From: an uncultured Pirellulaceae bacterium
GTDB lineage: Bacteria > Planctomycetota > Planctomycetia > Pirellulales > Pirellulaceae
Direction of reading: 5' to 3'
Assembly: GCA_964446085.1 (NCBI GenBank)
Contig: CAYUNP010000002.1
Coordinates: 3,266-67,265 of the forward strand
Length of the DNA: 64,000 nt
Translations under genes and position numbers: made by a program
In this document: one piece after another, positions 1 through 64,000 of the stretch
Position numbering within the stretch: position 1 is the first letter of the stretch
How the letters are laid out: the number at the start of each line of letters is the position of its first letter
Notes under the pieces: generated by a model
Told to the model about the DNA's origin: nothing
Database searches by the model: none
Seen by the model: only the letters and a program-made list of their open reading frames with translations

Positions 1-267
1 ATCCACTTTCGACACTTCTGCCAAGTGTAGCACCGAATACAGAAGCATCGATGCATGCCCGCACGAAAGCACAAATCGATCGCGGCCCATCCAGTTAGGA
101 TTCGCCGGGTCATAATTAAGAAAATTGGTCCACAGTGAATAAGTCAGCGGAGCCAGCGCCATCGGCGTTCCGGGGTGTCCGCTATTGGCTTCCTGAACCG
201 CATCCATCGACAGTGTTCGAATGGTATTGATGGCCAATTGGTCGATTTCTACAGTCGAGGTCGTCAT
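1..267 (-). CDS. tkt: Transketolase, N-terminal part (runs off the left edge)
   Basis: Not in the ORF track. Manual translation from ATG at 267 gives [40 protein letters not shown]...[17 protein letters not shown], the canonical transketolase N-terminus. Confidence 0.95.
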
Positions 268-537
268 ATTTGCTCCTGCCTTACAGCGGATTTTTTCAAA
301 TTTATTTGGTTGTGATCGAATATTCCTTCTGATTATGGGGTTAAATCCACTGTGGTCAATTCGGGCTGTAATAATTAGGAACGCTTTGAAAAGGCTTTCA
401 AATAGTGATGCTGTCCCAAAGTCAATCAAGGGCTAAGATATTGGTAACCTTTGACGGATGATCCAACGACAAGCCGCCTTTGCGGTCGTAATGTCGTGGT
501 AAAAATTGAGTCGTCTAATTCTTGCGAGTGCAATGCA

Positions 538-1611
538 ATGAATCATCGAAGAGATTTTAACAAGCTAATTCTTGGCGGAGCGTTGGGCGCTGTCGGCGGG
601 GCTTCGATTGCTTCCAGTGTTGCGTCGGCAACACCAGATCGAAAAGCGTCTGCCAATGAAAAGTCTCCTTCTGAATTGATGACGCCGGAAACGAATGCGG
701 CGATCGATCGGGGATTGAATTATCTATTGCGTTCCCAGATCACGACGGGTCGCAACCGTGGAGCCTTCGCTGCCAGTGGCCTTCAATCGGGAGTCGCGAC
801 ATCGTCCCTGGGTGGATTGGCAATGATGTGCGGCGGCTATGCACCGGGCTTTGGAAAGTTTGGAAAAGCAATTGATAACTCGGCGCAGTTTGTAATGAAC
901 AACGTCCAGGGTACCGGATACATTTCGCGTCGTGATCTTCCCAGCGAGCGAATGTATGGTCACGGATTCAGCATGCTGTTCCTGTCGCAAGTTTACGGCA
1001 TGACCAAGAAGGCCGCGATCGGCGAGAAGCTTCGCAAAGCGGTCGCACTGACTTCAAAGACGCAAAACAAAGATGGCGGTTGGCGGTACGAGCCTGTCAA
1101 AAGCGATGCTGACCTGTCGATCACTGTTTGTCAGATCATGGGTTTGCGTGGAGCCAGAGATGCGGGAATCGATGTTTCCGATGAGGTGCGAAAGAAGTGT
1201 ATCGAATATGTGAAGAAGAGTCAGAACACCAACGGCAGCTTTCGATATACGCTTCGCGGTGGCCATTCAACGATGGCGATGACGGCAGCAGGCGTTACGT
1301 CGCTTTACAGTGCTGGAATTTATGAAGGTGATCAGGTCGAAAAGGCGCTGAAGCGTTTGTTGACTTCAAAGCCACGTTCTTCGCGCGGCGGACACTTTTT
1401 CTATACGCACTATTACGCGGTGCAGGCAATGTGGCACGCGGGAGGAGAATACTGGAACGCCTGGTATCCGGCGATTCGCGACGTCCTGTTGAAAGACCAG
1501 GCGGATGATGGTTCCTGGCGATCAAGCGAAGCGGGACCGCAGTTTGGTGCGGCGATGGCGTGTATTATTCTTCAGATGCCATTGAACTACGTGCCCGTGT
1601 TCTCGCCGTAG
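538..1611 (+). CDS. Prenyltransferase/squalene-oxidase repeat (terpene cyclase-like) protein, probably Tat-exported
   Basis: QW-type repeats QNKDGGWRY, QNTNGSFRY, QADDGSW and HFFYTHYYAVQAMW. From ATG 538 it begins MNHRRDFNKLILGGALG (twin-arginine-like signal). Confidence 0.8.
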   Translation: MNHRRDFNKLILGGALGAVGGASIASSVASATPDRKASANEKSPSELMTPETNAAIDRGLNYLLRSQITTGRNRGAFAASGLQSGVATSSLGGLAMMCGGYAPGFGKFGKAIDNSAQFVMNNVQGTGYISRRDLPSERMYGHGFSMLFLSQVYGMTKKAAIGEKLRKAVALTSKTQNKDGGWRYEPVKSDADLSITVCQIMGLRGARDAGIDVSDEVRKKCIEYVKKSQNTNGSFRYTLRGGHSTMAMTAAGVTSLYSAGIYEGDQVEKALKRLLTSKPRSSRGGHFFYTHYYAVQAMWHAGGEYWNAWYPAIRDVLLKDQADDGSWRSSEAGPQFGAAMACIILQMPLNYVPVFSP

Positions 1612-1663
1612 CAGTAGCGATGCTGCGTTCGTTCGACACGCCAGTGCCACCGTTGCTTCGATC

Positions 1664-3088
1664 TCAAATCTCGTAGGTCGACAACCCGTAGTCCTGCATT
1701 CGCGAGACCTTGTTAACCGAGTACAAACCGGCCAGCACGAACTCGACACAGGAAGCTCGAACCGCTTCATTGGAAGAGCTGTTGACCTCGAAAGCTTTCT
1801 CCCACGCAGGCGGGACCTGTTTAAGCCTCTCAGCGTACTGCGATGACGGAATCATGTCTCCGACTTCAATGCGAACTCCTTTGCCGAAGATCTCAGCGAT
1901 ATCGTCGAGCCCATGCTCGGTCACGTATTCTGTGAAGACGACGTTGATGGCTTCGGCGACAATGCTGTCCAACACCTGACGCTCCGACATCTGGTGACTG
2001 CCCATCAAATCGAGCTCCAGTTTACCGAGTGAAGAAGTGTACAGGTGTCCCAGGTCGCTGATTCGCGGCACAGCAGGCTTCTCACCCAGCACGATTCCGC
2101 GTTGCCTGGCACTGGAGATCATCGTTCGATAGTTCGCCAAACTGAAACGTGCGCTAACGCCCGATTGCTGATCGATGTACTTTGATTTCCTGGCTTGCAC
2201 GGTGACCTGTTCGCAGATCTCTTTCATGAAGTACGGCACAGCGACAGGGAAATCGCCATCGAGTTCGATCTCGGATTCCTGCTCCATGATCTCGATTCCG
2301 ATCGAACGTTCTTCCGGATAGTGCGTTTGAATCAGACTGCCAATTCGGTCCTTCAGTTGGGGGATGACTTTGCCACTTCGGTTATACGTCGACGGGTTCG
2401 CGGAAAACAGGATCAGCACTTCGATGTCGAAGCGGACGGGAAAGCCACGGACTTGCACGTCGCGTTCTTCGAGGATGTTGAACAGTCCAACCTGAACCAG
2501 TTCATCGAGCTCCGGAAGTTCGTTGATCGCAAAGATGCCGCGATGCATGCGTGGAATCAACCCGAAGTGAAGCGCGTCTTCGGAAGACATACTGATACCA
2601 CCGGCCAGTTTCGCTGGATCAATCTCGCCAATGATGTCGGCAAATTTGGTGCCCGGAGCCAGGCGTTCAGAATACCGATCGTCACGGTGCCACCATTTGA
2701 TGGGCGTCCTGTCAGGAGAATGAGACTCCACGAAGGCTTTGCCTGCTGTCGAAATTGGGTTCACCGGATCTTCATGAAACGGAGAATCCATATCCAGGTA
2801 CGGAATGAACTCATCAAGAAACCGAACCATCCCCCGCATCAAGCGACTTTTGGCTTGCCCTTTCTCGCCCAGGTAAAGCATGTCATGATTTGATAGCAGC
2901 GCGATATTGATTTCCGGAATCACGGTGTTGTCGTAACCGATAATGCCCGGGTAAAGTTCCTCTCCCGCGGCGAGCATTCGCACGAAGTTGTCCTGAATCT
3001 CCTGCTTGACAGGTTTTGACTGCCAACCACTTTCGAGTAGTGATTTTAAATTGCTGGGTCGATCGTTGGCGTTTGCCATCTTCGGCAC
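1664..3088 (-). CDS. AAA+ ATPase of the Mg-chelatase ChlI/MoxR-like family
   Basis: Walker A-like GEKGQAKS, Walker B-like FAINELPEL, sensor region [20 protein letters not shown]. Confidence 0.8.
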
Positions 3089-3202
3089 ATTCCTGTTCGT
3101 TGGGGCTGTTAGTTATTCGTCAGCGTCATTATACAGTTTGTGACCGCGGACTGATTAGGAAGCAGAACTATTCGCTCGTTTTGAAAATGGACACCTGAAA
3201 TC

Positions 3203-3841
3203 ATGGCATCGCAAATCAAATTTATTTTCTTTGACATGGGCAAAGTTCTGCTGAACTTCGACCACCAAAGGTTAGTCGATCAGACTGCGAAGCTTTCAGG
3301 AAGCACAGCAAAGGACATTGAAGCAATCCTCTTTCAGCCTCCACACGATCTGGAGAACCGCTTTGAACGAGGAGAGCTTAACAGTATTGAATTTCACCAG
3401 TCATTTTGCGAGCAATCCAATTGCCAGGTCGATCACAATGAATTGATGTTGGCGATAGCGGACATTTTCTGGCTCAACACACCGATCGTTCACGTTGTAG
3501 CGCAGTTACGATCGATCAATTTCCCGATGGCGGTTTTGTCGAACACCTGTTCGGCTCACTGGGAATTCGCAATCAAACATTTTGCGGTCCTACGACTCTT
3601 TCAGCAGCGAGTTCTCAGCTATGAAGAACAAAGCATGAAGCCAGACGCAAAAATATACGATTCGGCAATTCGAATGGCGAATCAGCTCGTATCGTGCGGG
3701 CCAGACGAAATTTTCTTTACCGACGACAGGGAAGAAAACGTCCAAGCCGCCCGAGCTGAAGGTATGCAAGCCGAAATTTACGACTCTCCAGCAAAGTTGG
3801 TCAGCCAATTGAAGGCCGGAGGGATCCAGCTTCCCGGCTAG
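3203..3841 (+). CDS. HAD family phosphatase
   Basis: Motif I FFDMGKVL, motif II LSNT, KPD and FFTDDREENV. Confidence 0.9.
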   Translation: MASQIKFIFFDMGKVLLNFDHQRLVDQTAKLSGSTAKDIEAILFQPPHDLENRFERGELNSIEFHQSFCEQSNCQVDHNELMLAIADIFWLNTPIVHVVAQLRSINFPMAVLSNTCSAHWEFAIKHFAVLRLFQQRVLSYEEQSMKPDAKIYDSAIRMANQLVSCGPDEIFFTDDREENVQAARAEGMQAEIYDSPAKLVSQLKAGGIQLPG

Positions 3842-4025
3842 ATCGATGGCGAAATCGCACGGCAGCGGTGGCTGAGGCGGCTCGAGCGTCTCGTCGCAGC
3901 ACTTTCCTTTGACCACAAGTGCAGCGAATTCGTCTGCGGAAAGTATGTCCAATCACTCTTTCAATCGACGGCTTCCATTTCGATTACAATTCGGGAACTC
4001 GATTCGAATTAACGAAGGAACTGCC

Positions 4026-6119
4026 GTGCATTTTTCAACTTGCCGCCCAATCGCTTTTCATCTGACACTGATTGCTACTGTCCTGTGCACCTGCGTTTCG
4101 CAAGGGTCAGCTCAACGGCCCGGCCAAGCCAGAGGCCCCGGCGTCGTCTCGAGGGTTGTCTGGCACGAGGATGGCAAATCGGTTGAATTCACAAATCAGG
4201 GAACGCGGTACCTGTTCGACTTTGAAAGCAAAGAGAAAACAGAAGTCGAAGACGGCAAAGAAAAAGAAGCCCCGCGAACTCGAAACAATCGCAGGCGCAG
4301 ACGCCAGGAGCAAGGCAACACTGGCAAGTACATTGGACGGCCGTCTCGTGGAAGACAGTACACGAAAGTCGACTCTCCCGATGGAAAATGGCAGGCTCAA
4401 TATAAAGAGTGGAATCTGGTTCTGAAGAACAAAGAGTCTGACGAAATCGTGAACGTCACAACCGACGGTGACGAAAACATTCACTACGGCACAGCCAGCT
4501 GGGTCTATGGTGAAGAGCTGAACCAGACCAAAGCCATGTGGTGGTCAGCGGATTCAAAGAAGATCGTCTACTACAAATTCGACGATACCAAAGTCGAAAA
4601 GTTCTATTTGATTCGCGGCTGGTCGGACGTCAACACCCGGCTCTACCCGGAATACTATGCCAAGGCCGGTGCCAACAATCCGATCGCCGAACTGTTCATC
4701 TACGATCTGGAAACAAAGAAGTCGACTCGCGTCGATGTTGGCGGGTCCAGCGAAGAATACATCTACGGTATTCGACTTTCGCCACAGGGTGACACGATGT
4801 TGGTCAATTGGACGGATCGACTCCAACAGCACCTCAAAGTGATGACGATCGATATGGAGACGGGAAAATGTGAGTCGATCATCGAGGAGAAACAGCCAAC
4901 CTGGCAATCAAACTCGCCAACAATGACTTACCTGAAAGACAAGCAACGATTCCTGTGGCCAACGGACAAAACAGGATTCACTCACTATGAAGTTCGTGAT
5001 CTCGCAGGCAAGCAATACCACACGATCACAAAAGGCGAATTCCAGATCAACTCATTCGAAGTGCTGGAAGACGATAACATGATGAGCTTTGTTGCCAACA
5101 GTTCATCCGAAAACCCGTACTTCATGCAATATCATCTGGTCGATCTCGATGGCAAAAACCAGCGACGGGTGACAACGCTGGAACACCATCACTCCAGGTT
5201 TCAACTTTCTCCAGATCGCAAATGGCTGATCGCTCAATACGAAGAAGTCAATCGTCCTCCCTGCACAGCACTTTATAAAACAGATGGAACCTTTGTCGCT
5301 GACCTCGCGAAATCTGATCCTGATTCTGCCGCAAACCTTGCGGAGATGTTCAGCTTCAAATCTGACGACGGAAAATTTGATATCTACGGCGTGTTGTACA
5401 AACCAAAGGACTTTGATGAATCCAGGTCCTACCCAATCATCAACGCGCTTTATGGTGGACCGGGGTCGCGCGAAATCAGCGCCAGCTATGTAGGTCGTGA
5501 AAGACCTGAATGCCGCAGAGGCTACCTGGTTGCAAAGGTCAACAACCGTGGAACTGGCGGTCGCGGCAAAGACTTTCTGGGGGCAGCCTACCTGCGTTTG
5601 GGAGACATCGACATTCAGGACCATGCGGATGCAATTCGGCTACTTCGAAAGCGTCCATACGTTGACGGTGACCGGGTCGGGATCGTTGGACATTCCTATG
5701 GCGGCTTCATGTCTGCGCTTGGAATTTTCAAACACCCCGACGTTTATACCGCCGCCGTAGATCGTGCCGGGCCAACCGACTGGCGAAACTACGACACGAT
5801 TTACACTGAGCGCTACATGAGCACGCCACAGCTCAACAGAAAGGGCTATGACGCGGGCGCAGCGATGACCTACGTCAAGGATTTCAAAGGAAAACTTCTG
5901 ATCATGCACGGCATGCTCGACGACAACGTTCATCCAAACAATGCGTTTCAGTTAATCGACGCTTTGGACAAAGCTGGCAAGTCCTACGAGAGCCGATTCT
6001 GGCCCAATGGTGGACACGGTTTGGGGCGCGGAGCCGGGACGACGCAAAACGAGTTCTTTGATCGGGTGCTCAAACCGCAGCAGAATTCGCCGGCGCAGAA
6101 TGACAATCAAACCGAGTGA
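4026..6119 (+). CDS. S9 family dipeptidyl peptidase IV-like serine peptidase, secreted
   Basis: GHSYGG nucleophile elbow, DDNVH Asp and GGHG His, with a DPP IV N-terminal propeller region. The ORF track starts at 3909; GTG 4026 has an AAGGA RBS and precedes a signal peptide. Confidence 0.9.
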   Translation: MHFSTCRPIAFHLTLIATVLCTCVSQGSAQRPGQARGPGVVSRVVWHEDGKSVEFTNQGTRYLFDFESKEKTEVEDGKEKEAPRTRNNRRRRRQEQGNTGKYIGRPSRGRQYTKVDSPDGKWQAQYKEWNLVLKNKESDEIVNVTTDGDENIHYGTASWVYGEELNQTKAMWWSADSKKIVYYKFDDTKVEKFYLIRGWSDVNTRLYPEYYAKAGANNPIAELFIYDLETKKSTRVDVGGSSEEYIYGIRLSPQGDTMLVNWTDRLQQHLKVMTIDMETGKCESIIEEKQPTWQSNSPTMTYLKDKQRFLWPTDKTGFTHYEVRDLAGKQYHTITKGEFQINSFEVLEDDNMMSFVANSSSENPYFMQYHLVDLDGKNQRRVTTLEHHHSRFQLSPDRKWLIAQYEEVNRPPCTALYKTDGTFVADLAKSDPDSAANLAEMFSFKSDDGKFDIYGVLYKPKDFDESRSYPIINALYGGPGSREISASYVGRERPECRRGYLVAKVNNRGTGGRGKDFLGAAYLRLGDIDIQDHADAIRLLRKRPYVDGDRVGIVGHSYGGFMSALGIFKHPDVYTAAVDRAGPTDWRNYDTIYTERYMSTPQLNRKGYDAGAAMTYVKDFKGKLLIMHGMLDDNVHPNNAFQLIDALDKAGKSYESRFWPNGGHGLGRGAGTTQNEFFDRVLKPQQNSPAQNDNQTE

Positions 6120-6125
6120 ACTGGC

Positions 6126-8318
6126 TTAGTCCGAAAGCTCATTGAATGCTTCGAGGATTTCATCGCGACGACGGAAAAAGGCCTCGACGACGGCAGGATC
6201 GAAGTGCTTACCGCTGCCTTCCTTGATAATTTCGAAGCACTTGCCAATCGGATACGCATCCTTGTAGGGGCGTTTTGTGCTAATCGCGTCAAACACATCG
6301 CAGACCGCAGTAATGCGACCTTCCATCGGAATGTCTTCGCCACTCAACGCATGTGGGTAGCCGGTTCCATTCCACTTTTCATGATGGGTTTCAGCAACCA
6401 CAGCAGCCAGACGCATAACGGGTGAACTGCATTCGTCCACGATACTGCGAACCTGAGAGAGCGATTTGTTTGAGTCGAGTCTCTCACCGCTGATGATTCT
6501 ACTGCCGGTTCGACAGTGGTTTTTCATGGTTTCAAACTCATTGTCAGTCAGGCCAGCTGGCTTGTTGAGGATAGAATCCGGAATGCCAATTTTGCCAACA
6601 TCATGGAGTTGAGCCGCGTGTTCAAGATCGATAACTTTTTGTGGCGGGAACCCCAACTCGCGGGCAATAATGGCTGCATACCGGCCGACGCGGATGACGT
6701 GCCGTCCCGTGATATCGTCACGCAACTCGGCCGCACGTGCGAGACATTGAATCGCCTCGCGGCGAGATGCAATCAGCTCAGCTGTTCGAGTTTCGACCTG
6801 CTGTTCAAGCTTCGCAGAATAGCTGGCCAACAGATCGACGTGTGCTTTGGCGAGCAAAGTATTTCGAACACGAGCAATGAGTTCGCTGACAACGACTGGC
6901 TTGTTGAGGAAATCACTGGCTCCGAGATTGAGTGCCCGCACCCGCAATTCTGCATCGTTTGAAGATGTCAGAAAAATCACTGGTGTCGTACATGCAACGT
7001 CAACACACCTGAGTTTTTCCAGCACTTCCATTCCAGTGACGTGCGGCATATGCACGTCCAGTAACAGCAAATCCGGTTTCTCTTCAATAACTTTGGCAAC
7101 CGCATTTCGGGAGTCAGTTTCCACGTGTAGCCGCTCAAACCCCGCCATCTCCAGATACTTCTTCACGACGATCGCAGTCGATAGCTCATCATCAATAATC
7201 ATCACTTTTGAAGAAGTAACATTTGGCGTTTCAGGTACATCGTTAACCTGAATCGGTCGCAGCGTACTTTGGTTGTTGACGTTTTCAACAGCCACACAGG
7301 TCGAACCATCATGGAACGTGGTACAGTTTCTTCCTCTTTGCTTGCTACCATAGAGAGCCGCATCGCAACGGCGATAGATGAGCGAAGGATCGTCACCCTT
7401 GAGCGTGTTGGCGATGCCAATACTGATCGTCAGGTAAACTTTCTGTCCTTGAAGAACGATTGGATTTCTTTCAACGGCCTGTCGAATCCGTTCCGCCGCT
7501 CTCGCCGATTCGGTCTTGTTGCTAACCGGCATAATGACTGCAAATTCTTCACCGCCAATGCGACATACCAAATCGATCTCACGCGTTGTATGGCCAATCG
7601 TATCAGCGATCATCTTCAGCGCCTTGTCACCTGACTGGTGGCCAAAGGTATCGTTTACACTTTTAAAGTGATCGATGTCGATCATTAGCATTGCAAAATG
7701 TGTGCGCTGCCTCGTCCATTCGAGCATCTTCCGATTCAATTCAAAATCAAATGCTCGACGGTTCGCAGTGTCAGTAAGCGTGTCTCTCAGGACGTCCTGT
7801 TTCAGTTGCTCTGACTTGGCAAGCAACTCGTCGTAGGCGACTTTGGCAGACAGAGTATTTCGAACTCGTGCAAACAGTTCGTTGGCAACGATGGGCTTGG
7901 TGAGGAAGTCATTGGCACCCAGATTGAGAATTTCTGTTCGCGTTTCTTCACTGTTCGAGGATGTCAGCGCCAGAACAGGAATATTTCGGAGAGCCTTGTC
8001 ATTTCTTATTTGGCCAAGAATTTCTGCTCCGCTTACCGGCATCATCAAGTCAAGAATTATGAGATCCGGACTGCAGCCATAGATTCGCTGGATCGCCAAC
8101 CCGGATTCGTTCGTTGTTTCAACGTTGGCAAACTCGCAGGACGTGAGGTACTTGCGGATCAAAGTGGTCGTTGACTCGTCATCGTCAATCACCATGATTT
8201 TCGCTTTTTTGACCAGCGAGTCAGTAGAGCGTGGATAAGAAAACGGCGACGCAGACTCAGCACCAAAGATAACTGGTTGAGCGAGTGGCGTCGTGAATTT
8301 TGGCTGATCGGTTTGCAT
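6126..8318 (-). CDS. Response regulator REC-GGDEF-REC-HD-GYP (putative bifunctional diguanylate cyclase/phosphodiesterase)
   Basis: Two REC domains (IDDD..LDLMMP..KP; IDDE..LDVHMP..KP). GGEEF with an RxxD I-site (REID). HD-GYP motifs LHDVGKIG, HHEKWNGTGYP and DVFDAISTKRPYK. Confidence 0.92.
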   Translation of the reverse strand: MQTDQPKFTTPLAQPVIFGAESASPFSYPRSTDSLVKKAKIMVIDDDESTTTLIRKYLTSCEFANVETTNESGLAIQRIYGCSPDLIILDLMMPVSGAEILGQIRNDKALRNIPVLALTSSNSEETRTEILNLGANDFLTKPIVANELFARVRNTLSAKVAYDELLAKSEQLKQDVLRDTLTDTANRRAFDFELNRKMLEWTRQRTHFAMLMIDIDHFKSVNDTFGHQSGDKALKMIADTIGHTTREIDLVCRIGGEEFAVIMPVSNKTESARAAERIRQAVERNPIVLQGQKVYLTISIGIANTLKGDDPSLIYRRCDAALYGSKQRGRNCTTFHDGSTCVAVENVNNQSTLRPIQVNDVPETPNVTSSKVMIIDDELSTAIVVKKYLEMAGFERLHVETDSRNAVAKVIEEKPDLLLLDVHMPHVTGMEVLEKLRCVDVACTTPVIFLTSSNDAELRVRALNLGASDFLNKPVVVSELIARVRNTLLAKAHVDLLASYSAKLEQQVETRTAELIASRREAIQCLARAAELRDDITGRHVIRVGRYAAIIARELGFPPQKVIDLEHAAQLHDVGKIGIPDSILNKPAGLTDNEFETMKNHCRTGSRIISGERLDSNKSLSQVRSIVDECSSPVMRLAAVVAETHHEKWNGTGYPHALSGEDIPMEGRITAVCDVFDAISTKRPYKDAYPIGKCFEIIKEGSGKHFDPAVVEAFFRRRDEILEAFNELSD

Positions 8319-8493
8319 GGAACTACTTGCTTTGACGGCCCGACATTGGGCACAACTTGTTTATAAAATCTAGCTTTTACGAAGGGTTAACGTGAAAAAG
8401 TGACTAAATCGAAGCCTTAAACCGGCATCCCGAACTGGGTTGTGCCAATAAGACAGGTTAAGTGGATCGCGCTTATCGGGCGTTACGGCGGTC

Positions 8494-11058
8494 TTAGACA
8501 GGTTCCAGTTCAGGAATCACAGCCACGCGGCCAGCCAACGTGCAGATATCGCGAACGGATCGAATACAAGTGGCGATGTCTTTGGCTTTGGCAGCGGCCT
8601 CCAACTCAAGGCCTGGATCTCGAAATGTTTCATAGCCCGCCGACCCCCCAGCACCAGCCAACCAGTGACCAAGGTCGAAGAGCTTGCCAAAGTTCTGCGA
8701 CACAAGTGCCTTGACCATCTGTCTGTTTTTTTTATGCAAATTGCCAACGAAAAGTTCTGCCACTTTGATGAAATCCTCGTCGTCCATCGGCAACGAAGAT
8801 CCGATCGGCGTGGAATCTGGCTCTGAATCTGAAACCGTTAGCGTGGATGCGTTTTCCTGAGGCAGTGTTTCGACCAGAATCGTGTCAGACGTTTGATGTG
8901 GAGCAGGATCCTGAGCTGGCTTTTCCAATGAGATCGCTTCTCCGTCAACTGCCATTGCAAGTTCGGTGTAAAGACGAGTTCGATTGATTGGCTTGGACAG
9001 GAAACCACTGCAACCGGCCTCACGGCATCTCTTTTCGTCCTGAGCCATGGCATTGGCAGTAAGTGCCACAATCGGAAGTTGATGTCCCTGCGACCGTAAC
9101 ACTCTTGTTGCCTCAAATCCGTCCATCACTGGCATCTGCATATCCATCAGGACGACATCAAAGTTACCAGCGTTGACCATCTCGACCGCGATTTTCCCGT
9201 TTTCAGCAATATCAAAGGAGACGTTTGCTTTGCGGAGGTACACCGACACCAATTGTCGGTTCGTTTCTCCATCGTCAACAACCAACACATGCATCGGCGG
9301 CAACTTAATCGTGGAGGCAACACTCTGTTGGGCCAGACGCGGCTTCGCTGCTTCTTCCCGCGAAATCATTCTGACGCCTTCGACGTTGCCGACTTCGATC
9401 TTGAGAATGAATGTGCTGCCCTGACCAGGATCACTTTCGACTTCAATACCACCGCCCATTTCCTCTGCGAGTTCTTTGGAAATTGACAACCCCAAACCAG
9501 TGCCACCAAATCTTCTGGTGATCGACGTATCGGCCTGGGAAAATGGTTGGAAGATTTTCTCTTGCGCTTCAGCGGACATACCAATACCGGTATCAATGAC
9601 GCGGACACAAAGCATGTCCGGTCCAGTGTCCGAAATAATCTCTGTGCGAATCGTGACTCCACCGCTGTCAGTAAACTTGATGGCATTCCCCACAAGATTG
9701 ATGATCAGCTGACGAAGTCGCACCGCGTCCGCTGTAATCCCAGCCGGAATCGCACTGCTGTATTCGCTGCGAAGGTAGATCCCTTTTTCGTTCGCTTTGA
9801 TATTCAGAACAGATTCGACATCGTCGATCACATCGAAAATTGAAACTGTAGTTTTCTCCAGTTCCATTTGACCGGACTCAATTTTGGACAGATCAAGGAT
9901 GTCGTTGATCAACGCCAGCAAATGTTCACCGCTGTTGTGAATTGTCCCCAGATGCTTTTGCCGAATGGCAGGATCCTCTTCAAGGTTCTCCTGAAGAACT
10001 TCGGCGTAACCCAGAATCGCATTCATGGGTGTTCTGATTTCGTGACTCATGCGAGCCAGAAAGTCACTTTTCGCGCGATTGGCTTCGTCAGCCTGCTCCT
10101 TGGCATGGGTAAGGGCCACTTTGTGATTCTCAAGTTCCGTCACGTCTTCGAAAGAAGTCAGAACTCCCACATACTGCCCCTTGGCTCCGATAATCGGAGA
10201 AGAGTTCGCGATCAGCGTCATCAGCTTTCCGTCCTGATTGGGCAGCTTCAAAAACGAACCGGCGACCAGATGACCGTTTTGAAGCGCTGTCTCCCAGGGT
10301 CTGTTCGTTACAGCGTTTCCAGAATATCCGACAGCTGTTGATGGGCCACTGACGTCAGCATTTTCCCATGGCAATTTCCCCGGGTCACTGCCAATGAGTT
10401 TCCGTGATTCACAACCAATCCAATTCGCGAACGCCTCGTTTGCCAGGCGAACACGTCCCTTGGAGTCCGTCAAAATCAGGCCTTCGGTCAATGTGTTGAG
10501 CGCGTCTTCGACATGCCGTGGCACCGCCCTGGAAGGATCCAGCTGCTTGAGCACTTTACTCAGGTACCAGGCAAATGCCATCACACAAACAAGCGATACA
10601 AGCGTCATGTAGAGATACTTCGGGCTCAACCAGGAAGCAATCAGACGATCTGCGAAGACCGGTCGGAAACAAACTTCCAACTGTCCCCACTTTTGCTTCC
10701 CATAGTTCAGCGTGACGGCAACCTGAGTTTCAGCAGACTGACTGGTGTCTTCTTTCCAGTTTTTGCGATGTTCACCCGCGGACAAGTTAATGCTGCCGCT
10801 ACGTTTCCGAAGTGCCGCCGAAATGATATCCGGGTTTCGCTTCACCACCATTTCCAGGTTGCGTTGCAGCATGATCGTATTGCCACTGTTGATCAGTTCT
10901 GAACTGTTGATTGCCAGTGAGCTGCAGAGTTGTCCCCGTCCTTTAAGTGTGGCGGCGCGTTCGTCGGGCGCGATCCCCAACGCACTGATAATCGACATGA
11001 CGCTGACCAACAGGCAAATCAGGCCGAAAGTCACTTGGTACTTTACAGGTATATTCAT
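8494..11058 (-). CDS. Hybrid sensor histidine kinase (2TM-periplasmic-PAS-HisKA-HATPase-REC-Hpt)
   Basis: H-box MSHEIRTPMN, N-box NLVGNAIKFT, G-boxes DTGIGM and GGTGLGL, REC LMDMQMPVMDG, Hpt-like GHWLAGAGGSAG, and two N-terminal TM segments. Confidence 0.93.
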   Translation of the reverse strand: MNIPVKYQVTFGLICLLVSVMSIISALGIAPDERAATLKGRGQLCSSLAINSSELINSGNTIMLQRNLEMVVKRNPDIISAALRKRSGSINLSAGEHRKNWKEDTSQSAETQVAVTLNYGKQKWGQLEVCFRPVFADRLIASWLSPKYLYMTLVSLVCVMAFAWYLSKVLKQLDPSRAVPRHVEDALNTLTEGLILTDSKGRVRLANEAFANWIGCESRKLIGSDPGKLPWENADVSGPSTAVGYSGNAVTNRPWETALQNGHLVAGSFLKLPNQDGKLMTLIANSSPIIGAKGQYVGVLTSFEDVTELENHKVALTHAKEQADEANRAKSDFLARMSHEIRTPMNAILGYAEVLQENLEEDPAIRQKHLGTIHNSGEHLLALINDILDLSKIESGQMELEKTTVSIFDVIDDVESVLNIKANEKGIYLRSEYSSAIPAGITADAVRLRQLIINLVGNAIKFTDSGGVTIRTEIISDTGPDMLCVRVIDTGIGMSAEAQEKIFQPFSQADTSITRRFGGTGLGLSISKELAEEMGGGIEVESDPGQGSTFILKIEVGNVEGVRMISREEAAKPRLAQQSVASTIKLPPMHVLVVDDGETNRQLVSVYLRKANVSFDIAENGKIAVEMVNAGNFDVVLMDMQMPVMDGFEATRVLRSQGHQLPIVALTANAMAQDEKRCREAGCSGFLSKPINRTRLYTELAMAVDGEAISLEKPAQDPAPHQTSDTILVETLPQENASTLTVSDSEPDSTPIGSSLPMDDEDFIKVAELFVGNLHKKNRQMVKALVSQNFGKLFDLGHWLAGAGGSAGYETFRDPGLELEAAAKAKDIATCIRSVRDICTLAGRVAVIPELEPV

Positions 11059-13490
11059 TGGTTATTTTCGATTTGTTTGACTTGTTGGGAAGCCATCGAT
11101 GGCTCGGCGTTTTCAACTTCCGGTAGCTTCGTTTCTGGATCCGGCGCGGTGACCAGAGATTCCAGCGAATTCGATTCGTCTTCGTCTTCGTCCTCAGCAC
11201 CCGACAGAACCGTTAACATGTCCAGAGAATTCCAGGCTGGCAGTTGCGTCAGAAGTCCGATCAGAATCTGTCCTCCGTGAATCAGCCAGGCCAGATATCC
11301 CGCTGTGACAATCGACGCGATCGACGCGACGGTTCCGGCAGCTACCTGTGGCACGTAGGACTGCTCAAGCATCTTTTCATCGAGTTGTTCCAGATTCGCC
11401 CAATATTCGCCAACCGTGTCTGGTCGTCCGTCAAAAACAGATTCATTGTTGGACTGGCTTTCGAGAATACCGCTGGCTTCTACACGCGGTACAACCAGGT
11501 TGTTACCACGCTCGATCCCGGAGAACCCAGACGGTCGATCATCGATCTCCAACACAGGTTCTATGACGACGTTGACTTGAACGAATTGACGCGGCTCGTT
11601 CTCGAAGTCATTTGCTCCAACATTGATTCCGTCACCGCGATTGATGAAGTCGGGATTAGTCAACAACTCTTCAATGTCTTCGTTGTCTGAATTTTGTGAT
11701 TCAGGCAGGTCCAAATCCGGCTCTGGTAAAACGGGACTGATTGATCCAATCGGATTTACCACAAATGGAATCTGCATGGGGGCCGGCGCATTGTCTACCT
11801 GCGTTACGCCAATCTGGTGGACAAGAGTATCCTCAGCACCAGCACCCAGCGTAGGGTCATCAACCGCAATAAACACTTCAAGCGTGGATTGAGTGTCGAA
11901 TTCAATCAACTGATCCGCTCGTAGAAACAATCCATCGTCCACGATCTCAAAACGGCTTTGATCGACGCCACTCAAAATCAGCGTTTCGTCGCCAAGGCTA
12001 TCGTCATCGACAACAATATCAGCAACCCTTGTTCTAACGGAGAGTCCTTCAGCAAGTGACACGACCAGGTTTTCAAGTCGCAAGGTCGGCGCTTCATTGA
12101 TGTTGTTGACGAAGATCGTCAGGTCGGTTTCAAAACCCAGATTTCCCGGATCCGTCGTGCGGATTCTGACGGTATGCGATGTAGCTGATTCGTAATCCAG
12201 TTCCAGCCCCGTCAAAACCAGTTGGTTGCCATTGGCGATTGAAAATGGAGATTCCCCGACGATTTCATAGGTAAACGGACCCGCGTCATCGGAGTCAATC
12301 GTTGACAGCAAACCAATTGCAACGCCAGTCGCCGTGTCCGTGTTTTCATCGATCGAATCGTTGTCGATCAGGATTCCAGTTGGAGCCGCGTTGGCGATCG
12401 GTTCTGGAGGGGCTTTCGAAATCGCAAGTGCTTCAATATTGTCTCCATCGAGCGCAAATCCAGCGTTACTGCCATCGAACACTCTAAAACCAGTTGCCGA
12501 CCCGTCGGCATTGAGACGTATCGCGCCAACGTCTTCAGGATCGATCCGCACTGAAGGGTTGCCAACTTCGTTATCTGAAACAGAAAGCGAAATGAGAATG
12601 TCGCCTTCCTGCAAATCGAGTCCGCCGAGAGTCATATCTTCCTGAACCAGGTGCAATGCACTAACCGGTTCATCGAGGTCGATTCCAGGACTGGCGCCAA
12701 AAATGAGCGATCCCAGGTTTCCACCGGTTGTTCCCGCTCCAACAGAACTCGGCTGGAAAAACTGAATTTCATTGGACAAACCAAACAGGAACGTTCCCTG
12801 GGCCAGCGTGCGACCATCGGGAAGAGTGACACCATCGGGACGATCGACTAACGAAATACCGCTGGAGTTACTGGAAAGTGGATTATCCAGCAGAACGAAG
12901 AATTCACCCGAATCGTGTACTCCGACCACATCAGGACGAAATAGGTAGATTTCATCTTCAACAGAAATCGACGTCGAATTGCCTGACAGCGATCCTGTAC
13001 CCCTGGTACCGAAAATGATGTCACCACTTCGCAGATCAAACGAATCGACACCCACTCCAAGCGTGAAGTCATGTTGAACTGCATGCAGTGCGCGTAACTG
13101 AAGATCGTCGGAAGTAAAATCGTCCAGGTCAAAAATGGAAGAAAACGTGCCTGTTGTATCGTTTCCAAGAGCAAGATCGGGCTCGCCCAGTTGAACGATT
13201 TCACTGCCGTCCAATGCTGATCCTTCGACCTGTGTTCCGACTGTCTCTGAAGAGAGCAGGAACCGGAATTCGGATGCTGATGCTGACATCGCCGCAACAT
13301 CCTGCTCTGCAAGTGAGTCTGAGACATCAACTGGTTCTGGTAGCACCTCGATGGCCTCAAGCGGCGTTGCACTATAAAGAACGCGGTCTTCAAGTTCGAA
13401 AGCGGCAATTCCGTTGGCGCACAATTTCACTTCGCTGGCGACCAGACGGCCGCAAAGCTCTGAAAGTAGTTGATAATCAAATGGCTTCAT
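11055..13490 (-). CDS. Cadherin-domain surface protein with LEPRxLL-like N-terminal motif and C-terminal hydrophobic hairpin
   Basis: FELEDRVLYSATP near the N-terminus; cadherin-type motifs (LDYE, VNNINEAP); C-terminal GYLAWLIHGGQILIGLLTQLPAWNSLDML. The TGA stop overlaps the kinase ATG (ATGA at 11055-11058). ATG 13490 preferred over 13523. Confidence 0.75.
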   Translation of the reverse strand: MKPFDYQLLSELCGRLVASEVKLCANGIAAFELEDRVLYSATPLEAIEVLPEPVDVSDSLAEQDVAAMSASASEFRFLLSSETVGTQVEGSALDGSEIVQLGEPDLALGNDTTGTFSSIFDLDDFTSDDLQLRALHAVQHDFTLGVGVDSFDLRSGDIIFGTRGTGSLSGNSTSISVEDEIYLFRPDVVGVHDSGEFFVLLDNPLSSNSSGISLVDRPDGVTLPDGRTLAQGTFLFGLSNEIQFFQPSSVGAGTTGGNLGSLIFGASPGIDLDEPVSALHLVQEDMTLGGLDLQEGDILISLSVSDNEVGNPSVRIDPEDVGAIRLNADGSATGFRVFDGSNAGFALDGDNIEALAISKAPPEPIANAAPTGILIDNDSIDENTDTATGVAIGLLSTIDSDDAGPFTYEIVGESPFSIANGNQLVLTGLELDYESATSHTVRIRTTDPGNLGFETDLTIFVNNINEAPTLRLENLVVSLAEGLSVRTRVADIVVDDDSLGDETLILSGVDQSRFEIVDDGLFLRADQLIEFDTQSTLEVFIAVDDPTLGAGAEDTLVHQIGVTQVDNAPAPMQIPFVVNPIGSISPVLPEPDLDLPESQNSDNEDIEELLTNPDFINRGDGINVGANDFENEPRQFVQVNVVIEPVLEIDDRPSGFSGIERGNNLVVPRVEASGILESQSNNESVFDGRPDTVGEYWANLEQLDEKMLEQSYVPQVAAGTVASIASIVTAGYLAWLIHGGQILIGLLTQLPAWNSLDMLTVLSGAEDEDEDESNSLESLVTAPDPETKLPEVENAEPSMASQQVKQIENNQ

Positions 13491-13573
13491 CAAAGAGGTA
13501 AGTCTGGGTAAGTGGGGGTACACCAGGACACTTGCGGGATTACAAGCATTGCCAAACTTAGCTCCCTAATAAA

Positions 13574-13599
13574 AAAAACGTTTGGCAAAAACGTTTGGC
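13574..13599. promoter_or_regulatory. Tandem 13-bp direct repeat (AAAAACGTTTGGC x2) in a divergent promoter region
   Basis: Exact tandem repeat at 13574-13586 and 13587-13599 between the divergent adhesin and TolC genes. Function is inferred. Confidence 0.4.
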
Positions 13600-13872
13600 A
13601 GAAAACAAATTCGCAACCCGGCGAAAACCAACCGCAGAAGGCAAAAACGCTAGCGATTCGTGCTTTGTGGCAAACTTTTAGGATTAGCGAAAGTTTGCGG
13701 GTTGTGCGGACGATACTCGAAGTAACGGAATTTTCTGTGCCTGCACAACAATGCAGTTGCAGAACCATTCCAGGAACTGGGGGGTTCCAGGCAAGCCGAT
13801 TGCCTGGCGTTTTCGCGGCAGCAGCCTGCCGCGAAAGCGTTTTTTAGACGTTTTCACAGGATATGGAATCCT

Positions 13873-16443
13873 ATGAGACTTACCCCGAAAAACAGTTTGG
13901 CCTGGACGGCAACCATCGCTCTCATGATGGTTGGTTGTACTCCTTCAAAGCCAATTTACATCAACGACACCGGCGCGCTCAATCACTACGTTGATCAGGC
14001 AACCAGTATCGAGTATCCCGATGTGAATGTTCAATCATTGGACGAAGTGAATTTTTCACGTCCACCGATTACCGTTGCCAATCCGGATTTCGATGGCTTC
14101 CGGGACATGACGCTCGAAGACTGCGTTAGCTGTGCCATGCAAAACGGCAAGTTGTTCCGCGGATACGGCACGCCTGCCTTGCAGGGACCGCGAGTGCTTC
14201 CGGGGCAGGATACGATCATCAACGCTCCCAACGCCGTTGGCACAGTTTACAACGTGGCAATTCGTGAGACGGAACCAGGAGCCATTGGTACGCCAGGACA
14301 ATTGGGACTTCCTGGATCGATTCTTACCAACACTCAGTTGGAAACGAACCAGGGTGTTGAAGCAGCACTTTCGCAATTCGATGCTCAGTTGACCAGCAGT
14401 TTGAATTACACAAAGTCGGACGAACCGCGAAACACGGTTGCCACAAACCCGAACCAGCCACTGGTCTTCCAACAGGACCAGGTACAGTGGCAGACAGAGA
14501 TCGCCAAAGAAGCCGCCAACGGAACACAGTTGTTTTTCCGAAACGTCAACACCTACAGCGCTAACTCGAACCCGGTTGATGATCCACTAACACCAGCCGT
14601 CGAAGGTTTCCAGGTTCTTGACAGTTTCTATCGAGCGTCCTTCGAAGCAGAAGTTCGCCAACCGTTACTGCGTGGACGAGGAACCTTCATCAATCGTATG
14701 CCGATTGTAATTTCGAGGATCAACACCGACCAGGAAGTGGCCAACCTTGAGTCTCAGCTTCAGAACTTTGTCACCAACGTTGAAATCCGTTACTGGGAGC
14801 TGTATTCAGCCTACCGGTCGTTCGAATCAGCAAAAAATGGTCGCGACTCAGCACTGGCAACTTCCCGAATCATCAAAGATCAGTTTGACGCTGAATCGAA
14901 CGTTAACCGGCAACAGGTTGCTCAATCCACTGAGCAGTTTTACTTCTTTGAAGCACAGGTTTCCGAGGCATTCGACACTCTGTTGAAAGCCGAAGGACAG
15001 TTGCGATTCCTGCTCGGTTGGTCTGCCAACGATGGCAAAATGATTCGCCCAATCGACGAACCAATTTTTGCTCCAGTAGAGTTTGATTACTGTGAGACGA
15101 TCTGTGAGGCATTGACGTACCGTCCGGAACTTCGATCGATCCGCTGGGAAATTCGCAAACGTGAACTCGCTCTGGCACATTCGAAGAACGGCCTGCTGCC
15201 AGAAGTAAACATCACGGCTCTGTATCGATTCCTTGGACTTGGAAACCGGTTCGGCACTTCGGATGACGGATCGTTCTTCCCCAATGCTGACAGTGGTGCT
15301 CTCAACGAACTCTATGATGGAAACTTCCAGGAACTTCAATTCGGAATTGACTTCCGTGCTCCAGTTGGATTCCGGGCAGAACTCGCAAACGTGAGAAACG
15401 CACAATTGAAACTGGCTCAACAACTGGCCATTCTGGAAGATGCGGAACTCGATGTAAACAAAGAGATCCACGAAACGATGCAATCAATGGCAACAGCATT
15501 GAGCACGGCCACAGCCCACTTTAACCGATGGCGAGCTTCGAGGATCGAGCAGGATGCGTTCGACGAACTGAAAACTGCGGGCGTGGAAACACTGGACGCT
15601 GCTCTTCAGTCACAGCGACGTCTATCACAGTCAGAAGTTGCTTTCTATCAATCAGTCACAGAATACAACAAGATGCTGGCTCTACTGCACCGACGCAAAG
15701 GTACAACGCTTGCCTATTCCGGAATTCACTTCGAAGAAGGACCGTGGGCCGGCAAGGCTTATCATGATGCGGCGGAACACTCGCGAAGAAGAAGTGCCAG
15801 TCGTGAAATGAACTACGGCTGGTCACGACCTGAAGTCATCAGCATCGGCGAAGATTTTCCAACGAACCAGAACATCGGTCGCAAAACAGGCGACGCACCA
15901 TCCTTCGGTGGAACCGTCCAGTCGATCGACCAGGGTTTCCCAGGCGGCGTTCAAACAGTTCCCTATAACGAACCAGTGTTCTCAAATCCGAATGAAGGAA
16001 TCATTCCAACGGAAGTCAGAACAATCGAGCCTATCCTCGAAACTGCCCCTGCTCCGGAACTAAAACCAGTTTCAAGCAACCAGACTGACTCCAACGTTCG
16101 CACTGTTTCCTACGAAGAAATGGACACACAGCCCGCGACAAGGAAAAAGTTGCGTGCTCAAACTACAAACACACAGGTTCGACCTTCCAGGCGAAAGTTA
16201 TCTGCTGTTCCCGGAAAGGACTCGGGTGATCCGGTTGCCAAACGAGTACCGGCCGCCAAACGAACCCCAACTGCCCAAACGTCCGGAGCCAAAATTCGGA
16301 TGAAACCGAAGGCTGCGTCAACTCCTGCCAATCCAGTTCGCATGAATTGGTCCAAGGTAGGTGCTGACGAAAATCCGTCCAGAACTTCAACATCGACCGT
16401 AACGATTGGTCGCATCGTCACTAAAAGCGATGGAGAAAACTAA
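13873..16443 (+). CDS. TolC-family outer membrane channel, lipoprotein type, with long disordered C-terminal tail
   Basis: Lipobox-like LMMVGC; OEP repeats (EVRQPLLRGRG, YWELYSAY, YRPELRS, LLPEVNI, PVGFRAELANVRNAQL). Confidence 0.85.
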   Translation: MRLTPKNSLAWTATIALMMVGCTPSKPIYINDTGALNHYVDQATSIEYPDVNVQSLDEVNFSRPPITVANPDFDGFRDMTLEDCVSCAMQNGKLFRGYGTPALQGPRVLPGQDTIINAPNAVGTVYNVAIRETEPGAIGTPGQLGLPGSILTNTQLETNQGVEAALSQFDAQLTSSLNYTKSDEPRNTVATNPNQPLVFQQDQVQWQTEIAKEAANGTQLFFRNVNTYSANSNPVDDPLTPAVEGFQVLDSFYRASFEAEVRQPLLRGRGTFINRMPIVISRINTDQEVANLESQLQNFVTNVEIRYWELYSAYRSFESAKNGRDSALATSRIIKDQFDAESNVNRQQVAQSTEQFYFFEAQVSEAFDTLLKAEGQLRFLLGWSANDGKMIRPIDEPIFAPVEFDYCETICEALTYRPELRSIRWEIRKRELALAHSKNGLLPEVNITALYRFLGLGNRFGTSDDGSFFPNADSGALNELYDGNFQELQFGIDFRAPVGFRAELANVRNAQLKLAQQLAILEDAELDVNKEIHETMQSMATALSTATAHFNRWRASRIEQDAFDELKTAGVETLDAALQSQRRLSQSEVAFYQSVTEYNKMLALLHRRKGTTLAYSGIHFEEGPWAGKAYHDAAEHSRRRSASREMNYGWSRPEVISIGEDFPTNQNIGRKTGDAPSFGGTVQSIDQGFPGGVQTVPYNEPVFSNPNEGIIPTEVRTIEPILETAPAPELKPVSSNQTDSNVRTVSYEEMDTQPATRKKLRAQTTNTQVRPSRRKLSAVPGKDSGDPVAKRVPAAKRTPTAQTSGAKIRMKPKAASTPANPVRMNWSKVGADENPSRTSTSTVTIGRIVTKSDGEN

Positions 16444-16444
16444 C

Positions 16445-16894
16445 ATGAAGAACTTGATCTATATCTTCACAACGATCCTCGTATTTGCATCTGGTTGCAG
16501 CATGTGTTGCGGACCGTTTGACAATGACTATCCAACCTTCGGTGGAAAACACGTTCGAGCAAACCGATCATACGGACGTGTTGGATCTGTGTTGTCGGAT
16601 CCGGTCAGTAGCTTGAACGGTCCTTCGGCTGATTCAAATCTCACACCGCCTCCTGAACCCAATCCAGTTGACGATGACACCATTGGTGTGGATGACATTG
16701 ATGATCTTGACCTTGAAGAGCCAAATATCGATCTGGAAGGTGGACTCGACTCAGGTGCAGATGAACTCGAAGGAATCGAGCCACTGCGTGGTTCTGAGTC
16801 GTTGGACTCTCCTGGCGAAGAAGCGTCAGGAGAAAGTAATTCAACCGCATCGAGACGTTGGCGTCCCAAACCACTACGTGGCCATATTCGATAA
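16445..16894 (+). CDS. Hypothetical lipoprotein with Cys-rich N-terminus and acidic tail
   Basis: ATG 1 nt after the TolC stop; MKNLIYIFTTILVFASGC lipobox, then SMCCGPFDNDYPTFGG and a D/E-rich tail. Confidence 0.75.
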   Translation: MKNLIYIFTTILVFASGCSMCCGPFDNDYPTFGGKHVRANRSYGRVGSVLSDPVSSLNGPSADSNLTPPPEPNPVDDDTIGVDDIDDLDLEEPNIDLEGGLDSGADELEGIEPLRGSESLDSPGEEASGESNSTASRRWRPKPLRGHIR

Positions 16895-17287
16895 CGTGTC
16901 GATGTCAAAAGTACATTTTCGATTATTCCTGAAATTGACTTGCTTCTTGGACAGATAAGAGATCGTAAATCGCCCTTCGCCCTAAACGAGTTACTTTCAC
17001 ATCAACCTAAATTCAGGAAACAGTTTGTTGGTAGGGCCAACCCTTTAGATACAGTTTGCGGACGTAATTGGATTCAATAACCATGCACGACAGACGTCTA
17101 ACAAGTTAGGCACAAAACCTAATCCACAGTATAAAACCGCTCTATTGCAAGTTGTTAGCTTGCCAGCACAGACCACCAATTTTCCTGGTGTCGGCATTTC
17201 GTCTTTAGATGCTTTTCAAAACCAAATTTTTGATTATGCTTTTGGAACGTTTTTTTACTATCCACACCGGGAATGGGTTTTTTGGTT

Positions 17288-17650
17288 ATGGCAAAGAGAA
17301 AAGTTAACAAGTCTCAGGAGATTCGGGACTTTGTAAGTGCAAACCGCAAAGCATCAGCAAAAGCTGTTGTTGACGCGATGCAAAAGAAAGGAATCAAGGT
17401 AACCGCTGCCATGGTTGCGAACGTCAAGTCAAAAGCTGGCTTGACGCGTGGTCGTCGTGGCCGTCCTCGTACTGCTATTGGTGGCACCAATGGATCTGTT
17501 CGACGAGTTGGACGACCAGCAAAACAGAACGGAGAAGTTGCGTTGGAATCTTTGATCGAAGCAAAACGATTTGTTGCGAAGGTTGGTTCAGTCCAACAGG
17601 CCGTCGAAGTTATTCGTGCCTTGGAGAAACTCGACTCGATCGCTGGTTAG
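17288..17650 (+). CDS. Small basic putative DNA-binding protein with AT-hook-like motifs
   Basis: K/R-rich; RRGRPR and RVGRPAK motifs between an N-terminal helical domain and a C-terminal amphipathic helix; AT-rich upstream region. Confidence 0.7.
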   Translation: MAKRKVNKSQEIRDFVSANRKASAKAVVDAMQKKGIKVTAAMVANVKSKAGLTRGRRGRPRTAIGGTNGSVRRVGRPAKQNGEVALESLIEAKRFVAKVGSVQQAVEVIRALEKLDSIAG

Positions 17651-17781
17651 CGATCAATTAACAATCCGGTTTTCGAAGTTTGTTTACAGAGGTGGGGTAC
17701 TTCAGAGACGACCATGGTTGTCCTGCGCCCCCTTCTTTCTTGAGTTCTCTAACTCTCAATACCGTGCCTTGCACGATGATT

Positions 17782-18039
17782 TCATTTAATGGATTCAGAC
17801 TCGTTGCTTTTGAGAATTCTGAGAATTCCATACAGACTGATCAGCAACCAACAGAGTTCGATCACAAACGCCGGAAGATTGAAACTGTAGCAAAGTGAAT
17901 ACAGGATCAGCGCGGCGCCGATTGCATTGAGCAATTGATACGTGAGAGTCTTTGTTGAAAGACGCTCCAACTGCAGCAGGAAATACGCTAACAGAATTTG
18001 CAGCACCCCAACGATGCCGACGATTTCTGGAAAGGACAT
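17782..18039 (-). CDS. Small membrane protein (CBU_0592-like)
   Basis: 85 aa with three hydrophobic helices; pattern GIVGVLQILLAYFLLQ..YQLLNAIGA..NLPAFVIELCWLLISLYG. Confidence 0.75.
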   Translation of the reverse strand: MSFPEIVGIVGVLQILLAYFLLQLERLSTKTLTYQLLNAIGAALILYSLCYSFNLPAFVIELCWLLISLYGILRILKSNESESIK

Positions 18040-18149
18040 GGCTACCTCAATTGTAACTGAAGCATCTCGGCTCAGCGCTAAACATACACTTTGGCTGCGC
18101 GTCTAACCACAGCATTAAAATTAAACTGTGGCATGATAAAAGTCGCGTC

Positions 18150-19622
18150 CTAAGTCTTCACTACTGTCTGAAGATACTCATCACACGCCGTCGCCGCTTC
18201 ACGACCTTCGCGAATCGCCCACACGACCAGGCTTTGACCACGTCGACAGTCACCAGCTGCAAAAATTCCAGGCACACTGGTACAGTAATCTGACTCCGTC
18301 GCAAGAATGTTCGAACGCCCGTCACACTCCAACCCAAACGCATCGGCAACGAATGACTCAGGCCCCAGAAAACCAAGTGCCAGAAAAACAAGATCGGCTT
18401 CGATATCCTGTTCCGTACCTTCGATACGACTAAACGGAGCGATACCAGGTCGCTCCAAAGTCCAATCAACCATGCACGTTCGCAACCCGCTAACGTTGAA
18501 ATCCCTGTCTGCGATAAACTCAACGGTCTCCACGGCAAACAGGCGTGGATCTTCACCGAACTTTGCTTTGGCTTCGGCGTGACCATAATCCGTTCGAAAC
18601 ACCACCGGCCACTGCGGCCATGGATTGCTATCAGCGCGCTCGTCTGGTGGTCGAGTTACGATTTCCAGATTGACGACGCTCTTACAGCCCTGTCGAATCG
18701 CCGTACCAATACAGTCAGTGCCTGTATCGCCTCCACCAATGACAACCACACTTTTATCTTTCGCGTTGATTGGCGAGGCGTCACTACCAAGCAAACTTGA
18801 AGTGGATCCCTGCAAGTAATCCATTGCGAAATGAATTCCAGCAGCGGTGCGGCCAGGAATCTTCAAATCACGAGGCTGGGTCGCGCCCACGCAAAGCACA
18901 ACCGAATCGAATGAGTTCCTCAACTCATCAGCGGTAATGTGTGTGCCGATTTCAATGCCCGTCCTGAATTCGATTCCTTCATCAGCCAACAGCTGCACCC
19001 GGCGATCGACAATCGTCTTCTCCAGTTTCATATTGGGGATGCCGTACATCAACAAACCACCGACGCGATCGGCTCGTTCGAAAACCGTGACACTGTGTCC
19101 GCATTGATTCAACTGGTCTGCACAGGCGAGCCCCGCTGGCCCCGATCCGACGACTGCCACTGTCTTTCCCGAACGGGACGAGGGAACGCGCGGTGTTACC
19201 CAGCCTTTGTCAAAGCCCCGATCGATGATCGTTCGTTCAATGTTCTTGATCGTCACTGGCGGATCATTGATTCCCAGCACGCACGACCCTTCACAAGGAG
19301 CCGGACAGACTCGCCCGGTGAACTCGGGAAAGTTGTTCGTCAAATGGAGACGGTCCAGCGCCTCGCGCCATTTGCCCTGATAGATCAGATGGTTCCACTC
19401 AGGGATCAGATTGTTGACAGGGCAACCCGTCGCCATGCGTTCAACAATTTGACCCGTATGGCAAAACGGAACACCACAATCCATGCATCGTGAGCCCTGC
19501 GTTTGCAACGTCTCATCGTTAATCTGCACCAGAAACTCGTTCCAGTCCCCTACCCTCTGAGCCGGGTCGCGATACGCGACATCCTGCCGGTCGAATTCCA
19601 TAAATCCGGTTGGTTTACCCAT
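18150..19622 (-). CDS. gltD: Glutamate synthase small subunit
   Basis: MGKPTGF start, [11 protein letters not shown] Fe-S motif, [35 protein letters not shown]. Confidence 0.97.
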
Positions 19623-19729
19623 GGTTCGCTTAACTTTAATGGTGATGTTGTGATGTGTCGTTCGAAAAATTTACGCTGCCCCGGAACGCAAAATCGGCAG
19701 CAAACGTCTGCCGTCAACCTGCTTCCGCC

Positions 19730-22700
19730 TTAGCCGCGCCGACGAGACTTTGCCGCCAGTGCTCGTTCCTGCAAAATTTCCCGATACCGAATCGGAATCA
19801 CTTTTCGAAATTCCAACAATGACTTTGACCAGTCGTCGAGCAGACTTTTTGCGACCGGTGACTCTGTGTAGCGATAGTGATTCTCGATCAGCGACTTGAG
19901 TTCCGCGATGTCTTCGGGCTTCTCCATCGCCTCCAGATCAACCATTTCCAGATTGATATTTTGCAACAGCTGTTCATCAGGATCGTGAACGAAAGCGAAT
20001 CCGCCAGACATGCCAGCCGCAAAATTCCGTCCTGTGGGACCAAGAATCACAGCTCGTCCGCCGGTCATGTATTCAAGACCATGGTCGCCGATGCCTTCGA
20101 TGACTGCCAAAGCTCCGGAGTTCCGTACCGCAAATCGTTCGGCAGCGATTCCACGAAAGTACGCTTCGCCTTCGGTGGCTCCATAAAGTGCAACGTTGCC
20201 AATGATGATATTTTCTTCAGCAACAAACTTTGAATTCCTGGGAGGCCGAACCACGACACGACCGCCGGAAAGTCCCTTGCCGACATAGTCGTTCGCGTCT
20301 CCTTCGACGGTGATCGAAACGCCGCGTGCAAGAAACGCACCCAAACTCTGGCCAGCCGAACCGGTCAGATTTATCTCAATCGTATCGTCGGGCAAACCTT
20401 CGGGCCCATGAGCCTTGACGACATGGTGGCTGAGAATTGTTCCCGCAGCACGATCGATGTTTCTGACTGGCAAATCGATCGTGACTTTCTCCCGTTGTTC
20501 CAAAGCCCGTTTGGCCTGTTCGACAAATTGCCAATCGAGCACTTCATCGAGGGCATGATCCTGATCGATCGTGCAATACACATCGACATCCGGGTAAGGC
20601 CCCATCGCGGGCGCCAGGATTTTTGTCAAATCGATGCCTTGAGCTTTCCAGTGATCGACTGCATGACGAACGTCCAGCGTCTCGACGCGGCCAACCATCT
20701 CATTGATACTGCGAAACCCGAGTGAAGCCATAATTTCGCGGGCTTCCTGAGCGACCATGAACAGGTAGTTCACAACATGTTCTGGCTTGCCTTTGAATTT
20801 CTTGCGCAGCTCCGGATCCTGTGTGGCAATACCGACCGGACAGGTATTCAAATGACACTTTCGCATCATGATGCAACCAAGAGTAATTAACGGCGCCGTC
20901 GCAAAACCGAACTCTTCGGCCCCCAGCAACGTCGCGATGACGATGTCCCGACCGGTCTTCAGTTGCCCATCCGTTTGCAATCGGACTCGAGACCGCAAGT
21001 CGTTCATCACCAGCGTCTGATGCGTTTCGGCAATCCCAAGCTCCCACGGCATTCCCGCGTGCTTGATACTGGTAATTGGAGAAGCCCCCGTCCCACCGCC
21101 GCAACCGGAAATCAGAATATTGTCAGCGTGAGCTTTGGCAACTCCGGCAGCGATCGTTCCGACACCGACTTCGCTAACGAGTTTGACACTGATACGCGCT
21201 GTCGGATTACTGTTTTTCAAATCGTAGATCAGCTGGGCCAAATCTTCGATTGAGTAAATGTCATGATGGGGAGGAGGACTGATTAGCGTTACACCGGGTG
21301 TCGATCGCCGCGTTGCCGCAATCGTTTCATCAACTTTGTGACCGGGCAGTTCGCCACCTTCGCCAGGCTTGGCGCCCTGCGCCATCTTGATCTGAATTTC
21401 GTCTGCGTTAGCCAGATAGTAAGCCGTGACGCCGAAACGTCCCGATGCAACCTGTTTGATCGCGGAACGTCGCGAATCACCATTGGGTTGGGCTTCGAAA
21501 CGTTTGTAATCTTCGCCGCCTTCACCTGTGTTACTCTTTCCACCCAGGCGATTCATGGCGACAGCCAGCGTCTCGTGCGACTCTGCGGAAATCGAACCGA
21601 AGCTCATCGCGCCAGTGCAGAACCGCTTAACGATCTCTTTCGCTGGTTCAACTTCATCAATTGGAATCGACTGACGGTCATCTTTAAACGTCAACAATCC
21701 TCGCAGATGACATTCCTTCGCGGTCTGAGCGTTAACATTTTTCGCGAAACGTTTGTAAGCATCGACATCACCATTGCGGGCAGCCGTTTGGATGTCGGCG
21801 ATATTTAACGGCGTCCAGGCATGCTTTTCACCACCCTGTCGCCAATGCATCGTGCCGGCAGTTTCAAGTTCAACGATCGGCAACTGGCCACCCTTTCGAT
21901 AGCCAAGCTTGTGACGACGGATCGCTTCGGCAGCAAGCACATCAAAGCCAACTCCCTCGATTCGACTGGCGGTCCCGGGAAATGCTGAACTGATCACGTC
22001 GCTGTTGAGCCCAATGGCCTCAAAGATTCGTGCACCTTTGTAGCTGGCAAGCGTCGAGATCCCCATCTTTGCGAGGACTTTCAACATGCCTTTCATCACG
22101 CCCTTGCGATAGGCCGCGATGCACTGATCCGCTGTCAGGTCGGAGCCTTCATTTTTCGCGTGGTGCTGGATGATTGCTTCGAGTCCAAGATAGGGATGGA
22201 TCGCGTCGGCTCCGAAACCGGTCAACAGGCAGTGATGGTGAACTTCGCGAGCTTCACCAGTCTCAACCACGATTCCGATTCGTGTCCGCGAATGTTTCTC
22301 GATCAAGTGATGATGAACGGCGCTGGTGGCCAGCAACGCACTCAGCGGAACACGATCTGCAGAAACGGCACGGTCACTGAGAATGACGATCGCGCAACCA
22401 TCTTCGATTGCTTTTTCGGATTCGGTTCTAATCCGCTCGAGCGCCGACATGAATCCGGCTTCGCCTTCGGAAACAGCGAACGTGATGTCGATCACACGCG
22501 ACTTCCAGTTTCGATGGTCAAGACTTTTCAGTTTGGCCATTTCACTGAAATCGAGGATTGGCGTATGCAACACCAGGCGATTGCACTGATCTTCGGTGGT
22601 ATCCAGCAAGTTACCTTCGGGACCAATGAAACACTCAACCGACATCACGATCTCTTCGCGAATCGAGTCGATCGGTGGATTCGTGACCTGGGCAAAGAGT

Positions 22701-24274
22701 TGTGTAAAGTAATCGTAGAGCAGGCGGGGCTTGTCGCTGAGACATGCCAGCGCCATATCGTTACCCATCGATCCAATCGGATCTTTCTTGACCTTGATCA
22801 AGGGGAGCAGCATAAAATCCATGGTCTCATTCGAGTAGCCAAACGCTCGCATCTGGGCCAATCGCTCTTTGTCGTCGAGCATGGGAGCTGGATCAGTCGA
22901 AGGCAAGTCATCGAAGGTCATTCGTTGCTTTTTGAGCCAGTCGGCATACGGCAATCGATTCGAAACGCGATCTTTGAGTTCACCATCAGCAACAATTCGA
23001 CCGTTGTCGAAATCAACCAGGAACATTTTGCCAGGCTCAAGGCGACCTTTCTGCACAACGGTAGCCGGATCGATATCGAGCACTCCGACTTCACTGGCCA
23101 TCAGCACACGATCATCATCAGTCACGTAGTAGCGACTCGGACGCAAGCCATTTCGATCGAGGACCGCACCGATCACGCGACCATCGGTAAACGAAATCGA
23201 AGCCGGACCGTCCCAGGGTTCCTGGATACAGGCATGGTACTCATAGAAAGCCCGCTTGTTCTCGGGCATGCTCTGGTGGTTCCGCCAGGCTTCCGGAATC
23301 ATCATCATGACCACTTCAGGAAGTTCACGACCGGCCATCAAAAGCAATTCCATCGCGTTGTCAAACTCGGCAGAATCACTTCCGTTACATTCAATGATCG
23401 GCTTGAGTTCTTCCAGGCAATCGCCAAAGAGTTCACTGTTCATCAAACCCTGACGGGCAGTGATCCAGTTTCGGTTTCCACGGAGCGTATTGATTTCACC
23501 GTTGTGGGCCATCCATCGCAGCGGTTGGGCACGCGACCAGGCCGGCAGCGTATTGGTAGAAAATCGTGAATGCACCATGGCGAGGTGACTGGTAAATGTC
23601 TCGTCCTGCAAATCAAGATAGTACAGTGGCAATTGTGCCGTGGAGAGCATTCCTTTGTAGACCAGGATTCTGGAAGAGAGCGAGCAGACATAGAACAACT
23701 CTCGTTCGTCAAAACCAGCTTCGCGAACCTCATGTGAAACTCGCTTGCGGATCAGGTACAGCTTTCGCTCAAATTCGTCCTGGTCAATTCCTTCGCCAGG
23801 TGCGATGAAGGCTTGCAGGATTTTTGGTTGTGCACGGATCGCCGTCGCACCAATGTTGGCGCCTGCCGGATCAACAGGAACTTCACGCCAGCCAACAAAC
23901 CGTTGCCCATAGTTCGCCGTCATGTCCTGAAACATTCGCTTGGCACGCTCGCGGGAACGTTCATCGGTCGGCAGAAAGACGTTTCCAATCCCAAAGAATT
24001 CACAGTCCAGATCAAAATAGTTGATCTCTGCGATATCCTGCATGAATGACTTTGGCATCCCGATCAAAATGCCGGCACCATCGCCAGTCTCTGCTTCGCA
24101 GCCACATGCGCCGCGATGCTCCATCCTGGAGAGAATCTCACATGCATCAACGACGATCGCCCTTGATGGAGTCCCTTTTACGTGAGCGACAAAGCCAACT
24201 CCACAGCTGTCGTGCTCAAAATCTGGCGCGTAGAGAGTATTCTCTCGCGCATGCTTTACATGGTCGATGATCAA
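19730..24274 (-). CDS. gltB: Glutamate synthase large subunit
   Basis: EHDSCGVGF amidotransferase start, [48 protein letters not shown], and C-terminal GXGXG domain. Confidence 0.97.
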
Positions 24275-24499
24275 GCTTCCGGTCCTGAATTGAGGTCAAT
24301 GGTCAGACCCGGATGTTGGTTTTTTTCACCATGTCCGAGTCTCGCAAAATTCGCCGTCGCGTTTTCACCCGACCATTTATTACCCAAAACGAAAATACAA
24401 GCAAACGGGCAAAAGAGCTAAGGTTGCCGATTCACCTTTAACGGATCTTAACGGCGAGCCCCGACAAAAATAGTTCGTCAATTGAGAAAACGAACGCAC

Positions 24500-24639
24500 A
24501 TCGTCAGGACGTTTAGCCTTCTGACGATTCAAATCGAGCCCGACGTTGATCGGAACACACACTGCTTCGTGGACTCAGTGCCGACTTGTTGACCGGCACT
24601 TGAAGGCGCGTTTGCGCCAACTTTTCCATTAGTCCACGA
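24500..24639 (-). ncRNA. Candidate structured RNA (three-way junction plus further hairpins) upstream of gltB
   Basis: Perfect 9-bp closing stem (24567-75/24631-39) encloses hairpins at 24577-24600 and 24605-24618; another 8-bp stem at 24500-24528. G-U pairs extend one stem only on the minus strand. No family recognised. Confidence 0.35.
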
Positions 24640-24700
24640 CCAGGGATTTACTTACACAAAGATCGAGGCCGCGGAGAGCGCGGCGCAGGCAATCGACTGG

Positions 24701-27169
24701 CTACCTGGACACACTCCATTTGCTGCCAAAACAATCGATTCTGGCCCAATAGGGATGAAGTCGATCTGCTCTCCTACGCACGTCATCGAGGATGACACGA
24801 GTCGAAGGAGTGACTCCCTGGCGGAATTTACCACGTCCTGAGATCCTGATTTCGTCATTAAAGTCCACGAACTCTGGAGCCAACCACAGCGTCATCCCCT
24901 GCCCAGCTTTGGAAGGGCCAAGCACAAACTTGTTGACGTCGCCCTCTTTCGGCTTGAGCTCAGCTTCAATCCGTAGTTTATTCAGATTTCCACCATCCCA
25001 AGTTTGAGGCGACATGATGTTGTTAACTGGAAAACCATGCAACTCCATAAACCAGTATCGATTGTCCCACTTACGAAGCGAATTGATCACGAATTCAAAC
25101 CCGGTTTGATCCGGCAAACGACGACGCTGAAACTCCATCCAGTCAAACATGCTCTCGATATCATCAGGAAAACTCTCGCCCCCAAGGCGACCGGCGTACT
25201 CAACCAGAATCAGGTTGACGTACGTGCCGTACTTGCTGGACGTGAGCCATTTGTCCCATGTCATCCGATTGGGTGCCTGAGTCGTTACATCGCCTTCACC
25301 AATGACGGCATAAATCGAAAGTGGAATATCCCGATTAAGCGCGTGGACCTTGGCATACTTTTCAATGATGCCACCAATGGGAATCAGGCCAGCAAAGTGC
25401 TCTGGATGAGCCAGCCCAATATCGTAGACAAGGTTGGCACCCCTGCCGTGTCCGTGCAGGAATACTCTATCCGTATTGACCGAGAACTTTCGAAAACATG
25501 CTCGCATCGCCCCCAAAACAGTCGCATGTTCACGTGCCGTGTACTCCGCGACAGCCTGGCCAGGCTTATTCCACTGAACACTGGCAACAATGACTCCACG
25601 CCGTGACGCCCGACCAAGCCGGCCAACGCCTGGAACATATTTCTCATTGAACAGATCCAGCTGATTGTCTGCTGACACGCCAATGTTGGGCAGCGTAATC
25701 ATCAACGGATAGCGCCGATAAGGATCGTACTCGATCGGCAAATGCACCAAAACGCGAAAGGATTGATCGGCCGGCCTCGCGGTGGTGCCTGGAACAACGA
25801 CATTGAATTCGATGGGCTTCTCTCCGGTGTAACCGGCAATCGCTTTGTCATGCTCAATCGGTTTCATCTGAGCCAACATACTGGCCACAATCTCTGGAGT
25901 ACCGGACTCAAGCTCTTTCAGTCGCTTGATGATCTCTTTCCGCTTCGCTGCGTCACCGTCGGAAAGATAAGCCCGAATCAAATCACGAACCGTAAACATT
26001 GACTCAGTCGTGGCAAAGTTTGCCACAGCATTGTTACTTCCGCGCAACCAGCCACTGATCGCGAGAGCAACTTTCTGCTCATCCGTCTGGGCCGCATCGT
26101 TGGCTTGAACCAAATAGCTATCAAGTCGGGCAACGTTCGAAGGAGAAAGTTCGGAATTCAATTCGGCCAGAAATTGCTGAAGCATCATTTTCTGCTGGTC
26201 GGTTGGCTTGCCAGCTCCCTGGTACTGTTGCACCAGTTCGGAAACCTTTTCGCGTACTTCAATAACCTTTGCATCCGCTGCATCGATGTTGCTGAGTATA
26301 TCCTGCAACTCGATCAGAGTATTTTGGGCAACACCTTCCTTGTTCATGTGGGCGCCGGCAAGCTCCTTCGCCAAATCAGTTTGATTGCTCTCAATTCGCC
26401 TATTGATTTCTCGTACGACCTGTCGAGCCCGACTCTGGCGAACCCGCGCTCGATCCTGATTAACCTGATCCTTGCGCTCCGGAAACCGTCTCTCAATGAG
26501 ATCCAGTTCTTTCAATGCTTCATCAAACTGTTGGGCACGCAAGAAGTAACCAAAGATTTCCTGATACTCAACCGGGCTGTTACCGTTGGTGATCTGATTG
26601 TGGAGCAACTTTCGAATCGTTTCGACTGGAACCGCACCTGTTCCAATACTCATCGTCAGAGACGTCTTGGGTCCGTCGGTTTTGAGCGAACTCAACTGAA
26701 CGTATTCAGGAGTAATCTTTGTGATACCCTGCACGAAATTCTTTGGACCATGCTTCGTGTCGACTCTGATTACCCGGTGTCCAAATTCGTTGAACCCAAA
26801 TGCCCCGATCTGGCTTCTGGGATAGGCGCCTTTGTTCCTGATTGCATCCTGCCAAATTGAAAACTCAATTTCCGGAATGTTGAGCGGAACAGGTTCTTCA
26901 TTGACCAGGTGGTGCTTACTGATGAAGACTCGCTGCAGCCCGTTTTCGACCCTGAAACAACTGGCGCCTGAATCAGCTGGAACATTTTTAGTGCTATAGC
27001 CGTTGACCGCAGAGAGTCGACCTTCGAATCGATGGCCGGACTTGACATTGACGGTAACGGGCAATTTTTGCTGCGCCAGAACGCGATCGGAATTGCAGGT
27101 GACAATCCCAATCAAAAAAGATACCGCAATCACTAAAGACGGAATTAAAGATTTCTGTTCCATAGCCAT
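24701..27169 (-). CDS. Secreted protein with C-terminal alpha/beta-hydrolase-like (esterase/peptidase) domain
   Basis: Signal peptide; VHLPIEYDPYRRYPLMITLP and DRVFLHGHGRGANLVYDIGLAHPEHFAGLIPIGG. The expected GxSxG serine is absent. Confidence 0.7.
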   Translation of the reverse strand: MAMEQKSLIPSLVIAVSFLIGIVTCNSDRVLAQQKLPVTVNVKSGHRFEGRLSAVNGYSTKNVPADSGASCFRVENGLQRVFISKHHLVNEEPVPLNIPEIEFSIWQDAIRNKGAYPRSQIGAFGFNEFGHRVIRVDTKHGPKNFVQGITKITPEYVQLSSLKTDGPKTSLTMSIGTGAVPVETIRKLLHNQITNGNSPVEYQEIFGYFLRAQQFDEALKELDLIERRFPERKDQVNQDRARVRQSRARQVVREINRRIESNQTDLAKELAGAHMNKEGVAQNTLIELQDILSNIDAADAKVIEVREKVSELVQQYQGAGKPTDQQKMMLQQFLAELNSELSPSNVARLDSYLVQANDAAQTDEQKVALAISGWLRGSNNAVANFATTESMFTVRDLIRAYLSDGDAAKRKEIIKRLKELESGTPEIVASMLAQMKPIEHDKAIAGYTGEKPIEFNVVVPGTTARPADQSFRVLVHLPIEYDPYRRYPLMITLPNIGVSADNQLDLFNEKYVPGVGRLGRASRRGVIVASVQWNKPGQAVAEYTAREHATVLGAMRACFRKFSVNTDRVFLHGHGRGANLVYDIGLAHPEHFAGLIPIGGIIEKYAKVHALNRDIPLSIYAVIGEGDVTTQAPNRMTWDKWLTSSKYGTYVNLILVEYAGRLGGESFPDDIESMFDWMEFQRRRLPDQTGFEFVINSLRKWDNRYWFMELHGFPVNNIMSPQTWDGGNLNKLRIEAELKPKEGDVNKFVLGPSKAGQGMTLWLAPEFVDFNDEIRISGRGKFRQGVTPSTRVILDDVRRRADRLHPYWARIDCFGSKWSVSR

Positions 27170-27196
27170 CTCTCCGGTTCCTGATCATGCCCCTCT

Positions 27197-27868
27197 TTGC
27201 ATTATAGTGTATCGGATCAATCAGGGAGTAAAGCTATCGAAAATCTGCCAGACAACTTACCCGTTCGCGAGAATTACCTGTGGGTGTCTCGAAAGTTGAT
27301 TTACGGACAAGCAGCGTTACTTGGAGTTTCTGCAGCCACTTTTTTTATGCTGGGTTTGATGGTGGGGAATCTCACATCGACTTCTGGCGAGGTTGCCAAT
27401 TCGAATCCGTCTTTCGTGGGCTACGTCGAGGACTGTCGAGTTTCTGGTCTGGTTACGTTTCAGAAAAATGGAAACGAATTCCCTGACAAGGGCGCTGTCG
27501 TGCTCTTGTTCCCTCGCAGTTCGTCACCACCCACCCCCCAAACACCTGGCTTGGTGATGCCCAAAACGTTCGTTGCATTGGACAATCCGACAATTGAAGC
27601 CATTCACACCGCTGGCGGGGCTGTTGTCCGAGCCGACTCTGATGGAAAGTTTGAAGTGCTGGTCGATCAGGGTCGCGAGTACCGACTGTTGGTCGTCTCG
27701 AAGAACCGCACCCCCCAAGGCAGCACTTTGACCGAACCCCAACAGTTACTTCTTGAGTCCTGGTTTTCACCCGCGGAAAAGTTGATCCGTGATAACGATT
27801 TCCGATGGCGCGACATCAATGGCAACGCAGAGAGAGTGGACGCCGGATCAATACAGTTCAACCAGTGA
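27197..27868 (+). CDS. Hypothetical membrane-anchored protein
   Basis: Single TM segment followed by a beta-rich domain (GAVVRADSDGKFEV). Start uncertain. Confidence 0.6.
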   Translation: MHYSVSDQSGSKAIENLPDNLPVRENYLWVSRKLIYGQAALLGVSAATFFMLGLMVGNLTSTSGEVANSNPSFVGYVEDCRVSGLVTFQKNGNEFPDKGAVVLLFPRSSSPPTPQTPGLVMPKTFVALDNPTIEAIHTAGGAVVRADSDGKFEVLVDQGREYRLLVVSKNRTPQGSTLTEPQQLLLESWFSPAEKLIRDNDFRWRDINGNAERVDAGSIQFNQ

Positions 27869-27950
27869 CGACGCCGGATTTGAATGCGTTGCTGCAATCA
27901 CGTACCATTAGTTGCTCGAAACTCTCCATCATCATTGATCAAACTTTTCC

Positions 27951-28304
27951 ATGCCTTCCAAACAGTCACAAGCTGAGTTGATTCGACTTCTTGAATCAGG
28001 CATTCGCGAAGCGGGGGACCTGGACAAAAGGCGTTTTTTTATCATCGTCAGCAACGTCATCGCCTCGGGGTCGCCACCAGAGAGGATCGTGGCATCCGTA
28101 TTGGTGCGTTTCCTTCCAGATGGTGCTCCGTATTGCTGCGGTGAACCAGGCTGCTATTCACAAGTCTTTCGCGACAGCGGAATGGCTACCCTTGGTGAAT
28201 TACTTCAGCGAAAGATGAACTTGAGACAGCCAGTCTCGGTCGAATTGAAAGTGCGCCCCGAATACCATGATGGTATCTCCTTCTCAGCATTCCATGACGG
28301 CTAA
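27951..28304 (+). CDS. Hypothetical protein with CCGEPGC motif
   Basis: 117-aa ATG ORF filling an otherwise empty interval; contains the Cys cluster PYCCGEPGCY. Confidence 0.6.
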   Translation: MPSKQSQAELIRLLESGIREAGDLDKRRFFIIVSNVIASGSPPERIVASVLVRFLPDGAPYCCGEPGCYSQVFRDSGMATLGELLQRKMNLRQPVSVELKVRPEYHDGISFSAFHDG

Positions 28305-28458
28305 CCTTCGATGTGGTTCTGCGCTTGCAATCAATGTATGATCGATTTTTAATCGACAGCTTCGTGATGCGACAAGGATTTTATCCGCGCCTTTTCGCTA
28401 TCGTTATCGGCAACATCATGGTTTCCTGAATTCTCCAGTCGCGAAAGATCCATCTCCG

Positions 28459-28749
28459 ATGAGTTCCAACCAAATCGCTGCCGTTGCCTTGTCGCTATTG
28501 CTGCTGGCGCTACTCGCTTGGTCGATTCTTGCAGGCGCTGGCAACCTGCACATCATACTGTTGCTTGGAATCGGTTCCATACTGGGATTAGTCTATGCGG
28601 TGAAAGGACAACTTCCAGACTGGATCATTGATCACAGCGCTTGCCTGACCCACGACGATGACCTGTCGAACATTTCTCCGCGTATCTACTTGCCAATCCT
28701 GTTGGGCGTCATCGCCCTGGCGGTCATTGCTCTCATCAGCATCCTCTAA
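28459..28749 (+). CDS. Hypothetical small membrane protein
   Basis: 96 aa with three hydrophobic segments. Confidence 0.55.
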   Translation: MSSNQIAAVALSLLLLALLAWSILAGAGNLHIILLLGIGSILGLVYAVKGQLPDWIIDHSACLTHDDDLSNISPRIYLPILLGVIALAVIALISIL

Positions 28750-28784
28750 TTGCACATGCCGCCAGGCAGGCATCGCAGCAGACA

Positions 28785-29993
28785 CTACTTTTTCTCACCA
28801 ACTACCAGGCAAGAGAAGTCTCGCTCAGGATGACGAACCTCAATTTCAGCTGCTGCCTGGCGAAAAGAGTCATCGTTAAAGTGCCGGGAAAACAGTCGCA
28901 TCGTCGTGTGCGAAGAAGGAGACAAAGTGACCTCGCCAATCTGCGGATACTCCCACTTCGATTCGCGTTTCAAAAAAGGCAGCAGTCCGCTGAGTGCTTT
29001 TTTCAAATTGCATCCGTGATCCGGTTCAGACTCCCACAGGTTCTCCCCAAGCTGATCTCCCACGCGGGCAACTCGCGATAGCGCGGTAATATTGAACAGG
29101 CAATAGTGCAGCGATCGTGTTCGCTTGAGTTCTTCGGCCTGGTCGCCGTTGCTTGTAAATTGTCTTTCGATACGTCCTTTGGCTCCCTGAACAATTTCCC
29201 TGGCAAGGTCCTTGCGACCAGCGAACAACGCGTAGCGGGCGCGCTGCGCCGCGTACCATGAACCATGGTTGTTCTTGGCTTTCTGCTCATGCTTGCCCAA
29301 TGGGTTTTCGTTCAACCATTGCTGATATTCATCGAACCACTTTTGAAGTTTTGTCTGATCTTCAGCGGACCAGTGCGCTTCATCGAACAACTCGACCGCA
29401 TCCAGCACCAACATGAACCCACGGGTATCAATAATCCCCGGGCCGCGTCCGGTCGCTCGTCCAGGAACTCCCTGTCCAAAATTCAGATTTGGATTCATGT
29501 GAGTCGCCTCATCCAGAAACCAGGTCCGAACCAGTTTGGCTGCACGTTCGGTGTAACGCGGCTCTTTAAAAATGTAGCCTGCCAATCCAAGCGACTGAAC
29601 GTCGTTACAAAACTTACCCAACCGATTGCGATCTCCGTTGGCGATCAGTTCACGATTTACGATGCCGTCCTTACGGATATAGGGCAGGCCATCTTCCTTG
29701 TCAGGATCGGGCCACCAGTATCGGGAGAAGCTCAAATAATCGTGTTTGTCTTTGCTGGGCGGAAGAATCTCCTTATCCATGACCGTATAGGGGTCCATCT
29801 CCAGTGCAAAATCTGCAGTCTTCTTGAGCTTTTGCAAAGCGACGCGAATTGCCGAGTCATCAGTATTCTCTTTGTTTCGAACCCGGTCGATTTGAGCGCG
29901 ATCCCAGATCACCTGACCATTCAAAGTATCCGCGGCAAATAGTAAGCCCAACAGAACGAGGAATTTTCCAGTTTGGATGCAGAGTGTTTTCAT
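28785..29993 (-). CDS. Alginate lyase family polysaccharide lyase, secreted
   Basis: SKDKHDYLSFSRYWWPD, PYIRKDG, NPNLNFGQ, NNHGSWY, RTRSLHYCLFN. ATG 29993 gives a signal peptide (the ORF track extends to 30074). Confidence 0.85.
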   Translation of the reverse strand: MKTLCIQTGKFLVLLGLLFAADTLNGQVIWDRAQIDRVRNKENTDDSAIRVALQKLKKTADFALEMDPYTVMDKEILPPSKDKHDYLSFSRYWWPDPDKEDGLPYIRKDGIVNRELIANGDRNRLGKFCNDVQSLGLAGYIFKEPRYTERAAKLVRTWFLDEATHMNPNLNFGQGVPGRATGRGPGIIDTRGFMLVLDAVELFDEAHWSAEDQTKLQKWFDEYQQWLNENPLGKHEQKAKNNHGSWYAAQRARYALFAGRKDLAREIVQGAKGRIERQFTSNGDQAEELKRTRSLHYCLFNITALSRVARVGDQLGENLWESEPDHGCNLKKALSGLLPFLKRESKWEYPQIGEVTLSPSSHTTMRLFSRHFNDDSFRQAAAEIEVRHPERDFSCLVVGEKK

Positions 29994-30214
29994 GGTGTTG
30001 GCAATCGTTGGTAACAGATTTGAGTTTGCATAAAATTGCGACAACGAAGATCGCAGACCCACATTGTAAGGCAAATTGAAAGAAATAAGTTAACCACTGC
30101 TGCGTCTTTCAGAACTACCAATTCCGAAAAGTGTCGCAGTTCCACCCTAGATGCATCCTGAGAGTCAAAATTCCCACATTCAACTGAAAGAAACAATCTG
30201 AGCGTCCGACTCGG

Positions 30215-31870
30215 TTACTTCGACACAGCAAGGTCCAATTCGCGGTCCATGTTTTCGTTGTCAGAAGCAACGGTACTGGAGAAAATGGAATCAAAGCCGC
30301 CGTGTCGAACTATCGACTCGGCACTTTTCCTGAACGGTGGATCAATTGCCAAACCTGATTGAGCCACAATCTCACAACAAAGTGTCTCCAATTGTGCCAG
30401 ATTGATTCCAAATCGTTTGTTGAATTGTCCGTTGGTCATTTGATCTTTAAGCCGTTGATTGGATTCCCGAATCAATGGCATTTGTGAAATGTCGACCGTT
30501 CCACCGGCCTCGACATCTTTAGTCACCTCGTGCCACTTGCGAAAGAAATCCTGCATGAAATGGTTGAGCTTGCCGAGTTTCGTCAGCCGTCTCAGGTTTC
30601 GCATGTACATCGTTTGATGGCACATCCGATCGTGCATGAATATGAAACCGGTAATCGACCAGTAAACCATATAGTCCCAAAGAATCTTCGTTGGCATCAC
30701 GGTTGGATTACCGAACATTCGATACTGATCCTGATATGCCGTCGCCGTTCCGTAGTAGAACCGCTTAAAGATTCGATCGTACGAAAACGCGCGTATGCGA
30801 ATCCCCTGCCCTGACAAATCCCGGTGAATCAGGTCAGTCAAGAAAGTGTTCGCAAAACCGATGAAGTCGCTTCCGGGAGAGTAAAACGGATCGTGAAAGA
30901 AACCGGCCTCTCCTGTGATCCCCCATCGCTGCGACGAAAACACCTGATCGCACTCGACAGCGTAATGTTTGATCGCGCGAAAATCCTGTAGCTCATCAAT
31001 GTTCTCACGAACCGCCAATGCGCATTGCGGCTCGTGCTTTTCCAACCACGCCAATGCTTTGTCAAAGGAATTGAAATCGGAAAGTGAGTGAAACTCTTCT
31101 GCCCCCACGATGCCCATACTCGTCGAACCCGAAGCCAGAGGGATCAACCAAACCCAGTACCCCTGCCCCATCAGGTGATTGGTGCTGTACCACCGCGCCG
31201 TTTTACCGGAGTGCCCTTCGTGCCACTGGTTATCGCTGGACCAATCGTCGATCTTGATATGCTTCTTGAACCGAAACCAGGCCGCATTGCCAATGTGCGG
31301 TGATTCTTTTTGCATGTTCAACTGTCGCTTGATAAACGCCCGCCTGCCACTCGCATCAACTACCCAACGGGATTCAACCGATTTGGGATTTCGATCCACC
31401 TCAAAACTAACCGTGTGCTTTTTGCCTCGATCATCAAGCTCAACGTTTTTGATTTTCGCTCGCTGAACAAAATCAATCCCTCGCTCCAGACAAAGGTCAG
31501 CCAGATAGTTTTCGAATCGACCACGATCAAGCTGATAACTGGGACACGGCGCATAACGCTTCCCGCCAAGCTCCAATCGGTCTTCGATGCGCGAGTTGTC
31601 ACCGGCAGGAAAGAAGAATCTGAGGCCGAGTTTGGGCAACTGTTCGTCGAGAATATGTTGCTTCAGCCCCAGGACTTCGCCGAAATAATAGGCTGCCACC
31701 TCGACAGTCGACTCTCCGACCTTGAATGCCGCTTCGGGAACCGGATGCTCGCGCTTTTCCAACACGGTAATCGAAGCATTGGGCAACTTCTGTCGGCACT
31801 GAAGCGCAAACGTCAGTCCCGCAAGGCCGCCTCCAAGCACTGTGATGTCGCTGGTTTGATTCGTTTGCAT
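30215..31870 (-). CDS. Flavin-dependent halogenase-like enzyme (copy A)
   Basis: GGGLAG FAD motif, [18 protein letters not shown] (Lys in the catalytic-Lys position), DASGR, YWVWLIP (WxWxIP), [17 protein letters not shown] 31870 preferred. Confidence 0.75.
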
Positions 31871-31986
31871 TTTTGATTTCCGCTTTAACGTGGTCGCAAA
31901 TTTTATGCTCAAAAGTCTGTAGTGCCGCCTTTGGGCGGAATGCATCAGCAGCGATTTCCGCTAAAGCCGACACCAGGAACCAGTTC

Positions 31987-33612
31987 CTAAATACTCAACA
32001 ATTCAAACACATGTTCCAAATGATGTTCTGTCTCTCCACGAGCCGGGATGTCAATACTGACCTCCGGCTGAGTCTGTTGAACGCGCTGCGTAATTTCGTA
32101 CATCAGCTCGCGAATCAAATCCACATTCTCCTGAAAGCGAACCTTCAACGCCGCATCGTCGAGCTCTTCACGAAGCTCCGCATTGAGCCGTGTCATGATT
32201 TCGATCTGGCTCTGATCGACAAACGCTCCATTCGCATTGACCGTCGGATCGGCGTCGTACCATTTCCGAAAGAAATCCTGCATCTTCAAATTCATGTCCC
32301 GAATCTCTTCAACGCCTTTGGACTGAGACTGAATGAAGCTGACGTCGGTTAACTTGCCACGGAAATACAACAGCGCCGGGAAGCCCCAGTAAACTGCATA
32401 GTCCCATACAAACTTGAGCGCCATGATGCGCGGGTTGCCAAAGAGTGGGTATTGATCGCGATAGGTGATCAAATTGTTTTGAAACAGAGTCAAAAACACA
32501 CTTTGCAATGTCGGTGCCAGATGTTGGATCGATCGGCCTGCCAGATCTTCTTCGATCAGTTTGCCAACCATCGTGTTGCCGATCGCGATGAAGTCACTAC
32601 CGGGTGAATAAAACGGATCCAGCAAAGCGGCCGCTTCACCGACCAGCCCCCAGCGGTCAGCTGAAAAAACCTGTTTTGCTCCACGCGAAATTTTCCTGAC
32701 CGCCAAAAAATCCTGCATCCTGTCGACGTGCGGTCGAATACTGTCAGCACACTCCGGCTCGTGCTGCTCCAACCACGCAATTGATTTTTCAAAGCTGTTG
32801 ATATCTCGCAGCGAGTGGATGCTTGGATCGGCCACGATTCCAATACTGGTCGAACCAGTCGACAGCGGAATGATCCAAACCCAATAACCTTCGCCCATCA
32901 GGTGGTTGGTACTCAGCCAACGGCGCGGAACCTTACCCGTCAACGATTGCCAGTTGGCATCGTCACACCACTTGTCGATCTGGATCCCCGCATCAATACG
33001 AAACCAGACGGCGTTGATGTCGTGATTCAGATCTTCTTCGAGATTGAGTTTTCGTTTCAAAAAGCTGGCTCGCCCACTGGCATCGACAACCCAGCGAGCG
33101 TTGATCGAATCTTCGGAACCATCTTTCAAAAACGTCAAACTGTGTCCGCGCGAATCCGGTTCCTCTGTGGCAGAAACCAGATCGACGCTACGAATTCGTG
33201 AACCCGAAATAATCGTCGCGCCCATCTCGATGGCTGTTTCGGCCAGATAGTTCTCCAACCGCCCACGATCCACCTGATAGCTGGGAGCTGAGAAAAAAGT
33301 ACTCCCGCCGACTTCTGTTCCTTCAGCCAGTGACTGGCAAGCATCCTTGAAGAAGAATCGCAATCCGAATTTCGGCAACTGCTGATCGGTCAGATGTTTT
33401 TTGAGCTGCAGCTCTTCCCCAAAATAATGCGCACCAATCTCGACGGTTGACTCACCAACTTTGTGAGTCGTTTCAGAAACCGGAAACTGACGTTTTTCAA
33501 TCACGGCAATCCGGGTCTCGGGCCGCTTCATCAGCAACTGTCTGGCCAGCGTTAGTCCAGCCAGACCGCCACCCAGTATTGCGACATCGTATTGGTTATT
33601 GTTGGAAATCAT
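31987..33612 (-). CDS. Flavin-dependent halogenase-like enzyme (copy B)
   Basis: [50 protein letters not shown]; collinear paralog of copy A. Confidence 0.75.
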   Translation of the reverse strand: MISNNNQYDVAILGGGLAGLTLARQLLMKRPETRIAVIEKRQFPVSETTHKVGESTVEIGAHYFGEELQLKKHLTDQQLPKFGLRFFFKDACQSLAEGTEVGGSTFFSAPSYQVDRGRLENYLAETAIEMGATIISGSRIRSVDLVSATEEPDSRGHSLTFLKDGSEDSINARWVVDASGRASFLKRKLNLEEDLNHDINAVWFRIDAGIQIDKWCDDANWQSLTGKVPRRWLSTNHLMGEGYWVWIIPLSTGSTSIGIVADPSIHSLRDINSFEKSIAWLEQHEPECADSIRPHVDRMQDFLAVRKISRGAKQVFSADRWGLVGEAAALLDPFYSPGSDFIAIGNTMVGKLIEEDLAGRSIQHLAPTLQSVFLTLFQNNLITYRDQYPLFGNPRIMALKFVWDYAVYWGFPALLYFRGKLTDVSFIQSQSKGVEEIRDMNLKMQDFFRKWYDADPTVNANGAFVDQSQIEIMTRLNAELREELDDAALKVRFQENVDLIRELMYEITQRVQQTQPEVSIDIPARGETEHHLEHVFELLSI

Positions 33613-33702
33613 TCTTGGTTTCGAATTTTCAAATGTAGGTTTTTGCGTGTGGGATCAATAGCGTTTCCGGTGAGGCTACCAACAAACACTTGCTCTTACT
33701 TC

Positions 33703-36700
33703 CTATGCCATTTCCTCTTTCCTGACTTCAACCTGCACAAACTCCTCGTCCTTAACATGATCATCAATCTCTGTAATCCAATAGCGTTTTTTCTGGAACG
33801 GATAAGTCGGCAAACTGAGGCGATTTCGTTCCCAATACTGGCTCAAAGCTGCAAAGCATGGATTTACACCGCCCGCATACAACTTCCCAAGGGCACTCAG
33901 CAGCGACGTTGAAGCATCCTGATTGGAACTCAGACTTTTCAAACGAGTCGCACCAAATTCAAGTGTCGCGATATCGCCCCAATCGCCCACACCAAGCTCC
34001 AACACAAAATCGCAATCCATCCCACTCAACGTCGCAACCGACTCCGGCAGCATTGGCTTGGCGCTACAATGCTCCCGCCAGTAGCTACCGCCGAGCGACT
34101 TGTGAACTGGAACGACATTCCCACCGATGCTGCAGATCAACGACATGTTGGGTGGGTAATAGTTAAACTGGTCTGCGAAAGCCTCAAACGCATTCAGAGA
34201 TTCTTCGTTCGGCGTTACGTCACCACCAGAAACAACTTTGCCGCGTTCAAGAACCAGCAACAAAGCATCGTTGAAGCAAAGACAGCCAGCCATACAAGCC
34301 GCAACATATTGTCCAACGCCAAATCCAAGCACCACATCTGGTTCAACGCCCCACTGAAGCCATATCTTTGCCAACCCTGCCTGCAACACAAACTGTTTAA
34401 CATCCGCAGGCACCGCCGATTCCGAATCAGCTCCTTCCGCACCAAGCCACGCTTGCAGTTGGAAAACTGATTGCTGAGTCTGCGACAAATGCGACATCAA
34501 CCGTTGATCAAACTCTCCGATCATTTCACGAAATACAGGCTCGGTGGCAAACAGATCGTGAGCAAAACTGTCATCAGCCGAAAGCATTCCAGCAAAAAAC
34601 CAGCCAACCCTGGGCGCTGCTTTGCAAACACCTTGAGCAATGCCTTCGAAGTGATGATGTGCTCCATTTCCTGAACCGTTTGCTCCGGCGGCACGTAGGC
34701 CATTGAGCGTCGAGGCAGAGTTCCCACCAACAAGTTCATTCAGTTTCTGTATCGCATCTTCAGGCGACTTGATTGTCAAAGCAACACGATGCTCAAAATG
34801 GCGACGACCACTGGCGGCGGTGTGACATACATCGGCCAAACGGATCGCGGAATTTTGCTCGATGAATTCACGATAATCCGACGTTAACTGCGAAAGGGCA
34901 TTTTCGTTTCGCGCACTCAACACCAACAACTCCGCCGTACGCCCTGGTTGATCGCTCGATCGAACGTCTGAACCATCGCCAGGCAAACTGGTATCCATCT
35001 TCACTGCATCGTCGGGTGCAGAACTCAACACAATATGCGCGTTGGTTCCAACCAACCCCAACGCCGTAATCCCGGCTCTTCGCTCTTCGACTTCCGGCCA
35101 AGGCGTAGGCTCGGTCACCATTTTCACCGGCATCCGCTGCCACGGAATGTGTGGACTCGGTTTGTCAAAATGAGCCTGCGGCGGAATCACGCCTTTGTGA
35201 ATCGACAACACCGTCTTGATTAAACCCGAGACACCGCCAGCGGCTTCCAGGTGACTGATATTGGCTTTCACTGAACCAACCAACAATGGCTGATCCGGCT
35301 TTCGCCCTTTCCCGTAGACACCCGACGCGGCCCCCAGCTCCATTGGATCGCCGTATTCGGTTCCAGTTCCATGGGCTTCGAGATACTGAACTTGCGACGG
35401 CGCGATTCCCGCGTCCTTCAAAGCATCACTGATCACGCGTGTCTGAGCCTTGCCGCTGGGCGACGTAATCCCGCCACTGAAACCGTTATGAACGACGGCT
35501 CCACCGCGAACGACCGCCATGATCCGATCGCCATCACGTTGGGCATCGCCAAGCCGTTTCAAAACGACGACTCCGCAACCTTCGCCGCGACCGAATCCAT
35601 TTGCGTCCGCCGAAAACGACTTGCAGCGACCCTCGGGTGAAAGCAAACCTGCCTTGGACATTAACAATGAATTGACCGGCGCAAGAATCGCGTTGACTCC
35701 GCCTGCCAATGCCATATTGCAGTTTCCATCCTGCAGGCTTCGCACTGCCTGAAACAGCGCAACCAACGAACTACTGCTGGCTGTATCAACTGCGATGCTC
35801 GGCCCTTCGAAACCAAACACATAACTGATTCGTCCTACGCCCGCACTGTGCGAAAGCCCGGCTCCCTGAAACTGTTTAACAACGTCGATGTCGTCCATCG
35901 TCGGAATGAAAGCATAGTCCTGCCCCATGATTCCCATGAACACGCCGACGTTGGAATCCGTCAGCGGGTGCGGTGAGATCCCGGCATCCTCCATCGCCCG
36001 GTAACTGTTCTCCAGCAGCATACGGTGTTGCGGGTCAATCCAGCACGCTTCCTGATCAGAGATGTTAAAGAACGCCGCATCGAAATTCGCAATGTCATCG
36101 AGAAAGCCACCTTCGCGTGTGTACATTTTGCCCGGCTCGCGATCGGCACTGTAAAACCGATCCATATCCCAGCGATCGGCAGGAATCTCACACACCGAAT
36201 CAACACCGTTGATCAGGTTATCCCAAAACTCGTCGACATTGTTTGCACCAGGAAACCGGCAGCTCATGCCGACGATTGCCACATCTTCGCGTACTCGCGC
36301 CGCTTGCTGGAGCGGCTGATCGGTGACGGCTGCTACAGCCGGAGTTCCAGCCTCTGCCTGGTTGGCTACCAACTCCAGAACAAAATCGGTGATCGCATCG
36401 ATCGTCGGATAGTCAAACAACATCGTCGGACCGACTTCGAAATCATCACCCAGCATTTGCTGAAGCTCCGTTCCGAATTCGACTGCCATCAACGAGTCCA
36501 ATCCCATTTCGATCAGTGGTCGATCCGTTTCCGGTGCATCGGGTGTCGAAAGGATTCCCTGCAACGAATCGCGAATCGTACCCAGCAGCAATTCTCTTTG
36601 AGCCGGCCCACGAAGCCGTTTCAACCGACCGACCAACTCCGAATCGCCTTTGGACACCTTTCGTTTTCCAGCAACGAGACCATCAAGCATCGCAGGCGAC

Positions 36701-39700
36701 TCTCCGCCGAGTCCCATTCTCATTCGTTGCCACTGGACATCCATGACGGTCGCCTGGACAACGTCGTCGACAAGCATTCTTTCCATCGCTGAGTGAGCTT
36801 CGGAAATCGTAAGTGGCGTGATGCCGGACAAAGCCAGTCGCTTGATGATTCGCTCGTCGTCTGCCATTCCTTCAGTCCACGGCCCCCAGTTGATGCTCGT
36901 CGCAGGAAGGCCAAGTGCGCGTCGTTGCCAGGCCAACCCGTCAAGGAATGCGTTGGCGGTTGCGTAATTGCTTTGCCCGGGTGATCCGAGAACCGATGCG
37001 GCAGAAGAGTAGAGGACGAAGAAGTCCAGTTCGAGAGTTTTCGTGAACTCGTGCAGCAAGCTGGCTCCACTGACTTTGGGCGCGAGCACCTTTTCAAATC
37101 GCTCCCACGATTGATCTCCAATCAAACCGTCGTCCAAAACTCCCGCCGCGTGAATGACTCCCGAAAGCGGTTTGAGATCATCACCAAAACGGGACAACAT
37201 TTTTTCAACATCATCGCGTGAAGACATATCAGCCGAATGAACGATAACTTTACAGCCTGCCTCTTTGATCGTGTCGAGAAAACATTGCGTCGATTCATCG
37301 GGAGAGCGTCTTGAAACCAGCACAACCTCCGTCGCCCCGTTTTCAGCAAGCCATTTCGCGGCTTGTCGACCCAGCATTCCCAAGCCACCCGTGACCAGAA
37401 AGCTACCTTCGGCGTTGACTTCAAATTCTGTTTTGCTTTTCCTGTTGACCGAAGTCCGTTTCATCCGCGGAACCATAAACTGGCCGTCACGAACGACTAA
37501 CTGATTGTCCCGCGTTTCGGTGAGCAAAATTTCCAGAACCGCAGTCGATGTTTCCGGGTTTTCAATCTCGCCAGAACCAACGTCGATCAAGCGGCAACGA
37601 AACTCCGGCTGTTCGGCTCCGATGACGCGTCCGAGTCCCCAATACTGTGTTTGATTGGGATCAACAGCTTCTGAATCATCGCTGGCGATCGCATCCGTCG
37701 TGATCAGTTGCAACCCACACTCAATTCGCCGCTGACCACGAACCGCGAGCGTCGCAGTCAGATTCAACAGTCCGGTACAGTTTTCTCTGGTTCGCGATTC
37801 CTGGCTGGCAGTTGTAAACCAGGCGATGCCCTGCGGCGCGAAAGGTTGGTCATCCGTAGACAATTGATCGAAAAGCGCACTCCAGTTCTCAGGCGACTCA
37901 CTGCACATTGAAAACCGGTTTTCGGACTCCTGTTTCATTCCGCTCTGGCTTCCGATCTCCAATTCAACAACGCGATGTCCTTTTGTTTCCAGTTCCGCCA
38001 CAACACGTGGAGCAACGCTGTCGTTTTGGCCGCGAATGATCAACCAATCTCTGTTCTCCGCACTGGCCGCGGGCAGGCGCAAGCGTTCCCAATTCAATTC
38101 GAAAATCAAACGTTCCGATCCGCTGCCACTCATTTGCCGCAGCGCCGCGATGCTGACCTGCTGAACCTTTAGTTCTTCAATCTCCGCAACGACCTGCCCT
38201 GCTTCATTGAACAAAACCAAATCCGCCGTTCGAATTTTGCCCTCATTCTGATTCCAGCGAGCGTGACACCAGACTTCATTTTCGATCGTCTGCAAACAAC
38301 GAACTCGCCCGATTCCAACGGGCAAAAACAAATGACCGTCGTCTTCTCGCAGCAGTCCGACGGCCAGCGAGTGCAATGCACCGTCGAGCAACGTCGGAGC
38401 AATCGTAAACCCGCGAACGTCGCCATTGGTTTTAAGCTGCGTGAGGACTTCGGTTTCCGAATACCGCAATGAATCAATCGTTTGGAACTTGGGACCGTAG
38501 TTCAGACCAAGCTGCGACATTTTCTGATAAAAGTCCGCGGGCGTTGCCGACTCAGTACATGCGGCTTCCAACGCGGCGCGGTCGATCAGATCGAGCGGTG
38601 AATTCTCACTTGAAACGATCTTGCCGGTGAAGTTCCGAGTCCAACTCCTGGCATTGGCGGGCGAAGAAAAGACTTCGATCGTTTGCTGGTCTTCCGTTTT
38701 GCGCACAATCGTTTGCAGGCTCGTTCGCGACGTTGGGCGAAGTGGCTGCTCAAAAACGATGTCGGCGACCTGATCAGAGCCAGCAGCGGCCAACGCCATC
38801 TCAACGTAAGCTGCACCGGGCAAAACAACGTTGCCCATGACTTCGTGATCGGGCAACCACGGCGGACTGTCAGGCTCCACAAAACTTTCATATCTCGATT
38901 CGTTTTCGATTCCCGCAAGTGAAACGGCTCCGCCAAGCAACGGATGAGCCGTGTGATACTCGGCGTGAAAGGCTCGCGGTTTGTCCGGCCCCCAAAACCT
39001 TCGTCGCTCAAACGGATACGTCGGTAGCAAAATCCGACGAGGAGTTTGCCCGCTCTGGTCGTCGTGAATCGCTGCGAAGTCCGGTGTCGATCCTTGAACG
39101 TAAAGCTGCCCGACCGCTTTCAAAATTGATTCGACATCGTCGGCATCTTTCTGCAGGCAACTAATCAGCGATCCAGCAGGGCGCTTCCAGTTTGCAGTCG
39201 CCATGCGAGTCAAAACCGATTGCGGGCCAAGCTCAAGAATGACTTCGCAACCGAGTTCAGCAGCGGCTTCGATACCCGTGGAGAAACGGACGGCTTCACG
39301 GATATGACGCGCCCAATATTCTCCGTCGAGCGTTTGATCGACCGTTAACGGTTTACCGGAAACGTTGCAGATCAGCGGCAGTTGGGCCGGACTGAATGTG
39401 ATGCCGTCAGCGAACTTTTGAAACGGCTCAAGTGCCGGCTCCATCAGCGACGAGTGAAATGCATGCGACGTCTGCAACAGTTTGGTGCGAACGCTCTGTT
39501 CTGAAAATCGGGATTCCAATTCGCCGATCGCCAACTCGGTGCCGCTGACAACGACATGCGTTCCATTTAGCGCGGCAAGGGAAACATCGGCAGCGGTTTC
39601 AATTTGTTTGGTGACGATATCGAGCGGAGCAAAGACAGCCATCATTTTTCCGCCAGCAGGAAGCTCGCCAATCAGCCGGCCGCGTTCACTGATCAAACGC

Positions 39701-41700
39701 AAGCCGTCTTCCCATGACATGATGCCAGCAACACAGGCCGCTGCGTATTGTCCAACGCTATGGCCAAGCACTACATCGGGCTTGAGCTCCCAGTGTTGCA
39801 ACAGTTGGGCGAGTCCCATTTGCACGGCGAAGATCGCGGGCTGCGTCCAGTGTGTGTTGTGGATCCTGGTTTCGTTTTCGAACAGGACTTCGGTAAGCGA
39901 CTCCTGTCGCAGCGGTTGCAACTGGGCTTCGCAGCGGTCAATCGCGTCCCGGAAAACAGGTTGAGATTCGTAAAGGGACCTGGCCATGCCAACGTACTGC
40001 GAACCCTGACCGGTAAATTGCCAGGCGACTTTCGGGGCTCGACGACCGCTTCCGATAAAGGAGTTACCAGACGTCGTTTCTCGTGAAATCTTTTTTAAAC
40101 GCTGGATTGCTTCGTTGTGATCTTTGGCAACCACAGCGGCGCGGTGTTCAAAGTGACTTCTACCAGTGCCGGATGTGAATGCGACATCACGGAGCTTCAG
40201 CGACTGATCCGATGTCAACGCGTCCGCGTATTCTTCGGCCAACGTTTGCACAACGGATTCGCTTTTCCCGCTCAGTACGATCAACTGTGATTCCTGCGAG
40301 TTATTCGGAATTCGCGTAGCGGTAACATCAGGCGCCTCGATCACTACATGCGCGTTCGTGCCGCTCATGCCAAACGCACTGACACCGGCAATCCTGCGAC
40401 CGGATTCGGGCCAGTCGGTAGCGTCAGTGAGGACTTTGACGGGAATTTTGTCCCACGGAATATGTGGGTTGGGTGTTTCAAAGTTCAGCTGCCCCGGGAT
40501 CTTGTCGTTTTGAATCGCAAGCAGAACTTTGATCAACCCAGCCATTCCCGAAGCAGCTTCGAGGTGGCCGATGTTGGTTTTGACTGAGCCAACGAGTAAT
40601 GGATTTTCTGGCGAACGTTCCTGAGTCAGCGCCGCAGCAGCGGCCTGGATTTCAACCGGATCACCAAGCTCGGTTCCCGTTCCATGGGCTTCGAGATAGG
40701 CGACGTCGGCGGGTTCAACACCGGCTCGCTCAAGGGCCTGGCGGATAACTTTTGTTTGTGATTTTGGATTGGGAGCAGTCAGCCCACTGCTGAATCCGTT
40801 ATGCCCGACGGCTGAGCCGCGAATGATTCCCAGAATCGGATCGCCGTTGGCTTGCGCGTCCGATAGTCGCCGCAATGTCACGACACCGCAACCTTCGCCA
40901 CGCAGGTACCCATCGGCAGCTGCATCAAACGCACGAGACTGACCAGTGGGCGAGAGGGCTTTTAATTTGCAAGTCAAAATGTTGGTCGTCGGTGAACAGA
41001 TCGCGTTGACACCACCGACAAGTGCCTGATCGCAATCACGTCTCTGTAAACTCTGGATCGCCAGGTGCAGTGCCACCAACGATGAAGAACAGGCTGTGTC
41101 GACCGCGACGCTGGGCCCTTGTAGGCCAAGGTAATACGCCAGCCTTCCACAAAGGAAACTTCCCGCGGCACCGGTTGCGATGTATGGGTTGAGGTTCAGA
41201 AACGAATCGCTGGCTTCGTTTTGATAATCGTTATGCATCCAGCCGACAAAGACGCCTGTGGATTCACCGATTGATTCGGGCTTCCAGCCAGCTCGCTCGA
41301 TCGCTTCCCAACCAACTTCCATCAGCAACCGCTGTTGTGGATCGACCCAGGTCGCTTCGCGTGGTGAGATGCCGAAGAATTCAGGATCCATCTGATCGAT
41401 GTTTTCCAGAAACACGCCGCGACGAGCATACATCTTTCCGGGCACTTCAGGGTCATCATCGTGGAAGGCATCCAGGTCCCAACGGTCGTCAGGAATGTCA
41501 CCAACTTCGTCGGTTTGATCGAGTAACGATTGCCAGAACGCTTCAGGGGTGTTGGAGTGGCGGGGAAAACGACAGGCCATCGACACGATCGCGATCGGTT
41601 CGCCTGAGTTGGATTGCGCGTCCGCAAGTTGCTGCTTCAACTCACGGATCTTGAGCAGAGCCTGTTTGTTCGGAGACAGGTTTTGGGAATCAGTTGTCAT
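33703..41700 (-). CDS. Type I modular PKS: docking-KS-AT(malonyl)-DH-KR-ACP-KS(Cys->Ser)-truncated inactive AT
   Basis: KS1 DTACSSS/HGTGT/NIGH; AT1 GHSVG and HAFH; DH HEVMGNVVLP and DGALH; KR GGLGMLG, LDD, YATAN; ACP GLDSL; KS2 DTASSSS/HGTGT/NISH; AT2 GFGVG lacking Ser and the small subdomain. No terminal ACP or TE. Confidence 0.93.
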   Translation of the reverse strand: MTTDSQNLSPNKQALLKIRELKQQLADAQSNSGEPIAIVSMACRFPRHSNTPEAFWQSLLDQTDEVGDIPDDRWDLDAFHDDDPEVPGKMYARRGVFLENIDQMDPEFFGISPREATWVDPQQRLLMEVGWEAIERAGWKPESIGESTGVFVGWMHNDYQNEASDSFLNLNPYIATGAAGSFLCGRLAYYLGLQGPSVAVDTACSSSLVALHLAIQSLQRRDCDQALVGGVNAICSPTTNILTCKLKALSPTGQSRAFDAAADGYLRGEGCGVVTLRRLSDAQANGDPILGIIRGSAVGHNGFSSGLTAPNPKSQTKVIRQALERAGVEPADVAYLEAHGTGTELGDPVEIQAAAAALTQERSPENPLLVGSVKTNIGHLEAASGMAGLIKVLLAIQNDKIPGQLNFETPNPHIPWDKIPVKVLTDATDWPESGRRIAGVSAFGMSGTNAHVVIEAPDVTATRIPNNSQESQLIVLSGKSESVVQTLAEEYADALTSDQSLKLRDVAFTSGTGRSHFEHRAAVVAKDHNEAIQRLKKISRETTSGNSFIGSGRRAPKVAWQFTGQGSQYVGMARSLYESQPVFRDAIDRCEAQLQPLRQESLTEVLFENETRIHNTHWTQPAIFAVQMGLAQLLQHWELKPDVVLGHSVGQYAAACVAGIMSWEDGLRLISERGRLIGELPAGGKMMAVFAPLDIVTKQIETAADVSLAALNGTHVVVSGTELAIGELESRFSEQSVRTKLLQTSHAFHSSLMEPALEPFQKFADGITFSPAQLPLICNVSGKPLTVDQTLDGEYWARHIREAVRFSTGIEAAAELGCEVILELGPQSVLTRMATANWKRPAGSLISCLQKDADDVESILKAVGQLYVQGSTPDFAAIHDDQSGQTPRRILLPTYPFERRRFWGPDKPRAFHAEYHTAHPLLGGAVSLAGIENESRYESFVEPDSPPWLPDHEVMGNVVLPGAAYVEMALAAAGSDQVADIVFEQPLRPTSRTSLQTIVRKTEDQQTIEVFSSPANARSWTRNFTGKIVSSENSPLDLIDRAALEAACTESATPADFYQKMSQLGLNYGPKFQTIDSLRYSETEVLTQLKTNGDVRGFTIAPTLLDGALHSLAVGLLREDDGHLFLPVGIGRVRCLQTIENEVWCHARWNQNEGKIRTADLVLFNEAGQVVAEIEELKVQQVSIAALRQMSGSGSERLIFELNWERLRLPAASAENRDWLIIRGQNDSVAPRVVAELETKGHRVVELEIGSQSGMKQESENRFSMCSESPENWSALFDQLSTDDQPFAPQGIAWFTTASQESRTRENCTGLLNLTATLAVRGQRRIECGLQLITTDAIASDDSEAVDPNQTQYWGLGRVIGAEQPEFRCRLIDVGSGEIENPETSTAVLEILLTETRDNQLVVRDGQFMVPRMKRTSVNRKSKTEFEVNAEGSFLVTGGLGMLGRQAAKWLAENGATEVVLVSRRSPDESTQCFLDTIKEAGCKVIVHSADMSSRDDVEKMLSRFGDDLKPLSGVIHAAGVLDDGLIGDQSWERFEKVLAPKVSGASLLHEFTKTLELDFFVLYSSAASVLGSPGQSNYATANAFLDGLAWQRRALGLPATSINWGPWTEGMADDERIIKRLALSGITPLTISEAHSAMERMLVDDVVQATVMDVQWQRMRMGLGGESPAMLDGLVAGKRKVSKGDSELVGRLKRLRGPAQRELLLGTIRDSLQGILSTPDAPETDRPLIEMGLDSLMAVEFGTELQQMLGDDFEVGPTMLFDYPTIDAITDFVLELVANQAEAGTPAVAAVTDQPLQQAARVREDVAIVGMSCRFPGANNVDEFWDNLINGVDSVCEIPADRWDMDRFYSADREPGKMYTREGGFLDDIANFDAAFFNISDQEACWIDPQHRMLLENSYRAMEDAGISPHPLTDSNVGVFMGIMGQDYAFIPTMDDIDVVKQFQGAGLSHSAGVGRISYVFGFEGPSIAVDTASSSSLVALFQAVRSLQDGNCNMALAGGVNAILAPVNSLLMSKAGLLSPEGRCKSFSADANGFGRGEGCGVVVLKRLGDAQRDGDRIMAVVRGGAVVHNGFSGGITSPSGKAQTRVISDALKDAGIAPSQVQYLEAHGTGTEYGDPMELGAASGVYGKGRKPDQPLLVGSVKANISHLEAAGGVSGLIKTVLSIHKGVIPPQAHFDKPSPHIPWQRMPVKMVTEPTPWPEVEERRAGITALGLVGTNAHIVLSSAPDDAVKMDTSLPGDGSDVRSSDQPGRTAELLVLSARNENALSQLTSDYREFIEQNSAIRLADVCHTAASGRRHFEHRVALTIKSPEDAIQKLNELVGGNSASTLNGLRAAGANGSGNGAHHHFEGIAQGVCKAAPRVGWFFAGMLSADDSFAHDLFATEPVFREMIGEFDQRLMSHLSQTQQSVFQLQAWLGAEGADSESAVPADVKQFVLQAGLAKIWLQWGVEPDVVLGFGVGQYVAACMAGCLCFNDALLLVLERGKVVSGGDVTPNEESLNAFEAFADQFNYYPPNMSLICSIGGNVVPVHKSLGGSYWREHCSAKPMLPESVATLSGMDCDFVLELGVGDWGDIATLEFGATRLKSLSSNQDASTSLLSALGKLYAGGVNPCFAALSQYWERNRLSLPTYPFQKKRYWITEIDDHVKDEEFVQVEVRKEEMA

Positions 41701-41730
41701 GCGTTTTTAATGCGGTGGTATCGTTTTAGG

Positions 41731-41800
41731 TACAAGCCCGAAGCGCAAGCGAGTGAACTCGATATGCGGAAAATTCACTCGCTTGCGCTTCGGGCTTGTA
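41731..41800. repeat. REP-like perfect 27-bp inverted repeat
   Basis: TACAAGCCCGAAGCGCAAGCGAGTGAA (41731-57) and its exact reverse complement (41774-800), with a 16-nt spacer. Confidence 0.85.
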
Positions 41801-41802
41801 TT

Positions 41803-43833
41803 TTATGCTTCCAGTTCTTTCATCAACTCTTCCAGTGCCTGCTCTTCTGACATTGAGGCGACTTCCTGTCCCGTTGTAGAATTTGGTTGCGAAACATCGG
41901 TTAGTTTTTGGAACGCGTTGCCATGTGGTTGAAGTTGTGTCTTGCTCTTGTCGGCTGCTTTATCGGCGCTGACCGTCTTCAATAAAAAATCGGCCAGGTC
42001 ACTGAGTCGCGGATAGTCGAAAACGAGAGTCGCGGGAACTTCGTTTTCCGGTCCAAGTTCGACTTGAATCTGCGAACTCATTTCCACGACCATCAATGAA
42101 TCGAATCCCGCGTCCAGGAATCGGGTATCGGATTCAGGTCGTTCTTCTGATCCGGTGATGGACTGGACCAAGCCCTGCACGAAATTGAGTGAAACTTTTG
42201 GCTGGTCGGCAGCGAAAGCTGACTGAAGTTGTTTGCGAAGCGTAGGAGGGCGAAGTTTTGCAGAAGATACAACTGCTGAATCAGCCGACGATTCCTCACT
42301 TTGTTCAGACACGCCGAGGTTAACTCCTGCGATGTCCATCTCGCGAAGATTTGTCTTGAGGATTTTGCCGGATGGATTACGCGGCAGTTCGTCGATCACG
42401 ACAAACTCGCGAGGCACTTTGTAGTTGGCAAGATTTTCTGAAGCGAGCTTTTGCACGCTGGCATTCAATTGATCATCGGCCTCTTTCCCAGAAGCACCTG
42501 CGACCAGAAACGCGACAACTTTCTCGCCAAAGACATCATCTGGAATTCCAACAACCGCACACTGCGAAACGTCGGAGTGATCGAGCAGGACGCGTTCGAC
42601 TTCTGCCGGATAGACTTTCTGCCCACCAACGGAAATCATGTCTTTGACTCGGTCGACGATATAAAAAAAACCGGTTTCGTCGATACGGCCAATGTCTCCC
42701 GAGTGAAACCAACCGCCTTTGATTGCTGCAGAGGTGTCGTCGGGGCGATTCCAATAACCAAGCATTACGTTTGGACCACGAATCGCGATCTCGCCCAGTT
42801 CGCCTGGCGCGCAAGTCGCACCAGTTTCGGTGTCAACAATTTTCATCTCCACACAGTCAATCGGCGTCCCAATCGAACCGGGGATGAATTTATTCCGATG
42901 GTTGTAACTCGCAAACGGCGAAGTCTCAGTCAGTCCATAGCCTTCGTGGATCGGCAATCCAAACTTTTCCTGCCAACGTTGACCGACCTGAATCGGCAAT
43001 GTTGCGGCGGCCGAGAAACAATAGGTAACCGTGCTCAATTCGGCTGGCTGAAAACTGTCCTGGAATAGCTGGAACATCATCGGCACGCCGTAAAGCTGGG
43101 TGACGCTTTCTTCGGCGATCAACTGCTTGGCTTCTGATGGATCAAACTTTCGCTGCAAAACCAGCGTCGCTCCAACATTAAGAGCCGAATTCAGGAGCGC
43201 GTTTTGACCAAAGCAGTGAAACAACGGCACGGCCAACAAAATGCGATCCTTCGATTGCATGTTGCACAAATGATTGAACGCATGAACATTGGAGCGAACG
43301 TTCATGTGCGAAAGCGTCGCGCCTTTGGCGAATCCCGTTGTGCCTGATGTGTAAAGGATCAACGCGGGATCATCAGGCGCGGCGTCGATCCATTTCTCCG
43401 ACGCAGGCGACGGTTGCGCCAGCGGTTCACCATTGCAAAGGTCGCCCGGATCCGAAGACGCATAACGGTTGGCGACGCAAGCGGGCAAATCAGATTTCAG
43501 TTTGTCCAGTGTCTCGGCCAACGCGACAAAGATCCTGGCTTGGCAATCTTCGACCAGAAACGAAACTTCCGACGCCGCAAGTCGAGTGCTGATGGAAACT
43601 GCGATGGCTCCAATTCTCAGCGTCGCATAATACCAGACAACAAACGCTGGGACGTTAGGCATCATGATCGCAACTCGATCGCCTTGTGCCACGCCTGCCT
43701 CGGCTAACAATCCAGCAACCGAACGCGACATTGAATCGAGTTCTGCGAAAGTAAACCGACGGCCTTCGAATACAATCGCCTCCTTGTCAGGAAACAGTTT
43801 GGCCGTAGCGGTTAGGTGTTCGCAGATGTTCAT
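41803..43833 (-). CDS. Acyl/aryl-AMP (CoA-ligase-type) adenylation domain fused to ACP; PKS loading module
   Basis: YTSGTTGFAKG, PLFHCFG, GYGLTE, GWFHSGDIG and PSGKILK, then ACP GFDSL and an acidic C-terminal docking helix EEQALEELMKELEA. Confidence 0.9.
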   Translation of the reverse strand: MNICEHLTATAKLFPDKEAIVFEGRRFTFAELDSMSRSVAGLLAEAGVAQGDRVAIMMPNVPAFVVWYYATLRIGAIAVSISTRLAASEVSFLVEDCQARIFVALAETLDKLKSDLPACVANRYASSDPGDLCNGEPLAQPSPASEKWIDAAPDDPALILYTSGTTGFAKGATLSHMNVRSNVHAFNHLCNMQSKDRILLAVPLFHCFGQNALLNSALNVGATLVLQRKFDPSEAKQLIAEESVTQLYGVPMMFQLFQDSFQPAELSTVTYCFSAAATLPIQVGQRWQEKFGLPIHEGYGLTETSPFASYNHRNKFIPGSIGTPIDCVEMKIVDTETGATCAPGELGEIAIRGPNVMLGYWNRPDDTSAAIKGGWFHSGDIGRIDETGFFYIVDRVKDMISVGGQKVYPAEVERVLLDHSDVSQCAVVGIPDDVFGEKVVAFLVAGASGKEADDQLNASVQKLASENLANYKVPREFVVIDELPRNPSGKILKTNLREMDIAGVNLGVSEQSEESSADSAVVSSAKLRPPTLRKQLQSAFAADQPKVSLNFVQGLVQSITGSEERPESDTRFLDAGFDSLMVVEMSSQIQVELGPENEVPATLVFDYPRLSDLADFLLKTVSADKAADKSKTQLQPHGNAFQKLTDVSQPNSTTGQEVASMSEEQALEELMKELEA

Positions 43834-43905
43834 TCTTTGGCTTCCGGAAAAGCAGTCGCGCGAAGTCTCGCCAACGCAGCTTCTGATCTATCAAGTTGAA
43901 GTGGA

Positions 43906-43959
43906 GGTTTGTGGAACTGTCCTCAGACAGAATGCCGGCTAAAGCCAGGACGACAAACC
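43906..43959. repeat. Degenerate REP-like palindrome
   Basis: CCGGCTAAAGCCAGGACGACAAACC (43935-59) with a partial complementary arm GGTTTGT..GTCCT at 43906-23. Confidence 0.35.
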
Positions 43960-43978
43960 GAAGTTCTGTTTTGACGCT

Positions 43979-45643
43979 TTATTGAGTTCCTTGCAAAAAA
44001 CTGTGTTCAAACGAATCAAGAATTGGCTTGACGGCTTCAACCACCGCGCCCTCATCCCGAATATTCTGGTGCAGGGCTTCTATATCCTGTTCCAGCCAAC
44101 GATCGGAATCGTCGAACAGGAATGGCCTGTCCTGACCAGGCGAAGAATCAAGAACTTCGTAAACCGCCGAGTAAAGTGGCCGGGCCTGGTCGCCAATCAC
44201 TTTCCTTCCGTCGTAATGTCCGTAGCTGGATTTAGCCCGCATATCGAGAGCCTGAACTCCAAAGATCAACGCGATGGCCGAATATTGCTGGAACAGTTCG
44301 ACTGACTTCCAGGCCAAATTCGCCGCGCCCCAACTCAGCCCATTCACGTTTTGATTGAACTGTTCGGCGTGAGTCGGGAAATGTTCGACCAGCGGATTGG
44401 CGTTGTAGGTCAACATGGGCATAATCGAGTTGCCTGTGATCTGTAACCCCTTGAGCCCCATGTTGTAGGAAAGCGATTCGTTGCCGCGAAGCGACGGAGT
44501 CAGCCCGCCACTGAATTCGGGCGTGACCAGCGACGCAATTTGCACATCGAGATGCTTGGCCATCAGTCCGATGAACCGGCGCAGATCGTCCATCGCGATG
44601 CCAACGTACTGGCCGAGAAAATTTCCACTTTGATAAAACTGCCCCGAAGTCGGATCAATCATCGGGTTATCGGAAACAGAATTCATCTCCGTCTCGACGA
44701 CCCGATTGATGCGTGCAATACCTTCGACGATCGGGCCCATGTATTGAGGCAGGCATCGCAGCGAATAGCGATCCTGGACTTTGATCGGTTTACCGTTGGT
44801 GTGCTCTCGGCCTTCGGCAAGCCAACGTTTTGAGATCTTTGCTGTCCAGATTTGACCGGGGTGCGGTTTGTGTTGATGAACGAAATCGTCAAACGGGCTT
44901 TCATTGACCAGCAGTGCACGTAGCATCAACGACTGTGTTCCAACCGTCAGCGCCATCAAGCTGCGGGCTTCGTAGCTTGCATTGGCTGCGATCGCAGAAG
45001 AGAACGACGTCCCGTTGATGATCGCAAGACCTTCCTTGGGCTGCAATTGAAGTGGCTTCAATCCAAGTTCACGAAGCGCTTCAGCTCCATCGACAACTCG
45101 ATCGCCCATCTGGACTTTGACATGCCCGATGCCGGTGATGGCTCGCGCGATTGCTGACAATGGAACCAGATCGCCGCTGGCACCGATCGAACCGAGCTCA
45201 CGTACGACCGGAGTGGCGTCGGCCTTAAAGAATCGAACCAGGCGATCGATGATCTCCATTCGCACACCCGAGCAACCACGCAGCAAAACGTTGGCTCGCA
45301 AAATCATTGCTGCCCGGACATGACGAGAATCAATTGGCGATCCGGCTGAAGCTGCCAGAAAGGAAAGCAAGTTGTCCTGCGACGCCGCCGCGTGTGAGGA
45401 AGAAATTTCTTCGCCGGCCATTGCTCCAAAGCCAGTCGTAACGCCATAGATTTTTTCGCAGGAAGAAACCGCCTGGGCCACGGTACGTGAAGAAGCCGCG
45501 ATGCGTTCACGAAGAGACTCGTCGTCTTTGATCGAAATTGCCAATTCTTTTTTGGCGACCGCAACAATCGTCTGGATCGATTCCTTGTTCCCGGCGAGCG
45601 ACAGCTCTTTGCCAGAAACAACATTTACTTTTTCGGTCAACAT
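43979..45643 (-). CDS. pal: MIO-dependent aromatic amino acid ammonia-lyase, probably phenylalanine ammonia-lyase
   Basis: IYGVTTGFG, GSIGASGDL (MIO-forming ASG), QDRYSLRCLPQ, SDNP, GNFLGQYVG, HAEQFNQN. The selectivity site reads SFL (Phe-Leu, PAL type). Confidence 0.85.
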   Translation of the reverse strand: MLTEKVNVVSGKELSLAGNKESIQTIVAVAKKELAISIKDDESLRERIAASSRTVAQAVSSCEKIYGVTTGFGAMAGEEISSSHAAASQDNLLSFLAASAGSPIDSRHVRAAMILRANVLLRGCSGVRMEIIDRLVRFFKADATPVVRELGSIGASGDLVPLSAIARAITGIGHVKVQMGDRVVDGAEALRELGLKPLQLQPKEGLAIINGTSFSSAIAANASYEARSLMALTVGTQSLMLRALLVNESPFDDFVHQHKPHPGQIWTAKISKRWLAEGREHTNGKPIKVQDRYSLRCLPQYMGPIVEGIARINRVVETEMNSVSDNPMIDPTSGQFYQSGNFLGQYVGIAMDDLRRFIGLMAKHLDVQIASLVTPEFSGGLTPSLRGNESLSYNMGLKGLQITGNSIMPMLTYNANPLVEHFPTHAEQFNQNVNGLSWGAANLAWKSVELFQQYSAIALIFGVQALDMRAKSSYGHYDGRKVIGDQARPLYSAVYEVLDSSPGQDRPFLFDDSDRWLEQDIEALHQNIRDEGAVVEAVKPILDSFEHSFLQGTQ

Positions 45644-45728
45644 ATCTATGAGTGTAAACGATCCAGGTGCATAACTTGACCCTCAATTGTAGGCGATTTG
45701 AACCGTAATTGTAGTTGGGCGAATAACT

Positions 45729-48700
45729 TCACGCCTCCTGAATGTGACCTGGGCTCACGTTTTGGGCCGTCTCAAAGTTATCCAGCTCCCGTTTTCGATG
45801 CAGCAGCAAATACAATGCGGGCACGAAATAGAGTGCCAGAAACGTAGCCCCGCCAACGCCTCCAGCGATCGTAATCGCGAGCGGCGGCCAGAATTTTCCG
45901 CCGCCAAGTATCAGCGGAGTGAACCCAACGATCGTCGTCAATGTGGTGGCGATGATATGTCGAGTGCAGCCGGAGACCACGCCGACGAGCGATTCCGAGT
46001 CTCCGCAGCGAGCCGAATCATTGCTGCGGATGGCTGCCAGAACCACGATCGAATCGTTGATCGCCACGCCAACCAAACCCATCGTCCCGACGATCGACAT
46101 GAATCCAAATGGAAAACCGAAAACCGAAAGTGCCAACGGTCCCAGGCCAATCGACAGCCCTCCCACGACCGAAACAATAATGGCACAGCGAAACGAATGA
46201 AAGGATGCGACCAGCGTTAACAACATCAGCGCAAACAACACAATCGCATTGGCGATCAAACTGTTAACCGCGTTGGATCGCTGCTCCGTTTCTCCACCCA
46301 GTTCCAGGTCGTAACCAGCTGGCATTGCGAAATCCGCATTTGCCAATCGCTGCCTGAAATCATCCAGAACCGTCGAAGGCAAAACGCCTGCCCGAATGTA
46401 AGCTTTGACTTCGTTCGCACGTCGTCCATCAATTCGAACCACAGCACCAACATCTGACTTGAGCTCAAAGTTTGCCAGGCTGGCCACTGTCGGGTTGGCC
46501 GATGTCGTGGGAGGTCGTCCCGTGGGAGGTCCTGCACCACGCGGCGGCGGTCGACGTCCAGGCGAAGTCAACTGCAATGCCGAAAGCAGGTCCAGTTTTG
46601 AGTCACCGTCGAAATCAAGTTTGACCACTATCGGAAGTTCTTCATTGCCGTCAAAGATCTCTCCGGCAGGTGCACTTTCCAAAGTCGTGTAAAGTTGAGC
46701 TGCGATCTGGGTCTCGGTAAGCCCTGATTTTTTCGTAAGCACTTTGTCAAAATCCAGAGTCAACTTGGGTATCGTTTCTTCCAAATCCGATCGTGTATGA
46801 ATCACGTTGGGCGTTTGACTCAACAGCAGCCGCAATTGCGACCCAATCTGTTGTAGCGTTGCCAGGTCCGGCCCGACCACACGGACTTCAATCGGAGCAT
46901 CAAAAGGTGGGCCCTGCTCCAGTTGCCGAACAATCACGCGACTATCAAGTACGCTTGCGTCGATAGCTTCCTGCAGATCGTTGACGACATCGTCGGTCGC
47001 CAGGCCATCGCCAACATCCACAATCGCCTGAGCATAAAACGCCGTGCCTCTACGGCGTGGCACAACGTTGTAGTAGAACGTCGGTGCACTGCCGCCCAGG
47101 AACCAGTGCTGGCGTTTCACATTCTCGTTTTCGGAAACCACTTTTCGAATTGAATCAACCGATGAGCGGACAGCCGAAATGGAATCACGAGCTGACCGTT
47201 CGACTTCGATTTGAATCTGATCCCGATCCGATCGGGGAAAGAACTGCTGAGGCAATTTCCGGGCGACCGCAAACCCGACGATCGGCAATACGATTCCAAG
47301 CAGGATTCCAACCAGCGGGAACCGAAAAACCCAACTCAACGACCTTTCGTAGATCTCTTGCAGCACGCCGATCTTTATTCCGTAGCTGACCAGCCCACGT
47401 TGGTGTGGGTTAATATTGAGCAATGCATTGACCGGCGGAATCAGCGTCATCGCCAGCACAAAGGAAGCGCAAATCGCCAGAATGACACTCACGGCAATCG
47501 AACCTACGAACTCACCCGAGGGGCCCGGCAAAGTCGCAATCGGCAGAAATGCCAACGCGGTTGTCAACGTTGAACCAAACAATGGCATGCCGAGATGACG
47601 CACCGAACCTGTGATGGACTGCTGTGGAGATTCACCATTGACGATCCGTGTTCGAACTTCTTCCACGATCACGATCGCATTATCGATCAGCAGCCCGAGC
47701 GCCACGATCAATCCTGTCACTGACATTTGATGAATCGGAATCGAAAGGGCTCGCATGCCCGTGATCACCATCAGTGCCGACAGGGGCAAAGCCATTCCAA
47801 CCACCAGCATGCTGCGCCACCCCATCAACAGCAGAACCACCAGCGCCACTGCAGCGGTACCGACACCGAGGTTCTGCACCAGTGTCAACATTCGCTGATT
47901 GATGTGTCTCTGTTGCGAAAACAGAATCCGGGCTTCGGCTTCTTCGGAGTAATCCAGGTTGAAACTTTCGATCACTGATTCCAATCCAGTCGCCCATCGG
48001 TCAATCTGCTGGTCGTCGTTGGCGAACGCTCCAAGCACAATCGCACGTTGGCCATCGACCAGCGCCAGATTGCCAGCGGGGTCCAGTAACCGTTTCTCAA
48101 TATTGGCGATCTGCGAGAGCGCGATTGACTGCCCACTGCTACCGTGCGAAACCAGTACGTTGGCGATCCGGTTGCTGGGCAAGTCGGGTTTCTCAATATC
48201 GACAAGCGTTGCAGCTCCGTCGTTGCGCAGGTGGCCGCCGGGTTGTTTTGAGTTTTCCTGCCTGATTTGAGAAGCGATCGCAGCCAGCGAAGTATTCAAC
48301 GAAGCCAGAGTTGCAGGATCAAGTTCGGCGACGAGTTGTTCGCCCGGATCTCCAAACACATCGACTTTCCCGGTTCCCGAAATTTCAAGAATCTGATTGC
48401 GAAGTTGCTTTGCCAGGCGACGTGAAAGCGAAACGTCATCAGGGTTACTGCTGGACTTGATCGCAATGATTGCCGAATAGGCTTTCAGTGGAAACACCTC
48501 CAACTGCGGATCAAAACAGGACTCCGGCAAGCGACCACTGACGTCCGTGATGCGACTTCGCAGCAGCGTCCAAACCCGTTCAACATCGTCGACTTCATCC
48601 TTGAGTTCGACGACGATATTGGAGATACCCGTTCGGCAGTTGGATCGAACCTGCTTGATTTCAGCAACACTGGTCAGCAACTCCTCAATCGGAATCGTGA

Positions 48701-48884
48701 CCAAAGCTTCGACCTGACTGGCGTCGGCACCCGGGAAAACGGTGCTGATAACGGCAACCCGTTTGCCAAGAATGGGATCTTCAAGCCGCGGCATCACCGT
48801 CAGCGACGTCAAACCGGCAACCACAATCGTGCCGATCAAAAGCAACAGGATCCGCGGATTCTTGTACAGAAACGTTGCGATCAC
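45729..48884 (-). CDS. RND efflux permease (AcrB-like)
   Basis: [28 protein letters not shown], 12-TM pattern, 1051 aa. GTG start overlaps the MFP stop. Confidence 0.92.
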
Positions 48885-49945
48885 TCGCCGTCTCCTGAAC
48901 CCGGTTTCGTAAACCGCTCCGACACATCGACTGTTTTAACTGTTTGCCCCGGCACGATTCGGTGCGTCCCGTTTACGATTACAAATTCGCCATCGCCAAG
49001 GCTACCTTGTGCCAGCGCCCATTCGTCTTCAAGTTGCACGATCTCAAGCATCTTGCGTCGAACCTGGAAGGTACTGACATTCGATTCCGACTCAGCCACA
49101 GCCCCCTTCGTCGCCACAAGGGCCGACCAGAGTCCGGTTGATTCGCGGGCCAGAGCTGAGACCGGAATCCAGTATCCGGTATTGTCGGTAGAAGTCAGGA
49201 ACAGAATCTTCACCGTCTGACCAAACGACCAACTTGCTGGCTCAATGGGATCCGTCACCTGAAATGAAACGATCCGGCTTCCCACCGTTGACTCAAAAAG
49301 CGATTGGCTCTTAACAGCAGCCTTAACCGAATCCTCGCCAATGACGATCCACACCGTGCTTCCAACATCCAGTCCCTGAGCAATCTCCAGCGGAAGATTT
49401 GCTTCAACGAGAACAGGGAGTTCTTCAACGATCGTGACGATTGGCGATTGCGGAGAAACCAGGTCACCCACCGCCGCGTTTTGTGTCGCGATGACGCAAT
49501 CGTAGGGCGCGACCAGGTTTCCTTTTTCGAGTTCCAGTTCAACAGCTGCCAGTTGAGCCTGAAGCTGCCCAAGGCTGGCCTGATTCCCCTGAACCCCCTG
49601 TGCTTCCTCAATTGACTTTTCAACGTCGGATTTCTGTTGCTCCAGTTGCTCCAACTCGAGGGAGGCAATTTGTTCGCCAGATTTGAATTTCTGGCCGACT
49701 TCCTTGAGCAGAGATTTGATTCGCCCGGCCTGGCCAAAGCGCAGCTGGCTTTGGCGATTTGGCTTAAGGGTGCCAAAGAAGGCCGATGTCTCAATCGCGC
49801 CCTCGACGCGCGTCACCTTGATTACGTTGACGTTCACAACAGATGGGCTGCGAACCGCCAGCGCTGAGCTTTCCCGATCGCAACCGGAAACCGTCACGCT
49901 CAACAGCAGCAACAGGAGCAGTTTTGGGCTCAAGTCATTTGACAT
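48881..49945 (-). CDS. RND membrane fusion protein (periplasmic adaptor), lipoprotein
   Basis: Lipobox VTVSGC; LRFGQAGRI, LVAPYDCVI, VIVNGTHRIVPGQTV. Confidence 0.88.
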   Translation of the reverse strand: MSNDLSPKLLLLLLLSVTVSGCDRESSALAVRSPSVVNVNVIKVTRVEGAIETSAFFGTLKPNRQSQLRFGQAGRIKSLLKEVGQKFKSGEQIASLELEQLEQQKSDVEKSIEEAQGVQGNQASLGQLQAQLAAVELELEKGNLVAPYDCVIATQNAAVGDLVSPQSPIVTIVEELPVLVEANLPLEIAQGLDVGSTVWIVIGEDSVKAAVKSQSLFESTVGSRIVSFQVTDPIEPASWSFGQTVKILFLTSTDNTGYWIPVSALARESTGLWSALVATKGAVAESESNVSTFQVRRKMLEIVQLEDEWALAQGSLGDGEFVIVNGTHRIVPGQTVKTVDVSERFTKPGSGDGE

Positions 49946-50032
49946 GAAACATCAGGGCGTGAAATGTCGGTTGACCAGTTTGATTGACCCAGGAAAGAAA
50001 GTCCCAACAAACCTTTTGACGGGCGGTTTGAG

Positions 50033-50112
50033 CGGAGGACACGGGGGTCGAACCCGCAACCCTTGCGGGCAACTGATTTCGAATCAGCCTGCTAGCCATT
50101 CGCTTATCCTCC
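50033..50112 (-). tRNA. tRNA-Ser (anticodon CGA), class II, CCA not encoded
   Basis: Acceptor GGAGGAT/GTCCTCC plus discriminator G; anticodon arm GCTGA-TTCGAAA-TCAGT; variable arm GCCC-GCAA-GGGT; T-arm GCGGG-TTCGACC-CCCGT. The D-arm is short and atypical. Confidence 0.85.
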
Positions 50113-50371
50113 AAAAATTCTGCGTCGTGAAAGCAGGATGCGAACCGGGTAATCAGGTTCGGCAGGCCGTCATCTTAGTTTAAAAACAGCTGAAATTTCA
50201 AGGCTTTGCGACAAAGTTAGCAGTCTTGGGGCTCGGAAGATGTGGGGTAGGGCCGGTCAGTGAAAATATGCTAACGTGCGATCGAGCCAATACTGGTCGA
50301 ACAAAATCGGCTGGGATGCGTATTGGCTCAGCCCGCAGGATGCGGACTCGAACTTTCCATGGACGGAACCG

Positions 50372-51448
50372 ATGTCGCGATATTGCTTTCTCATTCTCGT
50401 TGCAGTTTTCCTATCTGCGATCTGCGCTGAATCAACTTTGGCCCAACGACAGTTTCGCTACTCCACAAACAACTTCATTGTGATAGCGCCTGACGCGGCT
50501 TTTGCCAAAAAGGTCGGCACTGAAGCAGAGAGATTTCGAAAAGAGCTGGCAATCCAATGGCTCGATGCAGAACTTCCTCAATGGACCGAGAAGTGTCCGA
50601 TTCAGGTTTCTTTGGCACCGCACGCCGGCGGCGAAACGAGTTTTGCATTCATGTACAGCGGTAACCAGCGGGGTGAACCCACTAGCTGGGACATGAAGAT
50701 CTTTGGCACGCCAGATCGAATGCTGGATTCCGTTTTGCCTCATGAAATCACGCACACTATTTTCGCTACCTATTTTCGCAGACCGTTGCCAAGATGGGCT
50801 GATGAGGGAGCATGCACAACGGTCGAACATCAGGTGGAGAAGAAAAAGAACCACGGAATGTTGATTCACTTTCTCACCTCCAAGCCTTCGCGTGGTATTC
50901 CGTTCAATCGCATGTTTACGATGAAAGACTATCCACGCGATATTCTGCCACTGTATGCACAGGGATTTAGCGTTGCGAAGTATCTGATTATGGAAAAAGG
51001 AAGAAAGCACTTTCTGGAATACGTAAACGCTGGCATGAATATGGAACAACGCGGCCGTGAACTGGCTGCATGGAATCGCGCGACCCAGCAATACTACGGC
51101 TATCAGGATCTTTCCGAACTTCAGGTCAGATGGGAGAAGTGGGTGGCTGACGGAAGCGTGGAGAAGCCCATTCCGCCAAACAATCCTGCGGTTCAAGTCG
51201 CCGACGCACGAGGCCCGCAGAGAAACGCACCTGCAAAACAACCAGTTAGAGATCAAAACATCTCGCGAATTGCAGGCAAGCCCGAATCCAATCAGGATGG
51301 GCCGGATACTGGAGATGGTTTGGCGTCAATGAATCAAGGCTGGTATGCGAAGCAAATGAAAGTCGGTCGGAGATACCCGCCGACGCAGCAAGAATCGAAA
51401 ACACCTGCCGAGCCGCGATCCGCTGCTGGTCAAACGATTTGGCGCTAG
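50372..51448 (+). CDS. Secreted gluzincin/peptidase MA-like metalloprotease-domain protein
   Basis: Signal peptide from ATG 50372; VLPHEITHTIF (HExxH) and PRWADEG. Confidence 0.75.
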   Translation: MSRYCFLILVAVFLSAICAESTLAQRQFRYSTNNFIVIAPDAAFAKKVGTEAERFRKELAIQWLDAELPQWTEKCPIQVSLAPHAGGETSFAFMYSGNQRGEPTSWDMKIFGTPDRMLDSVLPHEITHTIFATYFRRPLPRWADEGACTTVEHQVEKKKNHGMLIHFLTSKPSRGIPFNRMFTMKDYPRDILPLYAQGFSVAKYLIMEKGRKHFLEYVNAGMNMEQRGRELAAWNRATQQYYGYQDLSELQVRWEKWVADGSVEKPIPPNNPAVQVADARGPQRNAPAKQPVRDQNISRIAGKPESNQDGPDTGDGLASMNQGWYAKQMKVGRRYPPTQQESKTPAEPRSAAGQTIWR

Positions 51449-51506
51449 GTAGCTTTCTCTCGATCGCGAACAATACGAGCACGAAGCGCAAATTTTGATG
51501 CTGCGC

Positions 51507-51573
51507 GATTGTCGCCTTTCGCTCCGCGAATGTTCGTCCGGACCGCACTTTCGCGGAGCAAAAGGCGACGATC
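51507..51573. repeat. REP-like inverted repeat (second family)
   Basis: GATTGTCGCCTTTCGCTCCGCGAA (51507-30) versus TTCGCGGAGCAAAAGGCGACGATC (51550-73): 22/24 complementary. Confidence 0.75.
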
Positions 51574-51763
51574 GTCCCGCCTTCAAGCAAATTCGGATGG
51601 CTCCGTGATAGCACTTTTGGAACGATGTCAAAGTTTATCGAATATTCAGTTCATGCCGATTAAACTTTCGCTCCCGTTGATGCCGAAGATTTGGGTAAGC
51701 AAAGCCAAGATGGCTCGCTTGACACTGGATCAATTACTTTAAGTACATCACGGAGGAAAAGAC

Positions 51764-51982
51764 ATGCGTCGATTTTTTGTTGCGGCGCTGTTGGCAATTT
51801 CACTCAGCAGTAGCGTCGGTTGTTTCTTGGCCGCCTACGATGCCGATCCAGCAGTTCGAGCTCGTCAGTTAATGTTCACTTCGGAAGAGCTTCGACAGCT
51901 CCGCGAAGAATGGCATCGATTCTGGCTGCTTGACCAACCAAATCATATGTATCCGTACAACACGCATGGCGGCGTGATTTAA
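51764..51982 (+). CDS. Small lipoprotein
   Basis: GGAGG RBS, lipobox SSVGC, EWHRFWLLDQPNHM..HGG, followed by an intrinsic terminator. Confidence 0.8.
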   Translation: MRRFFVAALLAISLSSSVGCFLAAYDADPAVRARQLMFTSEELRQLREEWHRFWLLDQPNHMYPYNTHGGVI

Positions 51983-52013
51983 CGATCCGGATACGAATTC
52001 GTTCGCGAATCTA

Positions 52014-52050
52014 AAGCCTTCACCGCATGGATGCGGTGAGGGCTTTTCTT
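52014..52050 (+). terminator. Rho-independent terminator
   Basis: AAGCCTTCACCGCAT-GG-ATGCGGTGAGGGCTT followed by TTCTT. Confidence 0.8.
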
Positions 52051-52148
52051 CGTTGCACTACCTGAAACCAGTGTTCCTCGATGGGCGTTTTGACCCTGTC
52101 AGGATCGATGGATTCCTTCAGCCTTCCGCGGTGTTTCGTCGCGAAACC

Positions 52149-54116
52149 CTACAGATCCATGGACGCTTTCCAACGGACAAAACCTTCGATCGCTTCGTAC
52201 TCGGCAAGACCAAGCCGGTCATAGAGTTCAGCAGTTTCGCGGTTTCTGTCCTGAGCACGTTTCCAAAACTCACGCTTGTCGGGACCAGGAAACAAAGCTC
52301 GATCCTTCTGCGATTCGTGCTTGAAGATGGCAACTCTTTTGCGTTCAACTTCCTGTGGGCTCAGCGGAACCGCCATCTCGATCTCGCCAGGATCCCATTC
52401 TTGCCAGGCTCCACGATAAAGCCAAAACTCGCAGTCCGATTTCCAGTCATCGTCATGGCAAGCTTCATAGGCTTTGATGACTGCTGACAAACAGGTTCGA
52501 TGCGTGCCATGCGGATCAGATAAATCACCCGCTGCGTAAATCAGATGTGGCTTGATCGAACGAAGCAAATCGACCGTAAGCTGAACATCAGCATCACCCA
52601 ACGGCAGTTTCTTGACACGTCCTGTTTCATAGAACGGCAACTCCATAAAGTGCAATCGCTCGTTGGGAACGCCACAAAGCCTCGCCGCACAACGTGCTTC
52701 ACCTCTGCGGATCAGCCCCTTGATGGTTTGCACTTCGCGACTGTCGACCTGCCCTGCCTTCTTGTTACGAAGAAACTCATCGACATGGGTCTCCAGTTCC
52801 GAAATCTTCGCCGAATCAATATCGAACATTCTCGAGAACTCGTCGACAAACTCGGTGAATCGAATCGCGTCTTCATCGAATACGGCGATGTTTCCGGAAG
52901 TCTGATAAGCCACGTGAACTTCATGGCCCTGATCGGCCAAACGAATCAGCGTTCCACCCATTGAGATCACGTCATCATCCGGATGGGGTGAAAAAATCAC
53001 TGCGCGTTTCGGGAAAATGTCGTCGTGGGTGAGTGACAAATCGCCCGGCAGTTTTTTACTGGCTGGTTTTCCGCCGGGCCAACCCGTGATCGTGCGCTGC
53101 ATCGAACGAAAGACGGCAATATTGATATCGTAAGCAGGCCCCTGCTCGGCCAGCATGTCCTGGAGACCATTCTCGTTATAGTCTTCCTCGGTTAATTTCA
53201 GGATCGCCTTGTCCAACTTCCGTGCCAGCCAAATCGTGGCTTTGCGAACTTTTTCCTGGTCCCAACTGACGACACCAGTAAGCCACGGAGACGCTGTGCG
53301 TGTCAAACTTTCTGACGCAGGTCGATCAATCAGAATCTGAACTCCGGCATGTCCCTGCAAAAACGTTGCTGGGATCTGAGGCGAGACATCGCCTTCAACG
53401 GTCCGCGTCACGATCGGTGCTTTGTGTTCACCGAAGGCGATCAGGAATACCCGTTTCGCGTCAAGGATCGTGCCGACTCCCATTGTGAGTGCACGTCTTG
53501 GAACGTTTTCAATTCCAAAGAAATCGCTGGCAGCGTCGATCCGTGTCACCCGGTCCAGCGTGATCAACCGCGTACGGGAATTCTTCCCCGACCCCGGCTC
53601 ATTGAAACCGATATGCCCGGTTCGACCGATTCCCAGAAGTTGAAAGTCAATTCCGCCCGCATCGATAATTTTTTGCTCGTAATCAACGCAGTACTGAGCA
53701 ACGTCTTCTATCGAAAGTGTGCCGTCGGGAATGTTGATGTTCTCGGGTTTGATATCGATACTATCGAACAGGTGCTCCCGCATGAATCGAACATAACTCT
53801 GCAGTTCATTTGGCTGAACAGGAAAGTACTCGTCAAGATTGAACGTGATGACGTTCTGAAACGAGAGCCCTTCCTCTTTGTGCATGCGCACCAGTTCGTT
53901 ATAGACACCGACGGGCGTCGAACCGGTTGCCAGTCCCAGCACACAATTTTTATTCTCCGCAGCACGCGAGTTTATAAGACTGGCGATTTCGCCGGCAACG
54001 TACGAAGCGATTTCGGTAGAGTTCCTGAAGATTCGACAGTCAAGATTTTCAAACCGAGTCTGTTCAGGACTCAGACTGCTCAATTTCTTTTTAAGTGTCA
54101 TTGTGTGCTGATTCAT
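52149..54116 (-). CDS. nagB: Glucosamine-6-phosphate deaminase fused to a PIG-L/LmbE deacetylase-like domain
   Basis: LGLATGSTP, FNLDEY, LGIGRTGHIGFNEPGS, then FSPHPDDDVISMGGT and DPHGTHR. ATG 54116 (or 54101) preferred over 54251. Confidence 0.93.
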   Translation of the reverse strand: MNQHTMTLKKKLSSLSPEQTRFENLDCRIFRNSTEIASYVAGEIASLINSRAAENKNCVLGLATGSTPVGVYNELVRMHKEEGLSFQNVITFNLDEYFPVQPNELQSYVRFMREHLFDSIDIKPENINIPDGTLSIEDVAQYCVDYEQKIIDAGGIDFQLLGIGRTGHIGFNEPGSGKNSRTRLITLDRVTRIDAASDFFGIENVPRRALTMGVGTILDAKRVFLIAFGEHKAPIVTRTVEGDVSPQIPATFLQGHAGVQILIDRPASESLTRTASPWLTGVVSWDQEKVRKATIWLARKLDKAILKLTEEDYNENGLQDMLAEQGPAYDINIAVFRSMQRTITGWPGGKPASKKLPGDLSLTHDDIFPKRAVIFSPHPDDDVISMGGTLIRLADQGHEVHVAYQTSGNIAVFDEDAIRFTEFVDEFSRMFDIDSAKISELETHVDEFLRNKKAGQVDSREVQTIKGLIRRGEARCAARLCGVPNERLHFMELPFYETGRVKKLPLGDADVQLTVDLLRSIKPHLIYAAGDLSDPHGTHRTCLSAVIKAYEACHDDDWKSDCEFWLYRGAWQEWDPGEIEMAVPLSPQEVERKRVAIFKHESQKDRALFPGPDKREFWKRAQDRNRETAELYDRLGLAEYEAIEGFVRWKASMDL

Positions 54117-54475
54117 CGCATCCCGCTCAATAAACAACAATTGAATTCCATCCGGAAAACATCTCGCTCGCCAGTACAGATCTTGTTCGATTGTAAGCAA
54201 TGTAATGCAGTTAACCGAGTGGTGAACCGGGCAAACCGGCGACGTTTTCAATCAATCAAATCAAAAGGACGCGGTCGTCAGAATGAGGGCAGACCACGGT
54301 TCTACAGTGAGTTACTTACCCAATTGGATTATCCTGGCTCGTTGATTTGATCCCATTTTGCATCTCCAGAGCTGTCTGCAATGGCCGTTGAAGAACATTG
54401 TTCGTAAGGAATTCCTGCGTCCAACGCCTAAATAGTGACAAATTGAAAATCATTCCGAGCATGAACGGAGAAATC

Positions 54476-56278
54476 ATGGGTACCAAAGTCCGCCCACCTG
54501 GCCGTATATCGATCACCTTTCTTTTGGCTGTCATTGCCCTGACACTGCTCGGTTCGATCGCTGAACAGGCGGAAGCTCGCGGCAAGAAGTTTGGCTTTCG
54601 TGGCGGATTCCGGGGAGGTTTTGGACGGTCTTTCAAACGCAGTGGATTCCATCGTTCGTTCAAGCCAAGCGGATTCAATCGTTCGTTCAAGAAGGCCAGT
54701 GTCTTCAAGAAGCAGCGTTTCGGATCGTTTCGCCGATTTGGCTTCAATGGATTTCGCGGATTTGGTCGCTCCAAGTTTAACTCGTTAGCATTTCGCGGTC
54801 GCCGATTCGGTTCTGGTGGCTTTAACAAGTTCAATAAATTTTCCAGCGTTGGTTTTCGTGGCAGTCGAAGAGGCTTCAACACGTTCAAACCAGGCTTCAA
54901 CACATTCGCATTCAGTCACTTTCCGGTACAACGTTTTCACTCCGGCTTTGCGACATTCAATCATCCAAAATCGTTCGTGGCCAACAGTTTTTCAGGCGGC
55001 CCGAATCACTTTACGTCAGTCCGATTTCCGAGTCACGTTGCAAACGGTGCAGGCTGGACTTATCTGGCCAAAGGGCAACCTGTGAATGCCAAGACGGCCT
55101 TCGTCGACGACATCTCTGCAGGCGGTTCGCCGGGAATCGCCCGAGTCGGATTTGCACTTGCTTCGGCAGACAACGGTGAACTGGATCGTGGCGTCTGGGC
55201 TATGCGACGGGCGTTCGCAGCTGACAAAGACATGGCGGCTTCACTGATGATGGATGAAGAAATGAGCGAAATTGTTGCTCGCGTCACCCGCCTGTACGAA
55301 CAACGCATGGAAGACAAAGGAACCAATTCGGAAGACGCATTCATGCTGGCTGCGATGTACCAACTGCAGGGCGATCCTGAGATGGCGATGATGGCAATGG
55401 ACTATGCCTTGAACACTGGTGACAAAAATGTTTCAACAATCTACCTGAATCAGCTGATCGAAAGTGAAATGTCAACCATCCCGATGACCAACAGCGTTGG
55501 CTGGGAATTGCTCGCCAAGGGCGACAATGTTGAAGCTGCGAGGACGTTCATCGATGAGATCGGCAAAGACGAAATGGCCGGAGCACCAAAACTGGGCTAC
55601 GCCCTGGCGATGGCTGCTGGAGGCGATTTGGAAAAGGGTACCTGGGCGATACGTCGTGCTTTTGATGTTGATCCGGAAGGGACTTCCGATGTGGTGATCA
55701 GCGGCAAACTTCGCTCGGTCGTCGAAAGCGTCACCGAGAAGTATGTCGCCGACGCGGAGACCAACGGAATCGGCAAGGACAACTCCTATTCGCTGGCGAC
55801 TTTGTTCATGCTGCAAGGCGATATCGAAGCGGCTGAGTTGGTCGCCAAAAATTCTCCTGTCGATCAGGACTCCTATGTTGTCACGATGATCGTCAACGAA
55901 ATGAAATCGCAGATGACCATGATGGACGAAGCCATGTCCAAAATGGACGACGCCAAAGAACATAGCTACGATGAATTCGTGGCTTCTGAAAAAACGTCTT
56001 CAGTGGAAGATTCAATCAGTGAGGGTTCTGGCAGCAAGAATCCAATCCTGGTTGAGGCACCAGTCCCTGAGGGATCGTCCAGCAAGAATCCTGTTCCGCA
56101 GCAAGGTTCGGGCACCAAAGAACCGCCTGTTGCTGCTCAAGGTTCCTCCAGCAAGAACCCTGTTGAAGAAACACCGGACAACGAATTGCCCCTGCTGGGC
56201 TCGGGCAGTAGAACACCGGTTACCAACGGTTCGGGCACCAGGACACCTGCCAGCCAGGGATCAGGCAGCAGGTTTTGA
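54476..56278 (+). CDS. Secreted protein: Phe/Gly/Arg-rich low-complexity region, duplicated TPR-like domain, GSGS/T repeat tail
   Basis: GGAG RBS and signal peptide; duplicated GW..LAKG...FALA/YALA..G.L..G.WA.RRAF..D; C-terminal GS(G/S)(S/T)(K/R) repeats. Confidence 0.7.
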   Translation: MGTKVRPPGRISITFLLAVIALTLLGSIAEQAEARGKKFGFRGGFRGGFGRSFKRSGFHRSFKPSGFNRSFKKASVFKKQRFGSFRRFGFNGFRGFGRSKFNSLAFRGRRFGSGGFNKFNKFSSVGFRGSRRGFNTFKPGFNTFAFSHFPVQRFHSGFATFNHPKSFVANSFSGGPNHFTSVRFPSHVANGAGWTYLAKGQPVNAKTAFVDDISAGGSPGIARVGFALASADNGELDRGVWAMRRAFAADKDMAASLMMDEEMSEIVARVTRLYEQRMEDKGTNSEDAFMLAAMYQLQGDPEMAMMAMDYALNTGDKNVSTIYLNQLIESEMSTIPMTNSVGWELLAKGDNVEAARTFIDEIGKDEMAGAPKLGYALAMAAGGDLEKGTWAIRRAFDVDPEGTSDVVISGKLRSVVESVTEKYVADAETNGIGKDNSYSLATLFMLQGDIEAAELVAKNSPVDQDSYVVTMIVNEMKSQMTMMDEAMSKMDDAKEHSYDEFVASEKTSSVEDSISEGSGSKNPILVEAPVPEGSSSKNPVPQQGSGTKEPPVAAQGSSSKNPVEETPDNELPLLGSGSRTPVTNGSGTRTPASQGSGSRF

Positions 56279-56331
56279 CTTGCTTCGCTGGACTCAGCGT
56301 TCTACTGAAGAAGATCGTTCTACTGAAAGAT

Positions 56332-56859
56332 TCAATTCGCGAATGAGGCTTTGGCAAGTTTGAACTGGTCGAGCAACTGGCTTACCGGGATTCGCCCAGC
56401 GACCCGGTTGCCATCAATGCGGCCACCGATTTCTTTACCTTGAAGATCGTGAACGCGAAGAACCGGGTAGCTGCCAAAGTGCTCATTGAATCGTTTGTAC
56501 TGTGATGAGTCACCGAGCGTGTCGATGAACACAGGGACGAAGTCAGCAGAAGCGGCGACGACGTTTTTGTTAACAAGCGGACCGCTTGCAAATCCTCGAC
56601 ACCCGGCTCAGCCAGGGTTTTCGCCAAAATGTAGCCACACCGGCCGGTTGGTTTGTTTTGCATCAGCCAAAGCATCGTCGTAGTTTACATACCAGTCGAT
56701 TGAACCAATGCGGACTGTCTCCGCGTTCGCATTCAATCCGACACTGGAAGTGCTGCCTTGGCCAGGAGCCAGGGCGGTTGAATTTTCCGGTGTGCCGGAA
56801 CAGCCTAACAGGGCGAGTGTTGTTACCAACGTTCCGATTACGAGCAAGTACTTTTTCAT
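56332..56859 (-). CDS. Thioredoxin-fold lipoprotein with in-frame UGA in a UxxC motif (putative selenoprotein, 175 aa, Sec84)
   Basis: Track ORFs 56608..56880 and 56332..56532 are in the same frame. Reading through TGA 56610-56608 gives WLHFGENPG-U-AGCRGF with no further stop to 56332. AAGGA RBS, lipobox LLGC, and a Trx-like W..YDDALADAKQTNRPVWLHF motif. Confidence 0.85.
56573..56589 (-). promoter_or_regulatory. Candidate bacterial SECIS hairpin
   Basis: GCAAGC-GGTCC-GCTTGT starts 19 nt after the UGA; the apical loop begins with G about 25 nt downstream of the UGA. Confidence 0.6.
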
Positions 56860-57073
56860 CGAGTTGTCCTTTTCAGACATGTAGAATCGCCGCTGTCCGG
56901 CGCTGCGAGACAGGATTGAACGGTCATCGTCCCGGTAACACTACGTCAAAGATCAGCCACCGGCCATTGCATTTTTCGTTTCGGTGGACCTGCTTACTCA
57001 ATGGATGCACCGAATGAGCGCTTCTGTCAATGAAAACAAACGTTTCACAGGCTACGGAAAGACGCCAGCCACA

Positions 57074-58450
57074 TCAGGACGTCCGCAGTTCCGTCTTGAG
57101 CACTGAATCCATGGCGTCTTCGGCGATCGTGATGCTTTCGTTGACGTTCAGATTGCCTTTTAGGATGTAGGATGAATTGACAACGTAAAGACCATCAACG
57201 GACGAATTCATCTGTGGCAAAGATTCACTGTACCGAAGTGTTGGAATCGCCATCACGTTTCGAACACGGGAAATCTCAAACGCAAGCACATCATCACGAG
57301 AAAAATCCGGGTACATTCGTTCAAGCGCCGCGAGGAAACTCTCTCTTACTTCCTCGTCAGACATCTCAAACATTTCGTGCTCGGCCGGAATGTATTTTGG
57401 CAAGTAGACCAGCGAGTTGCCGCCAAGCTCTTTAGGATCGACGATGGTTGTCATTTCGATCACCGCCGTCATCGGAACCCAATCGTCGGTCAAGTTCGTG
57501 ACGTAGTAAACCGAAAGCGGCTTCTTCAGCAGCAGTGAAGCACACACGATGCCGAGGTAACTGACGTTGCTGAACTGTTGCTTTTCCTTTTGACTCAGAT
57601 CAACACAAACCCGTTCAAGAATCGCATTGGGCGTCGTCATGATGACGCGATCAAACTCAGTCGCTGACGTGTCGCCGGCAAATTCGATCCTGAATTTTCC
57701 ATCGGGCTGTTTCTCAACTTTTGAAGTTGGGCATCCAGTCCTGACCGTAACGCCATTCTCATGCAGGACGTCTTCCATCCGTTGGATGATCGTACGATAG
57801 CCACCTTCGACGTAGCCGAACATCTCCTTCTTGAGTCCCGTTCGACGAGCTTTATACATGCGGCTCGTGTGCGCCCAAATGAATGAGGCCGCTGTCTTCC
57901 TGTAGGCTTCGCCAAGTTTACACTTCAAAAGCGGTTCCCATATCTTTTCAAAGACGCTGTTTCCGGACCAGCGACGGAGCCATTTCTCAACCGTCAATTT
58001 TTCGAGACGTTTCCAGTTTTTGATTCGTGAGGCATAGAAAATCGTTCCTCCAAGTCGAAGTTTTTCGATCAGATTCAGTGGCGGGAACGAAAGAAACTCT
58101 TTCGTGTCCGACATCGAATAAAACTTGCCGCCCGTATAGAAACCGGTTTTCGTCTCAACCCATTTCATTTTGTCTTCGAGACCAATTTCAGAAATCAGGT
58201 TTCGAAGCCGGGAATCAGAAAGCAACGTTACGTGATAGTGGCGATCCCAAACAATGTCGCCAAGGTTCCAGACCGAAGCCAATCCGCCCAGAACGGGTGC
58301 GGCTTCGATTAGCGTAACGTTGTGGCCAGCTTTAGCCATCCGCATCGCAAGGGTCAGTCCCAGCATGCCTCCGCCGACGATCGCCCATTTTTTTTCTGCG
58401 GCGTTTTGAGTTGTTTCGTCATTTGGAATTGAGATGGATTGAACGTTCAT
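57074..58450 (-). CDS. NAD(P)/FAD-dependent oxidoreductase (amine oxidase/protoporphyrinogen oxidase-like)
   Basis: AIVGGGMLGL, EAAPVLGGLA, WDRHYHV. ATG 58450 preferred; the upstream extension to 58891 overlaps the GT2 gene. Confidence 0.85.
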   Translation of the reverse strand: MNVQSISIPNDETTQNAAEKKWAIVGGGMLGLTLAMRMAKAGHNVTLIEAAPVLGGLASVWNLGDIVWDRHYHVTLLSDSRLRNLISEIGLEDKMKWVETKTGFYTGGKFYSMSDTKEFLSFPPLNLIEKLRLGGTIFYASRIKNWKRLEKLTVEKWLRRWSGNSVFEKIWEPLLKCKLGEAYRKTAASFIWAHTSRMYKARRTGLKKEMFGYVEGGYRTIIQRMEDVLHENGVTVRTGCPTSKVEKQPDGKFRIEFAGDTSATEFDRVIMTTPNAILERVCVDLSQKEKQQFSNVSYLGIVCASLLLKKPLSVYYVTNLTDDWVPMTAVIEMTTIVDPKELGGNSLVYLPKYIPAEHEMFEMSDEEVRESFLAALERMYPDFSRDDVLAFEISRVRNVMAIPTLRYSESLPQMNSSVDGLYVVNSSYILKGNLNVNESITIAEDAMDSVLKTELRTS

Positions 58451-58569
58451 GTTGATTCTCGAAACGGTAGGAAAACCACAGCGTGATTGTGTTTGGGCCT
58501 CACGCGCGTCACGGCACCACGTTTGACCAGTCGATAGCCACAGGCGACGGCAGTTGGCGTGAGCTGCTT

Positions 58570-59442
58570 TTAGTAGCCGCCGAAACGTCGCTTCAGCAGC
58601 AACTTCAACGTCATGCTGACGGTCCGACCGACGTTCATTTTGCTCAAGCCCTGTTTTTGGTCGTAACGCAACAGGAAAGGCACTTCGCCGAAAACAAACT
58701 TGAACTTTCGCATCTTCAACAGCACATCCGCCATACAGGAAAATCCTTTCTCGCTGACGAACTGGTCGCCGTAGTGGTCCATCGTTTTCTTGAGCACATC
58801 GAAACGATAAGCACGATAGCCGCAGGTGTAGTCGCGTACTCCCGGGATCGGCATGATCAGCTGAAACAGAAGTTTCGCGCCGTAAGTACACAGAATGCGA
58901 AATCGTGGCACCCCAACAACGCGAGCACCTGCCTGATAACGCGACGCAGTGACCACGTCGTAGCCTTCAGCGATCTTTTGTAGCAGCGGATTGATAAACG
59001 CCGGAGGATGCGTATCGTCACCGTCCATCGTGACAATCACGTCGCCCGGCTTGCCCAATCCAACGGCAGCCGTCAAGCCGCTGCGGAGTGCTCCGGGAAG
59101 GTTTTGATTCCTGATGTGTTGCACCAGCGAAACGGGCATCTCAGCCGCAGCATCGATCGCAATTTCTGCCGTATCATCAGTGCTCGCATCATCAACAACG
59201 ATCACGTGATAAGCTCGGCCGTTGTCGGAAAAAAATCGTCGAATGCGATCCAACAACAGTGGCAACCCTTCCGCCTCGTTGTAGGCTGGCAAAACGACGA
59301 ACGTCATTCCGGTGTCAATGTCATCGTAGGTCGACGTGACTTCTGCGATCTTTGTGACAACATTCGAATCGTGAGCGAACAGCGTGCTTGGTTCATCCGA
59401 ATCTGAAAAACCGTGATTTTGTGGCAGTGTTGTTGATGCCAT
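58570..59442 (-). CDS. GT2 glycosyltransferase (polyprenol-phosphate glycosyltransferase-like)
   Basis: VVLPAYNE, VVDDASTD, TMDGDDTH, ASRY, RDYTCGYRAY. Confidence 0.9.
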   Translation of the reverse strand: MASTTLPQNHGFSDSDEPSTLFAHDSNVVTKIAEVTSTYDDIDTGMTFVVLPAYNEAEGLPLLLDRIRRFFSDNGRAYHVIVVDDASTDDTAEIAIDAAAEMPVSLVQHIRNQNLPGALRSGLTAAVGLGKPGDVIVTMDGDDTHPPAFINPLLQKIAEGYDVVTASRYQAGARVVGVPRFRILCTYGAKLLFQLIMPIPGVRDYTCGYRAYRFDVLKKTMDHYGDQFVSEKGFSCMADVLLKMRKFKFVFGEVPFLLRYDQKQGLSKMNVGRTVSMTLKLLLKRRFGGY

Positions 59443-59626
59443 GGGTCGCTCGAACCTGATTACCAAATAAAATGCCTGGTCGTGAGGTGAGTTTCCATCA
59501 TAATCTCGCAGTGGAGTCTCTTAGTCCCTCAACTGGCCAGATAGAGCCGATTGCTGCGTCATTGAGAACCGCATATTGGCTGCCTTTAACGACTGTTCCG
59601 ATTTTAAGCTAATCCCGATTTCCCCG

Positions 59627-60727
59627 ATGAATGACGCCCATTTCGAACAGCTGGCCCAGCAATGGCAGGAACGGTCCACTGAGCTTGGCGAATGGGTGAT
59701 GGAATACTGGGTCAACCGCCGGGACATCTGGGGGCGTTACCTCGCCGACAAGTATCGTGGCCAATCCAATACTGGAGCGGTAAAGAACAAAGCGATCACG
59801 GCTCCATTCGCTCGAGAGAGAGGCAAAATTTCGTTGCAGTTGAAGTCGCTGGTCAAGCACTTCAGAGCCAGAGATGGCTCGGGCCTGCTGGGGGTCCATT
59901 CCCAGGCGGCCAACGGAACCTGCCGCTGGTTCGCCATCGACATCGATTACCACACGCCTGATGACTACACCGGATCCCGGGAGGCCAACTACCTCGCAGC
60001 AACGACGTGGCTAAAGCGTTTACAGTCGAGCGGTTTTGATCCATTGCTGATGGATTCAAACGGCGACGGCGGTTATCACTTGCTACAGTTCTTCGCCAGC
60101 CCGATGAATACGGACACGGTTCGTCCATTCATGAAAGCGCTGACCTCAGACTATCAAACGCTGGGACTCGATCATGCTCCTGATCTGTTTCCAGGGACGC
60201 ATGGCTCAAACCATTTCGGCAGTTGGCTAAGGTTGCCGGGTTTGCATCACACACGAAAGCACTTCACTCGCGTTTTTAATGACGAGCCATTTGCGGAGTC
60301 CGAATGGCTTGCAGGGCATGACGCGATCGATCGCATGCTTGCAACTCAACCAGCGAGCGAAGGAATCCTTGAACAGAATGGTATCACTTCGAAGCGGCTA
60401 ACGGTTTGTTTGGACTTTGACGGCGTGATTCACTCTTACCAGTCTGGCTGGCAAGGAGCGGATGTTGTGGCGGATCCTCCGATCCACAAAGTTGATGTTG
60501 CGATTCGAAACCTGAGAAAGGACTTTCGCGTCGTCGTTCATTCGGCTCGCTGCAATACCGAAGAGGGCCGGGCCGCGATTGCTCGCTGGTTAGCGAAACA
60601 CCAAATCGAAATAGACGAAATTTGCGAACACAAACCACCGTCTCATGTCTACGTGGACGATCGGGCTGTTCAGTTTTCTGGTGACTGGGAGCAAACGATT
60701 GCGGATGTCAAAGCGTTTCGAAAGTAG
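59627..60727 (+). CDS. AEP (archaeo-eukaryotic primase)-like domain fused to a HAD-superfamily phosphatase
   Basis: N-terminal RWFAIDID (DxD), SNGDGGYH (SxxGxH) and WLRLPG; C-terminal CLDFDGVIHSY, HSAR, KPP and YVDDRAV. Confidence 0.65.
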   Translation: MNDAHFEQLAQQWQERSTELGEWVMEYWVNRRDIWGRYLADKYRGQSNTGAVKNKAITAPFARERGKISLQLKSLVKHFRARDGSGLLGVHSQAANGTCRWFAIDIDYHTPDDYTGSREANYLAATTWLKRLQSSGFDPLLMDSNGDGGYHLLQFFASPMNTDTVRPFMKALTSDYQTLGLDHAPDLFPGTHGSNHFGSWLRLPGLHHTRKHFTRVFNDEPFAESEWLAGHDAIDRMLATQPASEGILEQNGITSKRLTVCLDFDGVIHSYQSGWQGADVVADPPIHKVDVAIRNLRKDFRVVVHSARCNTEEGRAAIARWLAKHQIEIDEICEHKPPSHVYVDDRAVQFSGDWEQTIADVKAFRK

Positions 60728-60742
60728 GCTGTTTTGAGCGAG

Positions 60743-61231
60743 ATGGATGACGACGAGCAAGTAACGGCGTGGCACGAAGCAGGGCACGCGATCATGGCTT
60801 TGCTTTGTGGCGGGCAGATCGAGCGAGTTACCCTTGAGCCACCATACGATGACGGCCCCGCTCGTTTTGGGGATACGGTTACCCACTGGAGGGGCCTTTC
60901 ACAGCAGCAAATGCTGGAAGCTGAGATCCAAGTCAGTCTGGCGGGTCCCGTTTCGGAAATGATCTACCGTGACGAAACTTTCCCTTTGGACTCATACCCC
61001 GAATGGATGTCAGACTGGGCAACTGCTTATAACGCGGCCATGATACTGACAAAGAACAACAATCTGTTGGCCAATTCAGTTCTTGACGGTGTGGCAAAAA
61101 AAATTAAAGACCTTTTTGAGCCTGCCAACACTTGGGCTGCAATTTCAGCTATCGCAGAAGATTTATTGGCCCACGAAACGCTGGATCATGAGCAAATTGC
61201 CTACAGTGTTGATTTTTGGAAACGTCGATAG
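60743..61231 (+). CDS. Stand-alone peptidase M41 (FtsH protease)-like domain
   Basis: AWHEAGHAIMA (HExxH) and SLAGPVSE; no AAA domain. Confidence 0.7.
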   Translation: MDDDEQVTAWHEAGHAIMALLCGGQIERVTLEPPYDDGPARFGDTVTHWRGLSQQQMLEAEIQVSLAGPVSEMIYRDETFPLDSYPEWMSDWATAYNAAMILTKNNNLLANSVLDGVAKKIKDLFEPANTWAAISAIAEDLLAHETLDHEQIAYSVDFWKRR

Positions 61232-61380
61232 GGCCGGGGTTTACGTGTTTTTGGATACAGTTGTGAACAAAACGAATTCTGTTCGGTTTGGCTTCCTACG
61301 TTATTCCTAAAAAATAAAAGGTAAGTATCAGATCCCGACGCGTCAAAGGTACCAACGAACACAGACCGGCAGAGGGTAAG

Positions 61381-62133
61381 ATGGCAGACAGTTATTGGTA
61401 TATCAAGAATTGTGACTTGTTTTCGCAGGTTTCCGCAGAAGATGTTGCTTGGTTGGAATCCAAGTCAAAAATGAGGAAGTTGAAGCGGGGTGAGGCTGTT
61501 TATCTCCCCGACGACGCTGCCGACGACATCCTTCTGGTTGCATCAGGACGGGTAAAAATCTGTCATGCAACGCCGGAAGGAAAACGGGCAATCATCGGTT
61601 TTATTGATCCCGGTGAGATCTTTGGCGAGCTTTCTTTGCTCGACAGCAGTGCTCCACGAGATGGCGTTGCTGAGGCCGCTGAGAAATCAGTTGTCGTTGC
61701 GATTCCAAAAAATGAGCTTTTGGCGATCGTTCAGAAGTACCCATCGATCGTGCTTGGCGTGACCAAGTTGATCGGGATGCGGCGACAAAGAGTTGAACGA
61801 CGGCTGAGAAACCTGTTGTTTCGCTCCAATCGTGACCGCGTGATTCATCTTTTGCTGGAGCTTTCCGAGAAGTACGGGCGCCGTACTGAGACTGGAATCG
61901 AGCTTCAAATTCGCCTTTCACATCAAGAAATGGCGAGCATTATTGGAAGTACTCGGGAAACGGTTACCGTTGTCCTGGGACAACTTCAGGGTGAGGGTTT
62001 ACTCTCGATTGCCCGCCGCCGCATTTTCCTGAATTCATTGGAAAAGCTTGCTGGAGAAGTCAACGAACCAACTCCAAAGCTTGAAGTTCCCCAGCCAACC
62101 AACACTTATCCGCCCATGAAAGTCATGGCGTAA
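61381..62133 (+). CDS. Crp/Fnr family transcriptional regulator
   Basis: cNMP-binding fold (GEIFGELSLL..R) and HTH LSHQEMASIIGSTRETVT. Confidence 0.93.
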   Translation: MADSYWYIKNCDLFSQVSAEDVAWLESKSKMRKLKRGEAVYLPDDAADDILLVASGRVKICHATPEGKRAIIGFIDPGEIFGELSLLDSSAPRDGVAEAAEKSVVVAIPKNELLAIVQKYPSIVLGVTKLIGMRRQRVERRLRNLLFRSNRDRVIHLLLELSEKYGRRTETGIELQIRLSHQEMASIIGSTRETVTVVLGQLQGEGLLSIARRRIFLNSLEKLAGEVNEPTPKLEVPQPTNTYPPMKVMA

Positions 62134-62164
62134 GCGGTGGTTATGATCTCTCATTAGCCAAATA

Positions 62165-62187
62165 TCCCGGGACGAATGGTCCCGGGA
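62165..62187. other. GC-rich hairpin after the crp/fnr gene
   Basis: TCCCGGGAC-GAATG-GTCCCGGGA, 9-bp stem. No clear U-tract, so a terminator role is uncertain. Confidence 0.4.
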
Positions 62188-62401
62188 CAGAGCCATTCCC
62201 GTTTTTATCGAGGAATTGCCGTGAATTGGCTCACGTTCAGGAAAAATTAGCGTTACCCATCCCACTGTAGGGCGCTTTTTCCTGAATCAGGTTTTGCCTT
62301 TTGGACGAGATAACGCAATATATAAGCGGGCAGCAGGATTGCTGCCTGGAAACCACCTCCGGTATTTCAAGTCCGCTATGATTCCTGAATTGAGAATTGA
62401 A

Positions 62402-62749
62402 ATGAATTGGCAACCTTGCTCTCAGGGCACTATCTCATCCGCGTCAGCCTTGGTCCGCTCAAGAAAGAGTGTTGAAACAAGACGTAGTTTTCTGAAATCT
62501 GCTTCTGCTGCAGCTGTTGTTGTAGCTGGTGGAGGTTTCGCAGCTTGGACGTTGAGCGGTGGAGACAAGCTCAATACTCTCTACAACAACCCCAACTATC
62601 CTGGCGGCATCGCTTGCTCGGAGATCATCCGAATTTTGCCAGAGTACATTGACGAGTCGATCAAGGACGCTGAGATCGTTGAGAACATGAGTGTTCACCT
62701 TGCCGCCTGTGATTACTGCCGCAACAAGCACGACATGCTAAAAGCGTAG
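62402..62749 (+). CDS. Small membrane-anchored or Tat-type protein with C-terminal zf-HC2-like zinc finger
   Basis: TRRSFLK followed by a hydrophobic helix, then C..I...LPEYID...HLAACDYC. Start uncertain (62380 or 62402). Confidence 0.65.
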   Translation: MNWQPCSQGTISSASALVRSRKSVETRRSFLKSASAAAVVVAGGGFAAWTLSGGDKLNTLYNNPNYPGGIACSEIIRILPEYIDESIKDAEIVENMSVHLAACDYCRNKHDMLKA

Positions 62750-62841
62750 GCTTCAATTTTAGTTCTGCGTCGCATAAGATTTTGTTTTTGCTGCGGTTGG
62801 CTTGAGTCCAACTCAGCACTGCTTCAGCGGCGTTTCAGACT

Positions 62842-64000
62842 ATGCCTACATCCAGATCGATCAGGCCAGCAACAGGCCCGGTTAGCGGATCCATTAAGCC
62901 GCCGGGTTCCAAAAGCATCACGAATCGCGCGTTGATTTGCGCGGCTCTCTCAGATGGTTCGTCGACGCTTCGTGGCGTTCTCGACAGCGACGACACGCAA
63001 GCCATGCTTTCTTCTCTCGCCCGGCTTGGCTTCGAAGTCACGCACGATTCAGGCAACTGCATTGCCGTCGTCCAAGGTCAAGGCGGCTTAATCCCAAACT
63101 CAAATGCCAGATTGGAAATTGGCAACAGTGGAACTTCGATTCGTTTTCTTGCCGCCATGCTGGGGCTTGCCGGTGGCGACTATCACATCGATGGCGTCGA
63201 GCGCATGAGACAACGTCCGATCGGTCCGCTGGTTAAGGCGCTACAACAGTTCGGCGCCAACATCGAGGCCGTTTCGCCAGGAGATTGTCCGCCCGTCATA
63301 ATCAAACCCGGCGGTTCCCAAGCAACAACGATCTCCGTCGCCGGCAGCCTTTCCAGTCAGTATCTGAGCGGTCTGTTGATGGCGGCTCCTCAACTTGAAA
63401 ACACACTAAAAATCAGTATCGACGGAAAGCTCGTTTCGCTTCCCTACGTCGCCATGACCACTGCCGTTATGAAATCATTCGGCGCCAATGTCGAAGTCGA
63501 GTCTGAGGCAGGGATTCCAACCTCATTTTCAATCGCTGCCGACCAGAGATACTCGGCCTGCGACTACTCAATCGAGCCAGATGCTTCTGCAGCGAGTTAC
63601 TTCTTTGCGATTCCGGCGATTGTCGGTGGTAGCGCCACAGTCCTGGGGCTAGGTGAGGGTTCGCTTCAGGGGGATGTGAACTTCGTTCGATGCCTGGAAC
63701 AGATGGGATGCGATGTGAAAATGAAAGCCGATTCCATTACCGTCTCTGGCAAGGCAAAACGTGGCATCGACATCGACATGGCCAACATCAGCGACACGGT
63801 GCAGACGCTCGCGTCAGTAGCACTGTTTGTCGACGGCCCAACCAACATCAGAAATGTCGCCCATAACCGGGTCAAGGAAACCGATCGCGTCGGCAATCTG
63901 GTCATCGAGTTGCGAAAACTCGGCGTCAGGGTTGAAGAGCGGGAAGATGGATTGACGATTCATCCCGGAACGATGAACCCCACAACGTTTGCCACCTACG
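62842..64000 (+). CDS. aroA: 3-phosphoshikimate 1-carboxyvinyltransferase (runs off the right edge)
   Basis: Manual translation: PGSKSITNRAL, GNSGTSIRF, RMRQRPIGPL, SSQYLSGLLM, EPDASAASYF, KETDR. Confidence 0.95.
   Translation, partial: MPTSRSIRPATGPVSGSIKPPGSKSITNRALICAALSDGSSTLRGVLDSDDTQAMLSSLARLGFEVTHDSGNCIAVVQGQGGLIPNSNARLEIGNSGTSIRFLAAMLGLAGGDYHIDGVERMRQRPIGPLVKALQQFGANIEAVSPGDCPPVIIKPGGSQATTISVAGSLSSQYLSGLLMAAPQLENTLKISIDGKLVSLPYVAMTTAVMKSFGANVEVESEAGIPTSFSIAADQRYSACDYSIEPDASAASYFFAIPAIVGGSATVLGLGEGSLQGDVNFVRCLEQMGCDVKMKADSITVSGKAKRGIDIDMANISDTVQTLASVALFVDGPTNIRNVAHNRVKETDRVGNLVIELRKLGVRVEEREDGLTIHPGTMNPTTFATY

What the first reader, a model, noticed from the sequence alone, without database searches (positions are those of the whole stretch)
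30215..49945. Cinnamate-primed, halogenase-containing type I PKS cluster with its own RND exporter
Seen: seven co-oriented genes (MFP, RND, PAL, ligase-ACP, PKS, two halogenase-like enzymes). Established: PAL gives trans-cinnamate; an AMP-ligase-ACP loads aryl starters (as in phenylnannolone biosynthesis); KS-AT(HAFH)-DH-KR(LDD) adds malonyl and forms an E-alkene. Inference: the intermediate is 5-phenylpenta-2,4-dienoyl-ACP, which is then halogenated and released without a thioesterase. I know of no characterised cluster with this architecture, and few planctomycete metabolites are known. No PPTase or flavin reductase is encoded in the window.
Basis: partly seen in the sequence, partly recalled or inferred. 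Interest (0 to 1): 0.85.

Follow-up and report, generated by a model that had tools for sequence, protein, structure and literature searches.

The report
Conserved planctomycete cinnamate-PKS-halogenase gene cluster

Summary
The seven co-oriented genes are present at the stated coordinates. They form a conserved unit. PAL, ligase-ACP, a 2665-aa type I PKS and two flavin-dependent halogenases keep the same order in about 46 Planctomycetota species genomes, all MAGs. An RND/MFP pump is nearly always adjacent.

The PAL reading is well supported: 625 bits to PbPAL (PDB 9EQ5), an assayed PAL, and the Phe-Leu switch in 39/39 orthologues. Cinnamate priming rests on PAL lying directly upstream of the ligase-ACP in 44/44 loci and on matched docking tails. 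It is inferred, not shown.

- KS2 has Cys→Ser with both His kept. This holds in 41/41 loci, and KS2 is almost as conserved as KS1.
- AT2 is a dead remnant.

So 5-phenylpentadienoyl-ACP is at most the first intermediate, and release without a thioesterase probably involves KS2.

Both halogenases carry all the halogenase motifs but form a new subfamily, about 20% identical to PltA, CmlS and the 3NIX protein. Such enzymes are not known to attack a bare phenyl ring, so halogenation is probably on chain carbons.

The logic parallels halogenated aryl-polyene clusters, rebuilt as a type I PKS. I found no characterised equivalent. It is an orphan cluster family: a new variant of a known kind, of moderate to high interest.

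The parts
48881..49945 (-). Periplasmic adaptor (MFP) of an RND pump, 354 aa
   Evidence: Pfam HlyD_3. NCBIfam TIGR01730 scores 104.5 bits, above its cut-off. It overlaps the RND start by 4 bp. Present next to the cluster in most orthologous loci, sometimes divergently oriented.
45729..48884 (-). RND permease (AcrB-like), 1051 aa
   Evidence: Pfam ACR_tran, 448 bits, covering profile positions 2-1021 of 1021. Below all NCBIfam equivalog cut-offs. Orthologues are 39-78% identical.
43979..45643 (-). Phenylalanine ammonia-lyase (MIO enzyme), 554 aa
   Evidence: Lyase_aromatic 446 bits. Best PDB match is 9EQ5 (PbPAL), 625 bits. Phe95-Leu96 aligns with the AvPAL Phe-Leu switch, and the ASG triad is present. 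Phe-Leu is kept in 39/39 orthologues. Directly upstream of the ligase-ACP in 44/44 loci that have room.
41803..43833 (-). Acyl/aryl-AMP ligase fused to a carrier protein (ACP0), with a C-terminal docking tail; 676 aa
   Evidence: AMP-binding, AMP-binding_C and PP-binding. Best PDB matches are feruloyl-CoA synthetase 8WEV, FadD13 and 4CL. The ACP Ser motif (DSL) and the tail SEEEALxELMxELE are conserved.
41734..41797 (.). Perfect 24-nt-arm inverted repeat (hairpin) in the ligase-PKS intergenic spacer
   Evidence: Word depth is about 1000 in the bin 41401-42058, against about 35 in the flanks, in metagenome run X1. That suggests a repeated element. No T-run follows, so it is not a classical terminator.
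33703..41700 (-). Type I PKS, 2665 aa: N-terminal docking helix, KS1, AT1, DH, KR, ACP1, KS2(Ser), AT0
   Evidence: The PKS ORF is about 2620-2770 aa where it is assembled intact, in 29 loci.
40336..41601 (-). KS1 (aa 34-455); active site Cys204, His-His present
   Evidence: DTACSSS, EAHGTGT and NIGHLEAA. Mean 83% identity to orthologues.
39076..40035 (-). AT1 (aa 556-875), malonyl-type
   Evidence: GHSVGQ and HAFHS, conserved in orthologues.
38131..38955 (-). DH (aa 916-1190)
   Evidence: PKS_DH_N and PS-DH. The HxxxGxxxxP motif is conserved.
36865..37410 (-). KR (aa 1431-1612), B-type
   Evidence: Pfam KR 219 bits. LDD motif and catalytic Tyr present.
36361..36585 (-). ACP1 (aa 1706-1780)
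   Evidence: PP-binding. GLDSLMAVE is conserved.
35005..36294 (-). KS2 (aa 1803-2232): catalytic Cys replaced by Ser1975 (codon AGC at 35776-35778), both His retained
   Evidence: DTASSSS, EAHGTGT and NISHLEAA. The Ser codon is AGC or AGT in 41/41 loci, never Cys. Mean 80% identity and 39% invariant columns.
33901..34530 (-). AT0: degenerate acyltransferase remnant (aa ~2391-2600)
   Evidence: GHSxG is replaced by GxGxG in all orthologues. There is no HAFH His, and about 55 aa are missing relative to AT1. Mean 41% identity and 4% invariant columns.
31987..33612 (-). HalA, flavin-dependent halogenase, 541 aa
   Evidence: Trp_halogenase 48.8 bits. Motifs present and conserved: GGGLAG, Lys81 (LPKFGLRF), [14 protein letters not shown]. 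More than 120 clusters of homologues at 72-92% identity. In the AF2 model, the 37 best Foldseek hits are halogenases.
30215..31945 (-). HalB, second flavin-dependent halogenase, a paralogue of HalA (44% identity); the likely true start is 31870
   Evidence: Trp_halogenase 58.4 bits. The motifs are as in HalA. It follows HalA in all seven places where downstream DNA is held. Internal ATG.

Best explanation
This is a self-contained biosynthetic gene cluster for a small, halogenated, phenylalanine-derived polyketide acid.

Proposed pathway, with the basis for each step:
1. PAL deaminates L-Phe to trans-cinnamate. Basis: strong homology to an assayed enzyme.
2. The ligase adenylates cinnamate and loads it directly on its own carrier domain, ACP0. 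Basis: inferred from invariant PAL-ligase synteny.
3. The conserved C-terminal tail of the ligase-ACP docks on the conserved N-terminal helix of the PKS and hands the starter to KS1. Basis: inferred.
4. AT1 loads malonyl on ACP1. KS1 condenses, and the B-type KR and the DH give (2E,4E)-5-phenylpenta-2,4-dienoyl-S-ACP1. Basis: the domain motifs are shown; the chemistry is inferred. The single reductive loop may be used more than once, giving a longer phenyl-polyenoyl chain.
5. HalA and HalB use FADH2 from a housekeeping reductase. They act on the carrier-bound chain and put up to two halogens on nucleophilic chain carbons, either the alpha-carbon of a beta-ketoacyl intermediate or a polyene carbon. 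They do not act on the unactivated phenyl ring. Basis: inferred from halogenase chemistry and from the nearest relatives, several of which act on carrier-tethered substrates.
6. KS2, with its invariant Cys→Ser and retained His-His, cannot do a normal thio-Claisen extension, and it has no working AT or ACP of its own. I take it to be a non-elongating terminal KS that works on ACP1. It stands where a thioesterase or next module would be, and either off-loads or gates the finished chain or decarboxylates a malonyl-type thioester. This is inference, and it is the weakest step.
7. The RND/MFP pump exports the product. Basis: inferred.

Functionally the cluster repeats the logic of halogenated aryl-polyene clusters: ammonia-lyase or aryl acid, adenylating enzyme plus ACP, KS plus a Cys-less KS partner, KR, DH, halogenase, RND transporter. 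Here that logic is built as a fused type I PKS.
For: - Gene content and domains.
- Conservation as a unit. 47 loci carry an orthologue of the ligase-ACP, all Planctomycetota apart from three MAGs labelled Acidobacteriota or only 'bacterium'. PAL is directly upstream in 44/44 with room. PKS and HalA follow wherever sequence extends. HalB is present in 7/7 places with downstream DNA. Flanks differ, and there is no other recurrent gene.
- PAL. 625 bits to PbPAL (9EQ5), which was assayed as a PAL and not a TAL or HAL. Phe-Leu in 39/39 and MIO ASG conserved.
- Ligase. The best solved relatives include feruloyl-CoA synthetase and 4CL. A cinnamate-loading AMP-ligase/carrier didomain has precedent in Phn2.
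- Docking. The PKS N-terminus LSPNKQALLKIRELKQQLA and the ligase-ACP tail SEEEALxELMxELE are both conserved.
- Module 1 catalytic motifs are conserved in 29-35 orthologues.
- KS2. Ser is encoded by AGC or AGT in 41/41 loci, one nucleotide from Cys yet never Cys. His-His is kept. Mean identity is 80% against 83% for KS1, while AT0 is at 41% and lacks Ser, His and a subdomain.
- Non-elongating KS domains that decarboxylate malonyl-ACP are documented, for example BonF.
- Halogenases. All four motifs are conserved. The best sequence and fold matches are PltA, Bmp2, Mpy16, ChlB4, CmlS, CndH, CtcP, RadH and 3NIX.
- Aryl-polyene parallel. ApeH loads the ACP directly, ApeO pairs with the chain-length factor ApeC, ApeM is an RND transporter, and no PPTase is in the cluster. 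Xanthomonadins carry 0-2 Br and their clusters carry a halogenase gene.
- A planctomycete 2-chloro-3-hydroxy acid, alichondrichlorin, shows that alpha-chlorinated polyketide or fatty-acid termini occur in this phylum.
Against: - No product, transcript or enzyme assay exists. Three small metatranscriptomes from the same study showed nothing.
- Ligase specificity cannot be read from sequence. The best NCBIfam models are fatty-acid-CoA ligases, all below cut-off.
- Known Cys→Ser or Cys→Gln KS domains sit in loading modules or HMGS cassettes, not at the C-terminus of an extension module. No KS of this class is known to off-load chains.
- A decarboxylase role has no obvious substrate or purpose in this pathway.
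- The halogenases are only about 20% identical to any characterised enzyme. The loop carrying the catalytic Lys is modelled at low confidence.
- Halogenation of a polyene or beta-ketoacyl-ACP carbon by this enzyme class has few precedents.
- The aryl-polyene analogy fails on lipid-anchoring genes and on transporter type.
Confidence: 0.45

Rival explanations
1. There is one malonyl extension to 5-phenylpenta-2,4-dienoyl-ACP, followed by halogenation and spontaneous or trans-acting release. The KS2-AT0 didomain is an evolutionary relic or a purely structural or dimerisation element.
For: Only one complete module exists, there is no second ACP, and AT0 is clearly dead and poorly conserved. No thioesterase is present.
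Against: KS2 is under purifying selection almost as strong as KS1. It shows 80% mean identity and 39% invariant columns, His-His is kept, and Ser is retained in 41/41 loci even though Cys is one nucleotide away. A relic would drift as AT0 has. No halogenation site is specified.
Confidence: 0.2
2. The chain is extended further without reduction and cyclised to a second, electron-rich ring or pyrone (stilbene, diarylbutadiene or styrylpyrone type). KS2 takes part in this, and the two halogenases then halogenate that activated ring.
For: Flavin-dependent halogenases prefer phenol, resorcinol or pyrone carbons. From my own knowledge, 5-phenylpentadienoyl-ACP is the intermediate that feeds bacterial stilbene formation in Photorhabdus. 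Diarylbutene halometabolites such as the chrysophaentins are proposed to arise from a cinnamate extended four times. Two halogenases would suit a symmetrical ring.
Against: There is no product-template, cyclase, aromatase or type III/KSIII-like enzyme. KR and DH are intact and sit on the only ACP. A Ser-KS has no precedent for iterative non-reducing extension.
Confidence: 0.1
3. The ligase-ACP loads a fatty or other non-aromatic acid. The PKS and halogenases then build an alpha-halogenated lipid terminus, as in alichondrichlorin, and cinnamate from PAL is used in some other way.
For: The best NCBIfam models for the ligase are long-chain fatty-acid-CoA ligases, at 449 bits against a cut-off of 476. 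Alichondrichlorin from a planctomycete is a C26 2-chloro-3-hydroxy acid carrying an aromatic ester.
Against: PAL-ligase adjacency is invariant, often with overlapping or near-abutting ORFs. The cluster has only one ligase and no acyltransferase to attach cinnamate elsewhere. The DH is intact, whereas alichondrichlorin keeps its 3-OH. The best solved relative of the ligase is a feruloyl-CoA synthetase.
Confidence: 0.1
4. HalA and HalB are not halogenases. They are flavin monooxygenases or reductase-type enzymes that hydroxylate or otherwise modify the chain or ring.
For: The fold is shared with group A flavin monooxygenases, which appear from rank 38 in the fold search. Weak hits to geranylgeranyl reductase, LodB and QhpG models were found. 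Sequence identity to any proven halogenase is only about 20%.
Against: WxWxIP, the catalytic Lys and the FxxPxSxG-like motif are invariant in all orthologues. The 37 best fold hits and all sequence hits to solved structures are halogenases, apart from the uncharacterised 3NIX protein.
Confidence: 0.07

Closest known systems
Aryl-polyene pigment clusters (APE of E. coli/Xenorhabdus, xanthomonadin, flexirubin)
   Same: The parts list has the same logic: an aromatic acid starter (from an ammonia-lyase in flexirubin), an adenylating enzyme that loads an ACP directly, an elongating KS plus a Cys-less KS partner, KR, DH, halogenase(s) (xanthomonadin carries 0-2 Br), an RND-family transporter, and no PPTase in the cluster.
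   Different: APE systems are type II, with discrete proteins. They use hydroxylated aryl starters and carry LolA/LolB-like proteins and acyl- or glycosyltransferase genes for outer-membrane anchoring. Their transporter is ApeM, annotated only as an RND family transporter; from my own knowledge it is MMPL-type, without an adaptor protein. Here everything is fused in one modular-type cis-AT PKS, the starter is unhydroxylated cinnamate, the pump is AcrB-type with an MFP, and no anchoring genes are present. No sequence-level relationship was tested.
Phenylnannolone PKS Phn2 (Nannocystis)
   Same: An AMP-ligase/carrier didomain loads cinnamic acid as a starter for a cis-AT type I PKS that builds a phenyl-polyene.
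   Different: In Phn2 the loading didomain is part of the PKS, several modules and a thioesterase follow, and the product ends in a pyrone. Its cinnamate is proposed not to come from a PAL, and there are no halogenases. Here the ligase-ACP is a separate protein with docking tails, and there is one module plus KS(Ser)-AT0.
PbPAL (Rubinisphaera/Planctomyces brasiliensis PAL, PDB 9EQ5) and cyanobacterial AvPAL/NpPAL
   Same: They are the best solved relatives, at 625 and about 510 bits. They share the same short bacterial PAL architecture, the Phe-Leu switch and the MIO ASG triad. PbPAL and NpPAL are biochemically PALs.
   Different: NpPAL (NclD) feeds a furanolide (nostoclide) pathway, not a PKS. 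The genomic context of PbPAL was not checked here.
Variant-B / carrier-protein-dependent flavin halogenases (PltA, Bmp2, Mpy16, ChlB4, CndH, CmlS) and the uncharacterised Cytophaga protein 3NIX
   Same: They share the fold, GxGxxG, the catalytic Lys, WxWxIP and the FxxPxSxG motifs. They are also encoded next to a carrier-protein assembly line.
   Different: Identity is only about 17-22%, with E values of 1e-17 at best. There is a roughly 190-aa helical C-terminal region with no sequence match to solved structures. The likely substrate is not a pyrrole or phenol. HalA and HalB form their own tightly conserved subfamily.
Decarboxylating or non-elongating ketosynthases: KS(Ser)/KS(Gln) of loading modules (for example nystatin NysA, pimaricin PimS0; own knowledge) and KS0 of HMGS beta-branching cassettes (PksF, CurC, BonF)
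   Same: The catalytic Cys is replaced while the two His are retained. This is the signature of KS domains that decarboxylate malonyl-ACP but do not condense. BonF activity is documented; that these enzymes carry Ser is from my own knowledge.
   Different: Those domains sit at the start of a loading module with a working AT and ACP, or they are free-standing with a donor ACP and an HMG synthase. Here the domain is at the C-terminus of an extension module, is followed by a dead AT, and has no ACP or HMGS.

Membership tests
MIO-dependent phenylalanine ammonia-lyase | Aromatic amino acid lyase fold or family | tested here: met
   Pfam PF00221 scores 445.9 bits against a cut-off of 27.3. 625 bits to PbPAL 9EQ5 over residues 16-550.
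MIO-dependent phenylalanine ammonia-lyase | Ala-Ser-Gly triad that forms the MIO cofactor | tested here: met
   GSIGASGDLVPL in the window; conserved in the orthologues.
MIO-dependent phenylalanine ammonia-lyase | Phe-Leu at the selectivity switch (His-Leu in TAL, Ser-His in HAL) | tested here: met
   Phe95-Leu96 aligns with the Phe-Leu of AvPAL and PbPAL. Phe-Leu in 39/39 sequences.
MIO-dependent phenylalanine ammonia-lyase | NCBIfam equivalog score for PAL (TIGR01226) | tested here: not met
   342.9 bits against a cut-off of 519.15. The HAL models score about the same. The match covers only profile positions 29-502 of 680.
MIO-dependent phenylalanine ammonia-lyase | Deamination of L-Phe to cinnamate (lyase, not aminomutase) | not testable with these tools
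   Shown only for the homologue PbPAL.
Flavin-dependent halogenase | GxGxxG FAD-binding motif | tested here: met
   GGGLAG in HalA and HalB. Conserved, apart from one HalA orthologue with GGGLAA.
Flavin-dependent halogenase | WxWxIP motif | tested here: met
   WVWIIP and WVWLIP. Conserved in 32 HalA and 7 HalB sequences.
Flavin-dependent halogenase | Catalytic lysine on the strand after the FAD motif | tested here: inconclusive
   Lys81 (LPKFGLRF) and Lys105 (LPKLGLRF) are invariant and align with QKFGAKF of 3NIX. The AF2 model is at low confidence over residues 72-112, so the geometry is not confirmed.
Flavin-dependent halogenase | Halogenase fold rather than monooxygenase fold | tested here: met
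   The Foldseek top 37 PDB hits are halogenases or the halogenase-like 3NIX protein, with TM scores of 0.45-0.57. Monooxygenases appear from rank 38.
Flavin-dependent halogenase | Orthology to a named halogenase (CmlS equivalog NF033113) | tested here: not met
   61 and 69 bits against a cut-off of 900.
Flavin-dependent halogenase | Halide- and FADH2-dependent halogenation | not testable with these tools
cis-AT modular type I PKS extension module | KS Cys-His-His, AT GHSxG with HAFH, DH HxxxGxxxxP, KR Tyr with LDD, ACP DSL | tested here: met
   All are present in aa 34-1780 and conserved in orthologues.
cis-AT modular type I PKS extension module | A terminal release domain (TE or R), or a downstream module with an ACP | tested here: not met
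   The protein ends in KS(Ser)-AT0. No TE, R or second ACP was found. The C-terminal 65 aa are poorly conserved.
Decarboxylating KS (KS-Ser/KS-Gln loading type; HMGS-cassette KS0) | Catalytic Cys replaced, both His retained | tested here: met
   DTASSSS, EAHGTGT and NISHLEAA. Ser in 41/41 loci.
Decarboxylating KS (KS-Ser/KS-Gln loading type; HMGS-cassette KS0) | Located in a loading module with its own active AT and ACP | tested here: not met
   KS2 is C-terminal, the AT that follows is dead, and no ACP follows.
Decarboxylating KS (KS-Ser/KS-Gln loading type; HMGS-cassette KS0) | Free-standing, with a donor ACP, HMG synthase and ECH genes | tested here: not met
   None of these genes is in the cluster or recurs in the 47 loci.
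Decarboxylating KS (KS-Ser/KS-Gln loading type; HMGS-cassette KS0) | Malonyl-ACP decarboxylase activity | not testable with these tools
   It needs an in-vitro assay with malonyl-ACP1.
Aryl-polyene (APE) biosynthetic gene cluster | An aryl-acid adenylating enzyme that loads an ACP | tested here: inconclusive
   A ligase-ACP fusion is present. Its aryl substrate is inferred from PAL synteny only.
Aryl-polyene (APE) biosynthetic gene cluster | Discrete type II KS/CLF, KR and DH proteins | tested here: not met
   All are fused in one type I polypeptide.
Aryl-polyene (APE) biosynthetic gene cluster | LolA/LolB-like proteins, an acyl- or glycosyltransferase and the ApeM transporter for envelope anchoring | tested here: not met
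   Only an AcrB-type RND and an MFP are present. No other recurrent genes were found.
RND tripartite efflux pump | Full-length AcrB-family permease plus a membrane-fusion protein | tested here: met
   ACR_tran covers profile positions 2-1021 of 1021. TIGR01730 passes its cut-off.
RND tripartite efflux pump | An outer-membrane factor encoded with the pump | tested here: not met
   None is in the cluster. The only OEP-family gene in the window is at 13873-16443, about 30 kb away.

The most novel reading that the evidence does not exclude
Planctomycetes make a halogenated phenyl-polyene acid, a convergent type I PKS counterpart of the brominated xanthomonadin-type aryl polyenes. In this system two halogenases of a new subfamily halogenate chain carbons of an ACP-bound intermediate. 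An invariant Ser-for-Cys ketosynthase with a dead AT is the chain-terminating catalyst, acting as length gate, off-loader or decarboxylase. That would be a new release logic for thioesterase-less assembly lines.
Probability: 0.2. Interest if true: 0.8.

Novelty: new variant of a known kind. Interest (0 to 1): 0.6.

Why it matters
Very few planctomycete natural products are known, and almost none are linked to genes. This cluster is not a one-off. The same five-gene core, usually with its pump, occurs in dozens of mostly uncultured marine and terrestrial Pirellulales and Planctomycetales. Its halogenases are conserved at 72-92% identity across more than 120 sequence clusters, which points to a product under strong selection and probably of ecological importance.

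Working it out would give three things:
1. A gene-to-molecule link for a widespread organohalogen source.
2. The substrate scope of a new flavin-halogenase subfamily that probably acts on non-aromatic carbons.
3. The function of a naturally selected Cys→Ser ketosynthase at the end of an assembly line that lacks a thioesterase.

Tried and rejected
1. HMMER search of 1.84 billion representatives with the KS2 domain. The ranking was dominated by giant multi-KS synthases, so it says nothing about relatives of the Ser-KS.
2. Homologue search with the AT0 and C-terminal region. It returned only gene fragments of the same planctomycete family and then generic ATs. No alternative architectures were found.
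3. The apparent split of the PKS into KS-AT-DH-KR and ACP-KS2-AT0 in L086. This is a one-nucleotide frameshift in a long-read assembly, not a real split.
4. The tRNA-Ser next to the cluster as an integration site. No tRNA lies in any of 33 other loci, so this was rejected.
5. Expression evidence. Three metatranscriptomes of the same study hold none of the cluster. They are small, so the result is uninformative.
6. Promoter and terminator scan of the cluster. Counts equal chance.
7. Rfam scan of the window. It found nothing.
8. A search for an eighth conserved gene, such as a TE, PPTase, flavin reductase or hydroxylase, across 49 loci. None was found. The first attempt was confounded by shadow ORFs and was redone with masking.
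9. A link to the chrysophaentins. The alga lacks PAL, halogenase and a type III PKS, and its microbiome holds a planctomycete. This is an idea only, with no evidence.
10. A link to alichondrichlorin. Its structure does not fit an intact DH or a cinnamate starter.
11. Whether cultured Rubinisphaera brasiliensis, the source of PbPAL, carries the cluster. It did not appear among the genome hits.

Full report
OBSERVATION

Pfam and NCBIfam assign them as follows:
- MFP, 48881-49945. TIGR01730 is above its cut-off.
- AcrB-type RND permease, 45729-48884. ACR_tran scores 448 bits over the full profile.
- Aromatic amino acid lyase, 43979-45643.
- AMP-ligase fused to a carrier domain, 41803-43833.
- A 2665-aa type I PKS, 33703-41700.
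- Two Trp_halogenase-family flavoproteins, 31987-33612 (HalA) and 30215-31945 (HalB).

Public gene calls on the source contig match for MFP, RND, PAL, ligase-ACP and the PKS start. That locus ends inside the PKS, so it does not cover the halogenases. The flanking genes are unrelated: an alginate lyase, glutamate synthase and hypothetical proteins. None of the 25 larger flanking ORFs I scanned matched a PPTase or flavin reductase family. The window is part of a 66.5-kb marine metagenome scaffold.

The PKS translation and the Pfam hits, which show two KS stretches and two AT stretches, reveal the order KS1-AT1-DH-KR-ACP1-KS2-AT2.

Module 1 is canonical:
- KS1: DTACSSS, HGTGT and NIGH.
- AT1: GHSVGQ and HAFHS, the malonyl type.
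- DH: HxxxGxxxxP.
- KR: LDD plus the catalytic Tyr, the B type.
- ACP1: DSL.

KS2 reads DTASSSS. The catalytic Cys is Ser1975 (codon AGC at 35776-35778), while both catalytic His are kept (EAHGTGT, NISHLEAA).

AT2 reads GFGVGQ instead of GHSxGQ. It has no His at the HAFH position and is about 55 residues shorter between these landmarks than AT1. It is a dead remnant, which I call AT0. Nothing follows it: no ACP, TE or R domain.

CONSERVATION

A scan of one genome per species (GTDB) with an alignment of the ligase-ACP returned 47 loci with a full-length orthologue at 49-73% identity. All but three are Planctomycetota MAGs: Pirellulaceae, Planctomycetaceae, Lacipirellulaceae, Bythopirellula, Fuerstiella and Mariniblastus. 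The exceptions are one MAG labelled Acidobacteriota and two labelled only 'bacterium'. The next hits drop to 35% identity or less and are generic ligases.

tblastn of the window's proteins against these loci gave the following:
- PAL lies directly upstream of the ligase-ACP in 44 of 44 loci with room for it.
- The PKS and HalA follow wherever sequence extends.
- The RND/MFP pair is adjacent in most loci. It is divergently oriented in about eleven and absent from the held flank in two.

HalB follows HalA in all seven places where downstream DNA is held. Beyond HalB the neighbours differ in every genome. After the seven genes were masked, no other ORF family recurred in more than three loci. The evolutionary unit is therefore exactly these genes, with PAL/ligase-ACP/PKS/HalA/HalB as the core.

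HalA is strikingly conserved. The best 120 database clusters are all 72-92% identical over the full length. No cultured strain appeared among the hits.

SELECTION ON THE ODD DIDOMAIN

In an alignment of 35 orthologous PKSs, every catalytic motif of module 1 is kept. KS2 is DTASSSS or D[ST]ASSSS in all of them, with both His. The AT2 motif is always GxGxG, with a variable residue at the His position.

| Domain | Mean identity to window | Invariant columns |
|---|---|---|
| KS1 | 83% | 49% |
| KS2 | 80% | 39% |
| AT0 | 41% | 4% |

(All values.)

At the DNA level the Ser codon is AGC (33 loci) or AGT (8 loci) in 41 of 41 loci. It varies synonymously and lies one nucleotide from Cys, yet it is never Cys. 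KS2 is therefore a selected, presumably catalytic, Ser-KS, and AT0 is scaffolding. An apparent split of the PKS in L086 is a one-base frameshift.

THE LYASE

The best solved relative is 9EQ5, at 625 bits over residues 16-550. This is PbPAL from Planctomyces brasiliensis, which was shown to be a PAL rather than a TAL or HAL. AvPAL and NpPAL follow at about 510 bits. The selectivity switch is Phe95-Leu96, aligned to the Phe-Leu of AvPAL and present in 39 of 39 sequences. The MIO ASG triad and the catalytic Tyr loop are conserved. The plant-type NCBIfam PAL model is not passed. I accept PAL with high confidence.

THE LIGASE-ACP

It belongs to the 4CL/FadD13-like ANL group. The best solved relatives are a feruloyl-CoA synthetase, FadD13, FadD5, oxalate and malonate ligases, and 4CL. 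The best NCBIfam models are fatty-acid ligases, all below cut-off. Specificity cannot be read from this.

Three observations support cinnamate as the substrate:
- The PAL-ligase adjacency is invariant.
- A cinnamate-loading AMP-ligase/carrier didomain is documented in phenylnannolone Phn2.
- There is a matched pair of conserved termini. The ligase-ACP ends in ...SEEEALxELMxELE and the PKS begins ...LSPNKQALLKIRELKQQLA. These look like the docking helices of cyanobacterial and myxobacterial assembly lines, a resemblance I draw from my own knowledge.

Together these place ACP0 immediately before KS1.

THE HALOGENASES

Both proteins have GGGLAG, an invariant Lys (LPKFGLRF in HalA, LPKLGLRF in HalB) that aligns with the Lys strand of 3NIX, WxWxIP, and FYSPGSDF. 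They are 44% identical to each other.

Sequence matches to solved structures are all flavin halogenases plus the uncharacterised 3NIX protein: PltA, Bmp2, Mpy16, ChlB4, FasV, CmlS, CtcP, CndH, MalA and RadH. E values are 1e-17 at best.

An AlphaFold model of HalA has a mean pLDDT of 77.7, and the Lys loop is at low confidence. Its 37 best Foldseek hits are halogenases, with TM scores of 0.45-0.57. Monooxygenases appear only below them.

They are therefore halogenases by every sequence criterion I could test, but they form a new subfamily. Several of the nearest relatives (PltA, Bmp2, Mpy16, ChlB4, CndH) act on carrier-tethered substrates; this is from my own knowledge.

Flavin halogenases deliver an electrophilic halogen. 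A PAL-derived phenyl ring has no activating group and no hydroxylase is encoded, so ring halogenation is chemically implausible. The nucleophilic positions available are the alpha-carbon of a beta-ketoacyl-ACP and carbons of the conjugated chain.

Two precedents make this reasonable. Xanthomonadins carry up to two bromines and their clusters carry a halogenase gene; from my own knowledge, one Br of xanthomonadin I is on the polyene carbon next to the ring. A planctomycete metabolite, alichondrichlorin, ends in a 2-chloro-3-hydroxy-carboxylate. That is the pattern expected if a beta-ketoacyl thioester is chlorinated and then reduced.

MECHANISM I COMMIT TO (confidence about 0.45 overall)

1. 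Phe is converted to cinnamate by PAL (about 0.85).
2. Cinnamoyl-AMP is formed and loaded as cinnamoyl-S-ACP0 (about 0.65).
3. ACP0 docks on the PKS and hands the starter to KS1.
4. One malonyl extension with ketoreduction and dehydration gives (2E,4E)-5-phenylpentadienoyl-S-ACP1.
5. The single reductive loop may be reused to lengthen the polyene.
6. HalA and HalB install up to two halogens on chain carbons while the chain is carrier-bound.
7. KS2(Ser) acts as a non-elongating terminal KS on ACP1, in place of a thioesterase.
8. The RND/MFP pump exports the product.

For KS2, the motif pattern (Cys lost, His-His kept) is that of decarboxylating KS domains. These are the KS(Gln) and KS(Ser) loading domains and the KS0 of HMGS cassettes, such as BonF. 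That these carry Ser is from my own knowledge. The context of KS2 differs from all of them.

I split my belief on the role of KS2 roughly as follows:

| Role of KS2 | Belief |
|---|---|
| Off-loading or length-gating | 0.35 |
| Decarboxylase of a malonyl-type thioester | 0.35 |
| True second elongation using ACP1 | 0.15 |
| Structural only | 0.15 |

COMPARISON WITH KNOWN SYSTEMS

The parts list maps one-to-one onto aryl-polyene clusters: an adenylating enzyme that loads an ACP directly, the KS ApeO with the Cys-less partner ApeC, KR, DH, an RND transporter, and no PPTase in the cluster. In xanthomonadin clusters a halogenase is added.

The cluster fails the defining features of that family, however. 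It is type I and fused. It has no LolA/LolB-like or anchoring genes. Its pump is AcrB-type with an adaptor. Its starter is unhydroxylated. It works like an aryl-polyene pathway but is not a member of that family.

It shares cinnamate loading with phenylnannolone, but not the module count, the thioesterase, the pyrone or the lack of halogenases. The cyanobacterial PAL relatives feed a furanolide pathway, not a PKS.

Ten full-text searches found no description of this cluster. MIBiG and antiSMASH were not available.

VERDICT

PAL, cinnamate priming and module 1 chemistry are plausible. The single-extension, thioesterase-free product ignores a conserved Ser-KS, and the halogenation site must be on the chain.
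- This is an orphan cluster family that is widespread in uncultured planctomycetes: a new variant of a known kind.
- Interest is 0.6.

Noticed in passing
window 41734-41797: A perfect inverted repeat with 24-nt arms and a 16-nt loop lies in the 102-bp spacer between the ligase-ACP and the PKS. In metagenome run X1, word depth in the bin 41401-42058 is about 1000, against about 35 for the rest of the cluster, and many loose ends occur at 41769-41804. This suggests a short palindromic element repeated many times in the genome or community. No T-run follows it.
   Followed up: partly
window 50032-50112 (-): A tRNA-Ser(CGA) gene lies 87 bp upstream of the MFP start. ARAGORN finds it, but the Rfam gathering-threshold scan of the window reported no match at all. 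No tRNA is found in 33 orthologous loci, so it is not a conserved integration site.
   Followed up: yes
window 59576-61231 (+): An ORF matching the AEP-TOTE primase domain of the 'TOTE conflict system' (PF22548, E 4.6e-9) is followed immediately by a short ORF with weak M41/M50-like peptidase matches. This may be a defence-system fragment.
   Followed up: no
window 13873-16443 (+): An 856-aa protein with two outer-membrane efflux protein (OEP/TolC-like) repeats. It is the only candidate outer-membrane factor in the window and lies about 30 kb from the RND/MFP pair.
   Followed up: no
window 28785-30074 (-): An alginate lyase (PF05426, 264 bits) lies directly downstream of HalB. This fits a marine, alga-associated lifestyle. 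It is not conserved next to the cluster elsewhere.
   Followed up: partly
window 6126-11058 (-): Two adjacent signalling genes: a protein with GGDEF, receiver and HD-GYP-like (HD_5) domains, and a PAS-containing hybrid histidine kinase.
   Followed up: no
L086 7050-7300: The PKS in this long-read MAG is called as two proteins, of 1716 and 944 aa. The cause is a single-base frameshift in the KR-ACP linker. It is an assembly artefact, not a natural split.
   Followed up: yes
window 30215-31945 (-): The longest HalB ORF starts at 31945 and gives 576 aa. An in-frame ATG at 31870 gives 551 aa, which matches the 541-552 aa of orthologues. The 25-residue basic N-terminal extension is probably not translated.
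   Followed up: partly
literature (PMC5651878; PMC10366177): PbPAL, the closest characterised relative of the window's PAL, is unusually active on m-methoxycinnamate. This could hint that the natural substrate is a meta-substituted Phe. Separately, the chrysophaentin-producing alga lacks PAL, halogenase and a type III PKS, while its microbiome includes a planctomycete. Both are leads only.
   Followed up: no

Follow-up and report, generated by a model that had tools for sequence, protein, structure and literature searches.

Twin predicted flavin-dependent halogenases in a conserved planctomycete cassette with a phenylalanine ammonia-lyase and a type I PKS

Results

The window, by which we mean the whole 64,000-nt stretch of DNA analysed here, contains a co-directional cassette of seven genes on the minus strand, encoding an RND periplasmic adaptor (MFP), an RND pump, a phenylalanine ammonia-lyase (PAL), an aryl-acid ligase fused to an ACP (ligase-ACP), a type I PKS and two paralogous halogenase-like proteins, HalA and HalB. 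The adaptor gene (48881..49945; NCBIfam RND_mfp, 104.5 bits against a cut-off of 94.9) overlaps the start of the permease gene (45729..48884; Pfam ACR_tran, E 7e-134) by 4 nt. Searching with the KS*-AT* didomain at the C-terminus of the PKS, we found cassette loci in 14 Planctomycetota genomes. The gene order of the core from PAL to HalB was preserved in 13-14 Planctomycetota genomes, and its five genes were strictly syntenic across Bythopirellula, Lacipirellulaceae, Pirellulaceae and Fuerstiella genomes. In 10 related loci the C-terminus of the RND permease lay directly upstream of PAL, at 70-82% identity, and the permease is probably the product exporter. Downstream of HalB, no gene was conserved among the related loci compared and the contents differed between genomes; the alginate lyase that lies beyond HalB in the window (28785-30074) is one such variable neighbour. 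No hydroxylase or other tailoring gene was conserved with the cassette in the related loci, and profile searches of the rest of the window detected no flavin reductase, hydroxylase or methyltransferase. The window also holds two ORFs of 822 aa that lack Pfam matches, but their equal length is a coincidence and the proteins are unrelated. A literature search returned no paper on this cassette or on planctomycete aryl polyenes.

HalA (541 aa; 31987..33612, minus strand) and HalB (576 aa as listed; 30215..31945, minus strand) are 43% identical across 536 residues (E 1e-155), and both match the Pfam family PF04820 (Trp_halogenase), with 48.8 bits for HalA and 58.4 bits for HalB against a gathering threshold of 21. 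Since HalB orthologues are ~540-550 aa long and align from residue ~26, the true start of HalB is probably M26 (nt 31870), which would give a protein of 551 aa. The original prediction described two halogenase-like ORFs that keep GxGxxG, PKxGxxF and WxWxIP, and we recovered these coordinates and motifs exactly. In HalA, the dinucleotide-binding GxGxxG reads GGGLAG (aa 14-19, nt 33556-33573), followed by PKFGLRF with the catalytic Lys K81 (aa 80-86, nt 33355-33375), WVWIIP as the WxWxIP motif (aa 244-249, nt 32866-32883) and a ten-residue second FAD motif (aa 332-341, nt 32590-32619). The counterparts in HalB, in the numbering of the 576-aa ORF, are GGGLAG (aa 38-43), the catalytic-Lys motif PKLGLRF (aa 104-110, nt 31616-31636), WVWLIP (aa 264-269, nt 31139-31156) and the ten-residue second FAD motif (aa 352-361, nt 30863-30892). 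Scanning the surroundings of the pair for promoters and terminators gave nothing above background, and in a search for RNA evidence the sequence matched marine metagenome DNA runs only.

We next compared the pair with its orthologues. HalA orthologues from 14 loci were 72-88% identical, and HalB orthologues, which always follow HalA directly, were 69-81% identical. This conservation of 69-88% spans two Planctomycetota orders and exceeds that of the PKS or PAL. For each paralogue, all motifs were found in 13-15 of 14-15 orthologues; the few missing motifs fall in ORFs interrupted by a contig end or a frameshift, and every full-length orthologue keeps every motif. All 15 HalA and all 14 HalB orthologues had WxWxIP, which was also invariant in a 19-sequence alignment of distant members of the family. 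The Lys of PK(F/L)GLRF was likewise invariant family-wide, both among the orthologues and in the 19-sequence alignment. It aligns with KFGAKF of the uncharacterised flavoprotein 3nix and matches FPKKFG of PltA by motif, although HMMER gap placement does not pair the Lys motif with this PltA segment. We take this residue to be the equivalent of K79 of RebH/PrnA, which in RebH lies in YKVAIKF. Judged by these motifs, both proteins appear catalytically intact; as each paralogue retains the motifs universally, neither is likely to be a dead partner or a simple monooxygenase. Comparison of 15 HalA and 14 HalB orthologues revealed 60 columns that are invariant in a paralogue-specific way. These cluster in the C-terminal helical domain and suggest that HalA and HalB act on different substrates or sites.

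The second FAD motif shared by the two proteins had been singled out as unusual, but it proved to be a signature of their subfamily. Its D..S.G.D core was invariant in the 19-sequence alignment, and a search with the patterns DP[FL][YW]S[PTF]GxD[FLY] and WxWxIP retrieved at least 576 relatives from metagenomes. Aligned with it, PltA carries DPIFSSG, and we take the motif to be this subfamily's form of the ordinary FDH flavin-binding motif.

The starter unit was predicted from the lyase and the ligase. The lyase (43979..45643, minus strand; Pfam Lyase_aromatic, E 2e-133) has the MIO triad ASG at aa 155-157 (GASGDL) and, within SFLAAS at aa 94-99 (LLSFLAAS), the selectivity switch Phe-Leu, which denotes a PAL where His-Leu denotes a TAL and Ser-His a HAL. 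The same FL switch was present in 11/11 readable PAL orthologues. The best PDB matches were PbPAL (9eq5, E 9e-187), followed by AvPAL and NpPAL. PbPAL, from Planctomyces brasiliensis, is 54% identical to the cassette lyase, shares its FL switch and MIO triad, and has been studied solely as a biocatalyst; in vitro assays of PbPAL showed neither TAL nor HAL activity (PMC5651878). The score with the NCBIfam PAL equivalog (342.9 bits against a cut-off of 519) falls below a plant-trained threshold. On these sequence features, the cassette lyase is classed as a true PAL, and a coumaroyl starter made by a TAL was rejected on the FL switch together with the in vitro data for PbPAL (PMC5651878). The aryl/acyl-AMP ligase gene (41803..43833, minus strand; Pfam AMP-binding, AMP-binding_C and PP-binding), which is syntenic among the loci, encodes a fused ACP with the motif GFDSL at aa 576-580; its nearest PDB entries are the feruloyl-CoA synthetase 8wev, FadD13 and 4-coumarate-CoA ligases, and it is presumably the loading didomain for cinnamate. 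The unsubstituted cinnamoyl starter of the original prediction is thus borne out by the ASG triad, the FL switch, the kinship with PbPAL and the lack of a conserved hydroxylase, and we looked for the hydroxylated (coumaroyl) starter named there as its refuting case and found it disfavoured by the switch and the hydroxylase absence. Given a true PAL and no hydroxylase conserved with the cassette, the premise that there is no activated arene to act on stands.

The PKS (2665 aa; 33703..41700, minus strand) has the domain order KS-AT-DH-KR-ACP-KS*-AT* and is syntenic at 59-75% identity. Domains were assigned with Pfam, and active-site motifs were examined in the window and in 14 orthologues. The first half carries a KS with its Cys, an AT with GHSVG and HAFH (malonyl), a DH with HxxxGxxxxP, a B-type KR with LDD, and an ACP with GLDSL. 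In the C-terminal didomain (33703..36303) both catalytic nucleophiles are replaced: KS* reads DTASSSSL, with Ser for Cys and both His retained, and AT* reads GFGVG, with Gly for Ser. DTASSSSL and EAHGTGT were found in the second KS of every orthologue, and KANISHL was matched except in loci L014 and L016; the second AT carries GxGxG wherever it was matched (12/16), with L010, L011, L014 and L016 giving no match. Neither the window PKS nor any orthologue has a terminal ACP or TE. The best PDB match of the PKS, including its KS, was CurL; with CurL and DEBS on top, PDB similarity was uninformative as to whether the enzyme is iterative or modular. The 'phenylpentadienoyl' intermediate originally proposed presupposes a single, non-iterative extension. 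A KS(Ser)-AT(Gly) terminus is a universally conserved feature of this PKS architecture.

An AF2 model of HalA (pLDDT 81, pTM 0.86) was compared with solved structures. Foldseek ranks 1-44 were occupied by FDHs and 3nix, with target-normalised TM scores of 0.43-0.72, and included PltM, CtcP, CmlS, Bmp2, FasV, Mpy16, RadH, PltA, ChlB4 and MalA'; the first monooxygenase, KMO, appeared from rank 45. By sequence, the nearest solved proteins were the carrier-protein-dependent FDHs PltA, Bmp2, ChlB4 and Mpy16, together with CmlS and CndH, and the best match of HalA was PltA (E 1.1e-17). PltA, Bmp2 and Mpy16 are pyrrolyl-S-carrier-protein halogenases, and CndH and ChlB4 are 'variant B' FDHs. Like HalA and HalB, these five have the FDH fold, the catalytic Lys and WxWxIP. 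Their substrates are tethered to carrier proteins; the genes of the pair are strictly linked to those of two ACP-bearing proteins, and HalA and HalB may likewise act on carrier-bound chains. The five act on pyrrole or phenol rings; in contrast to the pair, they are ~400-450 aa long without the long C-terminal domain, and they are only ~17-21% identical to it. A pyrrole-type substrate, as used by PltA and Bmp2, was rejected, there being no prolyl-AMP ligase or dehydrogenase and the ligase resembling feruloyl, coumarate and fatty-acyl ligases.

The NCBIfam model for CmlS, itself among the top Foldseek matches, was the best NCBIfam match of both proteins (E 3.7e-19 and 5.6e-17), but at 61-69 bits against a cut-off of 900, and with a different pathway, CmlS is not an orthologue. 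FDHs that act on an enol(ate) or aliphatic carbon include the chlorotonil and enacyloxin halogenases. FDHs halogenate enol(ate)s as well as arenes, and CmlS-type enzymes set a precedent for halogenation away from an aromatic ring (PMC8169660), so that the earlier statement that FDHs need electron-rich rings was too narrow.

The closest relatives of HalA and HalB lie elsewhere. At E<=1e-30 we retrieved 602 clusters (50% identity); relatives were 40-48% identical over residues ~5-510, the C-terminal helical domain included. In a neighbour-joining tree of only 45 sequences, in which some outgroup distances are saturated, the ~540-aa group was monophyletic with 100% bootstrap against the shorter FDHs of the same clusters (409-445 aa, 21-22% identical). 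Across 38 relative loci, the neighbours included KS (30), PF13723 CLF-like (23), KR (18) and MMPL (17) genes, followed by GT2, lipid-A-type acyltransferase and LolA_3 genes (14 each) and AMP-ligase genes (10). In Steroidobacter sp. S1-65, for example, a 539-aa family member (P0306, locus L100) follows a KS and a CLF-like gene in a cluster that also encodes an FkbO/XanB2-like chorismatase, ApeP-like and ApeI-like dehydratases, MMPL and LolA. The original prediction overlooked this xanthomonadin/aryl-polyene (APE) setting of the nearest relatives. Xanthomonadin I has a single Br, borne by the polyene carbon adjacent to the ring, and we know of no enzyme to which the ring or polyene bromine of xanthomonadins has been assigned. 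In published xanthomonadin clusters, halogenase genes flank the KS/CLF pair, and the products carry 0-2 Br (PMC3691225; PMC3838355); the starter is 3- or 4-hydroxybenzoate, made via a XanB2-type chorismatase (PMC3949708). Our literature search found no biochemically characterised APE halogenase. Distant relatives are named 'flavin-dependent dehydrogenase' or left without a name in a cluster look-up.

The APE-cluster halogenases, such as those of Steroidobacter and the Xanthomonas 'H' gene, share with HalA and HalB the ~540-aa architecture, the C-terminal helical domain and the motifs KVGES, PKxGxxF, WxWxIP and DPFYSPGSD, at 40-48% identity. Their clusters also resemble the cassette in combining an aryl acid, an AMP-ligase, an ACP, KS, KR and DH functions without an ER, and an RND-superfamily exporter. 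However, APE clusters have a single halogenase, a type II PKS (KS plus PF13723 CLF-like) and a hydroxybenzoate starter, as well as LolA, MMPL, acyltransferase and GT2 genes, whereas the planctomycete cassette has twin halogenases, a type I PKS, a PAL-derived starter free of a hydroxyl group, and an AcrB-type RND pump with its MFP. The type II setting was absent from the window and from the 13-14 Planctomycetota loci, and the cassette ligase had no matches at the APE-type relative loci. HalA and HalB therefore belong to the ~540-aa FDH subfamily, but their cassette is not an APE cluster; the two are linked by the halogenase and the overall logic only, with the ligase and KS not specifically related to their APE counterparts. 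The subfamily of 602 clusters includes the xanthomonadin-type pigment halogenases and has no characterised member that we know of.

Discussion

With moderate confidence, we propose that HalA and HalB are functional, anciently duplicated FDHs that finish a type I PKS analogue of the APE route by halogenating a non-aromatic carbon. Starting from the genes present, the intact motifs, the synteny, the type of PAL and the kinship of the halogenases, all of which were established by computation, we infer the substrate, site, halide, number of extension cycles and order of events as follows. PAL would supply cinnamate, which the ligase-ACP didomain would load, and KS-AT-DH-KR-ACP would add malonate once or iteratively to give a phenyl-dienoyl or phenyl-polyenoyl thioester. 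Each halogenase would use FADH2, O2 and halide, plausibly bromide in a marine host, to form a Lys-haloamine/HOX species and transfer one halogen to the carrier-bound chain, and the RND pump would export the product. Since the ring lacks a hydroxyl, non-aromatic carbons are the most likely targets, and the halogen probably goes to an enol or polyene carbon and not to a phenol ring. One candidate site is C-2 of the beta-ketoacyl-ACP in its enol form, from which KR and DH would then produce an alpha-halo-enoyl vinyl halide; the other is a polyene carbon, for instance next to the ring. Against this reading, the beta-keto intermediate would also be drawn on by the KR and DH of the same module, in competition with the halogenase. 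Moreover, the olefin of a dienoyl thioester is electron-poor, and the window encodes no flavin reductase. To our knowledge, halogenation of a polyene or enol carbon would be a new reaction for this enzyme family.

In a more tentative, and on balance doubtful, form of the idea, the native products of the pair are vinyl halides, or else the pair halogenates a phenyl ring that is not activated, its substrate being an ACP-bound phenyl-polyene from an iterative type I PKS whose terminal Cys-to-Ser KS is a built-in chain-length factor or decarboxylase. If true, a halogenated aryl-polyene lipid would be common to planctomycetes at large, and the cassette would reveal how the chain bromine of xanthomonadin is installed.

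Because the aryl head of the APE-type relatives is hydroxybenzoate, the ancestral job of the family may have been ortho-phenol halogenation, which could take place here only after the action of a hydroxylase encoded elsewhere. Cryptic ring hydroxylation of this kind, by an outside hydroxylase or through use of tyrosine or coumarate, would present two ortho positions that account for twin enzymes; it has a parallel in the hydroxybenzoate that the clusters of the relatives obtain via an FkbO/XanB2-like chorismatase (PMC3949708), and the relatives with known biochemistry all use activated rings or enolates as substrates. We nevertheless consider it unlikely, given the invariant FL switch in 11 PAL orthologues, the lack of TAL activity in the 54% identical PbPAL (PMC5651878), and the fact that neither the conserved cassette nor its neighbourhood in the window includes a hydroxylase, a P450 or a second flavoprotein. 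Non-halogenating oxidation, in which a flavin hydroperoxide of one or both proteins epoxidises or hydroxylates the chain or ring, fits a fold common to flavin monooxygenases, with KMO from Foldseek rank 45, and the name 'FAD-dependent monooxygenase' that NCBI gives to some relatives. It is nonetheless the least probable of the alternatives: neither WxWxIP nor the catalytic Lys varies in either paralogue or in the 19-sequence alignment, and every better structural or sequence match is a halogenase, except 3nix. In addition, an unactivated phenyl ring and an electron-poor diene are poor substrates for a flavin hydroperoxide.

Electrophilic halogenation might instead drive release, with a free or KS*-bound alpha,beta-unsaturated or beta-keto acid decarboxylating in a Hunsdiecker/Bmp-type reaction to a halo-phenylbutadiene, as the original prediction suggested, or to a halomethyl ketone. 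Such a step would explain the missing thioesterase, since no orthologue has a TE or terminal ACP, and the terminal KS* keeps the two decarboxylation His with Ser in place of Cys, as do KS proteins that decarboxylate malonyl-ACP, for example PksF; Bmp5 and Bmp2/Bmp1 provide precedents for flavin-dependent decarboxylative bromination. The closest solved relatives, however, use carrier-bound substrates rather than free acids, and the APE-type relatives release their products via thioesterase-like and acyltransferase genes, so that release is not a family trait of these halogenases; we regard this route as quite unlikely. Slightly less probable again is an obligate HalA/HalB heterodimer with one catalytic subunit, or a pair that jointly forms one ACP-docking surface. 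Every locus that reaches beyond HalA has the two genes side by side in one fixed order, and the APE-type relatives are single-copy, but both proteins keep all catalytic motifs under strong purifying selection (72-88% for HalA and 69-81% for HalB, across two orders), and the genes are not translationally coupled, with gaps from ~10 nt to 1.2 kb (L010) in the loci checked.

For the preferred reading, halogenation of a non-aromatic carbon, the cassette offers a clean test case, with two paralogues, a phenol-free starter and no more than five biosynthetic genes; should the halogen indeed go to a polyene or enol carbon, the native chemistry of FDHs would be extended and new biocatalysts gained. The high conservation of the halogenases points to a product of importance to marine and soil Planctomycetota, which may be a lipid of the membrane or cell surface akin to the aryl-polyene photoprotectants.

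The HalA/HalB pair belongs to a halogenase subfamily associated with aryl-polyene clusters

ORF coordinates, Pfam, motif positions and AlphaFold2/Foldseek together confirmed the original prediction of two adjacent halogenase-like flavoenzymes. HalA (31987-33612, minus strand) comprises 541 aa and HalB (30215-31945, minus strand) 576 aa as listed, and the two proteins are 43% identical across 536 residues (E 1e-155). Both scored above the Pfam Trp_halogenase cut-off of 21 bits (48.8 for HalA and 58.4 for HalB), and GGGLAG, PK(F/L)GLRF, WVW(I/L)IP and [10 protein letters not shown] are found in HalA and HalB alike. The predicted catalytic Lys is K81 in HalA and K105 in HalB (576-aa numbering). 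The listed HalB ORF begins with a basic 25-residue N-terminal extension (31871-31945, minus strand; [25 protein letters not shown]) that its orthologues lack. Because these orthologues are 540-550 aa long and their alignment begins at about residue 26, the true start of HalB is probably M26 (nt 31870), the extension resulting from an upstream in-frame ATG.

Among solved structures, the top sequence match for the pair was PltA (E 1.1e-17). The other best matches were the Cytophaga flavoprotein 3nix, Bmp2, ChlB4, FasV, Mpy16, CmlS, CtcP and CndH, most of them flavin-dependent halogenases (FDHs) whose substrates are phenolic or bound to a carrier protein. HalA was modelled with AlphaFold2 from an input alignment of 27 sequences, at a pLDDT of 81 and a pTM of 0.86. 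When this model was compared with the PDB using Foldseek, ranks 1-44 were all occupied by halogenases or 3nix, and the first monooxygenase, kynurenine monooxygenase, appeared at rank 45. By every sequence and fold test, HalA and HalB are members of the FDHs and of an aryl-polyene (APE)-associated subfamily of about 540 aa.

HMMER was run over a collection of 1.84 billion representative proteins and returned 602 clusters at E<=1e-30, the best 150 of which show 33-59% identity, mostly over near full length including the C-terminal domain. In an alignment of 19 sequences comprising these relatives, HalA and HalB, the invariant positions were G18/G20 of GxGxxG, K..GE (KVGES), the catalytic K.G, W.W.IP and D...S.G.D. 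The motif [10 protein letters not shown], which had been regarded as an unusual feature of the pair, is therefore a signature of the whole family.

A metagenome scan with family patterns recovered at least 576 relatives, and we examined the neighbourhoods of 38 metagenome loci of at least 9 kb each. The halogenase is single-copy in these loci and 40-48% identical to HalA and HalB. Its neighbours include a stand-alone KS (30 of the 38 loci), a CLF-like protein of the PF13723 'Ketoacyl-synt_2' type (23), a FabG-type KR (18) and an MMPL exporter (17), with GT2, a lipid-A-type acyltransferase and LolA_3 in 14 loci each, a second, short Trp_halogenase-type FDH in 12 and an AMP-ligase in 10. One metagenome family member has close homologues named Steroidobacter or Steroidobacteraceae. 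The cultured Steroidobacter sp. S1-65 encodes a 539-aa member directly after a KS and CLF-like gene, in a cluster with two ACPs, a 4HBT thioesterase, a 409-aa FDH, a KR, an AMP-ligase, an FkbO/XanB2-like chorismatase, ApeP-like and ApeI-like dehydratases, MMPL, LolA_3 and a lipid-A-type acyltransferase. Such a set of genes characterises xanthomonadin/aryl-polyene clusters. In Xanthomonas and Variovorax, GT2 and halogenase genes flank a conserved KS/'hypothetical CLF' pair, and xanthomonadin-type products bear 0-2 bromines (PMC3691225); halogenase entries also occur in the Azoarcus arc cluster and in Xanthomonas clusters (PMC3949708; PMC3838355).

Some xanthomonadin-type clusters carry two FDH-like genes, one of ~409-445 aa beside KR/KS (XanB1-like) and one of ~540 aa after the KS/CLF pair. 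The short and long genes lie at 1314-2543 and 10001-11620 in the Steroidobacter sp. S1-65 locus, and at 1660-2922 and 9980-11590 in a second related locus, L057. In L057 a Na+/H+ exchanger gene (11607-12851) immediately follows the halogenase, and the published Azoarcus arc cluster likewise contains a Na+/H+ antiporter gene, arcG.

A neighbour-joining tree separated the whole 540-aa family from the short FDHs encoded alongside it in such clusters with 100% bootstrap support and recovered a HalA clade (100%), a HalB clade (87%) and the two as sisters (68%), of which only the coarse picture is to be trusted, since the tree was built on a subsample and some outgroup distances were saturated. The three lineages of the family are about equidistant, at 42-43% identity.

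The halogenases terminate a cassette for a PAL-primed type I PKS

HalA and HalB are the last genes of a co-directional string on the minus strand, which in this window of marine metagenome origin runs from an MFP adaptor (48881-49945) and an AcrB-type RND permease (45729-48884) through an aromatic ammonia-lyase (PAL; 43979-45643), an AMP-ligase fused to an ACP (41803-43833) and a 2665-aa type I PKS (33703-41700). The next gene past HalB encodes an alginate lyase (28785-30074) for which no conservation with the cassette was found. Further downstream lie the large and small subunits of glutamate synthase (18150-24274, minus strand); being housekeeping genes, they set the limit of a plausible cluster in this direction. 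An outer-membrane factor with OEP domains is encoded at 13873-16443 (plus strand), far from the permease and adaptor.

The PKS has the domain order KS-AT-DH-KR-ACP-KS*-AT*. Module 1 is canonical, with KS DTACSSS, AT GHSVG and HAFH (malonyl specificity), DH HxxxGxxxxP, KR LDD and ACP GLDSL; from the LDD motif we presume B-type reduction and predict a trans double bond. In the C-terminal KS*-AT* didomain (residues ~1800-2665; 33703-36303, minus strand) both catalytic nucleophiles are replaced, Cys by Ser in KS* (DTASSSSL, Ser1975, with both catalytic His retained, His2110 and His2150) and Ser by Gly in AT* (GFGVG), and it is followed by neither an ACP nor a thioesterase. The Cys-to-Ser change and the EAHGTGT histidine are present in all PKS orthologues, the second histidine motif and the AT* change in most of them, so that the altered state is close to universal among 14 orthologues. 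The didomain could act like a chain-length factor or a decarboxylase, or serve as a scaffold for docking.

The lyase carries the MIO triad GASGDL and a Phe-Leu selectivity switch (LLSFLAAS), which was retained in each of the 11 readable orthologues. Its nearest solved relative is PbPAL of Rubinisphaera (Planctomyces) brasiliensis (PDB 9EQ5; E 9e-187, 54% identity); the PALs of Anabaena and Nostoc come next. PbPAL deaminates Phe but does not turn over Tyr or His to any significant extent (PMC5651878). The ligase most resembles feruloyl-CoA synthetase, FadD13 and 4-coumarate ligases. No hydroxylase, P450, methyltransferase or flavin reductase is encoded in the cassette or the rest of the window. 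The Phe-Leu switch, the kinship with PbPAL and the lack of a hydroxylase in the window support the premise that no activated arene is available, and the same switch, the specificity of PbPAL and that lack disfavour a coumaroyl starter, the case that had been named as refuting it.

The cassette is conserved across Planctomycetota

With the KS*-AT* end as query against a database of one genome per species, we found 14 loci in Planctomycetota, spread over Bythopirellula, Lacipirellulaceae, Pirellulaceae and Fuerstiella. Wherever locus length suffices, PAL, ligase-ACP, PKS, HalA and HalB occur in identical order, as they do in one Lacipirellulaceae genome; on the HalB side no further conserved gene was found in the related loci. 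In 10 loci of other genomes the RND permease C-terminus is kept directly upstream of PAL, which suggests that permease and MFP form a dedicated product exporter. In one uncultured Pirellulaceae contig the HalA-HalB gap is ~1.2 kb (L010, 14110-15326) compared with the usual 10-250 nt.

Orthologues are 72-88% identical to the window for HalA and 69-81% for HalB, against 59-75% for the PKS and 56-72% for PAL, and the halogenases are therefore under the strongest constraint within the cassette. The protein collection holds >120 HalA homologues over 72% identity, the named ones being Planctomycetota. All catalytic motifs are kept in 15 HalA and 14 HalB orthologues, the few exceptions being truncated ORFs, and 60 columns separate the two paralogues while showing no variation inside either; most of them fall in the C-terminal helical domain. 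Both are therefore predicted to be working, specialised enzymes. The pairing of one functional enzyme with a degenerate copy was rejected, each paralogue having intact motifs and its own invariant columns.

A proposed type I PKS analogue of a halogenated aryl-polyene pathway

Unlike APE clusters, the cassette has no type II KS/CLF, LolA, MMPL or acyltransferase; it is predicted to work like an APE pathway yet is not an APE cluster. It combines two intact FDHs of the APE-cluster subfamily with strict linkage to a PAL-primed, ACP-loading KR/DH PKS and an RND exporter, and encodes neither an ER in the PKS nor a phenol-forming step. We consider it about an even chance that the cassette is the type I PKS counterpart of a halogenated aryl-polyene pathway in which each enzyme places halogen on the tethered chain. 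That HalA and HalB are genuine halogenases and act on the product while it is bound to the PKS is likely; that they act at a non-aromatic site is less so.

In such a pathway, a single extension would convert cinnamoyl-ACP into 5-phenylpenta-2,4-dienoyl-ACP, or repeated extension would yield a longer phenyl-polyene, and HalA and HalB would each add one halogen to the tethered chain. Chemically, the best nucleophile would be C-2 of the beta-ketoacyl-ACP intermediate, halogenation of which, followed by KR and DH action, would give an alpha-halo-enoyl vinyl halide; alternatively, a styryl or polyene carbon could be halogenated. Xanthomonadin I carries its one bromine on the ring-adjacent polyene carbon, and FDHs act off aromatic rings in the biosynthesis of chlorotonil, enacyloxin and chloramphenicol. 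Both arenes and enol(ate)s are among FDH substrates (PMC8169660).

Given a lyase with a Phe-Leu switch, we regard phenol halogenation following ring hydroxylation encoded elsewhere as unlikely. Halogenation-triggered decarboxylative chain release would also account for the missing thioesterase and the decarboxylase-like KS*, and is rather improbable. An obligate HalA/HalB heterodimer, which is compatible with the other readings, has a slim chance. Non-halogenating oxidation by the pair, set beside fold matches led by halogenases, is the least probable.

In the literature searched we found no account of the cassette or of aryl polyenes from planctomycetes, and no APE halogenase that has been characterised. 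None of the present results demonstrates chemistry without precedent; the chemical question raised by the original prediction is nevertheless real and open to experiment, and bears on a step of xanthomonadin biosynthesis.

Other ORFs in the window

Two ORFs of exactly 822 aa (24701-27169 and 11055-13523, both minus strand) had no Pfam match and are unrelated to one another (BLASTP E > 2), so their equal length is a coincidence. A 383-aa ORF (59576-60727, plus strand) weakly matched an AEP-TOTE primase-like domain of a conflict (defence) system (E 4.6e-9), and a 700-aa protein (52149-54251, minus strand) fuses a glucosamine-6-P isomerase/6-phosphogluconolactonase-like domain to a PIG-L deacetylase domain.

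Follow-up and report, generated by a model that had tools for sequence, protein, structure and literature searches.

The type I polyketide synthase (PKS) encoded in a 64-kb window of an uncultured marine Pirellulaceae bacterium (the window being the whole stretch of 64,000 nucleotides that was analysed) ends in a ketosynthase whose catalytic Cys is replaced by Ser, KS2, followed by an acyltransferase remnant, AT2. Judged by its conservation, this KS2-AT2 ending appears to be a working part of the PKS and not a decaying relic. We propose tentatively, giving the idea somewhat less than an even chance, that it is a dedicated non-elongating end station which off-loads the finished chain from the single ACP. 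The usual release domains do not explain the termination of this PKS, and non-elongating ketosynthases are known in few forms only. No published description of a terminal, ACP-less ketosynthase that combines a Ser nucleophile and intact His-His-Lys residues with a gutted AT and an obligate pair of divergent halogenase-like enzymes was found in the searched literature. The cassette is common in environmental Planctomycetota, a phylum with very few known natural products, and is probably the mark of halogenated metabolites that form an abundant but uncharacterised family, often phenylpropanoid-primed. A Ser-type terminal ketosynthase would be a test of how far the ketosynthase active site can be repurposed, and its role at the chain terminus, once known, could provide a tool for PKS engineering (TE-free release, on-line tailoring).

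Domain organisation of the PKS

The coordinates of the PKS, of its domains and of the neighbouring genes are collected in Table 1. Translation yielded the PKS as a single open frame, in which Pfam placed a single PP-binding domain at aa 1708-1774 and detected no thioesterase (TE), in agreement with an earlier note on this DNA that had reported neither ACP nor TE after KS2. About 27 further ORFs of 200 aa or more were scanned in the window, and none of them encodes a PKS part, ACP, TE or PPTase. In the larger ORFs of the window Pfam detected no HMGS, ECH or discrete ACP gene, and no trans-AT gene was found in the window. TE, reductase and condensation-type release domains were absent both from the window and from the cassette conserved in related loci. 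Because the conserved cassette contains none of these three, a release function is needed.

Table 1. Features of the PKS cassette and its flanking genes, listed in the direction of the minus strand
Feature	Position	Strand	Remarks
HlyD-type membrane fusion protein	48881..49945	(-)	4-base overlap with RND start
RND (AcrB-type) transporter	45729..48884	(-)	upstream of the PAL gene in 18 related loci
MIO aromatic amino acid ammonia-lyase, predicted PAL type	43979..45643	(-)	ASG; Phe-Leu selectivity pair (presumed)
Adenylation-ACP loading protein, aryl/fatty acid ligase type	41803..43833	(-)	C-terminal tail beyond the ACP
Type I PKS, KS1-AT1-DH-KR-ACP-KS2(Ser)-AT2(remnant)-tail	33703..41700	(-)	2665 aa
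KS1, canonical condensing KS	40321..41601	(-)	DTACSSS, HGTGT, NIGH
AT1, intact; sole working acyltransferase of the PKS	39061..40035	(-)	GQGSQ, GHSVG, HAFH
DH	38131..38955	(-)	HxxxGxxxxP and DxxxH motifs, read from the translation
KR, B-type LDD motif	36865..37413	(-)	GGxGxxG, Ser and Tyr regions
ACP, the only one in the PKS	36361..36600	(-)	GLDSLMAVEF
KS2, Ser-type ketosynthase	35005..36288	(-)	DTASSSS, both His and Lys kept, TALGLVGTNAH loop
Ser1975 codon AGC, replacing the catalytic Cys	35776..35778	(-)	codon read
KS2-to-AT2 linker domain	34537..35004	(-)	
AT2 remnant, large subdomain only	33826..34536	(-)	GFGVG; without GQGSQ, small subdomain and HAFH
Post-AT linker	33778..33825	(-)	contains LPTYPFQKKRYW at 33778-33813
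Acidic 24-aa tail, poorly conserved, and stop codon	33703..33777	(-)	
Hal1, flavin-dependent-halogenase-like	31987..33612	(-)	~190-aa helical C-terminal extension
Hal2, Hal1 paralog	30215..31945	(-)	same motifs; 41-46% identity to Hal1 orthologs of other loci

KS2 lies after the only ACP, which is the place of a chain-accepting ketosynthase, and is joined to it by a short and variable linker (24 aa, 15% identity over 24 orthologs). Its nucleophile region reads AVDTASSSSLVAL (aa 1970-1982), the KS1 counterpart being AVDTACSSSLVAL with a TGT Cys codon at 41091-41089. KS2 retains its two His motifs, EAHGTGTEY at aa 2108-2116 and NISHLEAA at aa 2147-2154. Translation and codon reading thus bore out the active-site description of the earlier note (DTASSSS with AGC at 35778-35776, TGT in KS1, both His motifs retained). 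In total, KS2 keeps 135 of 151 canonical KS positions and carries 11 specific substitutions, which affect the nucleophile, the residue preceding the second His and the SFGxSGTN loop, among other sites. The SFGxSGTN loop, an oxyanion/gating loop, is changed at residues that 82 canonical KS domains conserve to 94-100%. The equivalent of the FabF gating Asp265 (the Asp of NQDG) is Asn in KS1 and KS2 alike and is uninformative. Because 135 of the 151 positions are kept and the KS2-specific changes include active-site motifs, the KS2 active site is taken to be remodelled and not decayed.

AT2 reads GFGVGQ (aa 2459-2464; 34309-34326) where AT1 has GHSVGQ, and FAGMLS stands at the place of the AT1 GQGSQ motif. 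In an alignment with the CurL KS-AT didomain (4MZ0), query residues 4-691 matched chain residues 38-710 and query residues 699-842 matched 790-936, leaving about 80 CurL residues without a counterpart in AT2. Comparison with AT1 identified the missing stretch as the small subdomain with its HAFH motif, and the GFGVG motif and subdomain loss reported previously were thereby verified. An AF2 model of KS2-AT2 was of moderate quality in the KS part (mean pLDDT 70.8) and better in the AT remnant (pLDDT 85-95), and was drawn on solely for the general fold and for AT2; its best structural matches were cis-AT KS-AT didomains (CurL, TM 0.72). The AT2 remnant is clearly structural only. In favour of off-loading, the losses of AT2 (catalytic Ser, GQGSQ, small subdomain) are exactly what an off-loading domain can spare.

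As to the end of the protein, the linker containing LPTYPFQKKRYW (aa 2630-2641) is present as described in the earlier note, but the protein does not stop there: 24 poorly conserved residues follow. With 41% identity and 36% gaps, this C-terminal tail lacks conservation and so offers no docking element for a further module.

Conservation of the terminal didomain

More than 30 Planctomycetota loci share the PAL, adenylation-ACP, PKS and two halogenase-like flavoprotein genes. The KS2 nucleophile is Ser in all 24 full-length orthologs and is encoded by AGY codons; these are one step from Cys, yet Cys was never seen, with synonymous sites saturated. The HGTGT motif is kept in 24/24 orthologs and NISH in 23/24. 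Since dS exceeded 2 (saturation) and was computable in about half of the pairs, only dN and identity were compared between domains. By these measures KS2 was about as constrained as KS1, with 79 vs 81% identity over the 24 orthologs, a dN of 0.156 vs 0.139, and 47% vs 54% invariant columns, while AT2 drifts in a linker-like manner (37% identity, dN 0.70). In a second subfamily, characterised by a DSASSSS motif, Ser and a gutted AT were found in each of the five members read, and the PKS stop position is identical in the two subfamilies, over more than 30 species.

It is because the Ser is invariant, KS2 is as constrained as KS1 and the stop position is shared that the didomain does not look like a relic. 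This accords with the earlier note, which had seen an intact frame and no sign of decay. The note had further suggested checking the conservation of the Ser and of the truncated AT; both are kept in all members read, and KS2 evolves as slowly as KS1. Homologs carrying Cys and further modules, which it had named as the mark of a relic, were not what we saw: the 24 orthologs and the five second-subfamily members display the opposite, i.e. Ser, a gutted AT and the same stop.

Genes accompanying the PKS

The second subfamily and some further loci have no adjacent PAL and loader genes (the adjacent loader is missing at four loci), yet the PKS and both flavoenzyme genes remain. The PKS and the two genes resembling flavin-dependent halogenase (FDH) genes thus co-occur strictly and are inherited as a unit, and the link to the flavoenzymes made in the earlier note is upheld, both genes following the PKS even where PAL and loader are lacking. 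No gene is conserved downstream of Hal2 across the related loci. A search for terminators and promoters in the stretch separating the PKS from the flavoenzyme genes yielded no signal better than chance.

Hal1 and Hal2 share the fold and the GxGxxG, Lys and WxWxIP features with PltA, Bmp2, Mpy16, CndH, ChlB4 and CmlS, but at only 14-22% identity, and differ from these halogenases by the additional helical C-terminal region of about 190 aa and by forming an obligate pair beside a PKS. The 27 Hal1 and 22 Hal2 orthologs share GGGLAG, LPK[FL]GLRFFF and WVW[LIM]IP without variation. The best 36 Foldseek matches were halogenases, save one unannotated flavoprotein, 3NIX, and the nearest NCBIfam model was CmlS, with a score far under its cutoff. 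With GxGxxG, the Lys, WxWxIP and the FDH fold all present, halogenation is predicted for both proteins.

The lyase contains the motifs GASGD and NLLSFLAASAG. Its best PDB match was 9EQ5, the Planctomyces brasiliensis PAL (E 9e-187), followed by cyanobacterial PALs, and aminomutases scored far below. On the grounds of its MIO-forming ASG, the Phe-Leu pair, which we take to be a selectivity switch, and its nearness to characterised PALs, the lyase is predicted to be a PAL. This closeness to true PALs and distance from aminomutases led us to reject the C-1027-type beta-tyrosine logic (aminomutase, A-PCP, halogenase, hydroxylase), with which an aryl/fatty-acid ligase type of adenylation domain also disagrees. 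The one brominated metabolite published from planctomycetes, 3,5-dibromo-p-anisic acid, belongs to a different system comprising a chorismate lyase and one Bmp5-like brominase but no PKS.

In the searches with Hal1 and with PAL, the 120 matches listed in each were all close environmental orthologs, none of them in a cultured carrier or in the context of a characterised cluster. The listing for the Hal1 ortholog ran to more than 120 sequence clusters, drawn from MAGs and metagenomes of marine and other environments. The sequence itself was held by only four marine metagenome DNA runs, and no RNA run containing it was found.

Proposed off-loading by KS2

From the domain content, PAL would supply cinnamate, to be loaded by the adenylation-ACP protein. 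KS1, AT1, the B-type KR and the DH would then use malonate to build, in one round or possibly more, an ACP-bound thioester of the 5-phenylpenta-2,4-dienoyl type. The halogenase-like flavoproteins would act on the polyketide-built part of the chain, probably while it is carrier-bound, an unactivated phenyl ring being an unlikely substrate. Alichondrichlorin, with its 2-chloro-3-hydroxy acid end, is a chemical analogy for alpha-halogenation on a PKS, to be taken as a lead only, with no gene cluster assigned. In the hypothetical last step, the acyl chain would pass to KS2 as to any downstream KS. The Ser nucleophile would give an oxoester acyl-enzyme, or a non-covalent complex, incapable of Claisen condensation, and a His-activated water or another nucleophile would resolve it. 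The acyl transfer from thioester to Ser should be downhill in energy, and the resulting ester should be poor for condensation and suited to hydrolysis. The AT remnant and the post-AT linker would form a structural collar of the KS, nothing more, and the product would probably be exported via the adjacent RND/HlyD pump.

We regard as unlikely a more specific version of this proposal, a serine acyl-enzyme station at the end of the line. Here the chain would be parked as a Ser1975 oxoester (or held beside the Ser), halogenated there or on the neighbouring ACP by the obligate, novel halogenase pair, and freed by a His-activated water. If true, such a station would be a built-in thioesterase substitute and a new logic of PKS termination, widespread in uncultured Planctomycetota.

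The closest parallel to off-loading is CalA3 of the calcimycin PKS, an ACP-less module in a cluster without TE, in which the KS frees the chain through amidation or hydrolysis while the other domains are structural (PMC10006239). The CalA3 C197A variant hydrolyses the thioester 4.5-fold more than the wild type (PMC10006239). As in CalA3, a KS without an ACP of its own stands at the end of the assembly line, no TE occurs in the conserved cassette or the window, the accompanying domain (AT2) is dead and structural, and the catalytic His, His and Lys of the KS are retained. CalA3 differs in being a separate KS-AT-DH-KR protein, whereas KS2 is fused after the last ACP with a truncated AT only; in having an intact Cys-His-His triad, the nucleophile here being Ser in every member read; and in releasing by amide formation with 3-hydroxyanthranilate, whereas no co-substrate is known for KS2.

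Several points count against off-loading. We know of no FabF-type KS with a Ser nucleophile for which acylation or chain release has been demonstrated, and Cys-to-Ser mutants of FAS and PKS ketosynthases are poorly acylated while keeping or gaining decarboxylase activity. Both natural Ser-KS classes known to us are tied to malonyl-ACP decarboxylation, and the retained His-His-Lys residues are as compatible with decarboxylation as with release. A separate hydrolase or a partner protein may also be encoded beyond the window, and a partner module may lie elsewhere in the genome.

Alternative roles of KS2

Decarboxylation itself is therefore the first alternative, somewhat unlikely in our estimate. 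KS2 would act as a malonyl-ACP (or halomalonyl-ACP) decarboxylase, AT1 loading malonate on the single ACP, and the acetyl or haloacetyl unit or enolate would become a primer, or a nucleophile or substrate for halogenase-linked chemistry. We note in passing that such a primer would be useful in loci without PAL and loader genes. Decarboxylating KS domains show the residue pattern of KS2, in which the Cys is lost but both His and the Lys persist. The Cys-to-Ser change is carried by the stand-alone KS enzymes of beta-branching cassettes and also by the polyene loading modules NysA and PimS0, whereas trans-AT KS0 domains keep the Cys and lose the HGTGT His, i.e. the opposite of KS2. Trans-AT KS0 domains do resemble KS2 in being non-elongating and followed by a degenerate AT region, but theirs is a small flanking subdomain, whereas AT2 keeps the whole large subdomain and the window has no trans-AT gene. 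Condensation-incompetent stand-alone KS enzymes of beta-branching cassettes decarboxylate malonyl-ACP (PMC11522927), as do the KSQ domains of loading modules (PMC11350588), and both count for this role. The four loci without an adjacent loader are also in its favour, as is CmlS, a halogenase of dichloroacetyl formation, being the nearest, though far under cutoff, NCBIfam model of the flavoenzymes.

The same systems differ from KS2 in context. The KS(Ser) and KSQ loading didomains (NysA, PimS0, GfsA type) carry Ser or Gln in place of the Cys, retain both His and, like the beta-branching KS0 domains, cannot condense. They are N-terminal in the first PKS protein and have a functional AT and their own ACP, whereas KS2-AT2 is the last domain pair, its AT dead and no PP-binding domain following it. 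The beta-branching KS0 enzymes are free-standing and accompanied by a donor ACP, an HMG-CoA synthase homolog and ECH1/ECH2, whereas KS2 is fused in a megasynthase and no HMG-CoA synthase or ECH gene is near it in the window. Moreover, a decarboxylase without its own working AT or ACP would have to vie with KS1 for malonyl-ACP and would squander extender units, KS2 is equally conserved in loci with a dedicated cinnamate loader, and chain release would stay unexplained. Two precedents are absent from the earlier note, namely CalA3 as an ACP-less release module and the decarboxylating KS with Cys-to-Ser in beta-branching cassettes. Sequence comparison did not discriminate among the three chemistries that the note had put forward, i.e. 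release, decarboxylation and substrate presentation.

A catalytically silent, structural KS2 would be either a dimerisation or chain-length-factor-like mate of KS1 or a platform docking the flavoenzymes to the ACP-bound chain. Cys-less KS-like partners are familiar as the chain-length factors of type II and PUFA systems, and both the joint inheritance of the PKS with the two FDH-like genes and the purely structural AT remnant would suit such a role. We nevertheless hold it to be quite improbable: scaffolds seldom retain catalytic residues, yet in KS2 the Ser and His-His-Lys are invariant, its share of invariant columns comes near that of KS1, and its specific changes reach the active-site motifs.

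Still harder to defend, and very improbable in our opinion, is a second condensing enzyme with a Ser nucleophile, sharing AT1 and the ACP with KS1 for a chain-length-specific extra elongation. The canonical positions kept in KS2 do include all decarboxylation and condensation residues, and DpsC, a KAS III-type priming enzyme, works with a Ser nucleophile. Against this, no FabF-type KS condensing from an oxoester acyl-enzyme is known to us, the oxyanion/gating loop is altered at positions highly conserved in canonical KS domains, and release would again stay unexplained.

Finally, the dead and truncated AT and the disappearance of an ACP and later domains might evoke a functionless relic of a lost second module, but with a KS2 dN as low as that of KS1 across lineages with saturated synonymous sites, an invariant Ser and one stop position in two subfamilies, the chance of this is next to negligible.

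Domain organisation of the PKS

The PKS was translated as one uninterrupted frame, as stated in the earlier note, and its domains are ordered KS1-AT1-DH-KR-ACP-KS2-AT2 according to Pfam and motif reading. In the translation, the DH exhibits HxxxGxxxxP and DxxxH motifs and the KR an LDD motif. The absence of a second ACP and of a thioesterase was confirmed by a Pfam scan of the protein, in which the sole PP-binding domain lies at aa 1708-1774. No further PKS part, ACP, thioesterase or PPTase was detected by Pfam in the other large ORFs of the 64 kb. The same note had the PKS end at the linker LPTYPFQKKRYW; the linker is indeed located near the C-terminus, but 24 more residues follow it.

Coordinates of the cassette and of other features in the window
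Feature	Position	Strand	Remark
HlyD-type fusion protein	48881-49945	-	
RND transporter	45729-48884	-	
MIO ammonia-lyase (PAL)	43979-45643	-	
Adenylation-ACP protein (A-ACP)	41803-43833	-	
A-ACP acidic tail	41803-42000	-	ends …EEQALEELMKELEA
PKS	33703-41700	-	single frame, 2665 aa, translation
PKS N-terminal coil	41601-41700	-	LSPNKQALLKIRELKQQLA
KS1	40321-41601	-	domain reading
KS1 Cys codon	41091-41089	-	TGT
KS2 Ser codon	35778-35776	-	AGC
Hal1	31987-33612	-	FAD protein, weak Trp_halogenase match
Hal2	30215-31945	-	FAD protein, weak Trp_halogenase match
Alginate lyase	28785-30074	-	
ORF, 822 aa	24701-27169	-	
ORF, 626 aa	54398-56278	+	
ORF, 390 aa	50276-51448	+	
TOTE primase-like ORF	59576-60727	+	E 4.6e-9
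Glutamate synthase, large and small subunits	18150-24274	-	

Active site of KS2

KS2 reads DTASSSS where KS1 reads DTACSSS, and both its His motifs, EAHGTGTEY and NISHLEAA, are intact, as first reported. Conservation of the Ser in homologous clusters, a check proposed at that stage, was assessed on 24 full-length proteins (the window and 23 loci): all carry the Ser and none a Cys, within DTASSSS (23/24) or DTASSSA (1/24), while HGTGT is found in 24/24 and NISH in 23/24. A single base separates the Ser codons (AGC, n=20; AGT, n=4) from the KS1 Cys codons and synonymous sites are saturated, yet Cys never occurs at this position.

KS2 was also compared with 82 canonical KS domains, of which 151 columns were at least 90% conserved; KS2 retains 135 of them. 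At eleven positions KS2 alone deviates invariantly, KS1 being canonical at all of them. These deviations affect the nucleophile (C1975S), the residue preceding the second catalytic His (G2149S) and the SFGxSGTN loop beside the active site (S2212T, F2214L, S2217V), the others being T1947A, Q1892H, L1894M, L2078I, I2120M and A2155G. Judging from these alignments, the active site has been reshaped rather than left to decay. KS1 is unusual too: 12 positions that are highly conserved in canonical KS domains show an invariant departure in KS1 (for instance GHNG for NQDG and SRAF for CKxF), which also contains the family-specific stretch GWMHNDYQNEAS. These oddities may reflect a cinnamoyl starter.

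Constraint was measured in each region by mean pairwise identity and median dN. On these measures KS2 is constrained as tightly as the condensing KS1, and AT2 is kept merely as a fold.

Constraint on the PKS regions
Region	Mean pairwise identity	Median dN
KS1	0.81	0.139
KS2	0.79	0.156
ACP	0.72	0.213
KR	0.67	0.266
AT1	0.58	0.36
DH	0.52	0.453
AT2	0.37	0.70
Inter-domain linkers (KS-AT linkers, psi-KR region)	0.31-0.38	0.67-0.83

AT2 remnant

AT2 had been described as gutted, and the alignments agree. GFGVGQ occupies the position of GHSVGQ in AT1, FAGMLS replaces GQGSQ, and about 80 residues of the CurL KS-AT didomain (4MZ0, residues 711-789) are unmatched; by comparison with AT1, the absent stretch is the small subdomain with the HAFH motif. 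The 24 proteins always exhibit GxGxGQ, the former His position being free to vary. The AF2 model of KS2-AT2 is best defined in the AT remnant (pLDDT 85-95). The top structural matches of the whole model are cis-AT KS-AT didomains (CurL, TM 0.72), trans-AT KS domains with their flanking subdomain matching less well.

Family of related loci

A genome scan recovered 36 related loci in Pirellulaceae, Lacipirellulaceae, Bythopirellula, Fuerstiella and other Planctomycetota MAGs. A Hal1 ortholog comes next after the PKS in all 29 loci reaching past the PKS stop, and Hal2 is present in all 28 reaching further still; no conserved gene was found downstream of Hal2 across the loci. PAL and A-ACP are directly upstream of the PKS in most loci. 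A second, more distant PKS subfamily, with IDSASSSS and GDGLGQ, ends alike, a short tail following YPFDRKRYWITDV; two FDH-like genes come next, and PAL and A-ACP are absent upstream. Since these two genes are also missing upstream in 2 loci of the first subfamily, the PKS and the two flavoproteins form the invariant unit. Even PAL-less loci keep the N-terminal PKS coil (LSPxKQALLKIRELKQQLA), so those genomes may encode a loader elsewhere.

In four loci (L018, L034, L040 and L041) the PKS and both flavoenzyme genes are present, but the place of PAL and A-ACP upstream is taken by unrelated genes, namely an RlmA-like methyltransferase, small toxin-like genes or a succinyl-CoA ligase. These versions either have their loader gene at another site or employ a different starter.

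Possible function of KS2-AT2

None of the known classes compared matches KS2-AT2 in all its defining features. Unlike loading KS(Ser)/KSQ domains, it is in the wrong position and has no working AT or ACP; unlike the KS0 of HMGS cassettes, KS2 is not free-standing and no such cassette is present. Relative to trans-AT KS0 domains its residue pattern is opposite and the large subdomain of AT2 is kept, and it has a Ser where CalA3, the ACP-less chain-release module of the calcimycin PKS, has a Cys. By analogy, KS2-AT2 would work most like CalA3, in which a KS lacking an ACP and accompanied by structural domains can free the chain through amidation or hydrolysis, the cluster being without TE and the Cys-to-Ala mutant hydrolysing the thioester 4.5-fold over wild type (PMC10006239). 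Full-text literature searches did not turn up a description of the cassette.

We tentatively favour an off-loading of the chain by KS2-AT2. KS2 is placed where a chain-accepting KS is expected, the cassette contains no other release function, the C-terminal tail bears no conserved docking element, and the parts lost from AT2 are precisely those that a domain not extending the chain could do without. The Ser nucleophile would yield an oxoester, or just a bound complex, incapable of condensing with malonyl-ACP, which would account for selection against Cys.

The main rival, which we consider rather unlikely, is that KS2 decarboxylates malonyl-ACP, as Ser-type loading KS domains do. The same reaction is catalysed by KSQ domains (PMC11350588) and by the stand-alone KS0 of beta-branching cassettes (PMC11522927), and the residue pattern of KS2 fits it. 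The architecture, however, fits poorly, as KS2 lacks its own AT and ACP; a decarboxylase would also vie with KS1 for extender units and leave chain release unexplained. Less likely than either reading, a structural or chain-length-factor-like role is improbable and a Ser-based second condensation slightly more so; that KS2-AT2 is a relic is effectively excluded.

Flavoenzymes

Hal1 and Hal2 are paralogs, and GGGLAG, LPK[FL]GLRFFF (with its Lys), WVW[LIM]IP and DPFYSPG are kept in 27/27 Hal1 and 22/22 Hal2 orthologs. Their sequence neighbours are PltA, Bmp2, Mpy16, ChlB4, CndH and CmlS, the top NCBIfam model being CmlS with a score far under its cutoff. The 36 best structural matches of the Hal1 model (pTM 0.83) are flavin-dependent halogenases and one unannotated flavoprotein (3NIX), at 13-22% identity; residues 338-538 form an extra helical region. 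Both Hal1 and Hal2 conserve this C-terminal helical region (about 190 aa). The two proteins always occur together, and the pair is better conserved (about 70-88% identity) than the PKS. Among the matches listed, more than 120 clusters (90% identity clustering) share at least 72% identity with Hal1; all are environmental and no cultured carrier of the cassette was identified. Hal1 and Hal2 form a separate clade of halogenase-like flavoproteins that is very widespread. As cinnamate has an unactivated phenyl ring and PAL-less loci also retain the pair, the target of the two enzymes more likely sits in the part built by the PKS.

Upstream genes

The cassette genes are all on the minus strand with short gaps, transcribed in the order HlyD-type, RND, ammonia-lyase, A-ACP, PKS and two FAD proteins. 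The RND and HlyD-type genes, directly upstream of the PAL gene, overlap by 4 bases. Because 18 related loci have the RND gene in this position too (44-82% identity), export appears to belong to the cassette.

In the ammonia-lyase the ASG triad is present, and the selectivity position (NLLSFLAASAG) is occupied by a Phe-Leu pair. Its closest solved relative is the phenylalanine ammonia-lyase of Planctomyces brasiliensis (9EQ5, E 9e-187), followed by cyanobacterial PALs, aminomutases scoring far lower. The adenylation domain of A-ACP is nearest to feruloyl-CoA, 4-coumarate-CoA and fatty-acyl ligases. Together these similarities make cinnamate the most likely starter, from which one extension round would give a 5-phenylpenta-2,4-dienoyl thioester. 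A-ACP has an acidic tail after its ACP and the PKS starts with a conserved coiled-coil-like stretch; the two look like a docking pair.

Rest of the window

The window originates from a marine metagenome assembly. The alginate lyase gene directly downstream of Hal2, not conserved in related loci, fits an alga-associated marine lifestyle but probably has no connection with the cassette. No Pfam match was obtained for three large ORFs (822, 626 and 390 aa). Another weakly matches the archaeo-eukaryotic primase domain of the TOTE conflict system and is possibly a defence or mobile-element gene. The housekeeping glutamate synthase genes place the cassette in an ordinary chromosomal context.

Follow-up and report, generated by a model that had tools for sequence, protein, structure and literature searches.

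The locus considered here raises a simple question: does a TGA codon that lies in the middle of a thioredoxin-like (Trx-like) reading frame, on the minus strand of the 64,000-nucleotide stretch of planctomycete DNA that was analysed (hereinafter, the window), terminate a protein, or does it encode selenocysteine (Sec)? The earlier note on this DNA, which was made from the sequence alone, favoured the latter possibility and proposed a hidden selenoprotein, namely, an exported Trx-like lipoprotein with UGA recoded in a UxxC motif. The comparisons described below indicate that this is a genuine selenoprotein gene; that Sec is indeed inserted at the TGA is what we infer from the pattern of sequence conservation. 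The complete explanation, which appears highly probable to us, is that the gene encodes an exported selenoprotein of the Trx fold that is probably anchored by a lipid, has UGA84 decoded as Sec by means of a SECIS hairpin, and performs thiol-disulfide exchange.

The gene and its in-frame TGA

The coding sequence, which coincides exactly with the coordinates in the earlier note, and its recognizable parts are as follows:

56332..56859, minus strand: complete selenoprotein coding sequence as obtained by translation, 175 codons plus the terminal TGA, with the putative Sec at codon 84
56867..56871, minus strand: possible Shine-Dalgarno sequence AAGGA, 7 nt upstream of the ATG, suggested by reading of the sequence
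56800..56859, minus strand: predicted signal peptide with the lipobox, MKKYLLVIGTLVTTLALLG-C20, from reading of the sequence
56719..56799, minus strand: low-complexity tether of Ser, Gly, Thr, Pro and Asn, residues 21-47 (27 residues), variable among homologues
56335..56718, minus strand: Thioredoxin_7 / DsbD-gamma-like domain, residues 48-175, predicted from Pfam, the AF2 model of a homologue and Foldseek
56608..56610, minus strand: in-frame TGA, putative Sec84, the first position of the U-x-G-C redox motif, from translation and the codons of homologues
56599..56601, minus strand: Cys87 (TGT), presumed resolving Cys of the UxxC motif
56573..56589, minus strand: candidate SECIS hairpin, encoded by the A-S-G-P-L-V codons, from folding, covariation and codon choice
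56455..56475, minus strand: GSYPVLR loop with the presumed cis-Pro132 near the active site, from invariant alignment columns
56332..56334, minus strand: true stop, TGA again, from translation

The frame starts with the ATG at 56859-56857 (minus strand), and its N-terminus, MKKYLLVIGTLVTTLALLGC (MKKYLL...), can be directly read as a lipoprotein signature: MKK-YLLVIGTLVTTLA-LLG-C20 comprises a basic region, a hydrophobic region and the lipobox Cys (LALLG-C20). The N-termini of the homologues start with MKK[HQY]L, and a hydrophobic stretch followed by G-C is present in 14 of the 14 homologues that have an intact N-terminus; the tether differs between homologues in both length and sequence. In one subgroup (L012, L026 and L027, joined by the Cys form L038), the place of the lipoprotein start is taken by a signal peptide together with an N-terminal domain that is about 350 residues long and gave no match in the Pfam search. 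All forms of the family are exported, as judged from these N-terminal sequences.

The TGA, at 56610-56608 on the minus strand, is located immediately 3' of ...WLHFGENPG and is followed by the codons for Ala-Gly-Cys (GCC GGG TGT) and Arg, the motif obtained by read-through being HFGENPG-U84-A-G-C87. The earlier note had put the TGA on the first redox position, and this is exactly where it lies (the letters AGC that follow it in that note's motif are amino acids, not bases). The claim that the frame stays open for 91 more codons is accurate as well: translation yields exactly 91 sense codons (AGCRGF...ASFAN) between this TGA and the one at 56334-56332, so that the protein terminates approximately 5 residues past the Trx domain.

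A reality check is important at this point: is the TGA present in the organism or only in one assembly? As to the sequencing error that had been envisaged beforehand as a possible pitfall, Logan contigs assembled from each of four metagenome runs, which represent two marine samples, at ~10x and ~31x depth, carry the same TGA; the only departures of these contigs from the window are at 56295 and 56758. When 5.8 billion proteins were searched, 22 relatives were retrieved, among which 12 are N-terminal fragments, all ending in ...HFGENPG, 7 are C-terminal fragments that start just past HFGENPG, and 3 are "full-length" entries with Trp at the Sec site. Since TGA was found in the DNA of all three, the Trp in these entries is attributed to a gene caller that uses code 4. 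Among the best 150 cluster representatives retrieved in a profile search of 1.84 billion such representatives, 29 stop exactly at the Gly that precedes the Sec codon. It had been anticipated that standard gene callers would mis-annotate genes of this kind, and the public proteins are, indeed, either split at the TGA or carry Trp there.

At the DNA level, when one genome was scanned for each GTDB species, 35 loci were identified, 34 with TGA at this site and a single one with TGC (L038, in a MAG labelled as Brocadiaceae). Nearly all these loci belong to Planctomycetota MAGs (Pirellulaceae, Mariniblastus, Aureliella), and the carriers of the gene include the chromosome-level MAGs OZ253677.1 (Mariniblastus sp.), OY829846.1 (Aureliella sp.), CBDFNH010000008.1 and CBDFJQ010000002.1; Cys forms are represented by CAZIVO010000020.1 and by the Logan contig SRR21361594_113. 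A scan of metagenomes contributed 29 more informative loci (28 TGA, 1 TGC). When the homologous 60-mers were pooled, TGA was present in 57 of the 59 distinct sequences and TGC in the remaining 2; one further Cys form, P0023/L041, which came from the profile search of the 1.84 billion cluster representatives and is 49% identical to the window protein, has TGT. Neither TAA, nor TAG, nor any residue other than Cys was found at the Sec site among the homologues (the 59 distinct sequences and P0023/L041), which is the outcome of the check for Cys/TGA alternation that had been recommended for this codon. The homologues that bear TGA span 45-70% protein identity, Cys87 is kept in all family members found, and the motif common to the family is [NDH]-P-G-U-x-G-C.

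Selection at the protein level, as reflected in the substitution pattern, is unchanged past the TGA. In particular, pairwise comparison of 34 sequences gives mean differences at codon positions 1/2/3 of 0.32/0.23/0.55 for the 33 codons upstream of the TGA and of 0.31/0.25/0.62 for codons 15-85 downstream of it. The codon-usage score is 0.09 before the TGA and 0.12 after it; real genes lie at 0.11-0.17 and off-frame readings at -0.2 to -0.37. Among the 320 TGA-bridged frames of the window, this frame ranks second for two-sided coding potential, with the top frame extending only 24 codons downstream; no further frame with a two-sided coding signal, and in this sense no other selenoprotein gene, was found among the 320.

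A candidate SECIS element within the coding sequence

In the fdhF-type SECIS of E. coli, a stem-loop with an apical G-G-U-C is located within the coding sequence just past the UGA, with the loop about 18 nt from that codon. The present gene contains a comparable element, the hairpin GCAAGC-GGUCC-GCUUGU at 56589-56573, which had been spotted in the earlier note as lying at SECIS distance and whose first base is, indeed, 18 nt past the UGA. RNAfold predicts, for the local 24-mer of the window, 7 base pairs and a GUC triloop, with an energy of -8.0 kcal/mol; the stem arms are 56589-56583 and 56579-56573, the loop is 56582-56580, and the apical sequence is GGUCC. The likeness to the fdhF type consists in the stem-loop within the coding sequence, the apical G-G-U-C and, in most family members, one bulged base in the 3' arm; the differences are that the loop is 24-25 nt from the UGA here and that the stem sequence is unrelated.

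In the published bSECIS model (PMC13188914 Fig. 2A), a stem of 4 bp or more carries a loop of 3-9 nt whose apical pattern is N1-G-[G/U]-N-N2, with G in the first two loop positions; the distance to the UGA is 16-37 nt, and the energy does not exceed -7.5 kcal/mol. With G-G-U-C-C, a spacing of 24-25 nt and -8.0 kcal/mol, the window hairpin agrees with this model in 4 of 4 constraints. Rfam searches of the window at gathering thresholds and of the hairpin at permissive E-values gave only chance-level matches on the wrong strand. The second UGA of the gene, its terminal stop, is followed by no such hairpin.

The conservation of the hairpin was analysed in an ungapped alignment of 35 Sec forms (A2), where every one of the 35 sequences retains the core helix (columns 24-28 paired with 32-36). 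The wobble bases of the Ala and Leu codons face each other in pair 24-36, which is realized as GC in 15 sequences, CG in 9, AU in 6 and GU in 4, with 1 mismatch. The covariation score of the alignment was reached by none of 500 shuffles, and control structures shifted by 1-3 columns were only 28-52% paired. In the pooled set, the same pair is GC in 26 cases, CG in 18, AU in 6 and GU in 6, again with 1 mismatch. The apical GGUCC is present in 56 of the 57 pooled Sec sequences, and three extra stem pairs across one bulged base of the 3' arm can be formed in 42 of the 57; the window hairpin has a continuous 7-bp stem without the bulge.

The choice of codons within the hairpin of the Sec forms is nearly invariant and differs from that elsewhere in the same genes:

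Gly codon in the hairpin: GGT in 33 of 33; 20% elsewhere in the same genes
Ser codon in the hairpin: AGC in 29 of 29; 37% elsewhere in the same genes
Pro codon in the hairpin: CCG in 31 of 32; 42% elsewhere in the same genes

In all three Cys forms, the hairpin is missing and other codons are used, for example, GGA CCA CTA in L038. The local energies are -3.4 and -4.0 kcal/mol in Cys forms, and range from -6.8 to -15.5 kcal/mol in the Sec forms, with the exception of L005 (-2.9). The examination of the hairpin that had been proposed thus came out in its favour on three counts: agreement with the published constraints, covariation, and disappearance where Sec is replaced by Cys. Part of the nucleotide conservation is to be ascribed to protein constraint, since the peptide motif F-x-x-G-P-L is also kept in the Cys-containing VPGC relatives (see below); by the same token, the synonymous positions of an older protein motif appear to have provided the material for the SECIS.

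The decoding of UGA as Sec would depend on machinery encoded elsewhere in the genome. The 64-kb window and ~650 kb of related loci yielded no selA, selB, selD or tRNA-Sec, an outcome that was to be expected and is uninformative. Specifically, ARAGORN detected no tRNA-Sec in the window or the 35 loci, a Pfam scan of the 27 long ORFs of the window revealed no sel genes and no DsbD/CcdA, and tblastn of the window and all loci with E. coli SelA/SelB/SelD probes gave no matches. For some Planctomycetes, among them a Rhodopirellula, complete sets of selA, selB, selC and selD have been reported (PMC4807772, Table S8).

Fold and relatives of the protein

The Trx-like character of the sequence, noticed at the outset, is reflected in a match of the window protein to Thioredoxin_7 (PF13899; 30.9 bits against a gathering threshold of 27) and in an AF2 model of the homologue P0001 (60% identity to the window protein, Trp at the U position), which is Trx-like, with that position at the N-terminal end of the redox motif. 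The confidence of this model is highest in the domain (pLDDT ~90 or more), lower in the active-site loop (~67) and lowest in the tether and signal peptide (<50), the mean being 78.5. Helix 87-94, which is helix 1, starts immediately after the U position and includes the Cys in its first turn. The Pro of the G-S-Y-P loop, which is invariant in alignment A1, is placed directly before strand 135-139, as in the cis-Pro loop of thioredoxin. The best Foldseek matches of the model are 3f9u (an exported Trx domain of Bacteroides involved in cytochrome c biogenesis), AGR2, DsbD-gamma (1uc7, 1vrs, 2fwf) and DsbH. The fold, as modelled, is DsbD-gamma/Thioredoxin_7-like.

The likeness to DsbD-gamma (1uc7, 1vrs, 2fwf) and to DsbH/Thioredoxin_7 proteins (3f9u, 2ju5, 7tkv) amounts to a Foldseek probability of 1.00 and target-normalised TM-scores of 0.6-0.7, and extends to the placement of the redox motif where helix 1 begins and to the periplasmic location, which is predicted in the case of the window protein. 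The sequence identity is only 17-21%, the motif in those proteins is CxxC whereas here it is UxxC, and DsbD-gamma is part of a membrane protein in contrast to the predicted lipid-anchored, stand-alone domain of the present family.

Among known selenoprotein families, the closest is VPGUxxT, which corresponds to the hypothetical protein OS_HP5 of the ocean-sampling selenoproteome (PMC13188914 Table 1). The best NCBIfam matches of the window protein are the two models of this family, NF041382 (type 1; E = 7e-21) and NF041383 (type 2; E = 4.5e-18). The shared traits are an exported domain of the Thioredoxin_7 type, Sec or Cys right after Pro-Gly, and the subsequent F-x-x-G-P-L; the window protein is 33% identical to the member P0037 over 154 residues. 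However, the scores are far below the cutoffs: 74.9 bits against 350 for NF041382, with coverage of model positions 21-151 of 349, and 65.9 bits against 275 for NF041383, with coverage of positions 2-108 of 287, whereas the true members P0037-P0039 score 312-361 bits with NF041383. The motif is different as well, HFGENPG-U-x-G-C in the window protein versus EVPG-U-x-x-T, with Asn for Val and Cys for Thr. Furthermore, VPGUxxT members are ~290-350 residues long and have a C-terminal extension of ~150-200 residues that the window protein lacks; in the type 2 members P0037-P0039, this extension is a MsrA/PMSR-like segment, with PMSR matches in P0037 and P0038 only. In our profile search, proteins of the present family scored at least 187 bits and VPGC proteins at most 82 bits. 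Given the scores far below the cutoffs, the other motif and the missing extension, we consider the family to be a sister of VPGUxxT and not part of it. The caution that a related (seleno)thioredoxin family might already be in NCBIfam was thus justified, the window protein being a non-member of that family.

Several other selenoproteins resemble the window protein in belonging to the Trx superfamily and having Sec in the redox motif, namely, Trx7/PDZ (NF041199, CxxU), TsoX 'HSGNPxU' (NF045809), TsoB (NF045694) and the thiol:disulfide interchange protein (PF13098); TsoX also has the N-P-x-U signature. The window protein scores only 19.9 bits against a cutoff of 300 with NF041199 and 20.5 bits against a cutoff of 805 with NF045694, and shows no match to NF045809 at E <= 0.1. 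A 2026 review covers about 119 prokaryotic selenoprotein families, including VPGUxxT, Trx7/PDZ and TsoX, and none of these has the motif and architecture described here (PMC13188914). A text search of the literature detected no description of a GENPGU/NPGU family or of such a selenoprotein of Planctomycetota; alignments printed in figures lie outside such a search, and earlier sightings are possible.

Readings of the TGA and the likely function

Could the TGA be something other than a Sec codon? That it results from a sequencing error or a recent nonsense mutation, or marks a pseudogene, would be in line with the splitting of the gene by gene callers and with the damage elsewhere in the gene in 3 of the 35 genome loci (a deletion in L034, frame problems in L039 and L040), but such an origin is hardly credible for a codon that recurs in four runs on two samples and in homologues as distant as those described above, with substitutions that are dominated by third positions continuing unchanged past it. 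Almost as improbable is that the TGA acts as an ordinary stop, with two products being made, a lipoprotein stub of 83 residues and a separately initiated C-terminal peptide. A GTG-initiated ORF of 66 aa does exist downstream in the same frame, and such C-terminal fragments are found in public gene calls; this arrangement, however, would cut the Trx fold exactly at its active site. Moreover, the 25 codons from the TGA to the GTG are conserved like the rest, no conserved start is seen past the TGA, the Cys forms are single continuous proteins, and the two halves make up one confident domain in the P0001 model. Very unlikely, too, is recoding of the UGA to an amino acid other than Sec, be it through an alternative code (Trp or Gly) or through hairpin-aided read-through by a near-cognate Trp or Cys tRNA. 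The three database entries with Trp at this codon would fit such recoding, but they represent TGA translated by a code-4 caller. In the window, TGA ends 8 of the 27 long ORFs, this gene included, and so is an ordinary stop here, which excludes codes 4 and 25; besides, the sole sense codons at the site are those for Cys, at the nucleophilic position of a CxxC-type motif, and the hairpin fits the SelB-type apical pattern G-G-U-C-C.

A different kind of alternative accepts the selenoprotein and questions its activity: the protein might be no disulfide reductase, with Sec84 being peroxidatic, as in GPx/Prx-like enzymes, or with U-x-G-C serving as a carrier site for metals or metalloids (Cu, Hg, As, Se). 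Among the catalogued UxxC/CxxU selenoproteins, many are predicted to bind metals or to be peroxidases (PMC13188914 Table 1), and the present gene has no conserved partners. Nevertheless, we regard such activities as unlikely, given that the best structural matches are domains for disulfide exchange (DsbD-gamma, DsbH, the Trx domain of cytochrome c biogenesis), that the proteins of NF041383 fuse the same domain to a MsrA-like segment, which is typical of a reductant domain, and that the cis-Pro loop of Trx-type oxidoreductases is invariant.

In the favoured reading, that of a selenoprotein acting in thiol-disulfide exchange, the hairpin would be a bacterial SECIS that recruits SelB with Sec-tRNA(Sec), so that UGA-84 is decoded as Sec. 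The signal peptide would direct export, followed probably by lipidation at Cys20, and the flexible linker would then tether the domain to the membrane, facing the periplasm; the protein can, accordingly, be envisaged as a periplasmic, membrane-anchored enzyme, as suggested by the lipobox and the fold. Considering the fold, the export signals and the sister family, selenol/thiol-disulfide exchange appears to be the most likely activity of U84-A-G-C87. Sec84 would attack an oxidised substrate, and Cys87 would resolve the mixed intermediate, yielding an intramolecular Se-S bond. A CcdA/DsbD-type electron shuttle in the membrane might then re-reduce this bond, electrons being presumed to flow in this direction. 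The fusion of the same domain to a MsrA/PMSR-like segment in the sister family VPGUxxT type 2 points to the repair of oxidised envelope proteins.

As to the genomic context, neither tblastn of the window neighbours against the loci nor all-against-all clustering of flanking ORFs revealed a conserved gene neighbourhood, and accordingly, the redox partner and the substrate are guesses. The only items shared in the comparison of flanking ORFs were overlapping spurious frames. In three metatranscriptome runs of the same study, no contigs covered the gene.

The family that emerges is new and nearly obligate in its use of Sec, yet its kind is thoroughly known, namely, that of UxxC selenoproteins of the Trx fold with a canonical bacterial SECIS, and it leaves the current understanding of Sec decoding unchanged. 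It adds one family to the roughly 119 known ones in prokaryotes. As the family is absent from the curated lists of selenoproteins and its gene is split at the TGA by gene callers, dozens of planctomycete genomes would regain a conserved redox enzyme of the envelope through a curated model combined with Sec-aware annotation. Owing to its nearly exclusive use of Sec instead of Cys, the family is of use for tracing the Sec trait in Planctomycetota, and it offers a clean natural case for asking what selenium offers in an oxidising cell envelope, and the hairpin provides an example of a SECIS that is assembled from synonymous sites of an already conserved peptide motif.

A broader generalization can be put forward tentatively, with slightly less than even confidence: the proteins with HFGE[NDH]PG-U-x-G-C would constitute an uncatalogued family that is near-always Sec-dependent (57 Sec versus 3 Cys), exported and lipid-anchored, that has derived its SECIS from the codons of the older A-S-G-P-L motif, and that is largely confined to Planctomycetota. 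If so, the family, as a near-universal user of Sec, could help to keep the Sec-decoding trait alive in marine Pirellulales. The range of the family under this generalization comprises Pirellulaceae, Mariniblastus, Aureliella and their relatives, in marine and other aquatic samples.

Domain arrangements in the family and among its relatives

In the long form of the family, that is, of the homologues of the exported thioredoxin (Trx)-like lipoprotein encoded by the selenoprotein gene, the usual family Trx domain is preceded by a signal peptide and, in the N-terminal part, by a conserved domain of ~350 residues for which a Pfam search returned no match. The long-form members occupy the following positions in their genomic loci:

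L012, about 8837-10171
L026, about 8777-10105
L027, about 1502-2803
L038, about 8675-10105; the sole Cys-containing copy among the genome loci

Other arrangements are found in related proteins encoded outside the window. P0024 (866 aa) carries five Trx_7-like domains in tandem, most of them with APSWCGPCQW, and in P0041 a family-like domain that has lost its redox motif (RNDPRGETS) is fused to a WD40 beta-propeller. In P0037, P0038 and P0039, which belong to the sister family, NCBIfam VPGUxxT type 2, the C-terminal segment (FAMYCYWTGE...) gives weak PMSR/MsrA matches, which suggests a Trx-MsrA-like fusion in the envelope.

Carriers labelled outside Planctomycetota

A few family carriers are MAGs labelled as Burkholderiales (L018, L039), Xenobia (L031, L040) or Paceibacteria (L034). 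These labels could reflect mis-binning of the MAGs; alternatively, the gene could have been acquired by horizontal transfer and subsequently decayed. Three of these copies are damaged, namely, L034 by a deletion, and L039 and L040 by frame breaks.

Surroundings of the selenoprotein gene

The selenoprotein gene is convergent with an ORF of 626 aa, their stop codons being separated by 53 nt:

54398-56278, plus strand, 626-aa ORF
56299-56330, plus strand, direct repeat CGTTCTACTGAA in two copies, within the 53-nt gap

A Pfam scan of the 626-aa ORF yielded zero matches; its N-terminus is crowded with Arg/Gly/Phe repeats (GFRGGFRGGFGRSFKRSGF...), and GSGSKNP, GSSSKNP and GSGTKEP units recur at its C-terminus. 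Adjoining the direct repeat, position 56295 shows a C>G variant in all four metagenome runs whose contigs cover the selenoprotein gene.

Elsewhere in the window, a Pfam domain scan of the long ORFs revealed a biosynthetic gene cluster and, in another ORF, a primase domain of archaeo-eukaryotic type:

30215-49945, minus strand, biosynthetic gene cluster, within which lie:
two Trp-halogenase-like flavoproteins
a type I PKS of 2665 aa (KS-AT-DH-KR-ACP, with an additional KS)
an AMP-binding/ACP loader
an aromatic amino-acid ammonia-lyase
an RND efflux pair (AcrB-type and HlyD_3)
59576-60727, plus strand, ORF whose primase domain is of the kind belonging to TOTE conflict systems (PF22548, E = 4.6e-9)
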